IMG/VR virus record: IMGVR_UViG_3300048783_000050
Span: 1-60,959 of that record
DNA length: 60,959 nt
Reading direction: 5' to 3' (one strand)
From: a virus
Taxonomy: Duplodnaviria > Caudoviricetes
Shown: piece by piece, positions 1 through 60,959 of the stretch
Numbering within the stretch: position 1 is the stretch's first letter
Layout of the letters: the number at the start of each line of letters is the position of its first letter
The notes under the pieces: generated by a model
Database searches by the model: none
What the model was told of the DNA's origin: nothing
The model's input: only the letters and a program-made list of their open reading frames with translations
Program-made: the position numbers and the translations under genes

Positions 1-690
1 ATGCGAGCTGATGAGCAGACCCAGTCAGCGGGGGGTGCAGGAGAGCCCCTGACGGACGCCGAGCTGAGGGAGTTGGAGGCGAGCATGCGGGGACTCCCTG
101 CCCTGCCCTGGTATGTGTACACCCAGGGGATGGGAGATCAGGTCCACAACGTCCTGTACGCTGCGGACGGCCAGAGCATCGCCGACAGCCTCAACGCGGA
201 CCTCGCGGCGCTGGAGGAGGAGACAGACGAGAACGGGCCTCGCCGTTGGGACGAGGGGACCCGCGCCGCCTTCGAGTTCATGGAGTTCGCGTCCGAGCGC
301 ATGCCCCGCCTGCTGGCGGAGGTGCGACGGCTCCGGGCGGCGCAGGCCTGGGTTTCGACCGCCGAACGCCTTCCTGAGCATTCCGTCCCTGTGCTGGCGT
401 ACTTCCGCAACTACTACGGCATGGGCCGGGTGGTTCGGGCGACTTATGCCCGGCCGTGGACACTTGAGGTGGAGCAGGGAGCGGAGTGGGAGGGCTGCGA
501 CTACGACGACGTTGAGGACCAATACTACTGCCCGGAAGGGTGGTACGAGGAGAATGACGGGTCTGAAGCCCTGATGCGAGTGGGCGGCGAGGTGACGCAC
601 TGGCAACCGTTACCCGCACCGCCTGTCTCGGATCAGGCTCCCTCCCCGCTCTCCCAGGATGCACAGCAGGGGGAGGTGCGCCATGGGTGA
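1..690 (+). CDS. Phage protein, Ea22/ead-like N-terminus plus DUF551-like C-terminus
   Basis: LTDAELRELE..LPW..LLAEVRRLR followed by WVSTAERLPE..VTHWQPLPAPP. Confidence 0.65.
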   Translation: MRADEQTQSAGGAGEPLTDAELRELEASMRGLPALPWYVYTQGMGDQVHNVLYAADGQSIADSLNADLAALEEETDENGPRRWDEGTRAAFEFMEFASERMPRLLAEVRRLRAAQAWVSTAERLPEHSVPVLAYFRNYYGMGRVVRATYARPWTLEVEQGAEWEGCDYDDVEDQYYCPEGWYEENDGSEALMRVGGEVTHWQPLPAPPVSDQAPSPLSQDAQQGEVRHG

Positions 691-1219
691 GCAGAAGACG
701 GAAAAGATCCTGAACGTGGAAGAGATGGAGGCGGGGCGGGAGCTGGACGCGCTGATTCACGAGCGCGTCATGGGCGGCAACCCGGTGGGGTGCCTGCACG
801 CCGACGTTGTGCGTGTGAACCCGGGCCGGTCGAATCTGCTGCGCTGCGAGGCATGCGGGGAGACATTCGGCGACACGACGTACGCCATGGCGGTGTCGTG
901 GTGGCCTTTCTACTCCACGGACCTTGAGGCGGCGTGGGAGGTGGCGGAAAAGGCCCGGCTGATGGTATGGCCCCGGCTGTCCGCGCCCGGCTGGTGTGCA
1001 GGCCCGAATACGCATCCGAATCCGTTCACGGCTGCTGTTTGGGAGGCAACGGGGATGAACCAGAACGGCGAAGGCGTCGTGTATTATCACCTGAACACGG
1101 CGGCGCCTGCTGATACCGCCCCGCTTGCCATCTGCCGCGCTGCGCTCAAGGCGTTGGGTGTCGGCTCCATCCCCTCCGATCAGGATCAGTTGAGCCGTCC
1201 GGAGGTGTCCCATGGGTGA
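683..1219 (+). CDS. Phage ABA-sandwich domain protein
   Basis: AGRELDALIHERVMG..YSTDLEAAWEVAEK..APLAICRAAL; ATG at 683 after GGAGG. Confidence 0.75.
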   Translation: MGEQKTEKILNVEEMEAGRELDALIHERVMGGNPVGCLHADVVRVNPGRSNLLRCEACGETFGDTTYAMAVSWWPFYSTDLEAAWEVAEKARLMVWPRLSAPGWCAGPNTHPNPFTAAVWEATGMNQNGEGVVYYHLNTAAPADTAPLAICRAALKALGVGSIPSDQDQLSRPEVSHG

Positions 1220-1637
1220 GCGGGAACAGCCCCAGGACGGGGTCGCCCGAACGACGTGCCGCGAGTGCGGGCGGCCAGAACCGACGCAGGAGGAGTGGAG
1301 CACTACGGCGGAGGGATGGGGTGCGCACCTCTGCTGGGGTGACCCGGCCGACTGCCGCATCGCTGCACTTCAACGGCGGGCAGGAATGGCAACGGATCCT
1401 GTTCATGGGGACGCGTCCGCCGATCTCCGCGCCGCCCTTGCTGACGCCGTGGGGCGGCTCCAGCAGATCGCCCGCATGGCGCAGGACGACGCTGATCTCC
1501 AGGCCATCTACAACGTTGCGTACGTGCCCCGGAAGACTCTGGCGCTCGCCGGAGACGCACCGCCGTCCCCACCTGCTCCAGAGCTCACCCCCGACCAGGA
1601 TCCGTGCATCGGTTCTGGTGAGCCCGCGGCTAGCTGA
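1212..1637 (+). CDS. Hypothetical protein, Cys-containing N-terminus
   Basis: GGAGG RBS, overlaps upstream stop, CRECG motif. Confidence 0.6.
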   Translation: MGEREQPQDGVARTTCRECGRPEPTQEEWSTTAEGWGAHLCWGDPADCRIAALQRRAGMATDPVHGDASADLRAALADAVGRLQQIARMAQDDADLQAIYNVAYVPRKTLALAGDAPPSPPAPELTPDQDPCIGSGEPAAS

Positions 1638-2925
1638 TGCCCTCCCCCTCCCTCCCCTGCCCGGAGCCCCCCGTGCTCCCCCGGGCGCCCGCCTCCGTCC
1701 CGGCGACGCATCGTGCGCTGCGCCGTGCGGCTGCGCGCGTCCCTGCCTGGGGCGGGGGCTGGGAGTCCACTTCCACCGCGACGGAGCGCACCGGCTGGTG
1801 ACACCCGCGCAGCGCGAGCTGCTTCGTGATCGCGAGTTGAAAGACCTCGCCTGCCGCATCGGGATGTACCTCTCGGAGCAGGACGGCCCGCGCGAGTACC
1901 GGGCGGAGGAGCTTGCGGCGCTGTCTCACAACACCGTGAGCGCAGAGACGGTGTGGGCGCACGTCGCCCAGCTGGCCGCCCGCGACTACTGCCGGGTGGG
2001 CGTCTCCGAAGGGGCGAAGGGTTTGGGCGGGCGCGGCAAGGGGAAGGTCATCGCCTGGCTAAACCCAGGAAATAATTCCGGGGTTTCTGCCTCTCCAGTC
2101 CGAGAAGACGAAAACCCCGGAAATGATTCCGGGGATTCAGCCGGAAACCCCGGAGTTGATCCGGACGTTTCAGAAAACCTCGGAATTAATTCGGAGGTTT
2201 TGCCGGGGCGGGATCCCGAGAGCCCGCACCACGACTCGCTTTCCGACGCCTCGGCTGTTCCGGCCGAGGGAGAGCGGGGGGAGACTATAGAGGGGGGAGA
2301 GAGGGAGGCTGTTCGGTTGGTGGTAGATCAGGAACCAGCACCAGCAACTCCTCCTGAACTACTGGCTCTGGAGATGGAGGGGGGTGCGGGGGGAGGAAGA
2401 CCCACGAAGCGCCCCGAGCCGTGCCCGGCGGACTTCACCCCGACCGAGGAGCACGTCGCCCTCGCCGCGTCGCTGGGGCTGGACCTGGCCGCCGAGGTGG
2501 AGCGCTACCGGGCGAAGGGTCGGAAGTCGAAGCACCACCACGAAGCGTTCGGGCGGCAGCTGGCGAAGGCCGCGGGGCGGAAGACCCGGTGCCCGGACGT
2601 GATCCCGCTGAACGACACGCACCGGCGCATCGCCGACGAGGAGGGCGTGGAGCTCGAGCGGGAGCGAGTGAAGATGATCACCTACCACCAGGGCAAGGGC
2701 ACAGAGTGGGAGCGCTGGGACCTGGCGCTCTGCAACTGGCTCCGGGAGGCGGGGGATCGACAGCGGCGGTTCGGTGGCGGCAACCTGCGAGCGATGAACC
2801 AGGGGGGAGGCTATGGAGGCACAGGACGAGGCAGTTTCGGCGGCGGATCTACAGGCCAAGTGGCAACAGCGGACGGGGAGGGCGTCGTCTTCCGCGGTGG
2901 CTACCGCCGAACCGCGGGATCCTGA
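1618..2925 (+). CDS. Phage replication initiator (N-terminal HTH-like region, tandem C-terminal DnaT-like domains); start uncertain
   Basis: Directly upstream of a DnaC-like ATPase; contains iterons; C-terminal repeats PADFTPTEEH../PDVIPLNDTH..WDLALCNWLR. Confidence 0.7.
   Translation: MSPRLADALPLPPLPGAPRAPPGARLRPGDASCAAPCGCARPCLGRGLGVHFHRDGAHRLVTPAQRELLRDRELKDLACRIGMYLSEQDGPREYRAEELAALSHNTVSAETVWAHVAQLAARDYCRVGVSEGAKGLGGRGKGKVIAWLNPGNNSGVSASPVREDENPGNDSGDSAGNPGVDPDVSENLGINSEVLPGRDPESPHHDSLSDASAVPAEGERGETIEGGEREAVRLVVDQEPAPATPPELLALEMEGGAGGGRPTKRPEPCPADFTPTEEHVALAASLGLDLAAEVERYRAKGRKSKHHHEAFGRQLAKAAGRKTRCPDVIPLNDTHRRIADEEGVELERERVKMITYHQGKGTEWERWDLALCNWLREAGDRQRRFGGGNLRAMNQGGGYGGTGRGSFGGGSTGQVATADGEGVVFRGGYRRTAGS
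2061..2200. repeat. Four 26-bp palindromic iterons, probable phage replication origin
   Basis: AAACCCAGGAAATAATTCCGGGGTTT (2061), AAACCCCGGAAATGATTCCGGGGATT (2112), AAACCCCGGAGTTGATCCGGACGTTT (2145), AAACCTCGGAATTAATTCGGAGGTTT (2175), all inside the initiator gene as in lambda O. Confidence 0.8.
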
Positions 2926-2926
2926 G

Positions 2927-3817
2927 GTGCGCGCCGGCCAGCTCATCCGCCGCGGCGACGAGGGGCTGCTCCACACGGGGCTCGTCCCCGCCCCGGCCTC
3001 GCGGCTGTGCGACTGCGGCGAGTGGTTTGACCTGGTGGTGATCTACCGCTGGGGGGACGCGCAAGGGGGGAAGAGCAAGGAGCTGGCGCCGCTCTGGGCG
3101 GAGGGCCTGCCGACCACCTGCCCCACCTGCCGAGCGGAGGCGGAGGCGCAGGAGGCGGGGGCCCGGCGGGAGGAGCGCATCGCCGAGGCGCAACGGAGCC
3201 GGCGGGTGCGGGAAGCGGAGGAGTTCCCGCGCATCCTCACCGCAGCCGGCTACAACCTGAACGACCCCGTCTGCAATGCGTCGTTCGAGAACTTCGACCG
3301 CTCGCGGAACCCGGAGGCGTTCGAAGCCGCGCTTGCCTTCGTCAACAAGGCGTGCTCCCGCACCCGCGGCGAGCCGATGCGCTGGCTGTACCTGGAGGGC
3401 TTCACCGGGACGGGCAAGTCGCACCTGATCGTCGCGATGCGCCGGGAGCTCTGGCGGCGGGCGTACCCCGGCACGGTGATCCTCGACGTCGCGCCCGCCC
3501 TGATCGACAAGGTCCAGCGCGGCTACTCGGACGGGAGTGCGGACCAGATCCGGCAGTCGCGGATCAACGCCGACGTGTGGCTCCTGGACGAGGTGGCGAA
3601 GGGCCCCCAGACCCCGGACAAGGTGGGGGTGATCGTCTCCATCACTGACATGCGGGTGATGATCCCCACGTCGCTGGGGAGCAACTACGCCGCGGCCGCG
3701 CTGGAGGAGCGGCACATGGACTTTCTCACCCTCGCCGACCGCCTGCGCGACGAGTACGCCCGCGTGGTGGTGATGGGGGGAGTTTCCGGGCGCGGAAAAC
3801 ATGTGAGGCCGTCGTGA
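2927..3817 (+). CDS. DnaC/IstB-like AAA+ helicase loader (start at 2927 or 2813)
   Basis: Zn-finger CDC..CPTC, ASFENF, Walker A GFTGTGKS, Walker B WLLDE. Confidence 0.85.
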   Translation: MRAGQLIRRGDEGLLHTGLVPAPASRLCDCGEWFDLVVIYRWGDAQGGKSKELAPLWAEGLPTTCPTCRAEAEAQEAGARREERIAEAQRSRRVREAEEFPRILTAAGYNLNDPVCNASFENFDRSRNPEAFEAALAFVNKACSRTRGEPMRWLYLEGFTGTGKSHLIVAMRRELWRRAYPGTVILDVAPALIDKVQRGYSDGSADQIRQSRINADVWLLDEVAKGPQTPDKVGVIVSITDMRVMIPTSLGSNYAAAALEERHMDFLTLADRLRDEYARVVVMGGVSGRGKHVRPS

Positions 3818-4290
3818 GTGAGTACCACCCCACCTACCACAAGGCCCCCGCAGCGCTCCGCTGGCCGGAGGACGGCGACCTGGCGAAGCTCTGGGACCTG
3901 CTCAACCGCGCCGTGCACCAGGTGGAGCGGGATGTCTGGGTCGCCCGCGTGCTCTCCACGGGGACCATCGTGACGGTGCGCGTGGTGGGCGCCACCCGGG
4001 AGGTGAGGATACAGGCGCCGACGATGCCGAGGGCGGAGAGCTTGGCGCGGACGGCGCACTGCCGCTGGGCGAACGAGATCGACGCGCTGCGCACCGCCTT
4101 CGGGATCCGCGGATGGGACAAGCTGGAGACGGACGGCGAGTCGGTGCACTACGTGGACCGGCCCCGGGCCGCAGCGCCAGCGCCGCAAGCGTACGTCGCC
4201 GTGGCGCCGACCGCTCCAGCTGCAGCGCGCCCTCGCCTGCGGTCGCGCACGGTGCAGATCGGACTCGTGCTGGAGGAGGTGGCCAGTTGA
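3814..4290 (+). CDS. Hypothetical protein
   Basis: GTGA overlap with upstream gene, GC3-biased codons. Confidence 0.6.
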   Translation: MSEYHPTYHKAPAALRWPEDGDLAKLWDLLNRAVHQVERDVWVARVLSTGTIVTVRVVGATREVRIQAPTMPRAESLARTAHCRWANEIDALRTAFGIRGWDKLETDGESVHYVDRPRAAAPAPQAYVAVAPTAPAAARPRLRSRTVQIGLVLEEVAS

Positions 4291-5180
4291 GCGCCCGGGA
4301 TCTCACGCCGACGGCTGGGGGAGTACCCGTGACGGACCGTGGAGCGCTACGGGAGGTGGATGTCGCGGTGCCGGTCGTGGCGGCGTTGCGGGACCAGGGA
4401 TGGAAGGTCTATCAGGAAGTCGCGATGCCAGGCGGAGGAGAGGCGGACATTGTGGGCGTGATGGACGTGCCGGGCCGCGTGCATCCGTTGATCCGGATTG
4501 TCGAGGTGAAAACGTCGCTCTCGTTGCGGGTGGTGGAGCAGGCGGTCAAGCACGTCGTGCATGGAGGCGCGCACTACGTCTCCGTCGCGGTGCCGGCCTC
4601 AGGCCGCGGCACCGACGTGCTGTGGGCGCCCGGCAAGAGCGTGCTGCGCGAGGTTATGGCCGGGCACGGCGTCGGCCTGCTGACCGTGGATCTCTCGTCG
4701 CCCGCGTGGATCCCGGACCCGTACCGCGTCGCCGCACACCGGGAATTGCCCGGCCGCCTCGCTCGCTGGTCCTCCCGGATCGACCGCAAGGGGTGGCTAC
4801 ACCAGCTTCGAAAGGCGCGGGAGTTGATCGCGAAGCACGAGGAGCGGAACCCGGCGGGGTCTCCCAGCCTGGGGAAGTCCAGCCCGTACCGCGACACCAT
4901 GGACGGCATCCGCGACTTCCTGGCGCGCCGTGGCGAGGCGACCCTAGACGACATCCTCCGTGCTGTGCGCCACCACTACAGTAACGACCGGAGCGCGCGC
5001 AGCACGATCCCCGGCCGGCTTCTCCGGGTGGAAGCATGGTGCGAGGCCGAACGCCGGGAAGGGATGACGTGGTTCCGCATCCGGGGCACCACGCCTGCGC
5101 CGCGCCCAACTTCCCTTGCCGCTTCGCAACTCGCGCAGCAAACAGGCGACTTGTTCACGCTGGGGGGGGGCGATGGCTGA
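4287..5180 (+). CDS. PD-(D/E)XK nuclease-fold protein (MmcB-like) with C-terminal winged-helix-like region
   Basis: YQEV..GEADIVG..IRIVEVKTSLS motif; start uncertain. Confidence 0.65.
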   Translation: MSARDLTPTAGGVPVTDRGALREVDVAVPVVAALRDQGWKVYQEVAMPGGGEADIVGVMDVPGRVHPLIRIVEVKTSLSLRVVEQAVKHVVHGGAHYVSVAVPASGRGTDVLWAPGKSVLREVMAGHGVGLLTVDLSSPAWIPDPYRVAAHRELPGRLARWSSRIDRKGWLHQLRKARELIAKHEERNPAGSPSLGKSSPYRDTMDGIRDFLARRGEATLDDILRAVRHHYSNDRSARSTIPGRLLRVEAWCEAERREGMTWFRIRGTTPAPRPTSLAASQLAQQTGDLFTLGGGDG

Positions 5181-5571
5181 CCTCGCCTCCCTCCCCCGCG
5201 CCGAGTACGTGCTGACGCTCCCGCTGCCGGACAACCTGGCGAACGCCCGGCAGCACTGGCGGGTGCGGTTGGCTCGGAAGAAAGCGTACTGGCGCAAGCT
5301 GGACATGCTCCGCCCGTCGCTCCCCCGGGCCCCGGCGGTGCCGCTCGCGCGCGCAGAGATCCGCGCCACGCTCCACGTCTGGAACCCCATGGACGATGAC
5401 AACGCCATGGCGCGGATATAATGGGTGCTGGACTGGCTGTCCGGGCTCTACATCGCAGGGGACGCCAGGAAGGCGCTGACGTGGGCAGGCATTCCGGGGC
5501 AGGTGATTGACAGGAAGCGACCCCGGGTGGAGCTGGTGATCTCCGCCCTCTCCTTACACACGGAAGGCTGA
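5173..5571 (+). pseudogene. rusA: RusA-like Holliday junction resolvase interrupted by an in-frame TAA at 5419-5421
   Basis: LTLPLP..N..HW..K..DDDNAMARI*WVLDWL..IAGD..PRVELVI; the frame continues past the stop to TGA at 5569-5571. Confidence 0.7.
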
Positions 5572-5574
5572 ACG

Positions 5575-5892
5575 ATGGAAACTCGAATGATCGTAGCGCA
5601 GGGCAACCCGCCCGTTCAGGCCGGAGCGGGCGGGCACAGCGCCAAGCCACGGCGTCGCATCGAGCTCGTGCTGACGCTGGGTGCGGATTCCTGGGAGGAT
5701 GCGGCCGACGCGCTCTTCAACCTCGCGCAGGAGATAGAGCGCGGCCGATTGCGCGGCCGCGCCGTGACCGGGGGCTACTCCTCCGGCCACACCTTCGAGT
5801 CGTCGGAAGACGAGACGGTCACGCACGACAGCTACTTCGCCGCACTCGACGAGTACCTGAGCGCGGACGTCGGTTCCGCGGACGCGCAGTAG
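5575..5892 (+). CDS. Hypothetical protein in the position of a late regulator (just upstream of first late promoter)
   Basis: Clean ORF; the positional role is inference only. Confidence 0.55.
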   Translation: METRMIVAQGNPPVQAGAGGHSAKPRRRIELVLTLGADSWEDAADALFNLAQEIERGRLRGRAVTGGYSSGHTFESSEDETVTHDSYFAALDEYLSADVGSADAQ

Positions 5893-5903
5893 ATCAATCT
5901 TGC

Positions 5904-6003
5904 TTGACCGAAGCGCCCATGACACGGTACTTTACAGGTACATCGGCACACCGGCCCCAGGCCCCAACCCGCGACGGCGTCGTGGGATGGGGCTCTTTGC
6001 GTT
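5904..6003 (+). promoter_or_regulatory. Late cassette copy A: promoter + conserved leader + terminator-like hairpin
   Basis: TTGACC-18-TACTTT, ACACCGGCCCCAGGCCC at 5948, hairpin closing GGGGCT followed by CTTTGCGTT. Confidence 0.7.
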
Positions 6004-6025
6004 CCGACCTGCGCGCGAGCCGCCC

Positions 6026-6640
6026 ATGATCGCCCACTCGCTGACCGGCACGGTGTTCTGCCAGCGGGAGACGTGCGGCCTCCCGCTGCCGGTCCTGGTG
6101 GCCGGGTCGAGCAAGGGCCCGGCGGTGGCCGTGACGGTGGTCCGATGCGTCCGATGCCGTACATGGTGGACGGTCGGCTTCCGCTGGGCTCCCATGGAGA
6201 GCGGACGGGTCGGCCGGGAGGTCGTCGGCGTCGTCGCTTCCGAGGCGCCCGGGATCCCGGGCCTCCGCCGCACCCTGCCCCACCTCACGAACTTCACGCT
6301 GGCGGAACGTCTCGCGATCCTTCAGGACTTCGTAGAGGATGGCAGGGAGGACGCCGAGGCGGTCGTGGACCCGGTGGAAGCCTTCCTGGTCGAGTGCTGC
6401 GTGCTGAACACCAGCGTGAGCACCCCGATCGGCGCTCTCCACCAGACCTATCGCGCGTGGTGCAGGGAACACGGCCTCACTCCGATCCCGCTCAAGCTGT
6501 TCGGCAAGGCGCTCCGGGAGCGCGGCGTGGAGTCGTTCAAGTCCACCGCTCGGCGGTGGCGCGGCGTGGCTCTCCGGGGCGGATTCGTTGGGAAGATGGC
6601 CCCGGAAAAATCGCCCGAAATCGCCCGGGTGGCCCGATGA
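6026..6640 (+). CDS. Zn-finger fused to D5/P4-primase C-terminal winged-helix-like domain
   Basis: CQRETC..CVRC, then DPVEAFLVECC..LHQTYRAWCREHG..FGKALRERG..WRGVAL. Confidence 0.65.
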   Translation: MIAHSLTGTVFCQRETCGLPLPVLVAGSSKGPAVAVTVVRCVRCRTWWTVGFRWAPMESGRVGREVVGVVASEAPGIPGLRRTLPHLTNFTLAERLAILQDFVEDGREDAEAVVDPVEAFLVECCVLNTSVSTPIGALHQTYRAWCREHGLTPIPLKLFGKALRERGVESFKSTARRWRGVALRGGFVGKMAPEKSPEIARVAR

Positions 6641-6969
6641 AGGCGCGGCGAGAGGAGTACGACCGGGGCAGTTCGGCGGCTCGCGGGTACGGCTCGAAGT
6701 GGCGCTCTGCTCGCGGCGCGTACCTGCTGGAGAACCCACTCTGCGTGCTCTGCCAGGAAGCGGGGAAGGTCGTGCCGGCCACGGTCGTGGACCACATCGA
6801 CCCTCACCGTCGGGATTGGGCGAAGTTCTGGAACCGCTTGAACTGGAGGGCGTCGTGCAAGACGTGCCACGACTCCGTGAAGCAGGCGGCGGAGAAGGGC
6901 GACGGCACACTGCGGGGCTTCGACGTGGAAGGGAACCCGCTGGACGCGAGCCACAGGTGGAACCAATGA
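6637..6969 (+). CDS. Packaging-associated HNH endonuclease
   Basis: RGYGSKW..NPLCVLC..ATVVDHIDPH..NWRASCKTCHDS. Confidence 0.9.
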   Translation: MKARREEYDRGSSAARGYGSKWRSARGAYLLENPLCVLCQEAGKVVPATVVDHIDPHRRDWAKFWNRLNWRASCKTCHDSVKQAAEKGDGTLRGFDVEGNPLDASHRWNQ

Positions 6970-7130
6970 GCGTACGCGACCCTCTCATCCCGCCCCTGTG
7001 GCAGGTGAACGTCCCGGTCGGGTCAAGGTCGTACGAGCCCGCGCAGCTGCGCGTCCGGTGCGGCTACTGCACCACGACGGCGGGACCGGGGCAACGGCGC
7101 TGCGACTCGTGCGGGGCGCCTCTCCCATGA
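6966..7130 (+). CDS. Small zinc-ribbon protein
   Basis: CGYC..CDSCGAPL; ATGA overlaps on both sides. Confidence 0.6.
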   Translation: MSVRDPLIPPLWQVNVPVGSRSYEPAQLRVRCGYCTTTAGPGQRRCDSCGAPLP

Positions 7131-7402
7131 CGAAACCGACCAAGCGGCATTTGGTGCAACTAGTCCTGGCGTACGACCGGAACGATTTCGACACGTACAA
7201 GGCGAACCACTGCCGCGAACCGGGCCTCGTCGCGCGGTGTGTCCGGTCGGTCGAGATGCTTGCCGAGTACACCTGCGACGAGGCGGAAGTGGTGGAGCTG
7301 ACGGATTGGGAGCAGGGGAAGCTGGCGCCGCACGCTCTGGTGATCCGTAGGACCATCGCCGCCCGCGGCTTCGCGGTCTCGTACGGAATGGGGCGCGGGT
7401 GA
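7127..7402 (+). CDS. Hypothetical protein
   Basis: ATGA coupling to upstream gene. Confidence 0.55.
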   Translation: MTKPTKRHLVQLVLAYDRNDFDTYKANHCREPGLVARCVRSVEMLAEYTCDEAEVVELTDWEQGKLAPHALVIRRTIAARGFAVSYGMGRG

Positions 7403-7436
7403 CGTGCCCGCTGGACCACAACCACAGGTGAGACCG

Positions 7437-7763
7437 ATGGAAGCGACCGAGACGGCGGTACAGATGCACCGGGCCAAGCTCACCGAGGATCTGGCGAGGG
7501 CTGAAGCCGACGCTCTGCGGAAGGCCACCGAGCGCGTGGCGGAGGATGCGAAGCGCGCCTTTATGTGGAAGCGCGACAGGGAGGCTGAAGGACTGCGGGC
7601 GCTCGCCGAGGAGTACGGGAAGGCGTACGAGTCCAGCCGTGCGAGGCTGCCGCTCGCGGAGAAGCAGTACGCGACGTTCAGGGCGGCGCTGGACAGCGCG
7701 CTGCAGCTGGATGCCTGCGGCGGTGGGCTGCGGGAGGCGGCGGCCCGCGAGGTGAAGCCGTGA
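7437..7763 (+). CDS. Hypothetical coiled-coil protein
   Basis: Helical Ala/Glu/Arg-rich ORF. Confidence 0.55.
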   Translation: MEATETAVQMHRAKLTEDLARAEADALRKATERVAEDAKRAFMWKRDREAEGLRALAEEYGKAYESSRARLPLAEKQYATFRAALDSALQLDACGGGLREAAAREVKP

Positions 7764-7939
7764 TCGGCCTCCGGCCCGGCGTGCGCGTGGTGGACGGCCA
7801 CACGTTCATCCGCGACGAGACCGGCGAGGACAGGCGCGCCCGGGCCGCGATGCGTCCGCCCTCGCCGAAGATGCGGAGAAGCCGTGTCGTTTTCACACGT
7901 CCGGATGGAAGTGTGGCGCCGGCGCCACAGTGTCACCCC

Positions 7940-8030
7940 CAGGGGGCGGGAGGGGGGTCCTCTTTTCTGGACACCCCCGCCGGGTAGACCAGCGCCGACC
8001 CTTCACGCGCGCAACCGCAAATTAAAATCC
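7940..8030. other. Candidate cos/packaging initiation region
   Basis: G-rich run, then GACCAGCGCC..CCTTCACGCGCGCAACCGCAAATTAAAA immediately upstream of terS, the usual position in HNH/P27-terminase cos phages. Confidence 0.4.
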
Positions 8031-8043
8031 GGGGCCTGAGACC

Positions 8044-8451
8044 ATGACGAGAGGCCGGAAACCCAAGCCCCCCGGGCTGCAAACGGTCCTCGGCAACCCT
8101 GGGAAGAGGAAACTGAAAGCCGACGTGGTTGATCCCGGCGGCGAGCCAGTCTGCCCCGCCTACCTGAAGGACCGCGCCGCCGAGCTGTGGGACGAGGTCG
8201 CGCCCGCGCTCATCGCCTGCAAGGTGCTGACGCAGGTGGACGCCTACACCTTCGCCGCCTGGTGCGCGCTGCAGGCGGAGTTCGAGGCGGACCCGGCAGG
8301 CATGCAGGCTTCCCGGATCGCGCAGATGCGCGCGCTCGCCTCCTCCTGTGGACTGGACCCCAGCTCCCGAACCCGGCTGAACATCGGTGGCAACGAAGGC
8401 GAGGAAGACCCCACGGCGGGCTACTTCACCGGCCCGCGAAAGACTGCCTGA
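8044..8451 (+). CDS. terS: Terminase small subunit, P27 family
   Basis: MTRGRKPKP..GNPGKRKL..P..L..A..W..D..C..GLDPSSRTRL. Confidence 0.92.
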   Translation: MTRGRKPKPPGLQTVLGNPGKRKLKADVVDPGGEPVCPAYLKDRAAELWDEVAPALIACKVLTQVDAYTFAAWCALQAEFEADPAGMQASRIAQMRALASSCGLDPSSRTRLNIGGNEGEEDPTAGYFTGPRKTA

Positions 8452-10231
8452 CGACCCGGCCACGCGGTACGCAGTGGGTGTTCACGAGGGGCGTATCCTG
8501 GCGGGCCCGCAGGTGCGGAACGCGTGCGCCCGGCACCTCCGCGACCTGGCTGAGGGCCCCGGGCGGGGGCTGGTGTGGGACGTGGAGGAAGTCGCATGGG
8601 TAGTGGGCTTCTTCCGGGACGTGCTCCGGCTGAACGGCGGCGAGCACGAGGGCCAGCCGTTCGTGCTGGAGCCGTGGCAGGTGTTCATCGTCGGGAGTCT
8701 CTTCGGCTGGAAGCGGAAGGCGACCGGGTACCGGCGCTTCCGAGTGGCGTTCATCGAGACCGGGAAAGGGTCGGGGAAGTCTCCGCTCGCGGCGGGGATC
8801 GCGCTCAAGTGCCTGGTGGCCGACGGCGAGCCCCGCGCCGAGGTGTACGCGGCCGCGGCGAAAAAGGACCAGGCCAAGGTCATGTTCCGCGACGCGGTGG
8901 CGATGGTGAAGCAGTCGCCGGCGCTGTCGTCCCGCCTCACTCTCTCGGGAGGGGAGGGCAACGAGCAGAACATCGCCCACCTCGCCAGCGGGTCTTTCTT
9001 CCGGCCGATCTCCAGCGAAAGCCAGGGCCGCGGCCAGTCTGGCCCGCGCCCGCACTGCGCCGTGCTGGACGAGGTGCACGAGCACCCGACGAACTCCACC
9101 GTGGAGTTCATGCGCGCCGGGACGAAGGGGCGCCGCCAGGCTCTCATCGTCCTGATCACAAACTCCGGCGTGGGGCGCTCCGGGGTCTGCTGGGACCACC
9201 ACGAATACGCCACCAAAGTGGCGGCCGGCGACGCCGAGGACGACTCGTATTTCGGGTACGTGTGTGGGCTGGACGAAGGGGACGATCCGCTGAACGACCC
9301 CTCATGCTGGCCGAAGGCGAACCCCTCCATGGGGGTGACCTTCCCGCCGAGCTACCTGGAAGAGCTGGTCCGCGAGGCGCGGGGGATGCCGTCGAAGGCG
9401 GCGAAGGTGCTGCGCCTAAACTTCTGCGTGTGGGTGGAGGCCGAGAATCCCTGGATCGACGGGGACCTCTGGCGCGCCTGCGAGCGGAAGCCGGCCGACT
9501 TCCCAACCGACGAGGAGCTGCGCGACCGGCCCTGTTTCCTTGCGCTCGACCTCTCTGGCAAGCTGGACCTGACGGCGCTGGCGGCGGTCTGGTCGGACGG
9601 GGACGGAGGGCGTGACGCACGTGTCTGGTTCTGGACCCCCGCCGGTTCGATGGACAAGCGGGAGCAGCGCGACCGCGTCCCGTACCGCGCATGGTCGCAG
9701 CGGGGCCACCTCTTCGCCGTCCCCGGGCTCTCCATCGACTTCGCCTTCATCGCGCAGTTCCTCGCAGAGCACGTCCTGCCGGTGTACGACGTGCGGGCGC
9801 TGGCGTTCGACCCGTACCGGATCCACGACTTCCTGCGCGAGCTGGCCGCGCTCGGCATCGACTGTTGGATCTGGGAGGGGCCGGAGGCAGAGCCCGGGGA
9901 TGGGCTCTGCCTGGTGATGCATTCGCAGGGCTTCAAGGGCGGCGCCAGGACGGACGGCCTCTGGATGCCCCGAAGCTTGGAGACGCTGGAGAGCGGCGTG
10001 CTGGGCGGTCACCTCCGCGTGCTGGAGAACCCGGTGCTCCGTTCCTGTTCTGCCTCCGCAGTGATCTCGCAGGATGCCGCGGAAAACCGCATGTTCGTGA
10101 AGCAGAAGAGCACCGGGCGGATCGACGGGCTTGTCGCGCTCGCCATGGGGGACGGCCTGGCGGACCAACTCGGGGAGGACACGGGGGGCGGGTCGGTGTA
10201 CGACGATCGGGGGATCCTGTTCTTCGGGTGA
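8387..10231 (+). CDS. terL: Terminase large subunit (start may be nearer 8445)
   Basis: LEPWQ, Walker A GKGSGKS, Walker B VLDEVHEH, W.KANP, LDLS..DLT, RIDGLVA. Confidence 0.96.
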   Translation: MATKARKTPRRATSPARERLPDDPATRYAVGVHEGRILAGPQVRNACARHLRDLAEGPGRGLVWDVEEVAWVVGFFRDVLRLNGGEHEGQPFVLEPWQVFIVGSLFGWKRKATGYRRFRVAFIETGKGSGKSPLAAGIALKCLVADGEPRAEVYAAAAKKDQAKVMFRDAVAMVKQSPALSSRLTLSGGEGNEQNIAHLASGSFFRPISSESQGRGQSGPRPHCAVLDEVHEHPTNSTVEFMRAGTKGRRQALIVLITNSGVGRSGVCWDHHEYATKVAAGDAEDDSYFGYVCGLDEGDDPLNDPSCWPKANPSMGVTFPPSYLEELVREARGMPSKAAKVLRLNFCVWVEAENPWIDGDLWRACERKPADFPTDEELRDRPCFLALDLSGKLDLTALAAVWSDGDGGRDARVWFWTPAGSMDKREQRDRVPYRAWSQRGHLFAVPGLSIDFAFIAQFLAEHVLPVYDVRALAFDPYRIHDFLRELAALGIDCWIWEGPEAEPGDGLCLVMHSQGFKGGARTDGLWMPRSLETLESGVLGGHLRVLENPVLRSCSASAVISQDAAENRMFVKQKSTGRIDGLVALAMGDGLADQLGEDTGGGSVYDDRGILFFG

Positions 10232-10310
10232 TGAGCGTGGCGTAAGAGCGAGCCGCGGAGTACGTTCCAGACGCACGCGAAGTCCTCGAAACAGTTGAGA
10301 AAGGTACGCC

Positions 10311-10499
10311 ATGTCAGAGGGGACGCCTGGGGAGACCCGCACGACGCGGGATGCGCTGCTGACCGGGGTGTGCGCGGGCGCGACCTGCGGGATCATTTTC
10401 AGCGCCGCCGTGCCGGTCGGTTGGCTGATGAGCGCGGGGGCGCTCGTCTTGGGGTTATTCGCGGCGGTAGGGTTCGCGCGTCTTCTGCGGGAGGTGTAA
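10311..10499 (+). CDS. Small membrane protein
   Basis: Two hydrophobic segments, AAAGG RBS. Confidence 0.55.
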   Translation: MSEGTPGETRTTRDALLTGVCAGATCGIIFSAAVPVGWLMSAGALVLGLFAAVGFARLLREV

Positions 10500-10500
10500 G

Positions 10501-10902
10501 GTGGACACGACGGATCCGCGCGGGGCGGCAGCGCAGCAGGTGCGGGACCTGCTCGCCTTCATCGAGGCGGACCCACGCCTGCACGTCTGCTCTCCCCTGG
10601 ACCTGCTGGGGAGCGTGCCGCCCGAGCTTCTGCCGGCCGCGTCGGCGCTGATCGAGGTGCAGTTCCTGCACGGCAGCGGTGACCCGTCCGCCCCGGAGCC
10701 GGTCGGGATTCTGAACGCGATGGGGGCGGACGCAGTCGAGTGGAGCCCCGACGACGAGCTGCTGCCGGACCCGTGCCGAGCCCGAGGTGTTGACATTGCC
10801 CGGTGGTTCGGCGTCCCGGTGGCGCCGCGCCGGGCGACCGTGCGCCACCCCACGGACATCCTTCGGGCGCCGCCGGTGTACTCCACGACTCGAAGGGCGT
10901 GA
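10501..10902 (+). CDS. Hypothetical protein with capsid-like and portal-like short motifs
   Basis: QFLHGSG..EPVGILN and DIARWFGVP. Confidence 0.5.
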   Translation: MDTTDPRGAAAQQVRDLLAFIEADPRLHVCSPLDLLGSVPPELLPAASALIEVQFLHGSGDPSAPEPVGILNAMGADAVEWSPDDELLPDPCRARGVDIARWFGVPVAPRRATVRHPTDILRAPPVYSTTRRA

Positions 10903-10904
10903 CT

Positions 10905-11294
10905 ATGGAACACCTCCTGCCCTGCCCCTTCTGCGGGGAAGACGACGTGAAGGTCGCGCGTCACCCTCACGCTGAAGCGGCTGGGGACTACTTCACCGTG
11001 GCCTGCCGCAACTCCGACTGCTACGGCATCACGCTGACGGCGAGCACCGAAGACGAGGCGCGCCTGGCGTGGAATACACGAGCCCCCGGGAAGGTCTCCG
11101 CCGATGTCCTCGCGCTGCTGTGCCTGGCCATGGAGAAGTGCGGCGGCGAGATGGTCGTAACGCCGACCGACGCGATGCGCGACTGGGGGGAATACGAGCT
11201 GCTGAAGGACGAAACGCCGAGCCTCTCCACGGCGACGACGTATCGCGTCAGGCGCAGGTTGCGGTCGGTTACTTCATCCGCAACAAGCCCGTGA
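10905..11294 (+). CDS. Lar-family restriction alleviation-like protein
   Basis: LLPCPFCG..VACRNSDC..EDEARLAWNTRA. Confidence 0.8.
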   Translation: MEHLLPCPFCGEDDVKVARHPHAEAAGDYFTVACRNSDCYGITLTASTEDEARLAWNTRAPGKVSADVLALLCLAMEKCGGEMVVTPTDAMRDWGEYELLKDETPSLSTATTYRVRRRLRSVTSSATSP

Positions 11295-11308
11295 TGCGCG
11301 AGAAACCG

Positions 11309-11410
11309 TTGCGCGGCGCGGGCTAACCATGTAGCTTTCCCGCTGACGGACAAACCACACCGGCCCCAGGCCCGCACCCTCACGACGAGGGAGCGGGCCT
11401 TTTTTGTTTG
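11309..11410 (+). promoter_or_regulatory. Late cassette copy B upstream of portal operon
   Basis: TTGCGC-17-TAGCTT, ACACCGGCCCCAGGCCC at 11357, hairpin AGGCCCGC..GCGGGCCT + TTTTTGTTT. Confidence 0.85.
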
Positions 11411-11425
11411 CCAGCCACCCCCGCC

Positions 11426-11644
11426 ATGCGCGAGCCCGGCACTCCCCAGTCGCCCGCCGATCCCCCGCCCCCCTCCCGTCTCGGGTCGGTGCTGCTGGAC
11501 AACGCCTGGGAGCTGGTGCTGCTGGTGGGGCTGGTGCTCTTCGGCGTGGGGGTCTCGCTGGCCTCCCTCCCCTGGGGTCTCGCGCTGGTGGGGCTGGTGC
11601 TGGTGTCGCTCGCCACCCTGCGCATCCGCCCGTGGGCTTCCTGA
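11426..11644 (+). CDS. Small membrane protein preceding portal
   Basis: Two strongly hydrophobic Leu/Val/Gly segments, overlaps the portal start. Confidence 0.7.
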   Translation: MREPGTPQSPADPPPPSRLGSVLLDNAWELVLLVGLVLFGVGVSLASLPWGLALVGLVLVSLATLRIRPWAS

Positions 11645-12978
11645 CACGGGGGAGCGCCACGCTGGCGCCGCGGGCGCTCCGGCTGGACGACGAGTCCGAC
11701 GTCGCCACGATCCTGCGGGTGACGGACGGCGGGGTCTCGACGAAAGCTGGCGTGGCGGTCGGGCCGGACTCTGCGCTGAAGTGCGCCGTGGTCTACGACT
11801 GCGTTCGGGTGATCGCGGAGGACGTGGCGAAGCTGCCGCTTATCCTGTACCGCCGAACCAAGGACGGCCGCGGCAAGGAGCGGGCGACCGACCATCACCT
11901 CTACGGGCTGCTGCACGACAAGCCGAACGACTTCCAGACGTCGTTCGAGTTCCGAGAGCAGATGCAGGGCTACCTGCCGCTCCGCGGGAACGCGCCGGCC
12001 CTGATCAACCGGGTGCGCGGCGAGGTGCGGGAGATCCTGCCTCTCCACCCGGACGAGGTGACGGTGAAGCGCGGGAGCGACTGGCGGGTCACGTACCGCC
12101 TGCGTGGGGAGGGGGAGGACCGGCCGGCGTCGGACATCCTCCATCTGCGCGGCCTCTCGACCGACGGATTCCGGGGCGTCTCCGTGATCTCGCTGGCCCG
12201 GGAGTCCATCGGGCTCGCGATGGCGATGCAGCAGCACGGCTCCCGCCTGTTCGCCAATGCGGCGCGGCCGTCCGGGGTGCTCACGTACCCGCACAAGTTC
12301 AAGGACGAGGCGGCCGCTAAGCGGTTGCGGGAGAGCTGGGAGAGCAGCGTGGGCGGCGAGAACATGCACCGCACCGCGCTCCTGGAAGACGGCGTATCCT
12401 GGCAGCAGATCAGCATGAACGCCGACGACGCGCAGTACGTGGAGTCGTGGGGCGTCCAGCTCTCCGACATCCCGCGCTGGTTTCGAATGCCTCCCCACAA
12501 AGTGGGCATCATGACCCAGGCGACGTTCAGCAACATCGAACACCAGGCGCTGGAGTACGTGATCGACACGCTCATGCCCTGGCTGGTGCGCTGGGAACAG
12601 CGGCTGAACATCACACTCCTCACCGCCCCCGAGCGCGCCGCCGGCTACTTCTTCGAGTTCCTGGTGGACGGGCTGCTCCGCGGGGACATCAAGACCCGGA
12701 TGGACGCCTACGCGGTCGGCATCCAGAACGGGATCTGGAGCGCGAACGAGTGCCGCGCCCGCGAGAACGAGAACCCCTACGAGGGCGGCGACGAGTACCG
12801 CGTGCCGCTCAACATGGGGCCGGCGAGCGGTGCCGCGCCGGGCGAGACGCCGCAAGAAGCGACGGCCAAGGTCGTCTCGTTCGCCGCTTTCCGCGACGCG
12901 AGAGAGCGCGGGGCAGATCTGGGCGAGGCGGCGCGCGCCTCAGCGGATGCGTACCGTGCCGTGCTGACGACGGCCTGA
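11632..12978 (+). CDS. Portal protein, HK97 family
   Basis: AVVYDCVRVIAEDVAKLP, LRGNA, DILHLRG..DGFRGVS, DIPRWFRMPPHKVG, TFSNIEHQ, LLRGD. Confidence 0.96.
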   Translation: MGFLTRGSATLAPRALRLDDESDVATILRVTDGGVSTKAGVAVGPDSALKCAVVYDCVRVIAEDVAKLPLILYRRTKDGRGKERATDHHLYGLLHDKPNDFQTSFEFREQMQGYLPLRGNAPALINRVRGEVREILPLHPDEVTVKRGSDWRVTYRLRGEGEDRPASDILHLRGLSTDGFRGVSVISLARESIGLAMAMQQHGSRLFANAARPSGVLTYPHKFKDEAAAKRLRESWESSVGGENMHRTALLEDGVSWQQISMNADDAQYVESWGVQLSDIPRWFRMPPHKVGIMTQATFSNIEHQALEYVIDTLMPWLVRWEQRLNITLLTAPERAAGYFFEFLVDGLLRGDIKTRMDAYAVGIQNGIWSANECRARENENPYEGGDEYRVPLNMGPASGAAPGETPQEATAKVVSFAAFRDARERGADLGEAARASADAYRAVLTTA

Positions 12979-12991
12979 ACCGAGGAGCACC

Positions 12992-13909
12992 ATGAAGCTG
13001 ATCCCCGCCGTCACCCCGCCCGCCCCCCGCGCCGCCCACGGCGAGCGCCCGCGGAAGCCGTTCGAGATCCGCGCCGCGACGACCGGCGAGGCGGAGGTAC
13101 TGATCTACACGGAGATCAGCTACTGGTACATGGACCCGGAGTGGTGGATCCGCGACCTCATGGCGATCACGGCGCCGGTCATCCACGTCCGGATCAACTC
13201 CCCGGGCGGTGACGTTTGGGCGGGGGTCGCGATCTACAACGCGCTCGTGCGTCACGGGGCCAGAATCATCGTGCATGTGGACAGCCTCGCGGCCTCCATC
13301 GCCTCGCTGATTGCTATGGCGGGAGACGAGATCCGCATGTCGAAGGGGTCGCATATGATGATCCACGATCCGCTTGTCGGGACCTATGGGAACGCCGCTT
13401 ACTTGCGGAAGGTGGCCGGGGTTCTGGAGCAGGTGGGCGGATCCATGGTGGAAATCTACGCTGACCGAACCGGGGTGGCGCCGGAGCAGGTCGCCGAGTG
13501 GATGAAGGAAGAGAAGTTCTTTACGGCGAAGGAAGCACGCGAAGCCGGCCTCGCGGACGCGGAGGATAACACGGAGGCGATCGCCGCCAAGTTCGACCTC
13601 TCCATGTACGCCAACGCGCCGGACGCCCTCAAGGGCCAGGCGCCCGCGGCCGAGCGGGAGAAGCCTGACACGATCAGGAAGTTCGAGACCGGGCTCCGGG
13701 AGGAGCTGGGGTTCTCGCACGCCGAGGCGCGAGCGATCGCCGCCTCCGGCTTCAAGGCAGCGTCGGACCCTCGGGATGAGGACGGCGGGCCGAATCGGTC
13801 CACCACCGCAGTGCAGCCCCCCCCGGCCAACGACCCGGCTGCCGAGGCGCTGCTCGCATCCATCCTCACGGCGCGGCTTCGGCTTCGCGCCTCCGCAGGG
13901 AGACGCTGA
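12992..13909 (+). CDS. ClpP-like prohead maturation protease
   Basis: RINSPGGDV, AASIASLIAMAGD, MMIHDP, AKEAREAGLAD. Confidence 0.94.
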   Translation: MKLIPAVTPPAPRAAHGERPRKPFEIRAATTGEAEVLIYTEISYWYMDPEWWIRDLMAITAPVIHVRINSPGGDVWAGVAIYNALVRHGARIIVHVDSLAASIASLIAMAGDEIRMSKGSHMMIHDPLVGTYGNAAYLRKVAGVLEQVGGSMVEIYADRTGVAPEQVAEWMKEEKFFTAKEAREAGLADAEDNTEAIAAKFDLSMYANAPDALKGQAPAAEREKPDTIRKFETGLREELGFSHAEARAIAASGFKAASDPRDEDGGPNRSTTAVQPPPANDPAAEALLASILTARLRLRASAGRR

Positions 13910-13910
13910 C

Positions 13911-15131
13911 ATGGCGACCATCGAGACGCTCGTAGCCCACTTCGACACCTTCGAGGGGGAGCTCCGCGCCGCGCTGGACAAGCAGTCCGGCGAGATCGAG
14001 AAGTACGGGAAGTCCACCGAGGAGACCGGCAAGCAGATCGACAAGATCACCGCCGCCCTCCAGGACATCGGGGAGGAGCTGAAGGAGGTGCAGACCAACG
14101 TCCGCGCCATGGAAACCAACCAGAACCGGCCGGGGATGCCCGGCTCGGACGAGGACCGGCGCAGCGTCGGCGCCCGCTTCGCGCAGTCCGAGGAGATCAA
14201 GGCGATGGCGAAGTCCAGCGCCATGAACTCCGGTCCGGTGGACGTGGGCAGCTTCTTCGGCCCGCGCGCGATCGACTCCGGGTCCGGGAGCGCCGGGGTG
14301 CTGGTGGAGCCGGAGCGCGTGCCGGGGATCATCACCCCGCCGCGGCAGGGGTTCACTCTCCGACAGCTCCTCAACGTCCGGCCGACCACCAGCAACTCCA
14401 TCGAGTACATCCGCCAGACCGGCTTTACCAACAACGCGGCCCCCGTCGCGGAGGGCGCGGTCAAGCCGCAGTCGGTCCTGACATTCGACCGCCGGACCGC
14501 CCCCATCGAGGTGATCGCGCACTGGGCGCAGATCACCCGGCAGATCGTCGCCGACGCGCCGCGCCTCCAGACGATCGTGGAGGGGGAGCTGAAGTTCGGC
14601 CTGGAGCTGAAGGAGGAGGCGCAGTTCCTCCGCGGGAACGGCTCCTCCCCGAACCTCCAGGGGATCATGACCGACCCCGCGGTCCAGAACTACGCCTGGT
14701 CGGACGGCAAGGTGGGCGACACCAAGATCGACGCGCTCCGCCGCGCCATGCTGAAGGGGCGGAAGGCCAAGTACCCGGCCACCGGGATCGTGCTCAGCCT
14801 GGAGGACAAGGCGGACATCGACACGCTCAAGGGCTCCGACGGGCACTACATCTGGGTCAACGTGGTGGACACCACGGGGATGCGCCTGTGGGGCCTTCCT
14901 GTGGTGGAGAGCGACTCGCTGGTGGAGAACGAGTTCGTGGTCGGCGCCTTCGGCCTGGGCGCGACGGTGTGGGACCGCGAGGAGACGACCGTCCGCATCA
15001 CCGACAGCCACGCGGACTACTTCATCTACAACAAGCTGGTGGTGCTGGTCGAGGAGCGCGTCGGCATCACCATCGAGCGCCCCGAGGCGTTCGTGATCGG
15101 CAACTTCGACAACGAGCCGGTCGCGCCGTGA
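13911..15131 (+). CDS. Major capsid protein, HK97 fold
   Basis: N-terminal coiled-coil delta domain, VAEGAVKP, QFLRGNG, DGHYIW..LWGLPVV, EER..RPEAF. Confidence 0.96.
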   Translation: MATIETLVAHFDTFEGELRAALDKQSGEIEKYGKSTEETGKQIDKITAALQDIGEELKEVQTNVRAMETNQNRPGMPGSDEDRRSVGARFAQSEEIKAMAKSSAMNSGPVDVGSFFGPRAIDSGSGSAGVLVEPERVPGIITPPRQGFTLRQLLNVRPTTSNSIEYIRQTGFTNNAAPVAEGAVKPQSVLTFDRRTAPIEVIAHWAQITRQIVADAPRLQTIVEGELKFGLELKEEAQFLRGNGSSPNLQGIMTDPAVQNYAWSDGKVGDTKIDALRRAMLKGRKAKYPATGIVLSLEDKADIDTLKGSDGHYIWVNVVDTTGMRLWGLPVVESDSLVENEFVVGAFGLGATVWDREETTVRITDSHADYFIYNKLVVLVEERVGITIERPEAFVIGNFDNEPVAP

Positions 15132-15192
15132 TCCTGACGGGCGGCGGCATCCCCTGCCGTCGCCCGGTTCCACACCTCAGAGGCAACCGACC

Positions 15193-15591
15193 ATGACGCA
15201 GCAGGACACCATCCGCATGAAGGCCGCTCTCGGCTTCGAGCGCACCGCTCCCGAGGGATCCGGCGAGGGCACCGAGAGCATCAAACGCGGCGACGAGTTC
15301 GACGCCACGCAGAACGAACTGCGGGACTACTTCCTGAGCCGGCAGGAGCGCCCGCTCGCCACGCCGGTGAACCTGGACGACCTCGGCGACGTCCCGGTGG
15401 GCGGCATCCCCCGGAGCCAGGTGCAGGACTACCTGCGCAGCCTCTCCGACGAGGAGCGCACCGACCTGCTGGCGGAGTTCGCCCCCGCGGGCGGGGACGC
15501 CGGCAAGGGCACGTCGGATCCCGGTGACGCCGGGAAGGTGGCGGACAAGGACGCCGGCGAGAGGCCGTCCGGCGGTGGGAAGAAGAAGTAA
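15193..15591 (+). CDS. Hypothetical protein downstream of capsid gene
   Basis: Clean ORF in structural operon. Confidence 0.65.
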   Translation: MTQQDTIRMKAALGFERTAPEGSGEGTESIKRGDEFDATQNELRDYFLSRQERPLATPVNLDDLGDVPVGGIPRSQVQDYLRSLSDEERTDLLAEFAPAGGDAGKGTSDPGDAGKVADKDAGERPSGGGKKK

Positions 15592-15594
15592 CAG

Positions 15595-16179
15595 ATGGCC
15601 TCCCGTCTCGTCACCGGCCCCACCGGGGAACTCCTCCCTCTGCACGTGGCGAAAGACCACCTGCGAGTGGACCACACGGCGGAGGACGACCTGATCTCCG
15701 CCCAGGTCGCGGCAGCCATCGGGTACGCCGAGGAATTCAACGGCTGGTCGCTGGTGACGCAGACGAGGGAGGAGGCGTTCGACTGCTTTCCGTGCGGCCG
15801 GAGAGTCATCGAGCTTTCTCGGCCGCCGCTCCGCTCCGTCGCGTCGATCTCCTACGTGGACGCGGACGGGCTCCCGGCCACGCTGGACCCGGCCTCGTAC
15901 GTCGTGGACACGGCGAGCCAACCGGGGCGCGTGGGGCTCGCGTACGGTGCGAACTGGCCGCGGTGCCGCCACCAGCTCGGCGCCGTGCGGATCGTGTACG
16001 AGGCGGGCTTCGGCACGCCGGACAAGGTGCCGGAGATGGCCGTCGCCGCGATCAAGCTGGTCTTGGGGAAACTCTACCTGCACCGGTCGGACACCATCAC
16101 CGGGACCATCGTGAGCGAGCTCGGCGCCGCGGACGCGCTGCTCAACCTGGCTACCCCCCGCATCGTGCGGTTCGCCTGA
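15595..16179 (+). CDS. Head-tail connector (gp6/phiE125 gp8-like)
   Basis: AKDHLRVD..EDDLI..LVTQT..PLRSVASISY..YEAGFG..AIKL. Confidence 0.9.
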   Translation: MASRLVTGPTGELLPLHVAKDHLRVDHTAEDDLISAQVAAAIGYAEEFNGWSLVTQTREEAFDCFPCGRRVIELSRPPLRSVASISYVDADGLPATLDPASYVVDTASQPGRVGLAYGANWPRCRHQLGAVRIVYEAGFGTPDKVPEMAVAAIKLVLGKLYLHRSDTITGTIVSELGAADALLNLATPRIVRFA

Positions 16180-16523
16180 TGCTACGCCGCGACCTGCTCA
16201 CCAGCCGCGTGCGCGTCTTCCGTGAACGGGAAACGCTGAACGCGCGGGCGGAAGCGGAGAAGAGCTACGCCCCGGTCGGCATGGCGTGGGTGGCCCTTCC
16301 GGACGCGGAGAGGAAGTTCCGGGACGCGGGCGCAGGCGAGGCGGCCGCGGGGAGCGGAGTAGCACGGGCGGACAAGCTCGCGGAGATCGAAGCGACCGAC
16401 GTGCTCCAGGTCCTGGCCGGGGACCTCCGGGGCTCCGTGTGGCGCGTGGGGCCCGTGCAGGTGGTGGGGGACGAAAGGCGTTTCCCCCTGGAGGAGTACA
16501 CTGATCCCCTGCCCCGAGAATGA
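16179..16523 (+). CDS. Putative head closure/stopper protein
   Basis: Position and size after connector; stop/start overlap. Confidence 0.6.
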   Translation: MLRRDLLTSRVRVFRERETLNARAEAEKSYAPVGMAWVALPDAERKFRDAGAGEAAAGSGVARADKLAEIEATDVLQVLAGDLRGSVWRVGPVQVVGDERRFPLEEYTDPLPRE

Positions 16524-16936
16524 CCGTCCGGGTGAAGGTGGAGGGTGACGACCTGGACGGCTTCGCGGACGCGATGCTGGAGGATCTGGAGCCTCGGTTG
16601 GTCCGCGCGGCGGACCGGGCGGCGTCGGGGATGGTGGGCACCATCCGGCGCATCCTCTCCCGGCGGCCAGCGGGGGAGGAGATCCTGGGGCCGGGCGCTC
16701 CGCCGGCCTATCGCAGCGGCGAACTGTACAACTCCATTGTCGCCCACCCGGCGAAGGCGTCCGGGTCCGCCGTGGAGGCGGAGTACGGGTCGCCGCTGGA
16801 GCAGGCTGGACCGTTGGAGTACGGCGGGACCTGGGATAACGGCGTGTACCACGGCCCTCATCCGTTCATCCGCCCGGCGGAGGACGAGATGCGCGAGGAG
16901 GTGGAGCGCATCGTAGCGGAGGAGCTGGGCTTGTGA
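16520..16936 (+). CDS. HK97 gp10-like neck/tail completion protein
   Basis: PAYRSGELYNSI..LEYGG..PHPFIRPA. Confidence 0.8.
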   Translation: MTVRVKVEGDDLDGFADAMLEDLEPRLVRAADRAASGMVGTIRRILSRRPAGEEILGPGAPPAYRSGELYNSIVAHPAKASGSAVEAEYGSPLEQAGPLEYGGTWDNGVYHGPHPFIRPAEDEMREEVERIVAEELGL

Positions 16937-17346
16937 GCGCCTGGCGCTGGCCGGACTTCATCGCCGCCTTGGTGGCGCGCGCACGCAGCGACGTGGACCT
17001 CGTCGCCTTCCTGGGTGGCGAGCACATCTACAAGACGGTGGACCTGCACGCGAAGCGGGCACGGGGGCTCGGCTACCAGCGGATCACAGACCCCCGGCGC
17101 GAGATCACCGAGGAGCCGCTGGTCCAGTGGGACATGACCGCCGAGCCCGGCGAGATCACCGTCCTGGAGCGCCACGCCCGGCGGGTCCTCACCTCCGACG
17201 TGCCGGTCCGCCTGATCGTGGGTGGCGCCGACCTGGTGGTGCACATGGAGTTCGACGACGCACGCGAGCACGCCCGGCCCTCCGACGGCCTCGCGCACCA
17301 CTCCATAGACGTGCGATACCGGGTGCCGCGCCTCCGTTCCCCCTGA
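16933..17346 (+). CDS. Putative tail terminator protein
   Basis: Position between gp10-like gene and tail tube; size about 137 aa. Confidence 0.55.
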   Translation: MSAWRWPDFIAALVARARSDVDLVAFLGGEHIYKTVDLHAKRARGLGYQRITDPRREITEEPLVQWDMTAEPGEITVLERHARRVLTSDVPVRLIVGGADLVVHMEFDDAREHARPSDGLAHHSIDVRYRVPRLRSP

Positions 17347-17360
17347 CCTCTGAGGTCGCG

Positions 17361-17645
17361 ATGCGATACGAAGTGCTCTACCCGTTCACGGCCCGGGACC
17401 GGCGGTTCACCGCGGAGGACGCCGGCAAGGTGCATGAGCTGCCGAAGAAGACCCGCGACAAGTACGTCGGGCAGGGCAACCTGCGCGAGATCCCGCCGGA
17501 GGCGCAGCCCGAGCCGGTCGCAACGGCGCCGCCCCGGAAGCGCTCCGTCACGGTCAAGAAGACCGCCCGCGCGAAGGCGCCGGCCGCCGATGTTCCGCCG
17601 TCCACCAACCAGGGCAGCGGCGACGCGCCCGCCGACAAGGAGTAG
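17361..17645 (+). CDS. Hypothetical protein
   Basis: GAGG RBS; small domain plus Pro/Ala/Lys tail. Confidence 0.55.
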   Translation: MRYEVLYPFTARDRRFTAEDAGKVHELPKKTRDKYVGQGNLREIPPEAQPEPVATAPPRKRSVTVKKTARAKAPAADVPPSTNQGSGDAPADKE

Positions 17646-17651
17646 CCCGCC

Positions 17652-18227
17652 ATGGCCGTCGCACCCGGCACCTACGAGGACGCCCTCGCCACCTTCGGCC
17701 GCGCCCGCGTCTTCGTCCGCCCCGACTCCCTGCTGGGGACCGACCCGCTGGTGGAGGTCACCATCACCGAAGGGGCGATCCGCGGCGAAGTGGTGACCAA
17801 CGCCCAGATGCTCACCCTGCCGGAGATCGCGGGCGAGACGCCGTTCCGGAAGCGGTCGAAGACCATGGGGATCACCGTCACCATCCCCGCCCTGGTCACG
17901 CTCGCGCTCCTGGAGGTGACAAACGCGCGCCCCAGCACCAGCGGGCAGGACGACCCCACCTGGGGCGTGCTGATCATTCCCGAGGAGGAGCTGGGCGCCG
18001 GCGTCTCCCGGACCGCGCTGGGCGTGTGGACGCCTGCCGCGCCTTCCAGGGCGCTGGCGATCTTCAAGGCCACTTTCACGCCGCTCCCCTACGTGTACAC
18101 CGACGAGAACGTCGGCAAGGCGGTGGAGCCCACCACGGTCGCGGGTATGTTCGTCTCGTCCAACCCGAGCGGGCTGGAGGTCTTCGCCTTCGGCGAGGAG
18201 ATCGACGACGTCCTCTTCCCCGTGTGA
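17652..18227 (+). CDS. Putative major tail tube protein
   Basis: Beta-rich 191 aa ORF directly upstream of the chaperone pair and tape measure. Confidence 0.65.
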   Translation: MAVAPGTYEDALATFGRARVFVRPDSLLGTDPLVEVTITEGAIRGEVVTNAQMLTLPEIAGETPFRKRSKTMGITVTIPALVTLALLEVTNARPSTSGQDDPTWGVLIIPEEELGAGVSRTALGVWTPAAPSRALAIFKATFTPLPYVYTDENVGKAVEPTTVAGMFVSSNPSGLEVFAFGEEIDDVLFPV

Positions 18228-18234
18228 GGCGAAG

Positions 18235-18714
18235 ATGATCACCGCTCGCCCGATCGAAGACTATTATCCGGATGGCGTGCCGCCCCAGCCCTCCAGGGCA
18301 GCACGGGTGCGCGCCGCTCAGGACGAGCCGGAGCCGGTCAACGTGGACGCCGCCGTGCAGGTGCTCGGTCCTGGCGTGTTCTGGTTCGCGGGCCGGAAGT
18401 ACGTCGTTCCTCGCGTCCCCTTCGTGGAGGGCATCCAGCTCCAGGCGCTGCTGCTTCGGCTTCGGCGCCTTCGCACTGCATCCATGGCTCCAGCAGCGTC
18501 CGCTGAAGAGGAGGCGGATCGGATGAAACAGGCGCTCACCCTCTTCCGGGAGTCGGTTGAGATCTTCCCGCGCGTGGCCCGGCCGGCCGGCTGGTCTCGG
18601 TTCGTGTGGCGCCTTCTCCCGAACCCCTTCCGCCGCGCGAGCCCGGCCGAGGTGGGGGAGCTCCTGGGTTTTTTGTACGGGTGCCAGACGAGGTCCAGCG
18701 TCGGGTACTCGTAA
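18235..18714 (+). CDS. Tail assembly chaperone (lambda G-like)
   Basis: Position, and slippery site near its 3' end. Confidence 0.75.
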   Translation: MITARPIEDYYPDGVPPQPSRAARVRAAQDEPEPVNVDAAVQVLGPGVFWFAGRKYVVPRVPFVEGIQLQALLLRLRRLRTASMAPAASAEEEADRMKQALTLFRESVEIFPRVARPAGWSRFVWRLLPNPFRRASPAEVGELLGFLYGCQTRSSVGYS

Positions 18715-18971
18715 GCGAGGACGCAGGCCCGCCCTCTCCGGCGGACATCCTCGACATGCTGGCCGAGTTCACCGTGGCCTATCCGGGATGGGTGCGCCGT
18801 TCCGACGGCGCACCCTTGTCGTATCCCCTCTTCATGGTCGGGCTGGCGCATCTCGCCCGCGCCCACGCGCGCACCTCCCTCCGCACCGCCGGCGCGGTTG
18901 GGATCGGCTACGCGAAAGAGGACGTGGCAAACAAGTGGTTCCGCATCCAGCAAACCGTAGCGGGGTGGTGA
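18666..18971 (+). CDS. Frameshifted tail chaperone extension (lambda GT-like) via -1 slip at G GGT TTT
   Basis: GGGTTTT at 18666-18672 in correct phase; -1 frame is open to 18971, 3 nt before the tape measure ATG. Confidence 0.8.
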   Translation, partial: GFFVRVPDEVQRRVLVSEDAGPPSPADILDMLAEFTVAYPGWVRRSDGAPLSYPLFMVGLAHLARAHARTSLRTAGAVGIGYAKEDVANKWFRIQQTVAGW

Positions 18972-18974
18972 GCG

Positions 18975-21299
18975 ATGGCAGGTAACGGGAAGCGCGGACT
19001 CTGGGCCTCCATCATCCTGGCCCTGGACCCCCGGGCGAAACAGCAGTTGAAGGACGAGGCGGCAGAGGCGCTGGGCGACGCCGGGAAGCGTGGCTCGGCG
19101 GAGTTCGACAAGGCCATGCAGGAGGGCGGCCGCAAGGCCGTGCGCGCCCTGTCAAAAACCCTGAAGGATGAGTACGACAAGACGCTCTCGAAGGCGCAGG
19201 TTCAGCTCGCCCGCGGGATCATCGACAAGGAGGCGTTCGACAAGACCGAGCGCGAGGCGAAGCGCACTTTTAACGGGACCCTCCTGCCGCTGATGGACAA
19301 GCTGCAGGCGGAGGGGAAGGTCACGGAGGCGCAGTTCGGCCAGCTCGCCCGGCAGATCAAGCGCGTGGGAGACGCGGGGCAGCAGGCGGGGCGCTCCGGG
19401 GGCGGCTTCATGGCCGGCGTGGGGAAGATCACCGGCGGCATCGTGGCGGCGGACCTGATCCGGGATGCTGGGCGCGCCATGGTGCGCTTCGGCGTGGACT
19501 CCGTCCACGCGGCCAACGAGTCGGAGGACGTGTTCGGCCGGCTGGGCGGCACGCTCCGCCGGGTGGGGGTGGACATCAACGACGTCCGGGGCGAGCTCGA
19601 CGCCATGGGCGAGAAGATGATGGACACCACCACGTTCGGGGACGAGGACGCATTCAAGGCCCTGGACGCCATGGTCACGCAGTCGCGGAACTACGCGGCG
19701 TCCCTCGCGAAGATGCCGCTTGTGGCCGACCTGGCCGCAAAGAAGGATATCGAGCTTGCGACGGCCGGCGAGCTCGTGGGGAAGGCGATGGCCGGGAAGC
19801 GCACCCAGCTGGAGAAGATGTTCCCGGCGCTAAAGGGGAGCACCGACCTATGGGGTGACCTCGCCAAAATCGTGGGCGGAGCGGCGGCGGAGGCGGCGGG
19901 CACCGCGGCGGGGCAGTACAAGCAGCTGACGGAGGAGGTGGGAGAGTTCCAGGAAGGGCTCGGGGACATCCTGACATCGGGGACGGAGAGCACGTCCGTC
20001 ATCAGTGAGATGCGGGGCGCGGTGCGGTCGCTGACCGAGGGGCTGACCGAGAACCGGGAGGAGGCTGTCTTCTGGACCCGCGCGCTGGTGGGGAGTCTGC
20101 GCGTCGTGTGGAACCTGCTGATCCTGCTCCCGCGCCTCTTCTTCAACGTGCTCCAGACCGCGGCAACCGGGATCTACACGCTGGTTCAGGGGGTGGAGTT
20201 GGCGTTCCACATGACGGTGCACCGGATCAAGACCAACCTGAACCGCCTGATCGAAGGCATCAACCAAATCCCGGGTATCGAGATAGGCTTCCGGTTCGAC
20301 ACATCCCGTCTCGCGGGCGAGCTGGCGGAGGCACGGCGGCAGTTCGCCTTCGCGAAGAGGGAGTTTGTTCGGGACGGGCTGGACATCGGCGAGGCGTTCA
20401 AGGACGTGGGGCGAAGCGTCATGCAGCTCGGCAGCGCGTTCGACCCGGTCGCACCTCCGCGGCGCGCGACTTCGGACGGGGGCGGCGGTGACCTCTCTGA
20501 CAAGGAGGTGGATCCCAGGGACGCGGAGCGCGCGAGGGAGAAGGCGGAGCGCGAGCGGGAGGCGCGGTTCCGCGACGTGGAACGGCGGATGAACGACCGC
20601 ATCTCCGTGATGCAGAAGGGCGGCCAGACCCCCGGGGCCAGCACTACCCCTGGTATCATCTCCAAGAACCCGCTCGCCGGGAGCGTGATTGACCTTGACG
20701 CGATGGCCGAGAAGGCGCAGTCCACGGCCCTTACCGTCCTGAGCGTCTTCGACGTGGCGGCGCGCGGGGCCGTCGAAGCGAGCGGGTCAATCTCGGAAAG
20801 CTGGTCGGAGACTTTCGACCTCATGTTCTCCGGTGCTCTTAGCCTCAGAGGCTTGCTTGATGGTTTGTGGGACGGGTACGTGCTTGGGCTGGGAAAGGCG
20901 ATCGCGGGAGAAGCGAAGATGATGGGCGCGCGGGCCGCGACAAAGGCGATCGGTGCGGCAGCCGAGGGCCTGTGGCTTGCCTCTAGACACGATTACAAGG
21001 GTTCAGCTCAGGCGTTCGGGTCTGTCCCAAAGTACCTCGCGGAAGCCGCCGGCTGGTCGGCGCTCGGGGGAATAGCATCGGCGGCTGCAAGCGCGGCAGC
21101 CGGAGGCTCCGGCGTGGCGGGCAGCTCGACACGAGACCAGGGTTTGTCAACCGCACGGGACGCCGAGAGGCAGCCCATTCAGGTGATCGTGAACATGGAT
21201 CCGTTCGACCCTCGTAAGGGCGCGCACGCCAAAGTGATAGGCCAAGCCGCAAGGCTCGACCTACAACTTAACGGCGTGTGGCAGGAGCTGCGGGACTAA
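18975..21299 (+). CDS. Tail tape measure protein
   Basis: 774 aa Ala/Gly-rich helical ORF after chaperones; TTFGDED..ADLAA motif. Confidence 0.88.
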   Translation: MAGNGKRGLWASIILALDPRAKQQLKDEAAEALGDAGKRGSAEFDKAMQEGGRKAVRALSKTLKDEYDKTLSKAQVQLARGIIDKEAFDKTEREAKRTFNGTLLPLMDKLQAEGKVTEAQFGQLARQIKRVGDAGQQAGRSGGGFMAGVGKITGGIVAADLIRDAGRAMVRFGVDSVHAANESEDVFGRLGGTLRRVGVDINDVRGELDAMGEKMMDTTTFGDEDAFKALDAMVTQSRNYAASLAKMPLVADLAAKKDIELATAGELVGKAMAGKRTQLEKMFPALKGSTDLWGDLAKIVGGAAAEAAGTAAGQYKQLTEEVGEFQEGLGDILTSGTESTSVISEMRGAVRSLTEGLTENREEAVFWTRALVGSLRVVWNLLILLPRLFFNVLQTAATGIYTLVQGVELAFHMTVHRIKTNLNRLIEGINQIPGIEIGFRFDTSRLAGELAEARRQFAFAKREFVRDGLDIGEAFKDVGRSVMQLGSAFDPVAPPRRATSDGGGGDLSDKEVDPRDAERAREKAEREREARFRDVERRMNDRISVMQKGGQTPGASTTPGIISKNPLAGSVIDLDAMAEKAQSTALTVLSVFDVAARGAVEASGSISESWSETFDLMFSGALSLRGLLDGLWDGYVLGLGKAIAGEAKMMGARAATKAIGAAAEGLWLASRHDYKGSAQAFGSVPKYLAEAAGWSALGGIASAAASAAAGGSGVAGSSTRDQGLSTARDAERQPIQVIVNMDPFDPRKGAHAKVIGQAARLDLQLNGVWQELRD

Positions 21300-21676
21300 G
21301 GTTCACGTTCCGGGGCGGCGCATGCAGCTCGCACCGCCTCTGCGTCGGCGCGCGTCGGCTTCGTCGCACCAACGCTCTTCGGGTGCGTTCCCTGCGAGTC
21401 CGTCCCGAAGTAAGTGTCGTCCGCAGTAATTCGCATCTGCCGTGCTCCTTGCGCCTCGAAGAACGCCACGACGATGGTGGCCGCGCCGCTGCCGCTCTTC
21501 TGGACGCCGCGAATTGTCCTGGCTTCGCGACTCGCGTTTTCAACGGTATAGCCAAGTGAGCCGAGCCGGGAGACGACGCAGTCGAAGGGGTCGGCCGCTG
21601 CTGGGATGGGCGTGGTTGTGACGTACGGCGCGCACGCCGCGAGAGCCAGCGCGAGAAGAGGGAGCGATCGCGTCAT
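21296..21676 (-). CDS. Lipoprotein moron (superinfection exclusion candidate)
   Basis: MTRSLPLLALALAA|C lipobox; antisense to tail operon. Confidence 0.75.
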   Translation of the reverse strand: MTRSLPLLALALAACAPYVTTTPIPAAADPFDCVVSRLGSLGYTVENASREARTIRGVQKSGSGAATIVVAFFEAQGARQMRITADDTYFGTDSQGTHPKSVGATKPTRADAEAVRAACAAPEREP

Positions 21677-21702
21677 GACTCCGCCCGATCTGTGCCTGCA
21701 AG

Positions 21703-21927
21703 TCATCGCGAGCCCTCCCGCGGGTAGGTGGTTCCGTACGGTAGGTGCACGATCTTGGAAATTGTGGCGGGGTGGGGATGCTCGTACAGGGCGTTGTCGC
21801 CGAGCGCGCCGGTGAACCTGCGGATGATTCCGGGACCGTCGATCACAAAGGCTTCACGCAAGTGCACGTCCTCGGTTCGGCCGTCCTTGTAGGTGACGCG
21901 GTAAATGTTTGTTGAGTAGGTTGTCAT
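21703..21927 (-). CDS. Hypothetical protein
   Basis: Lower-GC ORF in antisense insert. Confidence 0.55.
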   Translation of the reverse strand: MTTYSTNIYRVTYKDGRTEDVHLREAFVIDGPGIIRRFTGALGDNALYEHPHPATISKIVHLPYGTTYPREGSR

Positions 21928-21989
21928 GAAGCACCGTTAGAAGCGGGTGACTGCCGGCCCGAGACGAGAAGGCTGGTCGCACGTATAGC

Positions 21990-22028
21990 GCGCCTCTCGC
22001 GCCCCCGCAAGGGAAGCGCGAGGGGCGC
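21990..22028. terminator. GC hairpin downstream of PIN gene
   Basis: GCGCCTCTCGCGC / GCGCGAGGGGCGC stem. Confidence 0.45.
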
Positions 22029-22042
22029 CGGCGCGGGTCACG

Positions 22043-22624
22043 TCAAAGGAGGCCGAGAAGGTCCCCTTGCTCGCCGCCGATGATCGGGGTGCCCCTGCGC
22101 GTCCGCATGGCGATGCGTTGAGGGATGCAGATTTTCGGCATCCCCTGCACGCCCGCGAGCTTCCCGTCCAGCGCCAGGAGCTTGCCGGCCGAACCATCCG
22201 CCGCGGCGCCGTCGAACGTGTGGAATTCAGAGCAGCCGTGCACGGCAGCCGTCGCGAGGTGGATCGCGTCGGGGATGAGGAGCTTCGGCTTGATCTGGTT
22301 GTTGAGCGCGTGCTCGCGGATTTCTTTCGTCTTCCGGACCACGCCCAGCTCCAGCGAAAGCAGCTCGACCACGCCGCTGTTGATAAAACGCTCGTAGTCG
22401 GCGTACTGCTCCGGCGACAGGTTGTCGCCGTCCTTCAGCTCCAGCACCTCGGCGAGCGTCAGGGCGGATGTGCAGACTTCGATCTCCCCTTCGTCCAGCA
22501 GTAGGGCCCAGGCGTTCAGCCCGTCCAGCTGTTCGGGAGTGCGGCCCCTGCCACCGTCGAAGAGGGAGATGAACACGCACGAGTCCCAGTACACACGCAT
22601 GGAGTGAGCGGGGTTACCAGGCAC
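22043..22624 (-). CDS. PIN-domain (VapC-like) nuclease/toxin
   Basis: VYWDSCVFI..TSALTLAEV..PDAIHLATA..FHTFD. Confidence 0.88.
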   Translation of the reverse strand: MPGNPAHSMRVYWDSCVFISLFDGGRGRTPEQLDGLNAWALLLDEGEIEVCTSALTLAEVLELKDGDNLSPEQYADYERFINSGVVELLSLELGVVRKTKEIREHALNNQIKPKLLIPDAIHLATAAVHGCSEFHTFDGAAADGSAGKLLALDGKLAGVQGMPKICIPQRIAMRTRRGTPIIGGEQGDLLGLL

Positions 22625-23432
22625 GGCGTTGCTCGCGAATGAGGTCTTCGGAGGACGCGCCCTCCGCTGGCGTGGTCGGCATCCCGCGCAGGCTCGCCAG
22701 GGAAATCACCCCGGTCGGCCGCGAGGCGGGGTTGATGTCCTTAATGTACATGTAGTACGGGTGGTACGCGTTGGGCCGGTACCGCATCTTCCCGACGACC
22801 TCCACGTCCTGCTCGACCAGCCGGCTCGCCCGCTCTTTCAGCTTGCTCCGGAACTCGCACGTCACCGGCGGGCTCGTACGGGGGAAGATCCGCAGCAGGT
22901 TCCGTCCTTCGGTGCTGTAGCTCTTCAGCGTCCCGCGGATCGTGCCGACCATGAACTGATCTTTGCTCAGTTCAAGGTCCAGCCGGTCTTTGAGTCCCGC
23001 AGAGATGTCCGCCGCCGAGCCGTTCAGCCGGACGCGGTTCACGAATCCGCCCTTCCGCGCGACGTTGCCCAGCTCCTTGTATGTGCGCAGCGTGGGGTAG
23101 TCGAGGAAGTCCGGCACGCCGCCGTCGTTGATGATTTGGATGGCCTGCACGAACTGCTGCTGCGCCCGGTTCACGATGCCCGCCTCCTGCCGTGAGACCC
23201 GGGCCTGCAACACGGCGGTGGCGGGGCTCGAATGCGTCAGGTCAGCGATCTCGTACTGAACATGGAGGCGGCGCCCTTCCGCAAGAAGGGTTGCGGTCTG
23301 GCGAAGCGCACGCACGGCGAGGATGATGGACTCCGCGAACGCGACCGCGCCGACGTCGGCTTCTGCGCCGGCGACGGGATCGAACCGCAGGGACAGTTCG
23401 TCCCCCTGGACCTGGGTCAGGATCGAACTCAC
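22614..23432 (-). CDS. Hypothetical partner of PIN protein (antitoxin/defence candidate)
   Basis: Overlaps the PIN start; start moved to GTG 23432 because a promoter lies at 23485-23513. Confidence 0.7.
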   Translation of the reverse strand: MSSILTQVQGDELSLRFDPVAGAEADVGAVAFAESIILAVRALRQTATLLAEGRRLHVQYEIADLTHSSPATAVLQARVSRQEAGIVNRAQQQFVQAIQIINDGGVPDFLDYPTLRTYKELGNVARKGGFVNRVRLNGSAADISAGLKDRLDLELSKDQFMVGTIRGTLKSYSTEGRNLLRIFPRTSPPVTCEFRSKLKERASRLVEQDVEVVGKMRYRPNAYHPYYMYIKDINPASRPTGVISLASLRGMPTTPAEGASSEDLIREQRRAW

Positions 23433-23484
23433 GGGGCGATGCTTCGGGGATCGGGCGGGGGAGGGTTGGGGCGCCGCCCCCTCC

Positions 23485-23513
23485 AACCTACTCCCGCGAA
23501 TCGCGTACCGCAA
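23485..23513 (-). promoter_or_regulatory. Promoter of the PIN module
   Basis: TTGCGG-17-TAGGTT on minus strand with palindrome CGCGAATCGCG in the spacer. Confidence 0.6.
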
Positions 23514-23535
23514 CCGATCCGTCCCCGCGATCTCC

Positions 23536-23633
23536 TTGACCGCCCGCCGCTACCCCTGTAGCTTTCGGCCAGACGTCGAACACCGGCCCCAGGCCCGCCC
23601 CCTCGCGTAGAGGGGCCGGGCCTTTTTTTGTTT
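23536..23633 (+). promoter_or_regulatory. Late cassette copy C upstream of distal tail genes
   Basis: TTGACC-17-TAGCTT, ACACCGGCCCCAGGCCC at 23580, hairpin + TTTTTTTGTTT. Confidence 0.85.
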
Positions 23634-23650
23634 CAGCCCCGGAGGTTCCC

Positions 23651-23776
23651 GTGCGCAAGCTCCTGTCTCGCCTGTTCCGCCGCCGTGACCTGTCGGCAGC
23701 GCGCACGCACTTCCGCACCGGTGCGTGCTGGAGCGCGTGCGCCGGTGCTGTGGGGCGGCAGTCCGCCAGCCGGTAG
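23651..23776 (+). CDS. Possible 41-aa basic peptide (MRKLLSRLFRRR..)
   Basis: GGAGG RBS at 23641, GTG start, stop 6 nt before next ATG. Confidence 0.4.
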   Translation: MRKLLSRLFRRRDLSAARTHFRTGACWSACAGAVGRQSASR

Positions 23777-23782
23777 CGTTCC

Positions 23783-24208
23783 ATGCGCAACGTCCCGAAG
23801 GTGCTCTACAACGGCACCACCCTCACCTTCACCCTCCCGATGCGCCCGTTCACCCCCGGCACCAAGGCCATAGGGGGGCACGGGGAGAGCGGGGCCGGGG
23901 TGCCGTGCAAGTTCGTGATCCGGCGGGACCGCTTCTTGGACGTTGTGCTGCGCTTCTACGAGTCGGAGGGGCCGGCGGTGCGCGCCTGGCTTGAGTGGGC
24001 GCAGGACGCGACGCCCGGCGCGTTCACCGTCTGGCCGGACGCCGCGGTGCCCGGGACGTCCAAGAGCAGCTACCTCGTCTCGCCTCAGGTCGGAGAAGAC
24101 ACCCAGCCAACGCACGACCAGTTCGAGGGCACCTTCGAGCAGCGGGTCAAGATCCGCTCCGCCGACGGCTCCCCCTACGACTGGCAGTATTGGGGGGTTT
24201 CGCCGTGA
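23783..24208 (+). CDS. Putative distal tail protein
   Basis: Size and position before tail tip gene. Confidence 0.6.
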   Translation: MRNVPKVLYNGTTLTFTLPMRPFTPGTKAIGGHGESGAGVPCKFVIRRDRFLDVVLRFYESEGPAVRAWLEWAQDATPGAFTVWPDAAVPGTSKSSYLVSPQVGEDTQPTHDQFEGTFEQRVKIRSADGSPYDWQYWGVSP

Positions 24209-27200
24209 AAACGTGGTGGCTGACCTTCTACGCCGACGACGACACAACGGCCGTCGCGGAGTGCTCCACCGATCTCGCGCACTCGCATCCCTTTCTGCGC
24301 GCCCCGGAGGGCGGCGCCGAGGCGGACGTGGACCTGCTGCGCGGGCAGGCGAAGATCTCGCTGGTGAACGTGCAGGTGCAAGACAATCCCACCAACCCGG
24401 AAGACCAGTCCAGCGGGTGGCTGACGGCGATCCTTGCGGACGCCTCCGGGGAGACCGCAAGAATCGGGCGGCGGGTAAAGCTGGAGGAGGCGGACAGCCC
24501 GGCCGACCCCCGCGTCACGGTGACGGACGGGGTGATTGGGAGCGTGGAGCTGGACGCGGACCTCGTCTCGTACAACCTGGGCGTGCGCGATATCCGCGAG
24601 CGCTCCCGCGAGGCGAAAGCCTTCGAGCGCGGCGGCACCTCCACGGTCTGGCCTCGCGGGGTGCTGAACGGCTACGGCCTGCTCCCCGGCGGTGGATGGC
24701 TCCAGCCCCCCACGACCCCCGCGCGCGGAACGTTCAACCTGGCCGGGCCTGGCTGGGGGCTCGTCAAGCTCGTGCGCACCGACGCGACGAAGCCGCACCT
24801 GGTGCTCACCCAAGCCATGCGGGACGCGGTGGCGCCGACGTGGTCCGAAGAACACCTCCGCTACGAGCTGTACGGCGTGGACGTGCTCTGGCGGCTGGTG
24901 GGCGGAACGACGTGGACGCGCCTCACGAAGATGGAGGTGTGGGACCCGGCGGTCCGCTCCGGCATCCGCGGCGTCTCCCTCTTCGACACCGACCCGGCCC
25001 GCATCAAGGCCGCGGACGGGCGGATGGTGGACGGCGACATCATCGACCTGGTCCACCTCCGGGCCGCGGACACAGGTGGGGTTCCGGCCAACGGCGCCGC
25101 GGTGGAGGTGTTGGTACTGCACGTTGGCGCGCCGACGAAGGCGTACCCGTTCCACTTCGAGGGCCGCGCCGGCGAGCTTCTGCGCAACCTATACCGCGGG
25201 GACTACTCGCTGCGAGATCCGCGCATCCGCTACGACGAGGCGGCCCTCCTCGCGCTTGCGGAGCCGGTCCTACTCCGCCAGGCGGAGCCGGTGGACGACA
25301 TGCGCGAGTGGGTCGAGAAGAATATCTACCAGCCGCTCGGCGCCGCTCCTGCCCTGAACGACGCGGCGGAGATTTCCCCGGTCCGCTACGACCTGCCCAG
25401 CGTGGAGGCGGACCTCCCGGAATTCAACGACAGCAACACGGCGGAGGACGCCGGTTGGCTCCACGACGGCGACGCGGTCAACCGGGTAGTGTTCTCCTAC
25501 CTCCGCGAGCACCGCGTCCCCACGGACCTGGACCTGCTGGGAGAGGTGAGCGCGGGGGACGGCATCGCGGAGCAGCCCGTGACCGTCCAGCCGCAGGCCG
25601 GCGGCTCCGTCGCCCTGTTGGGGGAGCAGCTGCTGGAGATCAAGCCGTCCACGATCCGCACGCTGGTCGGCGAGCGCGGAGACGTGCGGGGCGGGGACGT
25701 GCAGAGCGACGCCGGCTACCGGCTGGCGCTCGCCCGTGGATACCAGGCGCTGGACCGCTTCCGCTTCGGCGGCCAGTACATCACCGCGCGCCGGATGCGG
25801 AGTGCCGGCGAGCTGAAGCCTGGTGCCTGGTGCCTGGTCTCGCTGTCGTGGCTCCCCGACTACAAGACCCGCAAGCGAGGGATGGACCGGCTGGCGCAGG
25901 TTGTCACCGCCCGCAACGTCGGCGCCTGGCGCGAGTACCGCTTGGTGGACGCCGGCCCCGCAAACCAGCCCCTCGCGCAGCCCACGCTCGGCACCCCCAC
26001 CGCCAGCGCGGACGGCCTGGTCTCCGTCCCCGTCACGATGCTGCCGGTCGGCGGCGAGGCCCGCGTGGACGTCGCGATCTCCGACACCCTGCCGGCGACG
26101 GACTCCCCGCTCTGGACCTTCCTCGGCCGCACGGCCGCGCTCGCGACGCTCACCACGTCCCCGCAGCTGGAGGGCGGCATCGCCTGGGTCCGCGCCCGCG
26201 GCGAGGCGCCCGGCCGTCTCCGCTCCGCCTTGACCACGCCCGTCTCCGTCGCGATCCCCGCCGGCCCTCGGGTGCGCCAGGTCCGGGCGCTGATCGCCGA
26301 CGACGGAAGCGCTTCAGCGCAGGCCACCCCGAACGCCTATGCGTCGGGGTTCCGGATCTTCTACGGCACCCACCCCGCGGGCACCGCCACGCCCACGCTC
26401 TCCGGGCACCTGGACGTCGCGGCCACCCCGGACCCCGTCGCCCTACCGGTGACGGTGGATCCGGGCGAAGCGCTCGCCATTGAAGTGGAGCCCTGGACAG
26501 GATGGACCGGCTCGGCGGTTTCGGGGACGGCCGGTGCGCGCGTACCCGGCTCGGCGCTGCGGGAGGCGGGCGGCGGCACGGACACGCTCTTCGCCCGCGG
26601 CACCGCCACGATGTCGAGTCCCACCGCAGCGCAGATCCCGGTGCAAGTGGACTCCGTGGTGCCGGTGGATGGGACGGCAACGCTCCTGGAGGTGCTGGGG
26701 TCGGCGACTCTCGCCGCGGGTCCCGCCGTGGGCGTCGCAAGCCCCACGGGCACCGTCTGGACGTTCAACCGCGGCCCGGAGAACGGCGGGCCTGGGCAGG
26801 CGCTGTTCCGGATCGACGCCTCCGGTTACGTCTCCGATCCGGTGCCCATCGTGATTCCGGAGCAGGGGCGGGACACGGTGGGGCTGGGGCTGGTCGTGGA
26901 GCAGGTCGCCGAGAGCGACGCCACCGTGACGGTTCGCGCGAAGGCGTGGGACCCGTACCCGCAAGGCGCCAGCAGCGTGACCGTGAGGCCCGTGGGCGCC
27001 TTCGCCGGTAACGTCACGCCCTCCACCGCGCAGGCGCTCACGCCCACCAGCAGCTACGAAACCACGGCGCACGTGGACTTCGTGATCGCCAAGGCGCCTG
27101 CCGGCGGAGGCGTGCGGCGGGTCAACTTCCTCGCCTCCGCGGCGTCGCGGGTGGACGGGGTGGACGCGGTGGACGTGCCTGCGCAGGACCCGGAGATCCC

Positions 27201-28938
27201 CACCGCGGCCGCGCAGCCGCCGGTGGCCTGGACGGAGCTGGTGCAGAGCGTGGTGCTGCTGGAGAAGCACGCGCTACACGGCCAGCTCGGCGTGGGGGGC
27301 GACGGTCCGCTGGAGTGGCGCTACCGGGTGGAGACCGACACCGCCGCTGCGGCGACAGCCTCCGCCTGGTCCGCGGCCGCGCTCCCTGTGACGGTCACGG
27401 TGCTGCGCGACGCTCGGCAGATGAAGCGGCTGATCCTGGAGGTGCGCGACGCCGACGGGAACCCGGGCCGCTGGGAGGTGGACGTCGCCCCCCGGCAGGA
27501 CCGCGACTGGACGAGCGGCGGCCAGGGTGGGCGCGGGGTGCAAGAGGGGAACGAGCGGGGCGGCATGGGCGGCGTGCCGGGGCGCATCAACATGGGTGCG
27601 CCGGTCACCACCCCGGACGGGGTGTACGCGCTGCTCAACCCGCTCACGCGGCGGATGGGCACGGCGCTGCTGGGACCGAACGGCACCGGCGCCGCGGACA
27701 TCGACATCTGGAGCACGCGGGCGGGCCTGGGGTTCACCGCGGGCGGCTTCGTCGCTCAGAACCTGCCGCTGGCCCGCATCCGGCCGGCGGTGTCGCTGAT
27801 CGGCCCGACCGGGCGCGCCGACACCTCGCAGCTCACCGAAGACGGCGAGGTGCTGGTGGACACGGCGACGGAGGTCGCGGCGCTTCTCGACGGCGGCGAG
27901 GTGCGGACGGCCGCGGACCAGGCGCTGCTCGGGCTCACCTCCGCGGGGGACGTGCTCCGGCCGGTGCCCCGCGACAAGGCGCTCTACTACGTGCCGGGGA
28001 TGGACGACGCCACCGGCCTTCTCGACGGCTCGCAGCCGGTCGCCGGGACGGGGGCGTTCGTCGCCACCTCGGACGACTCGCTGGCGCTGTTCACGGACGG
28101 CGCGCAGACGGTCGAGTACGCGGAGCGCGCGGGCGTCGGCTTCGACAGCTCCGGCCGCGTGGTGGGCGAGGTGATGCCGTTCGCCACCTGCAACGGCTAC
28201 GAGTTCGACGCGATCAGCACCGGCGGCGCGCGCGCGGAGCCGACGCTCGCCGGCCCGCTCCAGTTCGCCTCCGCGGTGACCATCCAGTCGCTCAACCTCG
28301 CCCGCGGCGTGCGGATCGAGTCCGGCGTGGACGGCCAGGTCGTGACGTTCTCGCCCGCCCTCCCGGCAGCGCCCGCCTTCGCCCCGCTCGGCGGCATCGG
28401 CTTCCACCCGGACCTCATCGCCTCGCCGCACGGTGCCGTCGTGGAGGCGGTGGGGTTGGACACCAACGGCTTCACGCTGCGCGCCGTGACGCGCGCCGCC
28501 GTGGGGACGATCACCGCGCGCTCCGCCAGCTTCTCCGGCGAGTACGCCACCAAGAGCCTGAGCGCGCAGGCGTACGACGACAGGTACATCGTCAACGTGA
28601 GCGGGACGGTGTATCAGGCGGCAGCGCCGCTGGGCGAGGAGCCGATCCCGGGGTCGCTCACGTTGTACTTTCTGGTCAACACAGGCTCCGGCGAAATCCT
28701 TCGTGCCGAGCGGACGATCAGCAACTCCGGCACGTCACCGCTCGCCTACTCGCGCGCGGTCGAGATCGCGTTGGACGGGGTCGGGAGCGGCGCTACTTTC
28801 CGGGTGTGGGTGGCCGCGACGACCGGGCTCGGCGGAACCGTCGCCCGCAACTCGGTCACGTGGGGCGAAGCCTCCGCCCCGGCGGAGCGTTCGATGGGCG
28901 CGTGGCCTGTCGCGTACCTTCTGGCGAACGGAGCATGA
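24205..28938 (+). CDS. Large tail tip/host-specificity protein
   Basis: About 1577 aa; hub-like N-terminus, FN3/Ig-like beta-rich middle; GTGA overlap. Confidence 0.75.
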   Translation: MKTWWLTFYADDDTTAVAECSTDLAHSHPFLRAPEGGAEADVDLLRGQAKISLVNVQVQDNPTNPEDQSSGWLTAILADASGETARIGRRVKLEEADSPADPRVTVTDGVIGSVELDADLVSYNLGVRDIRERSREAKAFERGGTSTVWPRGVLNGYGLLPGGGWLQPPTTPARGTFNLAGPGWGLVKLVRTDATKPHLVLTQAMRDAVAPTWSEEHLRYELYGVDVLWRLVGGTTWTRLTKMEVWDPAVRSGIRGVSLFDTDPARIKAADGRMVDGDIIDLVHLRAADTGGVPANGAAVEVLVLHVGAPTKAYPFHFEGRAGELLRNLYRGDYSLRDPRIRYDEAALLALAEPVLLRQAEPVDDMREWVEKNIYQPLGAAPALNDAAEISPVRYDLPSVEADLPEFNDSNTAEDAGWLHDGDAVNRVVFSYLREHRVPTDLDLLGEVSAGDGIAEQPVTVQPQAGGSVALLGEQLLEIKPSTIRTLVGERGDVRGGDVQSDAGYRLALARGYQALDRFRFGGQYITARRMRSAGELKPGAWCLVSLSWLPDYKTRKRGMDRLAQVVTARNVGAWREYRLVDAGPANQPLAQPTLGTPTASADGLVSVPVTMLPVGGEARVDVAISDTLPATDSPLWTFLGRTAALATLTTSPQLEGGIAWVRARGEAPGRLRSALTTPVSVAIPAGPRVRQVRALIADDGSASAQATPNAYASGFRIFYGTHPAGTATPTLSGHLDVAATPDPVALPVTVDPGEALAIEVEPWTGWTGSAVSGTAGARVPGSALREAGGGTDTLFARGTATMSSPTAAQIPVQVDSVVPVDGTATLLEVLGSATLAAGPAVGVASPTGTVWTFNRGPENGGPGQALFRIDASGYVSDPVPIVIPEQGRDTVGLGLVVEQVAESDATVTVRAKAWDPYPQGASSVTVRPVGAFAGNVTPSTAQALTPTSSYETTAHVDFVIAKAPAGGGVRRVNFLASAASRVDGVDAVDVPAQDPEIPTAAAQPPVAWTELVQSVVLLEKHALHGQLGVGGDGPLEWRYRVETDTAAAATASAWSAAALPVTVTVLRDARQMKRLILEVRDADGNPGRWEVDVAPRQDRDWTSGGQGGRGVQEGNERGGMGGVPGRINMGAPVTTPDGVYALLNPLTRRMGTALLGPNGTGAADIDIWSTRAGLGFTAGGFVAQNLPLARIRPAVSLIGPTGRADTSQLTEDGEVLVDTATEVAALLDGGEVRTAADQALLGLTSAGDVLRPVPRDKALYYVPGMDDATGLLDGSQPVAGTGAFVATSDDSLALFTDGAQTVEYAERAGVGFDSSGRVVGEVMPFATCNGYEFDAISTGGARAEPTLAGPLQFASAVTIQSLNLARGVRIESGVDGQVVTFSPALPAAPAFAPLGGIGFHPDLIASPHGAVVEAVGLDTNGFTLRAVTRAAVGTITARSASFSGEYATKSLSAQAYDDRYIVNVSGTVYQAAAPLGEEPIPGSLTLYFLVNTGSGEILRAERTISNSGTSPLAYSRAVEIALDGVGSGATFRVWVAATTGLGGTVARNSVTWGEASAPAERSMGAWPVAYLLANGA

Positions 28939-29324
28939 GCCCACAACCCGCAGCGCCCTGGCGTCCCCGCCGAGTGGCCGACACCCTGGCCGAGATGGAG
29001 ACGCGCGCAGCCGAGATGGACGATTATGCGATTATGCGCATAAGTGCCATCTCGGCTGCCGCCGCCCCGTGGGACCCGGAGCGCGAGGTGCTGCCCTGCC
29101 CCCGGTGCACGATCCCACGCTTCGCGCTGGAGCTTCAGGACACGTCCGGCATTCCCGAGGCGGGCTACCCGTACCTCTGCGGCGGGTGCCTGGGAGACCT
29201 GCACCGGGCCGGTACCCTGCCCCGCTCCGTAGCCGCCCGGAAGCTCGGCGCGCCGGCGGGGCTGGTGGTGGCCAACGAACGCGCGGAGGATCGACGACGC
29301 GCCCAACCTGCGAGGAAGACATGA
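28935..29324 (+). CDS. Hypothetical zinc-finger protein
   Basis: CPRC..CGGC; ATGA coupling. Confidence 0.6.
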   Translation: MSPQPAAPWRPRRVADTLAEMETRAAEMDDYAIMRISAISAAAAPWDPEREVLPCPRCTIPRFALELQDTSGIPEAGYPYLCGGCLGDLHRAGTLPRSVAARKLGAPAGLVVANERAEDRRRAQPARKT

Positions 29325-29878
29325 GCCAGACCGTGCGCGCGCACCTGCGCTACCTCTCGTACGTGCTCCGGCACAAGTGGTTCGTGTTCCTCGCGGGTTT
29401 GAAGACGGGCGCTCCACTGTGGCGGCTGATCGTCCACGACTGGAGCAAGTTCCTGCCTGCGGAGTGGTTCCCGTACGTGGCGTACTTCAACGGGTCGCCG
29501 CCGGACCTGAACCCCGTCTACTACAACCCGGAGTGGCGCGAGTGGGCGCGCGAGGACTGGAAGCAACGAACGGCGCGTGCATTCGACAGGGCGTGGCTCC
29601 ATCACCAGCACGCGAACCCGCACCACTGGCAACACTGGCTCCTTAGGGAGGACGACGGCGGCTTGAAGAGGCTCCCGATGCCGGAGCACTTCATCCGGGA
29701 GATGGTGGCGGACTGGATGGGTGCCGGGCAGGCGCAGGGGAAGCCCGATGTGGCCGCCTGGTACCGGCAGAACGCGGGCAGGATGGTGCTGCACGCGGAC
29801 ACGCGCGCCCGCGTGGAAGCGCTCCTCGCTGAGGTCGCACCGCACGAGGCTGCCGGGGCCGCGAAGGAGGCTGCATGA
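29321..29878 (+). CDS. DUF5662-like HD-superfamily protein
   Basis: HKWFV..HDWSKF..WLHHQHANPHHWQHW..EMVADW. Confidence 0.8.
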   Translation: MSQTVRAHLRYLSYVLRHKWFVFLAGLKTGAPLWRLIVHDWSKFLPAEWFPYVAYFNGSPPDLNPVYYNPEWREWAREDWKQRTARAFDRAWLHHQHANPHHWQHWLLREDDGGLKRLPMPEHFIREMVADWMGAGQAQGKPDVAAWYRQNAGRMVLHADTRARVEALLAEVAPHEAAGAAKEAA

Positions 29879-30303
29879 CCATCCCCGATCCGCCCGCCGT
29901 CCGCCCGCAGGAGGCGATCGCCGCAGCGCGCCGCGCCGCGCACGCCGCCACAGAGCTGGAGCGCGAGGTCACGCGCGCCGCCGCCCCCGCCGGCCGGCAG
30001 AACGCGCGAGGCGCCGCCGTTCCCGCGCACGTCCAGGCGCTACACGCCCGGCACGACGAAGCGCGCGCCCTCGCCGATCAGGCCCAGCAGAAGCACGACG
30101 GCGTCCTCGCCGGCTGGGCCGAGCACCGAGAGGCGAAGCGAGCGGCTGCGGAGGCCGACGAAGAGCAGCGCCGCGCGGACCGCGTTCGCCAGGTGTTCCA
30201 CCGCACGCCGGAGCTGATGCGCCTGCACGGGGTGGAGCCGGAGCCGGCGGACGAGGCGGTCCCGTTCCCGCAGCGCCAGCCCCGCCCGAAGGCGGAGGGG
30301 TAG
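29875..30303 (+). CDS. Hypothetical helical protein
   Basis: ATGA coupling, GC3 bias. Confidence 0.55.
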   Translation: MTIPDPPAVRPQEAIAAARRAAHAATELEREVTRAAAPAGRQNARGAAVPAHVQALHARHDEARALADQAQQKHDGVLAGWAEHREAKRAAAEADEEQRRADRVRQVFHRTPELMRLHGVEPEPADEAVPFPQRQPRPKAEG

Positions 30304-30306
30304 CCG

Positions 30307-31563
30307 ATGGCCCTCTCCCGCAGTTCCGCGCTCTGGTACTGGACCAGCCGGAACCCCTACTCCCCGGCGGCCACGGTCGGCGGGCCGGTGCAGTTCTCGC
30401 GCACCGGGACCGCCACGGTCGTCGATCAGCAAGGCTGGGCAGGCGACGTGCCGGCAAGCACGCCGCGGCATGAGTGGGTGACGGTGGACGGCGTTCGCCG
30501 GGCGGCGCTGCTCCTGGAACCGGCGCGCATGAACCTCGTGCGCACCTCCGAGCCGCACCTGGGGCAGGTGAAGCTGTACTCCACGAACACCTCCGGCATC
30601 GAGGTGGACCACGCGGGGTTCGGGACGGGGATCCGGGTGCCGGCCGGGACGGGGGTCGAAGAGTACGTCTACGTGGACGCGGACCCGATCTCCACCGGGT
30701 ACCACACGATCAGTGCGCACGTGGAGATGCTGGACGGCGGCGGTCCCCCGGCGCTTGCGACCTCCGCGTCCGGCGGAGACTTCGCGCTGGTGCTCAACAA
30801 CCAGTACGCGACTCTGGCGACACGCGTGGAGGCATTGGGTCGCAGCGGGATGTACCGGGTGGAGGCGACCGTCAACGTGGGGACGGTCGGCACCGACAAC
30901 CACGGACTCACCCGGTCCACCGCCCACACCCAGCGCGCGTTCGACGTCACCGGTTGGCAGGTGGAAGCGGGGGCGTATAGCACCTCGTACATCCCCACCA
31001 CGGGGACCACCACGCCGCGCCTCGCGGAGCTCTGCGGCTGGACGGGCGGGCCGCTGCCGCAACAGGACATGGCGATGCACCTCCGCATCATCAAGGGGCA
31101 CGCTGGCGACGGTGGTGCGGGCGACGCGGTGATCCTCCACATGGGGGCCGCCAGCGACGCGAACCCCCGCGGCAACCTCGTCTTCAGCGGCGCCGGGGTG
31201 TACTGGTACTACCACAACGGCACCACCTTCGCCGCATCCAGCATTGTGCTCCCGAGCGAGCGGGGGCAGGTTGTGGACCTGGACCTCCTGCGCTTCGCGG
31301 ACGGCTCCGGTCGGCTTGTGGGCTCGGTGGACGGCGGGTCGGTTGTAGGCGCCGCGCTCACGACGCTGGCCCTCCCCGCCGCGGAGGCGGGGAGGGCGAT
31401 CTACTTCAACGCGCGCGGCGACGGAGGGTTCCCCGGCTCGAATCGGTTCCTGGACTTCTGGGTTGTGAAGGCCGGCGACCTCGCCGCACCCGCCACCGCA
31501 GGCGGCGACCAGGCGCGCGCCGACGAGCTGCGCGGCTTCCTCCTCTCGCCCGCGGGAGACTGA
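30307..31563 (+). CDS. Fibre/head-spike-like protein with ConA/LamG-like domain
   Basis: FSRTGTAT..LLLEPARMNL..QVEAGAYSTSYIPT..R motifs. Confidence 0.7.
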   Translation: MALSRSSALWYWTSRNPYSPAATVGGPVQFSRTGTATVVDQQGWAGDVPASTPRHEWVTVDGVRRAALLLEPARMNLVRTSEPHLGQVKLYSTNTSGIEVDHAGFGTGIRVPAGTGVEEYVYVDADPISTGYHTISAHVEMLDGGGPPALATSASGGDFALVLNNQYATLATRVEALGRSGMYRVEATVNVGTVGTDNHGLTRSTAHTQRAFDVTGWQVEAGAYSTSYIPTTGTTTPRLAELCGWTGGPLPQQDMAMHLRIIKGHAGDGGAGDAVILHMGAASDANPRGNLVFSGAGVYWYYHNGTTFAASSIVLPSERGQVVDLDLLRFADGSGRLVGSVDGGSVVGAALTTLALPAAEAGRAIYFNARGDGGFPGSNRFLDFWVVKAGDLAAPATAGGDQARADELRGFLLSPAGD

Positions 31564-31565
31564 CC

Positions 31566-32126
31566 ATGTTCGGCATCTGGAAGGCAACGGCGGAGGAGTG
31601 GGCTGCGTGGGCCGTGACGGCGGGCTCCACCCTGTCGGAGGGTACCGAGTTCGAGCGGGCGGCGACGGCGGGTGAACTCCTCCAGCGCGGCGCGATGGTG
31701 GCGCACGTGGACCCGGACGGCGGCGACGCGCTCTTCCACGCCGCGGGCGCCGGCCCCTTCCCGGGCACCCTGCTGTCCGACCCGGCCGCCGTGGGCCAGC
31801 GGGAGCGGTATCGCTCCATCCCCGCGGAGGACAAGCCCGGGGTCTACGGCGCGGCCGTGCTCCGGTACCCGGACGGCGGGGACCTGCGGGGGGACTGCTG
31901 CACAGCGACGGGCTGCGAGCTGCCGGCGTACTGCCCGGCCACGGGGCTGCACTCCAGCGCGCCGGAGGACGACGTAGCGGCCGCCGTGGTGCTCGCGGAG
32001 GCGTGGGCGCTCGTCGCTGCGGAGGAGGCGGCGCTCGTGCGGGTGCCGATGGTGGAGGTGGAGGAGAGCGACGTGGTGGTGGAGGACTCGGTGCGGCTGG
32101 TGCGGTTCGCGGGGGAGTCGGAGTAG
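31566..32126 (+). CDS. Hypothetical protein
   Basis: Clean acidic ORF following fibre gene. Confidence 0.6.
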   Translation: MFGIWKATAEEWAAWAVTAGSTLSEGTEFERAATAGELLQRGAMVAHVDPDGGDALFHAAGAGPFPGTLLSDPAAVGQRERYRSIPAEDKPGVYGAAVLRYPDGGDLRGDCCTATGCELPAYCPATGLHSSAPEDDVAAAVVLAEAWALVAAEEAALVRVPMVEVEESDVVVEDSVRLVRFAGESE

Positions 32127-32151
32127 GCGGCCAAATCGCAAGGAGGCAGCG

Positions 32152-32421
32152 ATGCGCTACATGAGATGCAGGTGCGGGAAGCTGAAGTCGTGGACCTCGA
32201 TGGGCTCGCCACCCTGCCGCGCCTGCGACGAGTGCGGCGTCACGCGGGCCGAGAGCCCGGCGGGCCACCGCGAGCCGGCGCCGCACAACTGGGAGCAGGA
32301 GTGGAAAATCGACCCGAAGACGGGCGAGCGCTGGCGGGAGTGGGTATGCACGGCGTGCCTCACCCGCGAGTCTCCCAGGCAACCGGGGCCGCCCGCCCGG
32401 GAGACTGACCGGGTCGCGTGA
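32152..32421 (+). CDS. Small Cys-rich zinc-binding protein
   Basis: AGGAGG RBS; CRC..CRACDEC..H..CTAC. Confidence 0.65.
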   Translation: MRYMRCRCGKLKSWTSMGSPPCRACDECGVTRAESPAGHREPAPHNWEQEWKIDPKTGERWREWVCTACLTRESPRQPGPPARETDRVA

Positions 32422-32509
32422 AGCTTGTCCGAAGACCGCTGGTTTCGGGAAGACCGTCTCCGTAGATTGGACGCACCAGCAGGTGCGCCCCCTTCCGACG
32501 AGAGGCACG

Positions 32510-32911
32510 ATGATCGGCGGCGAAATCACGATCGACACCCTGCGCGGCATGGCGGCCCGCGTGAAGCCGGAAACGAGCCTCGTGGCCGCCTTCATCGTGG
32601 ACCGGACCCGCGCCCCGGGCGAGATGGTGCGGGTGGAGCCGGAGGCGAGCGCCGCCGCGGTGCAGGCCATGTTCCCGCTCGTGGGCGGCGAGGTGCAGGC
32701 GATCCGGGAGCGCGAGCCGGGCCGTGCCGTCATGGTGCTGGCCGACCGCGACTGGCGATCCCTCGTGAAGAGCCTGCCGCCGACCGATGGGGACGTCTTC
32801 CGGCACACGGCGACGGATCGGTTGATGGGCGCCCCCATCTTCTACGTGCCCGACCCTTCGCTCGTCCCCGAGTCCGCGCGCTGGCCCGGGCCGATGGACC
32901 TCGACACGTAG
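32510..32911 (+). CDS. Hypothetical protein
   Basis: GAGG RBS; C-terminal LMGAPIFY motif. Confidence 0.55.
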   Translation: MIGGEITIDTLRGMAARVKPETSLVAAFIVDRTRAPGEMVRVEPEASAAAVQAMFPLVGGEVQAIREREPGRAVMVLADRDWRSLVKSLPPTDGDVFRHTATDRLMGAPIFYVPDPSLVPESARWPGPMDLDT

Positions 32912-32920
32912 CCGCAACGC

Positions 32921-33040
32921 TTGTCCGAAGCCCCGTAGCGGATTAGCTTTTCAGTGCGCCCGATGTAGGGGCGCAACGACACGAACACACCGGCCCCAGG
33001 CCCGCGCCCTCACGATGAGGGAGCGGGCCTTTTTTGTTTT
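32921..33040 (+). promoter_or_regulatory. Late cassette copy D upstream of holin operon
   Basis: TTGTCC-17-TAGCTT, extra hairpin at 32955-32975, ACACCGGCCCCAGGCCC at 32987, hairpin + TTTTTTGTTTT. Confidence 0.85.
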
Positions 33041-33055
33041 CCAGCCACGAAATCC

Positions 33056-33733
33056 ATGTCCCCCCACCGGCTCCCCGTCGCAGGCAAGCTGCTCGCCCTG
33101 ATCGCGGCCGACTCGACAGCGCCGATCCTCGCGCTCTCGGGTGGGGTGTTAGCTCCTGTCGTGGCATTCCTCACCGGGTTTCATCTGGTGCTACTCTACG
33201 CCGTCGGTCTCGCGCAGGCCGGCGACGTGTGGACGGGAGCAGCGCGCGCCGGCATGACGGACCCGCCGACCTACGACAAGCGGAAGCTGTGGCGGGGCAT
33301 CCGGAAGAAGGGGTATCGCATCGGCGCCATGCTGTTGATCGGTGCAGCGGTAGATCTCGCGGCCCGCTCAATGGGCGGATTCTTCGACGCGGGGATGCTT
33401 GAATCGGCTGGGCGCTCGGGCATCACGACCATGCTCGGCCTCGCTGCCCTCTTCACCGCGGAGGCGAACTCCGCACTCGCCAACTACGCCGCGACGGTCC
33501 CCCACCTGAAGCTAGGGACCGTGCGCGCCGGGGTCCGGGCGGCGGACGTGCTGGCCGGGCAGGCCGCGGGGGCGCTCTCCGATGATGGGACCGTACACGC
33601 CCGGCGCCATCAGGACGTGCTGCTGCGCGAGCTTCAGGAAGCCGGCGCAGCGCCCCTCGTGCCCGGAGAGGGGCTTGTCCCGCTCGACGCGGAGGTGGTC
33701 GCACCAGTTGTCCGGGGGGAGATCCGCCCATGA
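33056..33733 (+). CDS. Holin (Phage_holin_4-like)
   Basis: Three hydrophobic segments; D..TG..A....RKLWRGIRKK..D....E..S.L.N pattern. Confidence 0.75.
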   Translation: MSPHRLPVAGKLLALIAADSTAPILALSGGVLAPVVAFLTGFHLVLLYAVGLAQAGDVWTGAARAGMTDPPTYDKRKLWRGIRKKGYRIGAMLLIGAAVDLAARSMGGFFDAGMLESAGRSGITTMLGLAALFTAEANSALANYAATVPHLKLGTVRAGVRAADVLAGQAAGALSDDGTVHARRHQDVLLRELQEAGAAPLVPGEGLVPLDAEVVAPVVRGEIRP

Positions 33734-34197
33734 CGCCGCCGATCGTCCATCGCTTCCGCGAGTGCGTGGTCAAGGAGTGGCCCGACGCCAGCGAGAACGG
33801 CGTGCTCGTGACCTGCTGGCCGGACGGGAGGGAATGCTCCGCGGCCCGCGACTGCACGATGCAGAACGTGGACTATGCGGCGTCGCTCGGGTACACGAGC
33901 GTTCGCGCGGCCCTCCGCGAGCACGAGCTTGCGCACACCTTCCTCGCCGAGAACATGGGGCACCCGTACAGCCCCACGCTACGCGCGGTCGCCGAGAACT
34001 ACGGCCCCGGGACGATCCCGTACGACGCCCAGATCCATGAAGAGTCCGTCGTGCTCCAATTCCAGCGCTTCCTGAACACGCAGGAGGTCGGCGCGGCGCT
34101 GGAGCACCCCGCCGTGCGCTGCCACCTGGGGGCGTGGGCCTGGACCTTCGCGGAGCGGTTCCGCTCGCCGTCCCCCGTACAATCGGAGGCTGCATGA
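33730..34197 (+). CDS. HExxH-motif protein (possible metallopeptidase)
   Basis: HELAH with downstream EE; coupled to holin. Confidence 0.55.
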   Translation: MTPPIVHRFRECVVKEWPDASENGVLVTCWPDGRECSAARDCTMQNVDYAASLGYTSVRAALREHELAHTFLAENMGHPYSPTLRAVAENYGPGTIPYDAQIHEESVVLQFQRFLNTQEVGAALEHPAVRCHLGAWAWTFAERFRSPSPVQSEAA

Positions 34198-34288
34198 CGA
34201 CGCTGCGCATCATCACCGACGCTGGCTACCTCGGCCCCCTCGCCCGTGCGATCGGGGACGGGGTGACGGCCTGGCAGGCTGGGACCGC

Positions 34289-35335
34289 GTGACCCTCCGC
34301 CCCGGCTTGCGCCACCGCGGGGGCCGCCCCGCCTTCCGGGTGCCCCCGCCCGCGCTCCCGCCGCTGAACCCCGGGACCGTCGTCGCCACCCCCGGCGACG
34401 GGCAGGTGACCCTCTCGGTGGGCGCGCCCCCGTCGGGTGGCTCCGGGGGGCCCTACATCTACTCCCTCTACCGCGGCCTGATCGAGGGCGCGCTCGGCAC
34501 GCCCCTCGGCGTGGTGGAATTGCCCCACGTGGACGACGACCTCGCCAACGGCGTGCCCTGGTACTACACGCCCCGGGTGGGCGACGGAATCAGCTACGCC
34601 GACGCGCCGCAGGTGGGGCCGGTCACGCCTGTGGAGAACGAGTACGCCCCCGCCGACATCGCGCGCCACACCCTGGAGGACGGCACGCTCGGGACGGCCG
34701 AAACGCTGGGCTGGGTCAATCCCTGGGGCTACAACATCGACGTGGTGGACGATCCCACCGGCGCCGGGCGCGGCAAGGTGGCACGCTTCCGCTACCGCTC
34801 GGCGGACGACGGCTACAGCTCGAACAAGGGCCTGTACCCCATCGTCTCCGCCGCCTTCGGGCTTGGGGAGACCCGGTACTTCCGCGGCAGTTTCTACCTG
34901 CCCGAGCCCCCGGCGCCGCTGGGCGACGCGAGTACGAACCGGAAGCTGGTCTACGTGCTGGGCACCAACAGCAACAACGACTGCAACGTGGTCGTCCGCT
35001 CCTTCGACGGCAACATCCTGTCCGTGGAGTACCTGCACAACCTGGAGGCGACCGTCGCCGGCGGGCTGGCCGCGCTGGAGTGGAACCGCTGGTACCGGCT
35101 GTACATCATGGTGCAGGCCAACAGCACCGCCGCGGCGTCGGACGGCGAGCTGCGCATCTGCCTGGACGGGGTGCAGGTGCTCCACGCCACGGGGCGCCGC
35201 TTCATCACGAACGCCGCCCACAGGTTCACCAGCATCGCCCACGGCTACCAGATCCAGCGCTCGCCCTTCGATACGTTCGACGAGAACCGGTATTGGGACG
35301 ACGTGAACGTATCCTCCCTCCCGCTGGAGCCCTGA
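34289..35335 (+). CDS. FN3 plus polysaccharide-lyase/ConA-like domain protein
   Basis: VVATPGDGQVTLS..LANGVPWYY; DPTGAGRGKVARFRY..NRWYRL..DGELRICLDG..YWDDV. Confidence 0.65.
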   Translation: MTLRPGLRHRGGRPAFRVPPPALPPLNPGTVVATPGDGQVTLSVGAPPSGGSGGPYIYSLYRGLIEGALGTPLGVVELPHVDDDLANGVPWYYTPRVGDGISYADAPQVGPVTPVENEYAPADIARHTLEDGTLGTAETLGWVNPWGYNIDVVDDPTGAGRGKVARFRYRSADDGYSSNKGLYPIVSAAFGLGETRYFRGSFYLPEPPAPLGDASTNRKLVYVLGTNSNNDCNVVVRSFDGNILSVEYLHNLEATVAGGLAALEWNRWYRLYIMVQANSTAAASDGELRICLDGVQVLHATGRRFITNAAHRFTSIAHGYQIQRSPFDTFDENRYWDDVNVSSLPLEP

Positions 35336-35338
35336 CGC

Positions 35339-38300
35339 ATGGGAACTCGCAACTTCACGGGCGATCCCGGCCAGAACATCTCCGGCCCCGGCGGCGCCAC
35401 GGACCTGGTCCTCGTCGCCGGGTCGGACGCGGGCGGGAAGATCGGCCCGTCAGGGAGCTACGGGTACCAGGCCAACACCTCTGCCGTCGAGCAGCTGTAC
35501 CGCTCCCCGGACACCCCCGCGAGCCAGGACTACTACGCAGAGATAGAGCGCGTCGCCGCAGCGTACGCGTTCGACACCAAGCCCCCGGCGATCGTTCGCA
35601 TGTCTGCGGACGGCCTCACCCGCTACGAGGCGGTCATCGACACGGGGACCGGCACGGTGCGGCTGTACCGCGTAGTAGGCGGCGTGCGCGCGCCGGAGCT
35701 CGGCGTGTGGAGCGTCTACGCTCGCGCCGTGCGCCTTGCCGTCAGCGGGGTCGGGGCCACGGTGACGCTGACGGTGACGATCACCAACGACGAAAACGGG
35801 GCGGTCGTCACGCACCCGGCGGTCACCGACGCCCACGCCAACCGGATCACCGCGACGGGCTACCCCGGCTGCGGCTGGATTGCCGCGGCCAGCGCCACCA
35901 ACACGAGCACGGGCGGGGTCAACCTCGTCCGCTTCGCCTCGGACCAGATGGGCGAGGGCGGAGGCGACCCGATGCCGCCGCCGACCATCGACTCCATCGA
36001 CTCCCCCGGGGCTGGCACGTCGATCACCGCGGGCTCCGTGCAACTCGCCGCGACGCTGGGCGGGGGCGCGGCGGATTCCGTGGCCTGGTACCGGGGAGAC
36101 CCGGACGCGGGCGGCACGCTCTTGGGGAGCACGAACCCGTACCTGTACGACGTGACCGGCCGACCGGACGGGGTCGAGACCCTGTACGTCAGCGCCACCA
36201 ACGTCGGCGGCACGGACACTGACAGCCGCGCGCTCACTATCGGCGCCGGTGGCGCCTCGACCATCATCCTGGAGGACCCGGTGCGCGAGATTCGACACCC
36301 CTACGCCACCGCCGGCGTCCTGGAGGTCCCGGTGGTGGATATCGCCACCGGCCTGCGGGCATCGCCGTCGCTGGTGGCGGCGGACTTCATCGTCTCGAAG
36401 GACGGGAGCGCGGACGCGGTGATCTCCACCGTGGCGGGCACCGTGTACCGCGCCGGGGTGGCGCGCGTGCCGGTCTCGGTGGCCGACTGCACGGCGGCCC
36501 GGACGCTGGTGACGTTCTCTCGCTCCGGGTACGTGCCGGTCACCCTGGCGATCACCACCACTGATCACCCGGCCGCCGGGGATCCGAACGGGGCTACGGC
36601 CGCTGGCACCGCGGCCGCGCTCGCGCTAATTGGGGCGACGTCCGTCTCCATGGCGGCGACGCACGGCGCCCCTCAGGGTGGGGACCTGCTGATCTTCTCC
36701 GGCGGCGCCCGCGGGTACGTGGAGAGCGCGACCGGCTCCGGACCGTACACCTGCACGGTGCCGGCGGGGTTGTCGAAGGCAGCGGCGAGCGGCGAGACGT
36801 GGGTGGCATACGGCGGCGCCGGGGCGATCCTCTCCCCGGCGGAACGCGCCGCAGGGGCGGAGGCCGTGCGGGGAGTACTGCCGGAGATCGACAACCTCGA
36901 CACGCCGGTCTCCGGCCAGGGCACCCTGACGGCGGCGCAGGTGCGGGCGGAGATGGACGCCAGCAGCACCAAGCTCGCGGCCATCGCCACGGACGCGGGG
37001 TCGGCGGCTTCGAGCGCCGCGGCCGTCGCGGGACGCCTCACGACGACGCGAGCCGGGTACCTGGACAAGCTCAACGTCCCTGGCCAGGTGTCGTCGTCCC
37101 AGGAGGTCACGAGCATTCAGAACAACACGGACGTCGTCCGCTCGGTGCCGGTGGCGATGGATCGCCCGACCAGCGGGGCGACGTCCTACTTGCTTGAGTT
37201 CTTCACGTTCGACGGAGCGGGGGTTCCGATGGCTCCCGACGCCGCGCCGACCCTGGCGGCGACCAACGTGGCGGGCGTCAGCCGGGCCAGCCACCTGGAC
37301 AGCACCACGATGACCTTGGTGGCCCTGGGGTGGTACCGCGCGACATACACGGTGCAGAGCACCGACCCCAAAGAGCAGATCAACTTCCACTTCACGGTGC
37401 TGCGCGACGGGGTCGCGAGCACGTACCCCAACCAGGCGCAGGTGACGGACGCAGCGGCAACGGACTACACCACCGCCGACCGCACCCGGGACCAGGCCAC
37501 CGCCGCCGCCCTCGCGGACATGCAGGCCGTCGTCTCCGGGCTGCTGCCGGTCTCGGCGTACGAGGCGCCCAACAACACGGCCATCGCCACCCTCGTCGCC
37601 CGCCTCGGGGCGATCACCGGCTCCGGAGCGAACACCGTGCTGGGGCTCCTCCGCGCGCTGGGGCGCAAGGACGCCCCGGTCCCCTCTGATCTGGGCGGCA
37701 CCTACAACCCCGCCACCGACTCCGCGGAGGCGAGGGAGGAGCAGGCGGCAGCACTGGCCGCGTCCCTCGCCGCGGGCGTCACCCTCACCACCGGCGCGCG
37801 CGACGCGGTCGCCGGTGCCTCCGCGACCGCCACGGGCACCGCGCTCGCGCCGTCGCTCTCGTCGCTCGCTGGCCAGGTGGGCACCCCGCTCCAGGAGGGC
37901 GACTACACCCCTGCCCCGAGCGCCGGCACCATCGCCGACGTAGTGGACGCCGTGCTCGCGCCCAAGGTGGAGGCCGTGCCGGGCGCCGTCCGCACCGAAC
38001 TCGCCGACGAGCTGGAGATGCTGGACCTTCCGATCAGCGAGGTGGCCGCCGCGCCACTCGCCCTGGACAGCGAAGCCCTGGCGGAGATCGGCGGCGCGGT
38101 GAACGACGAGCTGTCCCGCCGCGGCACCGTCGCCGCCTCGCCCGCGCCGGCGGTGGGCGCGTTCACTGCGACCGGAGCGTTCCCCACCGCCACGAACGCC
38201 CTGCGCCGCGTCCTGGTGACGTTCACCAGCGGCGCCAACAAGGGGCTCGCCAGGAAGATCAACGGCGCCACCGTGGCGACTGGCGGCGCATCCGTCGCCC

Positions 38301-38371
38301 TCACCTTCGCCACCGCCTGGCCGGTCGCGCCCGCGGCCGGCGACACCTTCCGCCTCCACGGCGGGGCCTGA
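35339..38371 (+). CDS. Large modular Ala/Thr/Gly-rich virion-associated protein
   Basis: 1010 aa with an Ig-like segment and fibre-like stretches. Confidence 0.6.
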   Translation: MGTRNFTGDPGQNISGPGGATDLVLVAGSDAGGKIGPSGSYGYQANTSAVEQLYRSPDTPASQDYYAEIERVAAAYAFDTKPPAIVRMSADGLTRYEAVIDTGTGTVRLYRVVGGVRAPELGVWSVYARAVRLAVSGVGATVTLTVTITNDENGAVVTHPAVTDAHANRITATGYPGCGWIAAASATNTSTGGVNLVRFASDQMGEGGGDPMPPPTIDSIDSPGAGTSITAGSVQLAATLGGGAADSVAWYRGDPDAGGTLLGSTNPYLYDVTGRPDGVETLYVSATNVGGTDTDSRALTIGAGGASTIILEDPVREIRHPYATAGVLEVPVVDIATGLRASPSLVAADFIVSKDGSADAVISTVAGTVYRAGVARVPVSVADCTAARTLVTFSRSGYVPVTLAITTTDHPAAGDPNGATAAGTAAALALIGATSVSMAATHGAPQGGDLLIFSGGARGYVESATGSGPYTCTVPAGLSKAAASGETWVAYGGAGAILSPAERAAGAEAVRGVLPEIDNLDTPVSGQGTLTAAQVRAEMDASSTKLAAIATDAGSAASSAAAVAGRLTTTRAGYLDKLNVPGQVSSSQEVTSIQNNTDVVRSVPVAMDRPTSGATSYLLEFFTFDGAGVPMAPDAAPTLAATNVAGVSRASHLDSTTMTLVALGWYRATYTVQSTDPKEQINFHFTVLRDGVASTYPNQAQVTDAAATDYTTADRTRDQATAAALADMQAVVSGLLPVSAYEAPNNTAIATLVARLGAITGSGANTVLGLLRALGRKDAPVPSDLGGTYNPATDSAEAREEQAAALAASLAAGVTLTTGARDAVAGASATATGTALAPSLSSLAGQVGTPLQEGDYTPAPSAGTIADVVDAVLAPKVEAVPGAVRTELADELEMLDLPISEVAAAPLALDSEALAEIGGAVNDELSRRGTVAASPAPAVGAFTATGAFPTATNALRRVLVTFTSGANKGLARKINGATVATGGASVALTFATAWPVAPAAGDTFRLHGGA

Positions 38372-39096
38372 TGTCGCTCCTGCTCCTCGGCGACGATCCG
38401 GATGCGGCGGTTCCGGCGGGGAACCGCGTCGTCGCCCCACCGCAGGACCTGGTGGCCACGGCCGGCGAGCCCTATGCCGGGTGGATCCTGCACCCGGAGG
38501 CGGTGCTCCGGTGTTCGGTGGATTTCGCGGGCGTGCTGGTGGACGGGGAGGTGCTGGTGGGCGCCGAGATCGACGTGGACCGGCCGGCCGGACGCGGGTG
38601 GGAGGACGTGACCAGCGCCGTTCCGGTGGCCGGGCTCGCCGCGGGGGACACCGCCGCCACCTGGCGGATCGGGCCGGTGGAGGACGAGGGAGATTACCGA
38701 CTGCTGCTGGTGGTGACCACCGGCGACGGCCAGCAGCTGGCGGAGGAGGTCGCCCTGCAGGTGAGGTCCGCGCTACCGACGCCGCGGATGGAGCCGTGGG
38801 TGGACAACCGGGAGAGCAGCGAGATCTACGCGCTGGACTTCTCCGGCGCGCTGGACGCGGGCGAGACGGCGGACGGCTTCACGCTCCGGGTGGAGCGGGT
38901 GGGCCGTGCCGTGGTGGCCTGGACCGAGGAGGTGACTGGGGGCGGCGCGGAGCTGGTTGACGGCTCCGTGGTGTTCACGCGCGCGGCCGCGACCGGGGGC
39001 GACCCGCCGCCGGGAGCGTACCGAGTGACCGCGTCCGTCGCGACGTCGTACGGCCGGGTCCTCGTGGCCGCGGTGCCGATGCGACTCCGGGGGTAG
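38371..39096 (+). CDS. Hypothetical protein with two related beta-sandwich halves (fibre adaptor-like)
   Basis: VDFAGVLVDGE..YRLLLVVTTGDG versus LDFSGALDAGE..YRVTASVATSYG. Confidence 0.6.
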   Translation: MSLLLLGDDPDAAVPAGNRVVAPPQDLVATAGEPYAGWILHPEAVLRCSVDFAGVLVDGEVLVGAEIDVDRPAGRGWEDVTSAVPVAGLAAGDTAATWRIGPVEDEGDYRLLLVVTTGDGQQLAEEVALQVRSALPTPRMEPWVDNRESSEIYALDFSGALDAGETADGFTLRVERVGRAVVAWTEEVTGGGAELVDGSVVFTRAAATGGDPPPGAYRVTASVATSYGRVLVAAVPMRLRG

Positions 39097-39119
39097 CACC
39101 GCTGGCCTGTACGCGATGC

Positions 39120-39149
39120 GGCCCCGCGCCTCAAGAGAGGCGCGGGGCT
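39120..39149. terminator. Hairpin between convergent late and leftward units
   Basis: GGCCCCGCGCCTC-AAGA-GAGGCGCGGGGCT. Confidence 0.7.
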
Positions 39150-39157
39150 GCTGTCGT

Positions 39158-39607
39158 TCACGCGCCGAAGATCCACCCGTTGTCGCGGGGTTCGTCAGGC
39201 TGTTCTCGGTAGAACACCTGCCGCGTCGGCTCGTCGAGGCCCAGCCATGCACGGCGCCCCCCGGCGAACCGCGCCTCTCGCAACTCGATCAGGCGGCGCG
39301 GCTGTGCGCCGTCCGAAGTGGGCGGCAGCTCCGCTGCCTGGCGTCCCTGTGGCAACTCAACCCACGTGAACGCACCCGAGCGCTCCATCCCCGGTAGTGC
39401 GACGGCGGCGCAGACGAGGTCCCTGGGAGCGCCGTCGGTCCGTTCCGCCGCCGCGGCAGCCCACCACTCCCGAAACGGCGGAGCTCCAGGCGAGTCCCAC
39501 AGATCCGCGGCCACCATCGTTACGCGGTGGCCGTACGCCCACAACTCGTATCGGCGCTCGAGCTCGTCGAAATGTACCCCCGCGGGCTTCCCCTCGGTTC
39601 CGCTCAC
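39158..39607 (-). CDS. Hypothetical protein
   Basis: Coupled to the upstream HTH gene. Confidence 0.55.
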   Translation of the reverse strand: MSGTEGKPAGVHFDELERRYELWAYGHRVTMVAADLWDSPGAPPFREWWAAAAAERTDGAPRDLVCAAVALPGMERSGAFTWVELPQGRQAAELPPTSDGAQPRRLIELREARFAGGRRAWLGLDEPTRQVFYREQPDEPRDNGWIFGA

Positions 39608-40059
39608 CCCTCCTCCTTGCGCTTCCCGCGCTTCTTGGTGGCCTTCCCGCCGACCTGGCGCTCCTTTGAGTACGGCTCGCGAGCCGCCACCCCTGCGGCC
39701 GCATCTCCTGAAAAGGATCCCTTTTCGTGGGGTGGTCGTGCCGGGGCTGGCCGCAGCACGTCGCCGGCGAGCGCCTTACGCGGCCGCCCTCGCTTCCCCG
39801 GCCCGCGCTTCCCCTTGCTCGGGTGCTCCGGCGGAGTGAGCTGCGCCACAGCCACGGCCGTCGCTTCGACTCCACCCCCGATCCGGCGGAGCGCAGCCAC
39901 CAACCGCGGCAAGTTCTCTGGCGAGGGGAAGTCGCGCCCCGTGCGCCAGGAGTGTACCGCCGAGAGGCTGATCGGGTCGCCGTCCTCCAGCATCGCGGCG
40001 TGAATCGCCGTAGCCGGGACGGGGCATTTCTCAAGCAGGGACACGAGAGTTTCCGCCAA
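39604..40059 (-). CDS. Cro/C1-type HTH regulator with basic C-terminal tail
   Basis: ISLSAVHSWRTGRDFPSPENLPRLVAAL; AT-hook-like KRGRPRK. Confidence 0.75.
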   Translation of the reverse strand: MAETLVSLLEKCPVPATAIHAAMLEDGDPISLSAVHSWRTGRDFPSPENLPRLVAALRRIGGGVEATAVAVAQLTPPEHPSKGKRGPGKRGRPRKALAGDVLRPAPARPPHEKGSFSGDAAAGVAAREPYSKERQVGGKATKKRGKRKEEG

Positions 40060-40112
40060 CCGTGCGGCTCCGGAGCGAGGTGAGCGAGCCCGCCGAACAG
40101 CCCCAAGATACC

Positions 40113-40172
40113 GCTACAATATTTCTCACACAAGACCCTTGACGGCGCTTGATGCTACAATTAGTATTGTAG
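40113..40172 (+). promoter_or_regulatory. Rightward promoter with overlapping operator
   Basis: TTGACG(40139)-17-TAGTAT; palindrome CTACAAT-N4-ATTGTAG at 40155-40172; extra half-site GCTACAAT at 40113. Confidence 0.8.
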
Positions 40173-40211
40173 TGCAAGCACGACAGACGCCACGCCGCAC
40201 CGGAGCAGACC

Positions 40212-40535
40212 ATGGCCGCCACCGCCTCGATCAGCCCGACCGACACCGTGGACCTGCTGGGCGACTATGTGCCGTGGATCAAGCTCCAGATGCAGGACGA
40301 GGGGTATGCCGAGCCCGCGCTGGTGCCGGACTGGCCCGCACTTGTCGGCAGGGCGCTCCTACGGGCGAGGGACACCTCAGAGCGGTGGGCGGCTGGCCTA
40401 CTGGGGCATGGGGGGATGTATGTCCGCGAGCGGGCGGAGACTGCGGCGGACGTAATCGCGACAGGCGCATTTGTAGGCGTCCACCTGGACGACACGGTGC
40501 GGCGAGCAGGGCGGCGCCTCTCCGCGGGGTTCTGA
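40212..40535 (+). CDS. Hypothetical protein
   Basis: GGAG RBS, first gene after promoter. Confidence 0.65.
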   Translation: MAATASISPTDTVDLLGDYVPWIKLQMQDEGYAEPALVPDWPALVGRALLRARDTSERWAAGLLGHGGMYVRERAETAADVIATGAFVGVHLDDTVRRAGRRLSAGF

Positions 40536-40579
40536 CCCCCGACCCCGGGGCACTCCCCATCACCTGAACCGAGACGACC

Positions 40580-40852
40580 ATGACCGCCACCGCCCGGATC
40601 AGCGCGACCGAGACCGCGAAGGAAGCTCGCGCCGCCCTGAAGGCCGCCTACCCGGGCGTGACGTTCTCGGTGAGGGCGAGTCGCTCCGCCGGCTGCAACG
40701 CGCTCTCGGTATCGTGGCAGGATGGGCCGACGAAGGCCGAGGTGCGGCCGGTGGTAGCGCTGTTCCAGGGCACGGAGTTCGACGCCCGCGACGACAGCCG
40801 GGAGGTGCGCGGCGCCTACGCGGTGGACTCGATCCACCTGCACAGGGACTGA
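40580..40852 (+). CDS. LPD29-like domain protein
   Basis: ETAKEARAALKAAYPGVTFSVR..SVSWQDGPT. Confidence 0.75.
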   Translation: MTATARISATETAKEARAALKAAYPGVTFSVRASRSAGCNALSVSWQDGPTKAEVRPVVALFQGTEFDARDDSREVRGAYAVDSIHLHRD

Positions 40853-40856
40853 GGCC

Positions 40857-41207
40857 GTGACGCCCGCGCAGGCCGCCAAGATCGCGACGTTCCCGGACCT
40901 CAACGCGCGGGGCGTGTTCAGCTACGGGGGGCGCGTCTCCAGGGTGTTGTACTGGCGCAAGTGGGTCGCCGCCGAGGTGGTGCCAGATGTGGCGTGGAGA
41001 GAGACCCGCTGGTATGCCATCCTCGTGGACGGCGGGACCCTGTCGCTCTGGGGGACAACGCCCGAGTCACCCGGGCGCGAGGGGATCACGCTGGCGACGC
41101 TGACGGACAGAGGGATCCGGTGGCGCCAGCACCGGGCGAAGTGCCCCGCGCACCGCCGGCCGAGCGCGATCCGCCGCTGCAAAGTCTCTGACGCGCTGCC
41201 GTTCTGA
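40857..41207 (+). CDS. Hypothetical protein
   Basis: ORF follows upstream stop with GAGG RBS. Confidence 0.5.
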   Translation: MTPAQAAKIATFPDLNARGVFSYGGRVSRVLYWRKWVAAEVVPDVAWRETRWYAILVDGGTLSLWGTTPESPGREGITLATLTDRGIRWRQHRAKCPAHRRPSAIRRCKVSDALPF

Positions 41208-41253
41208 CGCCCGCCCCCCCCGGGCGCTCCCCATCACCTCAACCGAGACGACG

Positions 41254-41415
41254 ATGCCCGCCACGCACCGAAACCGAGCCACCCACCGGGCGCGCCGCCG
41301 CACCGTGCGGGACTGGATGCGTCGCATGGTCCGGGTCCGCCGGGCCTTCCGAGGCGTCAAGCGGGTGCGGGACAGCGACGTACGGCGGGCACTGGAGCGC
41401 GCGGCCCGAGGCTGA
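41254..41415 (+). CDS. 53-aa extremely Arg-rich peptide (not in ORF track)
   Basis: ATG embedded in the repeated RBS element; MPATHRNRATHRARRRTVRDWMRRMVRVRRAFRGVKRVRDSDVRRALERAARG. Confidence 0.6.
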   Translation: MPATHRNRATHRARRRTVRDWMRRMVRVRRAFRGVKRVRDSDVRRALERAARG

Positions 41416-41451
41416 CGGGCACTCCCCATCACCCACGCGTAGGTGCGCACG

Positions 41452-41697
41452 ATGAAGCTTGACGACGCCCGACCCGACTTGATCCGCGCGCTGGCACTCG
41501 CTGCCGAGGAGCACGGCGTCCCCAACCGCTTCAGCCCCGCCGAGCTGGAGGCGCACTACGGCGGGCCGGCCCCGCTTACGACGGGCGTGCTGTGGAGCCG
41601 GGAGAACTGCCTCCTGCGGGACGCCTGGCGCGACGAACACGGGTTGGAGGTGACGTACGCGGACCGCGTGTTCAGCGTCGGGCCGGCGGCGAAGTAG
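41452..41697 (+). CDS. Hypothetical protein
   Basis: AGG RBS, GC3 bias. Confidence 0.6.
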   Translation: MKLDDARPDLIRALALAAEEHGVPNRFSPAELEAHYGGPAPLTTGVLWSRENCLLRDAWRDEHGLEVTYADRVFSVGPAAK

Positions 41698-41770
41698 CGG
41701 CGACGCTTCAAGTAATCCCGCGGCGCCTACACCGGGTGCCGCGCCACCACCGGACCGGAGCACGCGCGCC

Positions 41771-42187
41771 ATGCAGATGAACGACGGGACGGACCTGATC
41801 GGAGGAGGGGTCGCGGCTGGGCGGATCGTGGCGCCCTGGACGCAGGCGCAGGTGGTGGGGCTCAACCGCTGGCAGATGGCGGGGTACGTCCCCGAGTTCA
41901 CGTGCGGAAACCGCCGGACGCTGTTCCATGTGCCGGGCGAGGACGTTCTGGTGGCGACGGTGGCCGGCTGGGTCTGCCCCTCCGGATGCGGCTACACCCA
42001 GGATTGGGCGCACGCCTTCATGGCGGACGACCCGCCCGCGCCGCACCCGCTCATCACGGTGGAGGAGCCCGATGCCTGCCCCTACTGCCTGGACCTGGGC
42101 TTCAACCGTCCCGACGACAGCGGGGAGTTCTGGACCTGCCCGGAGTGCGGCAACCTGTACGGCGACTGCGGCACCGACGACGAGTAG
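41771..42187 (+). CDS. Zinc-finger protein
   Basis: FTC..WVCPSGCGYTQDW; CPYC..CPECG. Confidence 0.65.
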   Translation: MQMNDGTDLIGGGVAAGRIVAPWTQAQVVGLNRWQMAGYVPEFTCGNRRTLFHVPGEDVLVATVAGWVCPSGCGYTQDWAHAFMADDPPAPHPLITVEEPDACPYCLDLGFNRPDDSGEFWTCPECGNLYGDCGTDDE

Positions 42188-42255
42188 CCCCACCCCGGCA
42201 CCCTGCACCAGGGCAGGGTGCCGAGCCACCACGCCAGCAGACACGGAGCGGGACG

Positions 42256-42492
42256 ATGCAGCAGGAACGGCGGCAGATCGTGGAAGAGATGGACGCGGCG
42301 CTGGAGCGGATGCGCGGGCGATGGGGCGCGGAGAACCCGCACTGCCGGTCCCTCCAGGCGAAGCGCGACGCCGTAGCGGCTGGAGCGGCGTTCGTCGTCA
42401 CGGATGCCACCGCAGACACGCTCCGGGCGGTGGGCTCCATGATCGGCCGCCTCACGCGGACCTCGCGACTGCGCCAGCACGTTCTGGCCTGA
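42256..42492 (+). CDS. Hypothetical protein
   Basis: GGAG RBS after hairpin spacer. Confidence 0.55.
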   Translation: MQQERRQIVEEMDAALERMRGRWGAENPHCRSLQAKRDAVAAGAAFVVTDATADTLRAVGSMIGRLTRTSRLRQHVLA

Positions 42493-42520
42493 CCGAACTT
42501 CACACCCTGGAGCGCGAGCC

Positions 42521-42757
42521 ATGTACACGGACGAGTACGAGAAGAAGGGGCCGGAGTGGTGCGACGGCTGCGGCGCCGACCGCGTGGAGGAATGCACCTG
42601 CGACGACGACGTGGACCCCGAGCTGAAATGCACGCGCTGCGGCGGGGAAGGCCGCCAGGAAGGCAACGCGCTGGAGGAGCCCGTTGACGACTTCGGAGAA
42701 ATCCGCTGCAAGGCGTGCGGTGGCTCCGGGCTTCGGAAGGACCAAACCATCTGGTGA
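42521..42757 (+). CDS. Small acidic protein with DnaJ-type CxxCxGxG zinc finger
   Basis: CTRCGGEG..CKACGGSG. Confidence 0.7.
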   Translation: MYTDEYEKKGPEWCDGCGADRVEECTCDDDVDPELKCTRCGGEGRQEGNALEEPVDDFGEIRCKACGGSGLRKDQTIW

Positions 42758-42818
42758 GCCGCTGACGCACCGGGGCGCCCGAGGTGGGCGCTCCTCACCC
42801 TGCACCCGGAGTAGGACC

Positions 42819-43097
42819 GTGGAAGACGCGAGCGACGGACGGCGGGTGGACTTGATCGGGCCGCGCGGGCCGGTGTCGGCGTGGATCGCGGGCGATGGTA
42901 CGCTGTGGCTGGAAGTGGTCACCGGCAGCACGGGAAAGGTCGTCGCGGTGGCGCCGGAGTGTCTGCCGGCTCTCCGCAGCATGCTCAACGGCGACGGCGC
43001 GAGCGACGATTCCGGTTGCGCTGACTGCGGGCGACCCTGGCAGGAGCACACCGTGGGCGACCCCGAAGAAGGCGGCTTCCTGCACTGCCCGGCCTGA
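42819..43097 (+). CDS. Hypothetical protein
   Basis: GGAG/AGGA RBS, CADC..H..C motif. Confidence 0.55.
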   Translation: MEDASDGRRVDLIGPRGPVSAWIAGDGTLWLEVVTGSTGKVVAVAPECLPALRSMLNGDGASDDSGCADCGRPWQEHTVGDPEEGGFLHCPA

Positions 43098-43151
43098 CGA
43101 CGTTCCGGGCGCTCTGCGGGGCGCCCCTCACCCTGAACCGAGAACCGAGCC

Positions 43152-43367
43152 ATGAACCTGACCACGACGAGACCCGCGGGTCTGAAGCTGGGCCGGGAGC
43201 GCATCCGCCTGCTGTCCGCCTCTCCCGCGCTCGGAGCCTCGGCGCGGGAGCGAATCACCGTCTACACCTGCGAGTCGGGACACACCGGCTGCACCACGTC
43301 GCATATGCAGTCGTGCGTGGACTATACGTACACCTGCGCGTCGTGGGAGCAAGGCTGCTACAACTAG
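43152..43367 (+). CDS. RiPP (lanthipeptide-like) precursor peptide, orphan
   Basis: Leader LKLGRERIRLL; core with 5 Cys and 11 Ser/Thr. Confidence 0.6.
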   Translation: MNLTTTRPAGLKLGRERIRLLSASPALGASARERITVYTCESGHTGCTTSHMQSCVDYTYTCASWEQGCYN

Positions 43368-43412
43368 GGACCACACGACGCCCCTCACCTACCGCACGGG
43401 AGCAGGACGAAG

Positions 43413-43676
43413 ATGGACGATGCCTACATCGGCCGGGCGGCGCGCTCGGCAGCCAGGTACGCCGGGGCGTCGGAGGCCAGACGGGATGCCATCGCGGAGC
43501 GGTGGAGCGGCGACATCTACTTCTGCGTGGAGTGCGACGAGGCGTGCCGCGCACCCGGCACCTACACGAAGTGCTCCGACTTCCCGCGCCAGCACGACGA
43601 GACCGGCTACCGCGGCACGGGCACGGATTACCCGGAGGCGGTCCGGCTCCTCGCTCGGCTGATCGCGGCAGACTGA
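43413..43676 (+). CDS. Hypothetical protein
   Basis: RBS AGGA; CVEC..C..C. Confidence 0.55.
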   Translation: MDDAYIGRAARSAARYAGASEARRDAIAERWSGDIYFCVECDEACRAPGTYTKCSDFPRQHDETGYRGTGTDYPEAVRLLARLIAAD

Positions 43677-43734
43677 GGACAACGGGCGGCGCTCCACGGG
43701 CGCCCCCTGAACCATCCACGCGGCGAGGAGCGCC

Positions 43735-44172
43735 ATGTACGATCAGGAATACGATCCGCTGAGCGAAGAGGAGGAGCAGGCCGCGTGGGAGGAGCGCGAA
43801 GCCGAGCGGCTTGCGTGGGACCGGGAGCAGGCGCGCCCGATCAACCGCTTCCGCCGCTGGGCGCGGCACGGCTGGAGCAACTTCCGCTACCGTCTGCGCC
43901 AGCGGCTTCCCTGGCGCGTCGTGAGCCGGCACCGCTTCAGCCGGTGGGAGACGTGGAAGCCGGGCGTGCAGGGGCCGTGGGTGGACGAGTACGGGTACGA
44001 GCTGGGCCGCGACATGTCCGGCGCTGCCGTCTACACCTTCTGGTGGGGCCGCTGGCAGTGGAGCGTGATTCCGCCCTGGGAGATGCGGAGGGTGCGCGCC
44101 TTCGACGCCGCAGAGGCGCGGATGTACGAGGAGATGCGCACCTACGACGACATGTATGCGGCGGATCTCTGA
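43735..44172 (+). CDS. Hypothetical Trp/Arg-rich protein
   Basis: GAGGAG RBS. Confidence 0.6.
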   Translation: MYDQEYDPLSEEEEQAAWEEREAERLAWDREQARPINRFRRWARHGWSNFRYRLRQRLPWRVVSRHRFSRWETWKPGVQGPWVDEYGYELGRDMSGAAVYTFWWGRWQWSVIPPWEMRRVRAFDAAEARMYEEMRTYDDMYAADL

Positions 44173-44236
44173 CCACCCTCCAGGGCCCCACCTCTCCACG
44201 GGGGCCCTGACCCACGCACAACGCGGGAGAAGCAGC

Positions 44237-44698
44237 ATGGACGACGAAAGGACCCTGGACGCTGGGGGTGCGGAGCCAGGTCCGGAGATGGACGCACTCG
44301 TAGCGGTACGGGTGCTCGGGCTCGCTCCTGTGGCGTGGGGCGAGGCGACGCCTTGCCCGGAATGCGGTGGCGAGATGCGGTACTGCGGCGCGCGGTCGCG
44401 TTGCTGCAACTGCTCTGAATGGAGGTACAGCGCTTACCGGGAGTACTCCACCGAGATTGTCGCAGCCTGGCAGGTGGTGGAAGCGCTGGCGGCGCGGGAT
44501 TTCGTCGCAACGATCACGTCGGCCGACGTGATCCGCCCTGGCGCGTGGCTCGTGTGGTTCATCGACGCCAGCCGGCAGCAGTGGTTCGGGGAAGGCCCCA
44601 CGGCGCCAATCGCGATCAGTCGCGCCGCACTCAGGGCGTTCGGAATCGGCAGCCCGGATCAGGCGCCGTTGCCCCGCAGCGGGGGAGCAAGATCATGA
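44237..44698 (+). CDS. Phage ABA-sandwich domain protein with inserted zinc finger
   Basis: PGPEMDALVAVRVLG..CPECG..YSTEIVAAWQVVEAL..TAPIAISRAAL. Confidence 0.75.
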   Translation: MDDERTLDAGGAEPGPEMDALVAVRVLGLAPVAWGEATPCPECGGEMRYCGARSRCCNCSEWRYSAYREYSTEIVAAWQVVEALAARDFVATITSADVIRPGAWLVWFIDASRQQWFGEGPTAPIAISRAALRAFGIGSPDQAPLPRSGGARS

Positions 44699-45132
44699 GC
44701 ACGAACGGAACAGCCCTGGACGGGGTGGAGGAGCAGCGCGAGCGGCTGACGGCGGAGCGGTTGGTGGAGATCGAAATGCGGCTGGCCGCAGCGACGCCCC
44801 GCCCCTGGCGGCTCGGTTTCGCGAATGGGGGCGACGTGTGGCAGGCGACCTTGAAGGGGCACGAGGACGAACGCACGCACATCGCCTACACCGGCCTGGA
44901 CACCGACCCGCGGCACGCCGCCGACGCGGAGTTCATCGCGCACGCTCCGGACGACGTGGCGGTTCTGCTGGCGGAGGTGCGGCGGCTCGAAGAGGTGAAC
45001 GGGCGACTGTGGCAACGGAACTTCCAGGCGACAACTGAGGCGGGCTGGTTGCGCGACCGCGCGGCGGAACACCGCATCGCGCTGCCCGATCCGCCCGCCG
45101 CTCCTCCCGAACCGGATCCGTTGCTGTCCTGA
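44695..45132 (+). CDS. Ea22/ead-like protein
   Basis: LAAATPRPW..DAEFIAHAPDDVAVLLAEVRRL. Confidence 0.7.
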   Translation: MSTNGTALDGVEEQRERLTAERLVEIEMRLAAATPRPWRLGFANGGDVWQATLKGHEDERTHIAYTGLDTDPRHAADAEFIAHAPDDVAVLLAEVRRLEEVNGRLWQRNFQATTEAGWLRDRAAEHRIALPDPPAAPPEPDPLLS

Positions 45133-45181
45133 CACCCAGGGTCCCTGCGGGGACCCTGACCACACGAGACCGGAGCCGGGA

Positions 45182-45403
45182 ATGAGCGACAGACTGGAGC
45201 GGAGCGCGGACGAGCGGCACGACGGCGCCGACGCGGACGAGGTGGTGGAGGCGGTCGTCTCCGCGCTGGACCGCGTGGCGGACCTGGCGAGCGCGGCGCT
45301 GATCGGGCACACGCACGCGCAACTGCTGGAAACCCTGGCGGAGATCAGCGAGCGGGCGTCCGCCGGGCTTGAGCGGTACGATGCTGCCCGGTCGCGAGGC
45401 TGA
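45182..45403 (+). CDS. Hypothetical protein
   Basis: GGAG RBS after hairpin spacer. Confidence 0.55.
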   Translation: MSDRLERSADERHDGADADEVVEAVVSALDRVADLASAALIGHTHAQLLETLAEISERASAGLERYDAARSRG

Positions 45404-45467
45404 ACCGACCTCCAGGCGCACCCCTCCCGTGGGGGTGCGCCTCCACCCTCACGATGTAGGAGCAACC

Positions 45468-45872
45468 ATGCCGGACGAAGTGCGGGGGCCGTGGGGCCGC
45501 GAGAAGGACGCCCGGATCGCGGAGAAGGTTTTCGGCTGGACGCGGCACGCCAACGGCCGGACCACGGAAGTAGGGGAGGCCCGGGTGGACTGGTGCTTCG
45601 CGTGGGTGCCAGAGCGGTTCAACGGTGACGTGACGCACCGGCACCGGCTGCCGCACTTCTCCCGCTCGGCCGACGCCGACTACTCGGTGCTGGAGCGAGT
45701 CCGCGACTCCTGGGACGGCGCGCGGCTGGCACACTTCGGCCGCGCCCTCTCGGCGCTGTGGGCGCAGGATTCCGACATGGCCACTGCGGGGCTGGACGCC
45801 CTCAGCTACCGCGTGGGCGACTACTCCCGCGCCGCCCTCGCTGCACTGGAAGTAGAGGCCCGCGCCACCTGA
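45468..45872 (+). CDS. ABA-sandwich-like protein
   Basis: GREKDARIAEKVFGW..LPHFS..SRAALAAL. Confidence 0.65.
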   Translation: MPDEVRGPWGREKDARIAEKVFGWTRHANGRTTEVGEARVDWCFAWVPERFNGDVTHRHRLPHFSRSADADYSVLERVRDSWDGARLAHFGRALSALWAQDSDMATAGLDALSYRVGDYSRAALAALEVEARAT

Positions 45873-45952
45873 AGCGTATCCGTTCCCGGCGTGTCTCCCT
45901 CCACCTCCGGAGGGGACACGCCCACGAACCCAACCTGAGCAGGGGAGATGAA

Positions 45953-46168
45953 GTGGCGGAAGACGAGCAGGCGGCCGACGAGTGGGCTCGTTCTGCGCTT
46001 CGGCGCGCCGGGTCTCATGTGATGCATGTCGAAGAGGGCCTTAGGGATTCCGCCGAGAAGCGGGAACGAGAGGCAACGGGGCCGTCGAAACCCTTCTGGA
46101 CAGCGCGGGTCGCGGCGCATGATGCACAGGCGAAGGCCATGTCGCGGCTCCTTGCCAAACTCGGCTGA
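45953..46168 (+). CDS. Hypothetical protein
   Basis: GTG start after GGAG; follows hairpin spacer. Confidence 0.45.
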   Translation: MAEDEQAADEWARSALRRAGSHVMHVEEGLRDSAEKREREATGPSKPFWTARVAAHDAQAKAMSRLLAKLG

Positions 46169-46227
46169 TTCCCGACCCCCGGGCGCCCGCAGAGAGGGCG
46201 CCCCCACCCCGACCTCGCGCGAAGAGA

Positions 46228-46500
46228 ATGGCCCCTTACCCGAAGAGCCTGAACGAGAGGCAGCGCCTTACGCTCGACCTGCTTGAGCACCTGATGGAGG
46301 CTCGCACCGTGGCTGCTCGCCTTGCCGGCGTGCTGGATGCTGGCGCCCTCGCCGCGGAGCAGCGCGAGGCGGCCCGCCGTAGAGGAGAACGGAGAGATCG
46401 CCGCCGTGGAGCTGCTGCGCTCGTTCGCCGCCGACCTGCGTGGACTGCGAACTGTGGCCCCTGGAGCCGCTGGACGAGAACGAGCGGCCGGCGGGGTAGA
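46228..46500 (+). pseudogene. Probable frameshifted hypothetical gene
   Basis: Protein-like, GC3-biased reading switches frame near 46374 and again near 46440. Confidence 0.35.
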
Positions 46501-46769
46501 CTGGAAACTCGCCGCGGGAGCCGGGCCCGCAAAGGACAGGACTGGGACCGGTACGCGCGTGCGGTAGAGCCATTCGAGCGACGGCCTCTGTCCACCAGCT
46601 GCTCTGCCGCATGCGTTGCGGCCCCGCCCGGGATCTCCGGTGCGGGGCCGCTCGCGTGTCCGCCGCTCTGTCCAACTGCAACCCCGCGCCCGATACGTAG
46701 TTGCGCGATTCCGGGCGGAAGTCTTGTCCCTGCGCCCGTCCAGTGATGTGTCCCACCTGCAGGACCCTG

Positions 46770-46991
46770 CTACATCCCCGCGCTCACCCCGTCGCACACC
46801 TCCATCGCCGCCCGGTGCAGCTCCACCCGCCCGGCGTCCGTCGTGTCCACCTGGAGGCGGGCCCGGAGGTCGTCGTACGCCGAGCAGACGGCGGCCATGC
46901 GGATGCGCTCCTCCCGGGCGGCGTCCTCCTCCGTGGCGGGGGGCTGGCAGCTTGCCAGCAGGAGGAGCAGGGCGAGGCGGCCGCCTTTCAC
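46770..46991 (-). CDS. Small lipoprotein
   Basis: MKGGRLALLLLLAS|C lipobox. Confidence 0.7.
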   Translation of the reverse strand: MKGGRLALLLLLASCQPPATEEDAAREERIRMAAVCSAYDDLRARLQVDTTDAGRVELHRAAMEVCDGVSAGM

Positions 46992-47467
46992 CTCCGGCCT
47001 TCCAGTTCCGCGAGGCGATCCAGCGTTTCCATGTGCGCCTGCACGTACGGCGGAACGCTCCGGGCGGAAGCGCTTTCGCTGCCCCAGTTCTGGAGCTTGG
47101 ACCTGCCGACCGCCAGCCGCCGCCCCAGTGCCGTGACGTTACCGCCGTGGCGCTCCACCCAGGCGCGCACCGCGGCAGCGGACCACCCATCCCCGGCCGG
47201 GAGCGCATCGCCCAGGGCTTCGCCGGTCGCGTGCGCGAGAATGCGCTGCACCACGAAGATTCGGCCCTCCGGGATCGCGCCGTTCCGCAGGAGCGTCTGG
47301 AGCCCACGCACGTCCGACTCCCGGATGGCCGGCCCGGGTCGCTCATCCTCAGCGGCGGCGATGGACTCCAGCAGCCGCATGCATCGGCTTCGGTAGGCGG
47401 GCGATTCCCCCTGCTCCCAGGCCATGGCCGCCCGCATGAGGCGCCGCGCCTCGCTATCCTCACGCAT
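46988..47467 (-). CDS. Protein with C-terminal HTH
   Basis: GGNVTALGRRLAVGRSKLQNW..VPPYV. Confidence 0.65.
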   Translation of the reverse strand: MREDSEARRLMRAAMAWEQGESPAYRSRCMRLLESIAAAEDERPGPAIRESDVRGLQTLLRNGAIPEGRIFVVQRILAHATGEALGDALPAGDGWSAAAVRAWVERHGGNVTALGRRLAVGRSKLQNWGSESASARSVPPYVQAHMETLDRLAELEGRR

Positions 47468-47834
47468 TGGCCACCACCTCGTAGCCGTTCGGCTGCCGCA
47501 CGCGACCGACCTGAAGCGCCACCGCCTCGACCTGTTCCCGCGTCGTTGAAAGGTGCGGCGCCTCCGTGGCCAGGTGAAGGAGGACGTGCGAGATGAGCAG
47601 GCTGGCGTTCCCCACCTCGGTACCCACGACCGCCCGGATCGCCCCGGCAACCTGCTCGTCCGTCGCGGGGCGCGGGGCGCGCCAGACGTAGCCGGCGAGG
47701 TTGTCCACGGTCGCACGCGCCAGCCAACCGGCGTCACGCTGGCGCTTGGCCTCGGCCTTCGCCGCCTCCAGGGTGCCCGTCTCGATGTACAGCTCGTAGG
47801 TGGTGCCGCTGATCGTGCGGGTGGTCGCGGTCAT
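47460..47834 (-). CDS. Hypothetical protein
   Basis: AAGGAG RBS, downstream of consensus promoter. Confidence 0.7.
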   Translation of the reverse strand: MTATTRTISGTTYELYIETGTLEAAKAEAKRQRDAGWLARATVDNLAGYVWRAPRPATDEQVAGAIRAVVGTEVGNASLLISHVLLHLATEAPHLSTTREQVEAVALQVGRVRQPNGYEVVANA

Positions 47835-47909
47835 GGCTCGACTCCTTCAGTGGCCCCTGAGATCCGCCGGGGCCGCTCGCGGGATGGAACGACCGTCCAT
47901 CTACACGAC

Positions 47910-47963
47910 AGTATAGGGTCGGGCTTGCCATTTGTCAAGGGATTGCCTATTGTGTATTGGCAA
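47910..47963 (-). promoter_or_regulatory. Near-consensus leftward promoter with inverted repeats
   Basis: TTGACA(47938)-17-TATACT(47910); imperfect palindromes CTTGCCATTTGTCAAG and TTGCC-N11-GGCAA. Confidence 0.8.
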
Positions 47964-47993
47964 CCTGCAAACCCTCCGTCCGTGGAGATCCGT

Positions 47994-48524
47994 ATGAATG
48001 GCTTGAGTGAGACCAGAGAAGCAGTCCGCGCCTGGCGGGAGCGCGACCCCGAAGCGTCCGTAGCGGAGATAGCCCGCGGGTTGAAGGTGTCGAGACAACG
48101 CGTGTCGCAACACCTGCAAGCGCTCCGACTACCGGGTCGGACGCGCCGCTCAAATGCGACGCAAGGCCCCCGCGGGCGCCCCCCGGAGGAGATGATTCGT
48201 CCACGCGTGCGCACGGGCGGGGTAGACGTTCCCGTCAGCGCCGTTACGGCGGGCACAATTTCGGAACTCCTTGTTGCAGCCGATCTCATGGCGCGTGGCT
48301 ACGTAGTTTACTTCCCTCTGATGAAACGTACGGCCCACGTTGACCTGATTGCCACCCCGAGCAATCCGGATCGGTTACCCCTGCGGATTGAAGTGAGATC
48401 GGGGACAATCGGTGCGCGGGGGCAGGTGCGATACGCGAAGAAAGCGGACAGCCGGGCCGACCACCACGCCGTAGTCATGACTGGCGAGCCGGTCCACTAC
48501 AAACCCGAACTGCCGTCGGCTTGA
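47994..48524 (+). CDS. HTH fused to PD-(D/E)XK endonuclease-like domain
   Basis: SVAEIARGLKVSRQRVSQHL; GTISELLVAADLMARGY..VDLIA..RIEVRS. Confidence 0.75.
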   Translation: MNGLSETREAVRAWRERDPEASVAEIARGLKVSRQRVSQHLQALRLPGRTRRSNATQGPRGRPPEEMIRPRVRTGGVDVPVSAVTAGTISELLVAADLMARGYVVYFPLMKRTAHVDLIATPSNPDRLPLRIEVRSGTIGARGQVRYAKKADSRADHHAVVMTGEPVHYKPELPSA

Positions 48525-48716
48525 GCACCCCATTGGGCACACTGTCAAGCGTGATGATTCGCGGGTTGGTGGCCACCCCCGGGTCCGGCCTCATCCGTGC
48601 CCGCCCGTGTCCCAGGATCGGGCGGCGGGGGTCGCGTCGGCGTTCTCGGCCGGCGCCGGGGGTGCCGCGGAGAGAGTGTCGGCGCGCCGGCGGGAGAACT
48701 TCAGCGGCGCGCGTCC

Positions 48717-48926
48717 TCAGTCGGGCCGCTTCACGATCGTGCAGCTCCGGATCCCATCCCCTCGGTCGGCCGGAAAGCCGTGCGTTCCGCTGCCCAGCGT
48801 CGGGCGCCAAGACTTGAAGGTGTAGCCGTTCTGCTGCGCCGCTGCCTCCGCGGCGTCCCGTGCGTCGCTCTCGCGCGAGAACGGACCCTCCTCCTCGCCG
48901 CCTTCCCATTCGATCCAGTAGGGCAT
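48717..48926 (-). CDS. Small hypothetical protein divergent from peptide gene
   Basis: AAGGA RBS; MPYWIEWEGGEEEGPF.. Confidence 0.55.
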   Translation of the reverse strand: MPYWIEWEGGEEEGPFSRESDARDAAEAAAQQNGYTFKSWRPTLGSGTHGFPADRGDGIRSCTIVKRPD

Positions 48927-49089
48927 CGTCGTTCCTTGTGCCGGTGGGTAGTGTCCGCTCCCATGCGGACCCGTAGCGTGGAGTCGCCTACGGAGTGCTA
49001 GCAAATGTCCGCTCAAGGGCCTACATTTCGGGGCGGTCCGGGGCCCCTACCCCCGGACCGTAGCTGTTCCCCCACCCTGGAGATTTCCC

Positions 49090-49320
49090 ATGAAGACCCT
49101 GCTCCGCACCTTGCTCGCCACGGCGGCGAGCCTGGCCTCGCTGTTCGTGCTGGCCGCCTGCCTGGACTCGACGAACCCGGTGACGGCGCCGGCCGATCCG
49201 ACGCGCAGCACCTCCGGCGACACGGTGAAGGCGCCGAGTGGCGGCGCGACGACCAACACGTGCGCGCCGTGCAAGGATGGCAACGGGACCATCGGGAGCA
49301 CCGGCTACATCTGCTGCTAG
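49090..49320 (+). CDS. Small lipoprotein/pro-peptide with Cys-looped C-terminus
   Basis: GGAG RBS; signal peptide with LAA|C at Cys24; S/T/P/G linker; CAPCKDGNGTIGSTGYICC. Confidence 0.8.
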   Translation: MKTLLRTLLATAASLASLFVLAACLDSTNPVTAPADPTRSTSGDTVKAPSGGATTNTCAPCKDGNGTIGSTGYICC

Positions 49321-49341
49321 GGAGTCGCGGACGGGGAGCGT

Positions 49342-50700
49342 TCAGCCGGCCCGAGCCTCCCCGACCGCGAACATCCGGACGACGGCCGCGGCGAATGCCT
49401 CCACATCGTCGGACACCGCGCGGCTGAAGTACCTCACCCCCTCCTTTTTTGCGGCCTGGTCAAGCAGGGGCGCCGCCTCTCGCTCCACGTCCACCTCCCC
49501 CAATTCAGCGGCGAGTGCCAGAGCGTGGCTCGCTGCCCGCCAAGCCTCGTCCCACGCCCCGCGCGCATGCGCAGCGTAGGCGAGGTTCAAGTACGTCTGG
49601 GCGGTTCGGCAGGACCGGGGCAGAGCAGCGCTCAGTTTCCATGCCTCAGAAGCGTAGCGGATTGCAGTCTCTTCCATCCCCCCGCACGCCGCCGCCCTGG
49701 CCGCCGTGCTTCCCACCAGCATCCTCAATTCGTCTGCGTGAAGGTGTGGCAGCACGGCGCAGAGGATCGTAACGGCCGGCGCGAAGTTCCCCTGTTGTGT
49801 CCAGAGGTAGCCAACATCAGCCACGAGGTGAATCCGGTCGACGTCGTCAGAGTCGTACAGCTTAAGTGCGCGCCCGGCCAGCGCGTACGCCGTGGTACCG
49901 TCTTCCAGCTCGATGGCGATGGTGGACAGGTCGTAGAGGGCGCGGGCGAGTGTCACGCGCAACCGATGGTGTTCGGCCAACCCGATGGCTGTCTGAAGGT
50001 GCTTACGCGCGCGATCGAAAATTCCTCGGTACCGAAACACCTTACCGAGCGCGACCCGAGCGTCGGCGTGGACTTGGTGGTTCTTCCGCGCTTCCGCCGC
50101 GGCGATGGACCAGCGCAGGAAGCGCTCGGCGTCACCGTACTCGCCATACGTCCGCGCATGATGCCCAAGGCTGTACGCGAACGCCTCAGGGTCGCGCAAG
50201 GAGGGCAGGGGCGGCCCTGAGTAGGGCCGGAGCCGCGGCTCCCCCGCCGCCGACAGGAGAGAGAACGACGCGTGGAGGCCAGGGAGAACTAATCCGGCGT
50301 AAGCGGCGTCGGCGGCGCGCAAGGCTTCCCAAAGCGCCAGTGGGTTGACGGGCGGACGCGCCGGGCCGACACCTCGCACGCAAAGGAGCCAGGCTGCAAA
50401 CAGCAGGCAGGGCTCGCGATCCGAAGACGGTTTGCCACTCAGGAGCGCCCCTACTTCGACCACCAGGAAGAAGTCACGCACGAGCTGGTCGAGCCCAAGG
50501 CGCGTAAAAATGTCCTGGTGGCCGTCGAGGCCCCTCAGGCCGCGCGCACCCACCCCCTCCATCCCAGCGAGGGGACGGTCGCGAATGTCACAAGCGGCTA
50601 TGAGATCGGCGATCGCATCATCGGACTCCGTGCGCGCGAGAAGCAGGTGCGCGCGTTCAATGAGGGTCTGAGCCAGTCGGGTCGTTCGGTGTGGCGTCAT
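49342..50700 (-). CDS. Tetratricopeptide-repeat protein (RRNPP-receptor-like architecture)
   Basis: Repeated helical units: LGHHARTYGEYGDAERFL, ALGKVFRYRGIFDRARKHL, VGYLWTQQGNFAPAV, NLAYAAHARGAWDEA. Confidence 0.85.
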   Translation of the reverse strand: MTPHRTTRLAQTLIERAHLLLARTESDDAIADLIAACDIRDRPLAGMEGVGARGLRGLDGHQDIFTRLGLDQLVRDFFLVVEVGALLSGKPSSDREPCLLFAAWLLCVRGVGPARPPVNPLALWEALRAADAAYAGLVLPGLHASFSLLSAAGEPRLRPYSGPPLPSLRDPEAFAYSLGHHARTYGEYGDAERFLRWSIAAAEARKNHQVHADARVALGKVFRYRGIFDRARKHLQTAIGLAEHHRLRVTLARALYDLSTIAIELEDGTTAYALAGRALKLYDSDDVDRIHLVADVGYLWTQQGNFAPAVTILCAVLPHLHADELRMLVGSTAARAAACGGMEETAIRYASEAWKLSAALPRSCRTAQTYLNLAYAAHARGAWDEAWRAASHALALAAELGEVDVEREAAPLLDQAAKKEGVRYFSRAVSDDVEAFAAAVVRMFAVGEARAG

Positions 50701-51139
50701 TGCGTGCTGCGGCGGCCTTCAGCCTGCGGGTTTGGATTCGCGCGAGCTTCGCGAGCTCGTCGGGGTCGAGTGGAGCCTCGCCATCGCGCCCCATCAACGC
50801 GTACTCCTGAGCAACAAGGAACTTCTCGCGTAACGTCAGCTCCGACGCAAGCCCCTCCGCCCCTCCCCCATCTACAACGTCCCTCACGAGTCGCCGCACC
50901 CGATCAGCCTCGATCGCCGGTGCAGACGTCTTCTCTCGGTGGAACTTCTCAAGCACTTCGTGGCCGCCGCGCAGCGCGATCCGGCGGCCACGTTTCGCCG
51001 ACCGCATCCACTCCGAGATCGTGGTCTGGTGGATCTCCCCGTTCAGCCGCTTGGATGCTTCGGGCGACAACCAGCCCTCTTCCTCGCAGTAACCGACGAA
51101 CCACCCGACGAAGTCGAAAGTGGGTCTGTTCTTGACCAT
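50657..51139 (-). CDS. Putative immunity repressor (N-terminal HTH, no S24 peptidase domain)
   Basis: SPEASKRLNGEIHQTTISEW; divergent from cro-like gene across an operator. Confidence 0.6.
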   Translation of the reverse strand: MVKNRPTFDFVGWFVGYCEEEGWLSPEASKRLNGEIHQTTISEWMRSAKRGRRIALRGGHEVLEKFHREKTSAPAIEADRVRRLVRDVVDGGGAEGLASELTLREKFLVAQEYALMGRDGEAPLDPDELAKLARIQTRRLKAAAARNDATPNDPTGSDPH

Positions 51140-51151
51140 TCACCAAGGGGG

Positions 51152-51204
51152 TTGCGCTTACGCTTAAGCGTAAGTAGATTGGCAGAAGTTCGCACGGTGC
51201 GAAC
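51152..51204 (+). promoter_or_regulatory. Rightward early promoter with perfect 18-bp operator
   Basis: TTGCGC-17-TAGATT; CTTACGCTTAAGCGTAAG at 51157-51174; second palindrome GTTCGCAC-G-GTGCGAAC at 51188-51204. Confidence 0.85.
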
Positions 51205-51237
51205 AGTACGCACCCGCCAATATGCCCGGAGCGCAAC

Positions 51238-51480
51238 GTGGATAGCAAGACTCTCGTTGGCCTGGTGACCGAAGCCGAGCGGACTGAGGGCTACCTCAGC
51301 ATGCGCCGGACGATGGAGGTTCTTCCAGGCGTGACCCACCCGGGAAGCGTGGCCCGCATCGCGAAACGGCTGGAGTGGGACTCCCGGCTGAACGGGGGCT
51401 CGCGCGAGTACGACCTGGAACAGGTGCTAGCCGAGCGCGAGCGCAGGCTGGAAGACGCCGAGCCGGCAGGTGTCGCATGA
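51238..51480 (+). CDS. Cro/Xis-like small DNA-binding protein
   Basis: YLSMRRTMEVL..SVARIAK..GGSREYDLEQV; first gene of rightward operon. Confidence 0.65.
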   Translation: MDSKTLVGLVTEAERTEGYLSMRRTMEVLPGVTHPGSVARIAKRLEWDSRLNGGSREYDLEQVLAERERRLEDAEPAGVA

Positions 51481-51741
51481 TCCCCGCCCGGCGTGACCCG
51501 GCCGTAGCGGTCTGCTGCGGGAACCGGGATCAGACGTTTCCCACCGGGAAGACTACACCCTCCGCGAACGGCGCGGAAGGGACCATGAAAGGTACGGATG
51601 TTTCCGCCCCTCCTGTCCGCATCGGCCTGGCCGAGCGGCGGTACGCGGAGCGCCTGGACAGGATGCCCGGCGTCACCCGGATCTGGCCGCCGCTGGCGGA
51701 TCGGAGGTCCTGGTGAGCGGGCTTCTCACGGGGTCGAACTG

Positions 51742-52044
51742 ATGGGCGCCCCCTCGCGCCACCGCGCCCGCGCAGCCGCCGCCGTGGGCCGCGCACGGAC
51801 CGCGATGATCCGCGCCTGCTGGGCGCTGAAAGAGGAGGGCGGCGCCGCGCCCGTCGCTGGAGAGACGCCGGACACGGCCGGGCTCCTCGCCCGCGCTCTG
51901 GAGATCAGGGAGGCGCTGGGATCGCTGGACCGCGCCCTCTGCGGCATCGCGGAGTGTCCGCCCGCGGCCCTCGCTCCCTACTCCGGCCCGCACACCGAAG
52001 AGCCGGACGACCCGCGCTTCTGGCAGCGTGGGGAGGCGCTGTAG
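51742..52044 (+). CDS. Hypothetical protein
   Basis: ORF in operon; start uncertain. Confidence 0.45.
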   Translation: MGAPSRHRARAAAAVGRARTAMIRACWALKEEGGAAPVAGETPDTAGLLARALEIREALGSLDRALCGIAECPPAALAPYSGPHTEEPDDPRFWQRGEAL

Positions 52045-52046
52045 CC

Positions 52047-52517
52047 ATGCCGCGCGCAAACATCGACTACAGCGTACTGGGGATCCCCAAGCCCAGCGGG
52101 AAAAAGCGGAAGCCGCTCCGCGTGACGGGGACGCTGCGCACCTACAAGCCGCTCTCGCCGCGGAACGAGGAGCGCCACGCCGCCCGGCACGAGGAGCTGT
52201 TCGGCGAGCAGGCCGCCGCTTGCCGCACCCTGCCCTGCGCCGCGTGCGGCTGGACGCCGGGGGCCTTCCAGCAGTGCGACCCCCACCACGAGCCGCCTGT
52301 CTCCCTGGGCGGGACCGACCGGGACGCCGTACCGCTCGGGCCCTCGCCCGCGCGCGAGGGGCGCGGCTGGGGCTGCGGGTGCCACGAGAAGCGCCACGAG
52401 ACCACGGCCGAGGAGTTCTGGTCGGACGTCTGCCTGGACCCGGAGGACGTGAAAGAGGGCGTGCGCGAGTGGATGAGCTCGCCCGCGTACCTCGCCACGC
52501 ACCGGAGGAGCGCGTGA
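52047..52517 (+). CDS. HNH-like nuclease (DUF968/Ref-like)
   Basis: LPCAACG..DPHH..GG.DRDAVPL..CGCHEKRH. Confidence 0.75.
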   Translation: MPRANIDYSVLGIPKPSGKKRKPLRVTGTLRTYKPLSPRNEERHAARHEELFGEQAAACRTLPCAACGWTPGAFQQCDPHHEPPVSLGGTDRDAVPLGPSPAREGRGWGCGCHEKRHETTAEEFWSDVCLDPEDVKEGVREWMSSPAYLATHRRSA

Positions 52518-52683
52518 CCCGGCGCACCCGTACCCCTGGCGAGGTCGTGCTCGCCCGCCGCGCCCGCTTCGAGGCGGCGGCGACGCGCTACCTGCCTGCC
52601 GGCGACGCCCCCGCGCCTGCTGGCGCCCCGGTCGTTCCCCCGACCAGCGCTGTTCCTGCTCCTGGTGCTGGCGAGGTGGCCGC

Positions 52684-54273
52684 ATGATCGCGCGCGCCGT
52701 GGCTCCGCACGTCCCTGCGCCAGCGGCCCGCCGATTCGTGTCGGTGTGCTCTGGAATTGAGAGCGCGAGCATGGCGTGGACCCCGCTGGGCTGGCGGGCT
52801 GTGGCCTTCGCGGAGATTGCGCCCTTCCCGTCGGCCGTGCTGGCGCACCGGCACCCGCACGTGCCCAATCTGGGCGACTTCACCACCCCGGAATATGTGG
52901 AGGCGGTCCGTGGACTCCTTGGACCTGTTCCCCTCCGAGACGGGGGAGTCCTCGTCGGCGGTACCCCCTGCCAGGACTTCAGCGTTGCGGGACGCCGAGC
53001 GGGAATGGCTGGAGCGCGTGGTGGGCTCACGATGCGATTCCTTGACGTTGCTCGCGAGCTACGGCCCCGCTGGGTGGTCTGGGAGAACGTCCCCGGCATC
53101 CTGTCGAGCAACGGAGGAAGAGACTTTGGCGCCTTCCTCTGGGCGCTGGGGCAACTCGGGTATGGGTTCGCCTACCGGGTTCTTGACGCTCAGTACTTCG
53201 GAGTTCCCCAGCGCCGCCGTCGTGTCTTCGTTGTCGGATGTCTTGGAGACTGGCGACGTCCCGCAGCGGTTCTTTTTGAGCGTCACAGCCTGTCGGGGCA
53301 TCCTGCGCCGCGCCGCCAAACGGGGACGCGAGCTTCCGCCCTCTCTGCGAGCCGCTTTGGACGCGGTGGCGCAGACGACAACGCCGCCCAGGCCAGGCAT
53401 CTGGTTGCGGCTCGGGTCGCTCCGACGCTGGACGCGAGCTTCGGGCGGCTTCAGGGCTGCTCTGGGCAGGATGCGAAGCACGGGCATGCTCACCTAATCG
53501 CGTTCGGTGGCAACAACACCGCGGGTCCCATCGAGGTTGCGACAGCCTGCAACGCCCACGCGGGGAGGTACGACTTCGAGTCCGAAACGCTGATCGCGCA
53601 TCCCACCGGCGCGGCAGAGGCGGCGCCCGTGTCGTTCCCGATGGAGTTCAGCAATCAGGGGTTCGGGGAGGATCTGAGCGTCAGCATCACAACGCGCCCG
53701 ACCGCGGTCGCCTTCTCCTGCAAGGACCACGGCGCCGATGCAGGGGAGGTCTCCCCGACGCTCCGGAGCATTGGGCATGACGCCAGCCACGCGAACGGCG
53801 GCGGGCAAGTAGCCATCGCCATTCAGGAGCGTGCGGAAAGCATCGGGCCCGGCGGGCCGCAGGGAAAGGGCTGGAACGCTGACGTGGCGTTCACGATGGA
53901 AGCCCGCCGCCGCCCGCAATCGGTTGCGTTCAGCATGGCGGTGCGTCGGCTAACCCCACGCGAGTGTGAACGCCTGCAAGGTTTCCCAGACGATTACACC
54001 CTCATCCCCAGCGACTGGCGCTCCCGCAAGCCTAGCGACTGGCTGGAGACGGTCGCGTACCTCTGCGCCGCTGGGTTCGGACGCGCGGAAGCAGAAGCCC
54101 TCGCGGACACTCCAGACGGGCCCCGCTATCACGCCCTCGGCAACAGCAAGGCCGTCCCCGTGGTGCGCTGGATAGGAGAGCGCATTGACCGGGTGGACGC
54201 GATGGACTTCCCCGCGCCGGCTGCGGGGCCGGTGCTCTCCCCCACCCCGAGCGCCGGAGGCACCCCGTGCTGA
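52684..54273 (+). CDS. Orphan DNA cytosine-5 methyltransferase
   Basis: SVCSGIE, GGTPCQDFS, WENVPG, PQRRRRVF, RRLTPRECERLQGFP, LGNS. Confidence 0.96.
   Translation: MIARAVAPHVPAPAARRFVSVCSGIESASMAWTPLGWRAVAFAEIAPFPSAVLAHRHPHVPNLGDFTTPEYVEAVRGLLGPVPLRDGGVLVGGTPCQDFSVAGRRAGMAGARGGLTMRFLDVARELRPRWVVWENVPGILSSNGGRDFGAFLWALGQLGYGFAYRVLDAQYFGVPQRRRRVFVVGCLGDWRRPAAVLFERHSLSGHPAPRRQTGTRASALSASRFGRGGADDNAAQARHLVAARVAPTLDASFGRLQGCSGQDAKHGHAHLIAFGGNNTAGPIEVATACNAHAGRYDFESETLIAHPTGAAEAAPVSFPMEFSNQGFGEDLSVSITTRPTAVAFSCKDHGADAGEVSPTLRSIGHDASHANGGGQVAIAIQERAESIGPGGPQGKGWNADVAFTMEARRRPQSVAFSMAVRRLTPRECERLQGFPDDYTLIPSDWRSRKPSDWLETVAYLCAAGFGRAEAEALADTPDGPRYHALGNSKAVPVVRWIGERIDRVDAMDFPAPAAGPVLSPTPSAGGTPC
52910..53497 (+). 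CDS. Nested +1-frame ORF resembling M.EcoHK31I beta polypeptide
   Basis: GGAGG RBS at 52899 + GTG; SSGRWGNSGM..SLSDVLET..FFLS..GILRRA..RG..LP..L. Confidence 0.65.
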   Translation: MDSLDLFPSETGESSSAVPPARTSALRDAEREWLERVVGSRCDSLTLLASYGPAGWSGRTSPASCRATEEETLAPSSGRWGNSGMGSPTGFLTLSTSEFPSAAVVSSLSDVLETGDVPQRFFLSVTACRGILRRAAKRGRELPPSLRAALDAVAQTTTPPRPGIWLRLGSLRRWTRASGGFRAALGRMRSTGMLT

Positions 54274-54473
54274 CCCACTCGCCCGCACGCCCCGTCGCGG
54301 GGCTGCCGCTTACGGCTCCTGATCGAATGGTGATCGCCGGGCTGATCCGGGAGTGCAGCCCGCCCGGAGCTGCGCGGGGCGTGTCCGACGTCACCACGGA
54401 CCTGCTGATCTTCACCGCGTGCTTCCTCGTCGTGGTGCTCCTGGCCGCCTACGGCGTGGGGATCGACTCGTGA
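54267..54473 (+). CDS. Small membrane protein
   Basis: GGAGG RBS, C-terminal hydrophobic helix. Confidence 0.5.
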   Translation: MLTHSPARPVAGLPLTAPDRMVIAGLIRECSPPGAARGVSDVTTDLLIFTACFLVVVLLAAYGVGIDS

Positions 54474-54706
54474 TCGGGCCGGCGCAGGTGGTGGAGCTGA
54501 CGCCGGGCCAGCTCGCGGCGGGAGGCGTCCCGCTGGACACGGCGGCGCGCATGGCGGAGGCGAGCCCGCTCGGGTTCCTGGCCGGGATGATCGTGTTGGG
54601 GCTGGCCGTGGGCGCCGGGCTGCTGTGGGCGAGCGGGCGGTGCTCGGGGGAGAGGGTGTCGGGGATCGACGGGGAGACGTACGGCGTGCGCCGGAGCGGG
54701 CGGTGA
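54470..54706 (+). CDS. Small membrane protein
   Basis: GTGA coupling, one hydrophobic helix. Confidence 0.5.
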   Translation: MIGPAQVVELTPGQLAAGGVPLDTAARMAEASPLGFLAGMIVLGLAVGAGLLWASGRCSGERVSGIDGETYGVRRSGR

Positions 54707-55166
54707 TCTCTCCCGCCGCGCTGCTGCTGATCGGCGCCCTAGGGCATGCCCCGGGCGGGCCGACCTTGGCGGCGCCCGCTCCATGGTCGGCGGTTGAAGT
54801 GGCCGCGCCGGGCGAGTGCGTGCCGGTGCTGGTGAGGTCCGCGGTGGTGGAGGGCGTGCGGCGGGATGCCCTCGCCACCCCCGGCGGGCCGTCTGGCGGC
54901 TCTGCGGAGGCGAGCCGTCGCAGGCGACACGCGAGAGCGTGGAGGCCATCGGGGCGATGGGAGCATACCGCTGCGGGGCACGCCCGCACCCTGCCGCCGC
55001 GGGGATGGTGTGCGGAGGACCGGCGCGGCGCCGAATCGCCGGCCTCCGCCTCTCGAATCGGAAGGCGCCGGACGTGTCGGGGTGATACCCGGCCGTCCCA
55101 TGCAGGACCCAGTGGGCCGGGTGGCCCGCCGGAACGGATAGAAGATCCTGAACGGGAGGAACGGCA

Positions 55167-55925
55167 ATGGTGGTGAGCGGCGATGCCACGAGGGTGCTGG
55201 CGCGGGCGGAGTGCGACGGCCACGCCGTGCGGCTCCCGGGTGAGCAGCTGGAGCGTAAGCTCTACATGGAGGTCAACGAGGTGCTGTCGCGGCTGGGCGG
55301 GGAGTGGAAGTCCGGGAAGGTGCGGGCGCACGTGTTCGACGAGGACCCGGCGCCGTTGCTGGCCGTGGTGGTGGAGACCGGCGAGATGCCGCCGAAGAAC
55401 CCCATGGCGTTCTTCCCCACGCCCGCGCCGGTCGTCGCGCGTATGATGGAGATCGTGCAGGAGGCGGTGGCGCGGGCGCGCCGGGCGCTGGAGCCGTCCG
55501 CAGGGGAAGGCGACATCGCCTCTCGCCTTGCCCGGGACCTCACATCGGGCGCCACGCTGGACGTGGTGGAGCTGGACCCCCGGCGCGCCGCGAAGCTCCG
55601 GGCCGCCGGCTTCCACGCGCATGAGATCGACTTCCTCATGTTCGCCGGCGACGGCTACGACGTGGTGGCGATGAACCCGCCGTTCACCGCGCCGGGCGAC
55701 CCACTGGCGTACATCGCGCACATCCGCCACGCGCACAGCCTCCTTGCCCCCGGAGGCGAGCTGGTGTCGGTGGCTCCCAACAACTTCCCCACGCGCTCCG
55801 ACCGCCGGTGCACCGCGTTCCGCGAGTTCGTGCAGGCGCACGGCTCGTGGGAGGAACTGCCGCGGGACGCCTTCAAGGAGAGCGGGACGGGCACCGCCTG
55901 CGTGCTGGTGCACCTGACCGCCTGA
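55167..55925 (+). CDS. SAM-dependent amino-methyltransferase (probable orphan N6-adenine DNA MTase)
   Basis: FFPTP, LEPSAGEG, VE, MNPPF, FKESGT. Confidence 0.88.
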   Translation: MVVSGDATRVLARAECDGHAVRLPGEQLERKLYMEVNEVLSRLGGEWKSGKVRAHVFDEDPAPLLAVVVETGEMPPKNPMAFFPTPAPVVARMMEIVQEAVARARRALEPSAGEGDIASRLARDLTSGATLDVVELDPRRAAKLRAAGFHAHEIDFLMFAGDGYDVVAMNPPFTAPGDPLAYIAHIRHAHSLLAPGGELVSVAPNNFPTRSDRRCTAFREFVQAHGSWEELPRDAFKESGTGTACVLVHLTA

Positions 55926-56041
55926 AACGAAGAAGCCCGCCGAGCGCTTGGGACGCTGGCGGGTCTCCGCCCGGGGAATCCCGGGAACACCCCTGTAGGG
56001 AGGGGATGCACAATGATCTCATTACGCCGCGTAATCCGCAA
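55926..56041 (-). ncRNA. Candidate antisense-oriented small structured RNA with own promoter and terminator
   Basis: Minus strand TTGCGG-17-GATCAT, three hairpins, the last followed by CTTCTTCGTT. Confidence 0.4.
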
Positions 56042-56112
56042 GCTTTCCCGCGCCCGGTGGCTTTTCGCCGTGGGCGGGACCCGTCGCCGCATTCCCTCGC
56101 AGGAGGTGTGAC

Positions 56113-56625
56113 GTGGTGCGCCTCTCTCCCTGGCTGGAGCACATGGCGGCTGTCCCCGGCTCGCCTCAGCTCGCCGGCCTGACCCGCTCGGTGATCTCGA
56201 TGGACGACTCATACCACCCCGCTCCGCCCGGAGAGGACGAGGCCAGCCCGGAGACGTTTGCGGGACTGCTGCACGAGCGGGCCGTAGACGCCCTGCTCCG
56301 CGAGGGCCGCGCAAGTCGCGGCTACGGCCAGCCGCTCTTCGGGGCCGGCTTCGCCGCCTACGCCGCGGGCCTGGCTCCGCTGACCGAAGCGCAGCAGGCG
56401 GATCTCCGCGACCTCCTCGCTCCCAGGCGAGCCCAGGTAACGCAGGCGGCCGAGCGCGACCTGCACGAGGCCGTGCGGGACCTGCTCCTGGAGATTGGGG
56501 AGCCGGGCCGTGCGGGGTCGCTCTTCGAGTTGCTGGACGACGCTGGCGCAGACTCCTGCCGCGTGGGGTTTTTGGGAATAACGGTGGAGCGCGTCCAGCG
56601 GGCGCTGGAAGGGAGGCCGTCGTGA
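56113..56625 (+). CDS. Hypothetical protein
   Basis: AGGAGG RBS at 56101. Confidence 0.6.
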   Translation: MVRLSPWLEHMAAVPGSPQLAGLTRSVISMDDSYHPAPPGEDEASPETFAGLLHERAVDALLREGRASRGYGQPLFGAGFAAYAAGLAPLTEAQQADLRDLLAPRRAQVTQAAERDLHEAVRDLLLEIGEPGRAGSLFELLDDAGADSCRVGFLGITVERVQRALEGRPS

Positions 56626-56957
56626 GTGCCTTGCAGCTCGGCCAGCGCGTTCGGTTCGAGCGGGTGCTGGAGCGCCAGTGCGTAGAAGTGGAGTGCTCGC
56701 CCGCCGTGCCGAAGTTCGCGATCCCGGCTCGCACCCGCTGGGAGCGGCACTGGCTCCCCGTGGAGCGCGAAGGCGAAGGGATCGTCACCGGCTTGCGCAG
56801 CCTCACCAACGGCTGGAGCGACTACGACCCCGAGGAGGGTCACACGTGGAACCACACCGGTCACGTGCGCTGCGCGCTGGTCACAGTCTCCCTGCATCGC
56901 AAGCCGGTCCCCGTGCCGCTGGACGCCCTGGAGTCGATGGAGGTGGAGCATGTCTGA
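56622..56957 (+). CDS. Hypothetical protein
   Basis: GTGA coupling. Confidence 0.6.
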   Translation: MSALQLGQRVRFERVLERQCVEVECSPAVPKFAIPARTRWERHWLPVEREGEGIVTGLRSLTNGWSDYDPEEGHTWNHTGHVRCALVTVSLHRKPVPVPLDALESMEVEHV

Positions 56958-57684
56958 GATCGACTTCCGCGCCCTGCAGGACTTCTTCCCCGCCGATGAG
57001 ATCGAGTGGCGACTCCAGCAGGCGGGCGAGAAGAACGGCAAGGTGTGGGCGCTCTGCGTCCCCTACGTCACCAACCGGGCGATCATGCAACGCCTGGACG
57101 ACGTGGTCGGCCCGGGGCGGTGGAAGAACGAGTACCGCGCCGGGCCCGGCGGCGGCGTCCTCTGCGGGATCTCCATTAAGGTCGATGGGGAGTGGGTCAC
57201 GAAGTGGGACGGGGCCGAGAACACGGACATCGAAGAGGTGAAGGGCGGTCTCTCGGGGGCGATGAAGCGCGCCGCGGTGCAATGGGGGATCGGTCGGTTC
57301 CTGTACCGCCTAGACGAAAGCTTCGGGAACGTGCACGAGAACGGGAAGCTCCGCGGCAAGACCAAGGACGGCAAGCCGTTCAAGTGGGACCCGCCCCAGC
57401 TGCCGACGTGGGCACTGCCCCGGAAGGAAGGCGCGGCGAAGAAGGAATTGGCGGGCGCCAGGCGCGCGCGGCAGGAGCACGAGGCGATGCTGGAGTTCAT
57501 CAAGGCTGTCGGGCCGAGGGTGGAGGACGAAGCCGAGGTCGAGATCGACGGCCGCCCGCGAAAGCTGAAGCTGTACACCCGGGAGTGCTGGGCCTTCATC
57601 AAGGAGACGCCCCGACTCGCCGCCCTGGTGGTGGAGGGGATCGAGAAGGCGACCGGGACCACGTTCAACCGGGAGGCCGCATGA
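56950..57684 (+). CDS. Rad52/Rad22-family (Sak-like) single-strand annealing protein
   Basis: FPADEIEWR..YVTNRAIMQRLDDVVG..W..KGGLSGAMKRAAVQWGIGRFLY. Confidence 0.93.
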   Translation: MSEIDFRALQDFFPADEIEWRLQQAGEKNGKVWALCVPYVTNRAIMQRLDDVVGPGRWKNEYRAGPGGGVLCGISIKVDGEWVTKWDGAENTDIEEVKGGLSGAMKRAAVQWGIGRFLYRLDESFGNVHENGKLRGKTKDGKPFKWDPPQLPTWALPRKEGAAKKELAGARRARQEHEAMLEFIKAVGPRVEDEAEVEIDGRPRKLKLYTRECWAFIKETPRLAALVVEGIEKATGTTFNREAA

Positions 57685-57783
57685 CACCGACTCGCCGTGC
57701 GGCGCTCCGCCGCTCCCGTCACCAGGTCCGCTCTCACCTCCGTGGGCTCCGCTGCTGTCTCCGGGGCGGAAGGCTGGTGCGCC

Positions 57784-58248
57784 ATGGGTGAGCACAAACT
57801 ATCGCCGGAGCAGCAGAAGGGCCTCGTCACCCTGGCCGAGAAGATCTTCGAGGTGCGCGTGTTCTCCTGCTGGGGCGCGCAGCAGTCCCACCCGGAGGTG
57901 TACCCGTTCGCGGTATTCGACCGGGCCAAGAAGGCCGACCCGGCGACCTGCTTCCGGGTCTACGCCTACCCGCTCCCGGACGGGGGACCCTGGCGCCCGC
58001 ACGAGGACCGGGACGATGCGGTCCGGCTCTGCGAGTGGCTGGCGTCGAAGGGCTACGAGGTAGAGGTGACCATCGGCTCCACCACGACGGTGCGGGTGTG
58101 GTTCACCGACTACGACGGCGAGCGGCACCTGTTCGCGGAGGAGTGCGACCTGAACCCCTTCCCGGAGACGGTGTTCCTGGCGGCCCTCGCAGCGGTTTCC
58201 CCGGACCCAGCGCCCGGCGCGGCGCCCGCCGCTGTGGAGGTGGGCTGA
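57784..58248 (+). CDS. Hypothetical protein, possibly a divergent ABA-sandwich domain
   Basis: LAEKIF..WRPHEDRDDAVRLCEWL..PETVFLAALAA. Confidence 0.55.
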   Translation: MGEHKLSPEQQKGLVTLAEKIFEVRVFSCWGAQQSHPEVYPFAVFDRAKKADPATCFRVYAYPLPDGGPWRPHEDRDDAVRLCEWLASKGYEVEVTIGSTTTVRVWFTDYDGERHLFAEECDLNPFPETVFLAALAAVSPDPAPGAAPAAVEVG

Positions 58249-58853
58249 TGCTCCCAAGCCAAGAAGCCGCCGAACGCGCCGCCGAGCTGCGGGACCGTCG
58301 CCCGCCGATGCGCCCCCTGGGCGTGGGTGGCGGCTCCGACCCCTGCAACATCTGCCAGCGGCGGGCGGGGAGCGCCAGGTCGGGGCTGTGTCCCCCGTGC
58401 GAGAAGCTGTACGGCGGGGCCGACTGGTGCGGCGACGTGAAGAAGCCGGTGGTCCAGGCGAAACCGGAGCCCGCGCCGCCGGCCGGGGAGGCGCCCGCCC
58501 CGAAGCGGGAGCGGAAGCCCCGCGCGCCGAAGGTGGCGGCCCCCGCGGGTCCCGCCGCCGGCGCCGAGTCGCAGCCCCAGGCGAGGAGCCGCGCACGAGT
58601 CGCGAGGCCGCTCACCAAGTCGGGCTCGCGCAGCGTGGCCGCCGACGCGCCTCCCGAGTCGGACGCCCCCACGGAGCCTCTACCCGATCAGGTCTGTTCC
58701 GTAGCAGCGGCAGTGCTCGTGCCGGTCGCCGCGGAGACGGGCCGGGGTCCAGCGAGGTTCGGGCCTCAACTGCCCCTTTTCGGGGAGGAGTTCTGGGTGG
58801 AGGCGATCAACGGTGTACCTCGCAACCGGGAACAGGAGGCGGCGCCATGCTGA
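58248..58853 (+). CDS. Zinc-finger protein with low-complexity linker and QLPLF motif
   Basis: CNIC..CPPC; QLPLF near C-terminus. Confidence 0.55.
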   Translation: MLPSQEAAERAAELRDRRPPMRPLGVGGGSDPCNICQRRAGSARSGLCPPCEKLYGGADWCGDVKKPVVQAKPEPAPPAGEAPAPKRERKPRAPKVAAPAGPAAGAESQPQARSRARVARPLTKSGSRSVAADAPPESDAPTEPLPDQVCSVAAAVLVPVAAETGRGPARFGPQLPLFGEEFWVEAINGVPRNREQEAAPC

Positions 58854-59020
58854 GGAAGAACTGGAAGGCTGTGGACCGGCGAGAGGCTACCGATCCGCGG
58901 GTGTGGTGCGACTGCTTCCGCGCCACGATCCGTCTGAGCCGGAAGAACGACGGCGGCGTCTGCGCGCACTGCAAGGCGGACTGCGCCAGGGAGACCGCCC
59001 ACGAGCCGGAGGCAGCATGA
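58847..59020 (+). CDS. Small Cys-rich protein
   Basis: AGGAGG RBS; CDC..CAHC. Confidence 0.55.
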   Translation: MLRKNWKAVDRREATDPRVWCDCFRATIRLSRKNDGGVCAHCKADCARETAHEPEAA

Positions 59021-59238
59021 TCGACCTGACGCAGGACCCGGAAGCCGCGGAGGCGTTCGCCCGACGGATCGCGGAGACGGCCCGATACCTGGTGATGATC
59101 GAGGTCTACGACAACCAGACCGGCAAGACGCTGGTGGACGTAGCGCACAACACGAACAGCCTGGGCTGGGTGGAGCGCGATCTCAAGGACGCGGTCTCGA
59201 AGCTGGATGCCCTTGCGTTCGACCCAGCGCACTCCTGA
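59017..59238 (+). CDS. Hypothetical protein
   Basis: ATGA coupling. Confidence 0.6.
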   Translation: MIDLTQDPEAAEAFARRIAETARYLVMIEVYDNQTGKTLVDVAHNTNSLGWVERDLKDAVSKLDALAFDPAHS

Positions 59239-59296
59239 AGCCCCGGCGGGGGCGGCACCTCACCGCCCCCGCCCGTACCCTGAACGACGAAGCACG

Positions 59297-59590
59297 ATGG
59301 CACGCACGAGCGCGGACACGATTGAATGGGGCGACCTGGGGCCTCTCCGGGCGCTGCTGGGCGACCTGAAGGCGTGGGAAGAGCACGACGCTGAGCGCGG
59401 CCGTTCGGAGGAGCTGGACGCGCGCACCGTGACCGACATCCGCGGACGGTTGGAAAAGGCGCTCGCCGACGCGCACACGCCAGCCCCGCGCCCGTCCATC
59501 AGCGACCTCGCCGAGAAGGAGGGGGTCACGCCGTGGGCGCTGTACAAGCGCGCGGAGCGGGCGCGGAAGTCGTCGGGAGCGGCGGTCTAG
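59297..59590 (+). CDS. Excisionase-like protein with C-terminal HTH
   Basis: SISDLAEKEGVTPWALYKR; ends 1 nt before the integrase ATG. Confidence 0.6.
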   Translation: MARTSADTIEWGDLGPLRALLGDLKAWEEHDAERGRSEELDARTVTDIRGRLEKALADAHTPAPRPSISDLAEKEGVTPWALYKRAERARKSSGAAV

Positions 59591-59591
59591 C

Positions 59592-60959
59592 ATGGCGCGG
59601 AAGCCGAAGGGACCGGCACCGGGCGAGTGGACGTACACGGTGGGCGAGGTGCCCGTCCAGCTCACCGCGTACGAGCGCACGGACCGGGGGCTCGACATCT
59701 ACACGCGCGTGTGGGACGGGGCGCGCATCGGCCAGAAGAAGAAGCTGTGCGGTCCGATCCGCGACGCGGCCGGGAAGGTCGTGCCCGGGCTGGAGATCGC
59801 CGCGCAGCAGGCCGCCGTGAAGCGCCAGGAAGTGGTCGCCGCCGCTCGGGTGGACCCGGACCTCGACAACGAACCCGCCGGTCCGCTCTCCCTTGCCGCC
59901 GGGTTCCGGAAGCTGCTGCACCCCACCGAGGGCAAGTACCCCTCCAGCAGCACGCACGCCACCGAGGTGAAGCGCGCCGCCGTGGTCGTTCAAAAGATAC
60001 TGGGCGGCGACCTGCTGTGGTCGGACGTGCGCTACGGCCACTACCGGAAGGTCTGGCGCACGCTCGCGCGCGAGAACGCCGAGCACGGCACCTCGGGACC
60101 CCGGTGGGCCGAGGTCGTCTGCGAGGTGCTGGCGTCCGCCGCCCGGTGGCTCCAGCAGGAAGAGTTGATCGAACCGGGCGACGCCGAGCCCGCCCGCGGG
60201 TGGAAACAGGCCATGCGAAAGGAGTGGGCCGAGATCACCGACCGCCCGGTACAGAAGCGCCGCAAGCCCCGGCATACCCCGGAAGAGAAAGCGAAGCTGT
60301 GGGGCGCCCTCCCCCACGCGGACCCGCGCTTGGCCCTGGCCGTGGAGATCGGCGCCGAGCTGCGCCTCGGTCAGGTGGTCCGCACCCGCCGCTCCGACGT
60401 ACACGCCTCCCCGGATGGAACCGAGCCGTTGTGGATGGTGCGGGTTCACGGCCGGGGGAAGAAGCACGGGGAGGACGTGGTGCTGACGCCGGACCAGCGG
60501 GAGGCGCTTTCCTTTGCCCTGTCGCGGGGGTACCTCGCAGACCTGGAGGCGGCGCGCCACGCGGGGGCGATCACCGACTACTACCTCTTCCCAGGCAGGA
60601 AACTGGTCACCGTGAAGCTTCAGGACGGCAGGACGATCAAGCGCGCGCGCGCGAACGGCCGCGACCGCCACCTGGACGACACGGGGCTCGGCAAGCAGTG
60701 GGCGGCTCTGGAGAAGGCAGCCAAGGTGACGCCGATGCCCGGCCGCCGCTGGTACGGGATGCGGCGCAGGCAAGCCGACGACGTTGACGCGTTGGAGGAC
60801 GTGCGCCCGGTCGTGAAGAACCGGACCGGAGGATGGACCAAGACCAGCACCCGGGAGGGGTATCTGGAAGGCGACCGGCTTGAGGATGCGGTCGCAGCTG
60901 CGGAGGCGCGCCGGCGGGTGCGTCCGGCCCGCAACTCCTCGCCCTCCGAGGAGGGCTAA
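59592..60959 (+). CDS. int: Tyrosine recombinase/integrase, divergent
   Basis: R in ELRLGQ, K in GRGKK, YLFP, WYGMRR (Y at the HxxR His position), GGW, terminal EGY. Confidence 0.8.
   Translation: MARKPKGPAPGEWTYTVGEVPVQLTAYERTDRGLDIYTRVWDGARIGQKKKLCGPIRDAAGKVVPGLEIAAQQAAVKRQEVVAAARVDPDLDNEPAGPLSLAAGFRKLLHPTEGKYPSSSTHATEVKRAAVVVQKILGGDLLWSDVRYGHYRKVWRTLARENAEHGTSGPRWAEVVCEVLASAARWLQQEELIEPGDAEPARGWKQAMRKEWAEITDRPVQKRRKPRHTPEEKAKLWGALPHADPRLALAVEIGAELRLGQVVRTRRSDVHASPDGTEPLWMVRVHGRGKKHGEDVVLTPDQREALSFALSRGYLADLEAARHAGAITDYYLFPGRKLVTVKLQDGRTIKRARANGRDRHLDDTGLGKQWAALEKAAKVTPMPGRRWYGMRRRQADDVDALEDVRPVVKNRTGGWTKTSTREGYLEGDRLEDAVAAAEARRRVRPARNSSPSEEG

Follow-up and report, generated by a model that had tools for sequence, protein, structure and literature searches.

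Each of the four late gene blocks of this uncultured phage, whose genome comes from one DNA run of a soil metagenome, is preceded by a leader cassette that we read as a promoter-proximal conditional terminator (attenuator leader), gating its own late unit and opened by a putative sequence-specific factor. We put the probability of this reading at about 45%. In the window, i.e., the whole stretch of 60,959 nucleotides analyzed here, the anatomy described in the original prediction was recovered: four co-oriented late blocks each have, 20–30 nt before their first gene, a strong intrinsic terminator that is preceded by a sigma70-like promoter and an invariant leader. Such an arrangement would be pointless were termination not conditional, which makes a distributed late switch the best reading of these loci, and the cassettes look like a four-site version of the single read-through switch of lambda. 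From the sequence, we infer promoter activity, termination, the existence of the factor, and its recognition of RNA rather than DNA.

Leader cassettes and the late gene blocks behind them

The invariant leader element is a 17-mer with exactly four exact copies in the window, all on the + strand (5948–5964, 11357–11373, 23580–23596, and 32987–33003, for cassettes 1 to 4). With up to three mismatches allowed, five matches were obtained against 1.09 expected, and none of 100 shuffles reached five, in line with the four-copy element originally proposed. The fifth relaxed match (11590, − strand, three mismatches) lies within a gene and appears to be a chance match. Promoter-like sites were found 5′ of the 17-mers exactly where they had been predicted: TTGACC-18-TACTTT at 5904–5933, starting 12 nt after the stop of ORF 5575–5892; TTGCGC-17-TAGCTT at 11309–11337, with a TG immediately before the −10; TTGACC-17-TAGCTT at 23536–23564, divergent from a − strand promoter-like site at 23513–23485; and TTGTCC-17-TAGCTT at 32921–32949. 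The pattern TTGNNN-16..18-TANNNT has just 12 matches over both strands (122 kb), of which these sites make up four, and three of the four TAGCTT hexamers in the window fall within them. The distance from −10 to 17-mer is 14, 19, 15, and 37 nt for cassettes 1 to 4, respectively.

Every 17-mer runs into a hairpin and T-tract, with predicted hairpin energies of −25 to −28 kcal/mol. The cassette 1 terminator (5960–6003; hairpin 5960–5994, −27.9 kcal/mol) has a longer stem than the other copies, with compensatory changes, and a weak T-tract (CTTTGCGTT). In cassettes 2–4, where folding and a terminator scan both identified the terminator, the T-tract has the form T6-7 G TTT: hairpin 11369–11399 (−25.1 kcal/mol) with TTTTTTGTTT, ending at 11409; hairpin 23592–23622 (−26.2 kcal/mol) with TTTTTTTGTTT, ending at 23633; and hairpin 32999–33029 (−26.5 kcal/mol) with TTTTTTGTTTT, ending at 33040. 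The GC hairpin with a T-tract that had been claimed for every copy is thus strong in all four, while the T-tract part of the claim does not extend to cassette 1 at full strength. A stringent terminator scan of the whole + strand returned four terminator-like sites, three of which are cassettes 2–4, while the fourth is the T-run of a probable tail-chaperone slip site. Outside the cassette leaders, strong canonical terminators are therefore all but absent. A covariance model scored the four cassettes at 68–85 bits, against 20 bits for the best other + strand match.

Each cassette occupies an intergenic gap of 131–144 nt, is co-oriented with the first gene of the late block just downstream, and is followed by a start codon 20–30 nt past the T-tract. 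The gap around cassette 3 is divergent and preceded by a 2.2-kb − strand gene block, so that the terminator of this cassette is not at the end of any + strand gene. The units that would be gated comprise packaging, head and proximal tail, distal tail, and a membrane-protein/fibre-like block. Behind cassette 1, a 204-aa gene (6026–6640, +) with a unique N-terminal half and a Pox_D5-type winged helix is followed by HNH (6637–6969), two unknown genes, TerS (8044–8451), and TerL (8387–10231). The cassette 2 block opens with a 72-aa membrane-like ORF (11426–11644, +) and continues with portal, protease, major head protein, connectors, and tail genes up to 21299. Cassette 3 is followed on the + strand by GGAGG, a GTG at 23651 (41-aa ORF), and a gene at 23783–24208, then by a frame open over 23995–28938 (1647 aa as listed, from a putative start) and a tail protein at 30307–31563. 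The first gene after cassette 4 encodes a 225-aa multi-pass membrane protein (33056–33733, +), and the block continues to 39096. Late-block heads were thus correctly assigned to all four cassettes in the original prediction, although its “holin” label for the last corresponds to a sub-threshold Pfam match (18.2 bits against a cut-off of 22.2). The late region ends with convergent genes, and a hairpin lacking the 17-mer in the gap that separates them (39120–39161, +) is probably the terminal terminator of the region.

This distribution of sites also bears on a repressor roadblock. Stoperators stop transcription at 20 or more sites spread over early and late regions. By analogy, an immunity repressor could bind the asymmetric 17 bp downstream of the late promoters and block elongation in the lysogen; a candidate repressor is encoded at 39604–40059 (− strand). 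TAGNNT-type −10 elements are actinobacterial, and several were seen here, so that an actinobacterial host is possible. As described in the cited account, the stoperators of Cluster A mycobacteriophages are spread across the genome as asymmetric intergenic sites linked to orientation (PMC9283540); the 17-mer sites share these features, occurring in one orientation relative to transcription and downstream of promoters. However, a roadblock leaves unexplained the terminator fused to every site, at which derepressed transcripts would still stop, whereas stoperators are not fused to terminators and stop rather than release transcription. Moreover, instead of the many sites of stoperators there are just four, all in late leaders, and both the early regions and the surroundings of the two divergent promoter regions (40.1 and 47.9 kb) lack the 17-mer. 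We regard a roadblock as the least probable of the explanations considered, and very unlikely.

Conservation and alternative folds of the leader

We searched for relatives of the cassettes beyond this genome. Exact 17-mers elsewhere amounted to four single matches in viral contigs, none of them followed by a hairpin, and a relaxed pattern matched eight metagenome loci, none cassette-like. The covariance search of related prophages proposed in the original prediction, run on 86 loci of portal relatives, gave no match with E < 0.1. Since no cassette-bearing relative was found, conservation is judged here among four paralogous copies of one genome. The 17-mer is 100% identical in all six copy pairs, compared to 7–43% for the 14 nt directly upstream, and the left edge of identity falls on the same nucleotide in every pair. 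Of the 12 stem pairs, 3 differ on both sides, and pairing is retained in 47 of 48 cells. This upholds the earlier statement that pairing is kept, while the variation it described comes almost wholly from copy 1: over 63 nt, cassettes 2 and 4 share 95% identity, possibly as a result of recent duplication or gene conversion. In cassette 1, three stem pairs are compensatory while the 17-mer is unchanged. About 38% of aligned stem-loop positions differ between cassettes 1 and 2 (counted by eye), and by our own arithmetic the chance of the 17-mer staying unchanged at that divergence is 0.62^17, or ~3e-4. Judged from these copies, sequence selection is acting on the 17-mer.

The two GGCC units within the 17-mer can pair, in predicted folds, as a small hairpin of four pairs (GGCC/CCA/GGCC), which competes with the terminator 5′ arm for 4 nt and excludes the bottom four terminator pairs. 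When the first 31 nt are folded, the best structure contains this hairpin in all four copies; forcing it costs 4.7–6.3 kcal/mol in each and separates the rest of the terminator hairpin from the U-tract by 4 nt. If the entire 17-mer is kept unpaired, 14–17 kcal/mol are lost and 5 nt remain before the U-tract. A mutually exclusive antiterminator structure, which is a RAT-type criterion, is therefore predicted in 4/4 copies. The original prediction had instead paired the first GGCCC with the 3′ arm, but a fold of that kind would still end at the U-tract, and termination would persist; what would count is pairing of the two GGCC units with each other. Because the small hairpin has just four pairs, recognition of RNA is something we infer, and a DNA site fits the same letters.

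These folds could also operate in the absence of a factor. The cassettes might be leaky attenuators or insulators that pass a fixed fraction of transcripts, set module dose, and stop upstream read-in, with the 17-mer kept for the tuning of co-transcriptional folding, or with copies that are young or homogenised by gene conversion. The energy difference between the folds and the early formation of the small hairpin make factor-independent kinetic partitioning conceivable, and both the near-identity of copies 2 and 4 and the failure to find a factor fit this explanation. It accounts poorly, however, for an identity edge shared by all six pairs with an immediate drop upstream, and for a copy 1 whose stem is strongly diverged and whose 17-mer is not at all. 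In addition, constitutive expression of late structural and lysis-type genes would be harmful to a temperate phage that has no off state. Leaky attenuation thus appears improbable.

Alternatively, the terminated RNA of ~60–80 nt could itself be the main product, the cassettes encoding four sibling small RNAs with a C-rich seed that act in trans on host or phage mRNAs, e.g., on G-rich ribosome-binding sites. Many base-pairing sRNAs share this layout, i.e., a conserved unpaired 5′ seed and a Rho-independent terminator, and here the seed alone is invariant. On the other hand, all four cassettes lie directly before, and co-oriented with, the first genes of late blocks, as trans-acting sRNA genes need not. 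No target site beyond chance was detected in the window, and none of 4227 Rfam 15 families matched the cassettes at gathering score. At E <= 5 only chance-level Rfam matches were obtained, including one of cassette 4 to the C-rich sRNA sX13 (21 bits, gathering score 50, E = 2), which we take as chance. There is a precedent in Stx phages, for which the cited report presents the terminated PR′ transcript as a regulatory sRNA (PMC7547250), and such a role could coexist with attenuation, as for that late-promoter short RNA of Shiga phage. As a full explanation, we rate sibling sRNAs marginally below leaky attenuation.

Candidate factors and known regulatory systems

The window contains no antisense partner beyond shuffles (best −33.0 kcal/mol against −31.2 to −33.3), which favors a protein over an RNA as the factor. 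The absence of known regulator homologues noted in the original prediction was borne out for the families that six-frame searches of the window covered: the three Q families (Pfam Antiterm, Phage_antitermQ, and Phage_antiter_Q) had no match at E <= 1, and AlpA, NusG, CAT_RBD, ANTAR, Sigma70_r2, and Sigma70_r4_2 had none either. One sub-threshold Sigma70_r4 match (20 bits) lies in an HTH-containing gene (47994–48524). As the record is ~79% complete, a regulator could lie outside it. Within the window, candidate factors are suggested by position or composition. By position, the last early-side ORF before cassette 1 (5575–5892, +) encodes an acidic 105-aa product (pI 4.7) with two homologues among 5.8 billion proteins. 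By composition, a 53-aa arginine-rich ORF (41254–41415, +; pI 12.0) is a candidate; it lies within a + strand small-gene block (40.2–46 kb) downstream of a promoter-like site at 40139, and had no detectable relatives and no family.

ORF 6026–6640 would be the obvious candidate if the 17-mer were instead a DNA site loading a processive antiterminator. Like Q or AlpA, a phage protein would bind the 17-bp duplex behind an RNA polymerase transcribing the hairpin/U-tract, join the elongation complex, and render it resistant to this and later terminators; the weak cassette 1 terminator would then form a self-priming loop. Consistent with this scenario, the distance from 17-mer to hairpin/U-tract is fixed in all four copies, the GGCCCCA/GGCCC direct repeat could represent two DNA half-sites, and the ORF, which carries a Pox_D5-type DNA-binding domain (4.5e-09), comes first behind the sole cassette with a poor T-tract. 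Yet its winged helix is a common C-terminal primase domain, almost all of its 921 library matches being to residues ~100–190, with no Q-family or AlpA member found in the window. For a processive factor, four sites each with its own promoter would be superfluous, the promoter to 17-mer distance varies from 14 to 37 nt, and the initial transcribed regions share, by eye, no −10-like pause element, so that the sigma-dependent pause logic of Q does not apply. Overall, we consider a DNA-loaded factor unlikely, albeit the most credible of the competing explanations.

The gated-leader reading has partial counterparts in several known systems. Lambda-type late control combines a constitutive PR′, the terminator tR′, and the antiterminator Q. 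Similarly, at the sequence level, the late genes here lie behind a host-type promoter with an intrinsic terminator immediately after it, the off state should yield a short terminated RNA, and the first cassette sits at the junction of replication-side and packaging genes. Unlike lambda, there are four units, each with its own promoter, and the conserved element lies not in the promoter but in the transcribed leader, overlapping the terminator stem at a variable spacing from the promoter. Alternative-sigma late promoters differ in that the cassette promoters look host-type, and no sigma region 2 or 4_2 match was found in the window.

RAT elements with BglG, LicT, or SacY, and ANTAR targets, whose RNA is a paired hexaloop, are protein-stabilised antiterminator hairpins that overlap a terminator. 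The cassettes resemble them in having a weak 5′ hairpin built partly from nucleotides of a strong terminator's 5′ arm, and in placing the same short element before several operons, with local action and one site per operon. However, a RAT is ~29 nt long, compared to a 17-nt element with a four-pair stem here, and phage late genes rather than catabolic operons are involved, with no CAT_RBD or ANTAR domain in the window. Lambda N with nutL/nutR and HK022 putL/putR also rely on multi-copy, promoter-proximal leader RNA elements permitting terminator read-through, and the window has a small arginine-rich early ORF (41254–41415), but those systems serve early operons, are processive, and act on terminators further downstream. 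A nut RNA consists of boxA plus boxB; in the cassettes no boxA-like sequence was seen by eye, and Rfam, which may contain no nut/put model, gave no match above threshold. Finally, the cited accounts describe leader elements for specialised NusG paralogues, namely ops/RfaH, UpxY, and LoaP (PMC11685472, PMC5449661). In such systems, as may apply here, several long operons carry a copy of one short element in their leaders, through which a single dedicated elongation factor is recruited. These elements are not fused to a terminator stem, however, and no NusG-like gene occurs in the window, although such a paralogue could be encoded by the host.

A possible distributed late switch

Under the favored explanation, the host-type promoter of each cassette would fire and, without intervention, the RNA would be terminated by the hairpin and U-tract at a length of ~60–80 nt. 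The sensor would be the invariant 17-mer: its GGCC units would pair (GGCC-CCA-GGCC) into the small hairpin, the first to form on the nascent RNA, taking four of the five bottom nucleotides of the terminator 5′ arm. The putative factor, most likely an RNA-binding phage early protein, would lock this small hairpin or keep the 17-mer single-stranded, leaving the remaining upper hairpin 4–5 nt from the U-tract, and RNA polymerase would then read into the operon. As this action would be local, each operon would need its own copy, which would explain four copies here against one in lambda.

More tentatively, and with odds clearly against it, these cassettes may represent a type of late switch that is not known from phages, in which an early protein of no known family would bind a 17-nt RNA element, act locally, and lock a four-pair antiterminator hairpin at four operon heads. 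The packaging, head, tail, and lysis/fibre modules would thereby be released in parallel from four constitutive promoters, and in the lysogen the terminated leaders of ~60–80 nt may also act as sibling C-rich small RNAs.

Four promoter–leader–terminator cassettes in the late region

An identical 17-nt leader element (the 17-mer) occurs exactly four times in the window, always on the + strand (5948, 11357, 23580 and 32987), and neither of its halves, with ≤1 mismatch, marks any additional intergenic site there. A covariance model made from the alignment of the four copies and applied without filters to both strands scored the four cassettes at 68–85 bits, the next-ranking matches being these hairpins read on the opposite strand, followed by one unrelated hairpin at 20 bits. 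Each 17-mer is preceded by one promoter-like + strand site, present at exactly the coordinates of the original prediction: TTGACC-18-TACTTT at 5904 (copy 1), TTGCGC-17-TAGCTT at 11309 (copy 2), TTGACC-17-TAGCTT at 23536 (copy 3) and TTGTCC-17-TAGCTT at 32921 (copy 4). The loose pattern TTGNNN-16..18-TANNNT has 12 sites on both strands of the window, four of which are the cassettes, while six of the remaining eight fall within or border on predicted intergenic gaps (40.1, 47.9, 51.15 and 23.5 kb); three of the four TAGCTT occurrences in the window are at cassettes. A simple consensus scan, at its thresholds, misses cassette promoters and terminators alike.

The hairpin entered by each 17-mer is predicted at −25 to −28 kcal/mol, and is followed directly on its 3' side by T6-7 G TTT in copies 2–4 and by a poorer T-tract, CTTTGCGTT, in copy 1. 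The GC hairpin with T-tract originally proposed for all four copies thus holds for every hairpin and for the T-tracts of copies 2–4, with copy 1 falling short in its T-tract. A stringent terminator scan of the whole + strand returned four sites, namely cassettes 2, 3 and 4 and a T-run at a probable slip site. The latter, a hairpin with a T-run (GGG then T6 G) at 18625–18680, lies in the overlap of ORFs 18235–18714 and 18557–18985, upstream of a 774-aa gene, and is probably a tail-chaperone frameshift site rather than a terminator; the 774-aa gene that follows the probable slip site (at about 18668) would encode the tape measure. A reading of the cassettes as bidirectional terminators was dropped for want of an upstream A-tract, and CRISPR-repeat mimics, RNase III sites, attC or DGR hairpins, and packaging sites were dropped on cassette anatomy alone.

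Each cassette occupies an intergenic gap of 131–144 nt, with 20–30 nt between the T-tract and the next start codon. The gene content is that of a tailed phage whose head genes are of the HK97 type, and the cassettes divide its late genes into blocks. Behind cassette 1 come genes for a 204-aa protein bearing a Pox_D5-type winged helix and for an HNH nuclease, two genes without assigned function, TerS (8044–8451) and TerL (8387–10231). Cassette 2 is followed by a 72-aa membrane-like ORF and then the portal (within frame 11404–12978), protease (12992–13909), major head protein (13776–15131), head–tail connector and proximal tail genes. Distal tail genes, including a tail protein at 30307–31563, follow cassette 3, and cassette 4 precedes a multi-pass membrane protein and large proteins with weak lyase or fibre-adaptor matches, extending to 39096. 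The packaging, portal/head and distal tail assignments of the original prediction are therefore retained, with the holin label of the fourth operon reduced to a sub-threshold match of the membrane protein. After the last gene of the late region, a different hairpin, between convergent genes, closes the region. Outside it, replication-side genes occupy 1–5.9 kb, and the 48–61 kb stretch carries early-type genes, among them those for a methylase and a Rad52-like recombinase.

Cassette 3 is located between divergent genes, so its terminator ends no + strand gene. Directly before it stand four − strand genes spanning 2.2 kb (21296–23513), a block that sits between the presumed tape-measure gene and the cassette and comprises a lipoprotein-like ORF as read from sequence (21296–21706), a 74-aa ORF, a PIN-domain protein (22043–22624; Pfam 8.8e-10) and an upstream partner overlapping the PIN-domain gene (22614–23513), with a − strand promoter-like site at 23513–23485. 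This block looks like a lysogen-expressed moron or a toxin–antitoxin or defence unit.

Conservation of the 17-mer and a two-state fold

Judged from these four paralogous copies of one genome, the 14 nt directly 5' of the 17-mer show 7–43% pairwise identity, versus an identical 17-mer in 6/6 pairs, so that the left edge of similarity is sharp and the same in every pair. Counted on the four-copy alignment, the stem-loops of copies 1 and 2 differ at ~38% of aligned positions and by a 4-nt insertion in copy 1, and the helix is kept across copies (47/48 cells pair), both partners being substituted in 3 of the 12 pairs. The copy 1 17-mer is unchanged, including its five stem nucleotides. Because all 17 positions stay unchanged at ~38% divergence, for which simple arithmetic gives a chance of about 3e-4, the pattern points to recognition of, and putative selection on, this sequence itself, beyond the fold. 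Copies 2 and 4 share 95% identity across a 63-nt stretch, such that gene conversion may account for part of the sameness. Recognition of each 17-mer as DNA by a repressor, at a stoperator-type site of the kind described in an excerpt of PMC9283540, would leave the fused terminator unexplained, and is highly improbable.

The two self-complementary GGCC units of the 17-mer can pair around a CCA loop into a small hairpin, predicted at −5.7 kcal/mol alone, whose 3' GGCC unit doubles as the bottom of the terminator 5' arm. In all four copies, this small hairpin belongs to the best fold predicted for the element's first 31 nt, i.e., the RNA present before the 3' arm is made. The predicted cost of forcing it in the full element is 4.7 kcal/mol for copy 1 and 6.3 kcal/mol for each of copies 2–4, with the remaining upper hairpin left 4 nt from the U-tract; keeping the whole 17-mer single-stranded is predicted to lose 14–17 kcal/mol with a gap to the U-tract of 5 nt. 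Since a terminator hairpin must abut its U-tract, either alternative state should abolish termination.

An operon behind a putative host-type promoter and a strong predicted terminator 20–45 nt apart can only be expressed if termination is conditional or leaky. With terminators leaky enough to need no factor, a temperate phage would have no means of keeping its late genes off, and the sharp invariant block would lack an explanation, which makes this option rather improbable. The predicted anatomy is that of a RAT-type protein-dependent attenuator, in which a weak early structure needs a ligand to beat the terminator. Under conditional attenuation, the host-type promoter at each cassette would fire and the RNA would end at the terminator unless the small hairpin wins, a ligand helping this weak early structure to do so. 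Action would be local, operon by operon, which would explain why every operon has its own copy and its own promoter. Lambda Q, by contrast, is processive, and one site suffices. A DNA-loaded processive Q- or AlpA-like factor acting at the 17-mer would fit the fixed spacing between 17-mer and terminator; however, the spacing from 17-mer to promoter varies (14–37 nt), no shared pause element is visible by eye, and four sites are needed, making such a factor unlikely.

As for the ligand, no antisense partner for the 17-mer in the window beats shuffled controls, and we therefore consider a protein likelier than an antisense RNA. The cassettes could themselves yield a set of four sibling small RNAs sharing a C-rich seed, an output that could coexist with attenuation and with which the cassette layout is compatible; its precedent is the terminated PR' transcript of Shiga phages, a regulatory small RNA according to an excerpt of PMC7547250, and we consider it quite improbable here. 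The window yielded no tRNA and no Rfam family, a resemblance of cassette 4 (32916–33035) to sX13, a C-rich Xanthomonas sRNA, being attributed to chance (21 bits against a gathering score of 50; E = 2).

Candidate factors and early regulatory regions

Six-frame searches of the window with models for the Q family (three models), NusG, AlpA, sigma regions 2 and 4_2, CAT_RBD and ANTAR returned nothing, which bears out the earlier statement that no Q or sigma factor homologue is recognisable. For the three candidate factors, support consists of position or composition. ORF 5575–5892, acidic (pI 4.7), lies just before the first late promoter, as Q does in lambda; it has two homologues among 5.8 billion clusters, one of them 53% identical and encoded on a 2.3-kb contig, no PDB match, and an alpha/beta Atlas model similar only to other phage proteins without assigned function. 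ORF 6026–6640 (+) is the first gene after cassette 1, the one copy with a weak T-tract, and encodes a DNA-binding winged helix, a common C-terminal domain of primases. Its relatives cover the winged helix only, the N-terminal half being almost without library matches, and none was found in viral contigs. These two ORFs were the original positional candidates, and their positions stand, with homology adding no link to a factor. The third, ORF 41254–41415, encodes 53 aa with no detectable relatives; it is arginine-rich (pI 12.0) and reminiscent of the arginine-rich motifs with which N-type antiterminators bind RNA.

Several other features of the flanking regions were recorded. ORFs 5116–5421 and 5425–5571 share a frame and are parted by a single TAA at 5419–5421, and may represent a single gene interrupted by an in-frame stop, or two separate genes; a RusA-like guess for 5116–5571 found no support in a family test. 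A second repeated leader (families D6 and D12) lies at 40536–40609 and 41210–41283 (also 40203–40248 / 40571–40616), where the ~30 nt directly preceding the start codon are alike in small + strand genes at 40580 and 41254, and more loosely at 41443 and 43152. The similarity extends into the first codons and is reminiscent of start-associated sequences known from some mycobacteriophages. Good host-type promoters, e.g., TTGACA-17-TATACT, form two divergent pairs at 47910–47953 and 40105–40167. The 40.1 kb pair separates the small + strand gene block from a helix-turn-helix-like 151-aa gene (39604–40059, −), whose product is a probable repressor, and the 47.9 kb pair precedes gene 47994–48524 (177 aa), with a sub-threshold sigma region 4-like helix-turn-helix at its N terminus and a C-terminal half that appears nuclease-like by eye.

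Relatives and significance

The window, from a soil metagenome (G+C ~70%, completeness rating ~79%), is classed by IMG/VR as a provirus, a label that is uncertain, as are the true ends of the element, since no integrase was recognised among the window proteins scanned and contigs of 60,879 and 118,898 bases exist. The former, an independent Logan contig from the sole run with this DNA, spans the compared stretch in one piece; the latter is the longest contig for the window's proteins in a protein index. The one run matched to this DNA is a DNA run that may itself be the source, with no RNA run listed; its contigs have the same sequence as the window with no informative variants, the only difference within a cassette (11386) reflecting cassette 4 of the same contig aligned onto cassette 2.

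No close relative of the phage was found among viral contigs, species genomes or isolated phages: portal searches kept 80 of 110 viral-contig loci at ≤46% identity and gave six loci at ≤40% in 185,579 species genomes, and against isolated phages tblastn identity was <60% and blastn covered ≤16% of the query. The covariance-model search of relatives and Rfam that the original prediction proposed yielded no further cassette and no Rfam family. In the 86 portal-relative loci the model had no match with E < 0.1, an 18.5-bit match in one locus (L089) being an unrelated short terminator. A terminator scan of the 53 GC-rich portal-relative loci returned 13 sites in 12 loci, none with the motif and none in the 1.5 kb preceding the portal match, which makes a terminator between terminase and portal unusual. 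Cassette 2 gave only blastn matches with E ≥ 1 in 50,697 phage records, the exact 17-mer had four single matches in IMG/VR, none followed by a hairpin and all taken as chance, and a relaxed pattern had eight chance matches in JGI metagenomes, none cassette-like. Titles and abstract openings retrieved by searches on phage antitermination mention no multi-copy promoter–leader–terminator unit heading phage late operons. Terminator-gated late transcription is a known kind of control, and the mechanism proposed here for it, read from the sequence anatomy of one uncultured genome, is well defined.

To our knowledge, the timing of late genes in temperate phages is understood in a handful of model systems, and the regulator of most environmental phages is not known. 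The design described here is unusually clean, self-contained and open to testing, with four identical putative 17-nt sensors, four strong predicted terminators and two predicted folds only ~5–6 kcal/mol apart. Should read-through turn out to be leaky and independent of any factor, the finding would shrink to an oddly repeated terminator module. Discovery of a factor, on the other hand, would establish a new antiterminator family and provide synthetic biology with a compact, orthogonal part in which one protein opens N terminators, and would show that phages can use local multi-site antitermination in place of one processive switch as in lambda.
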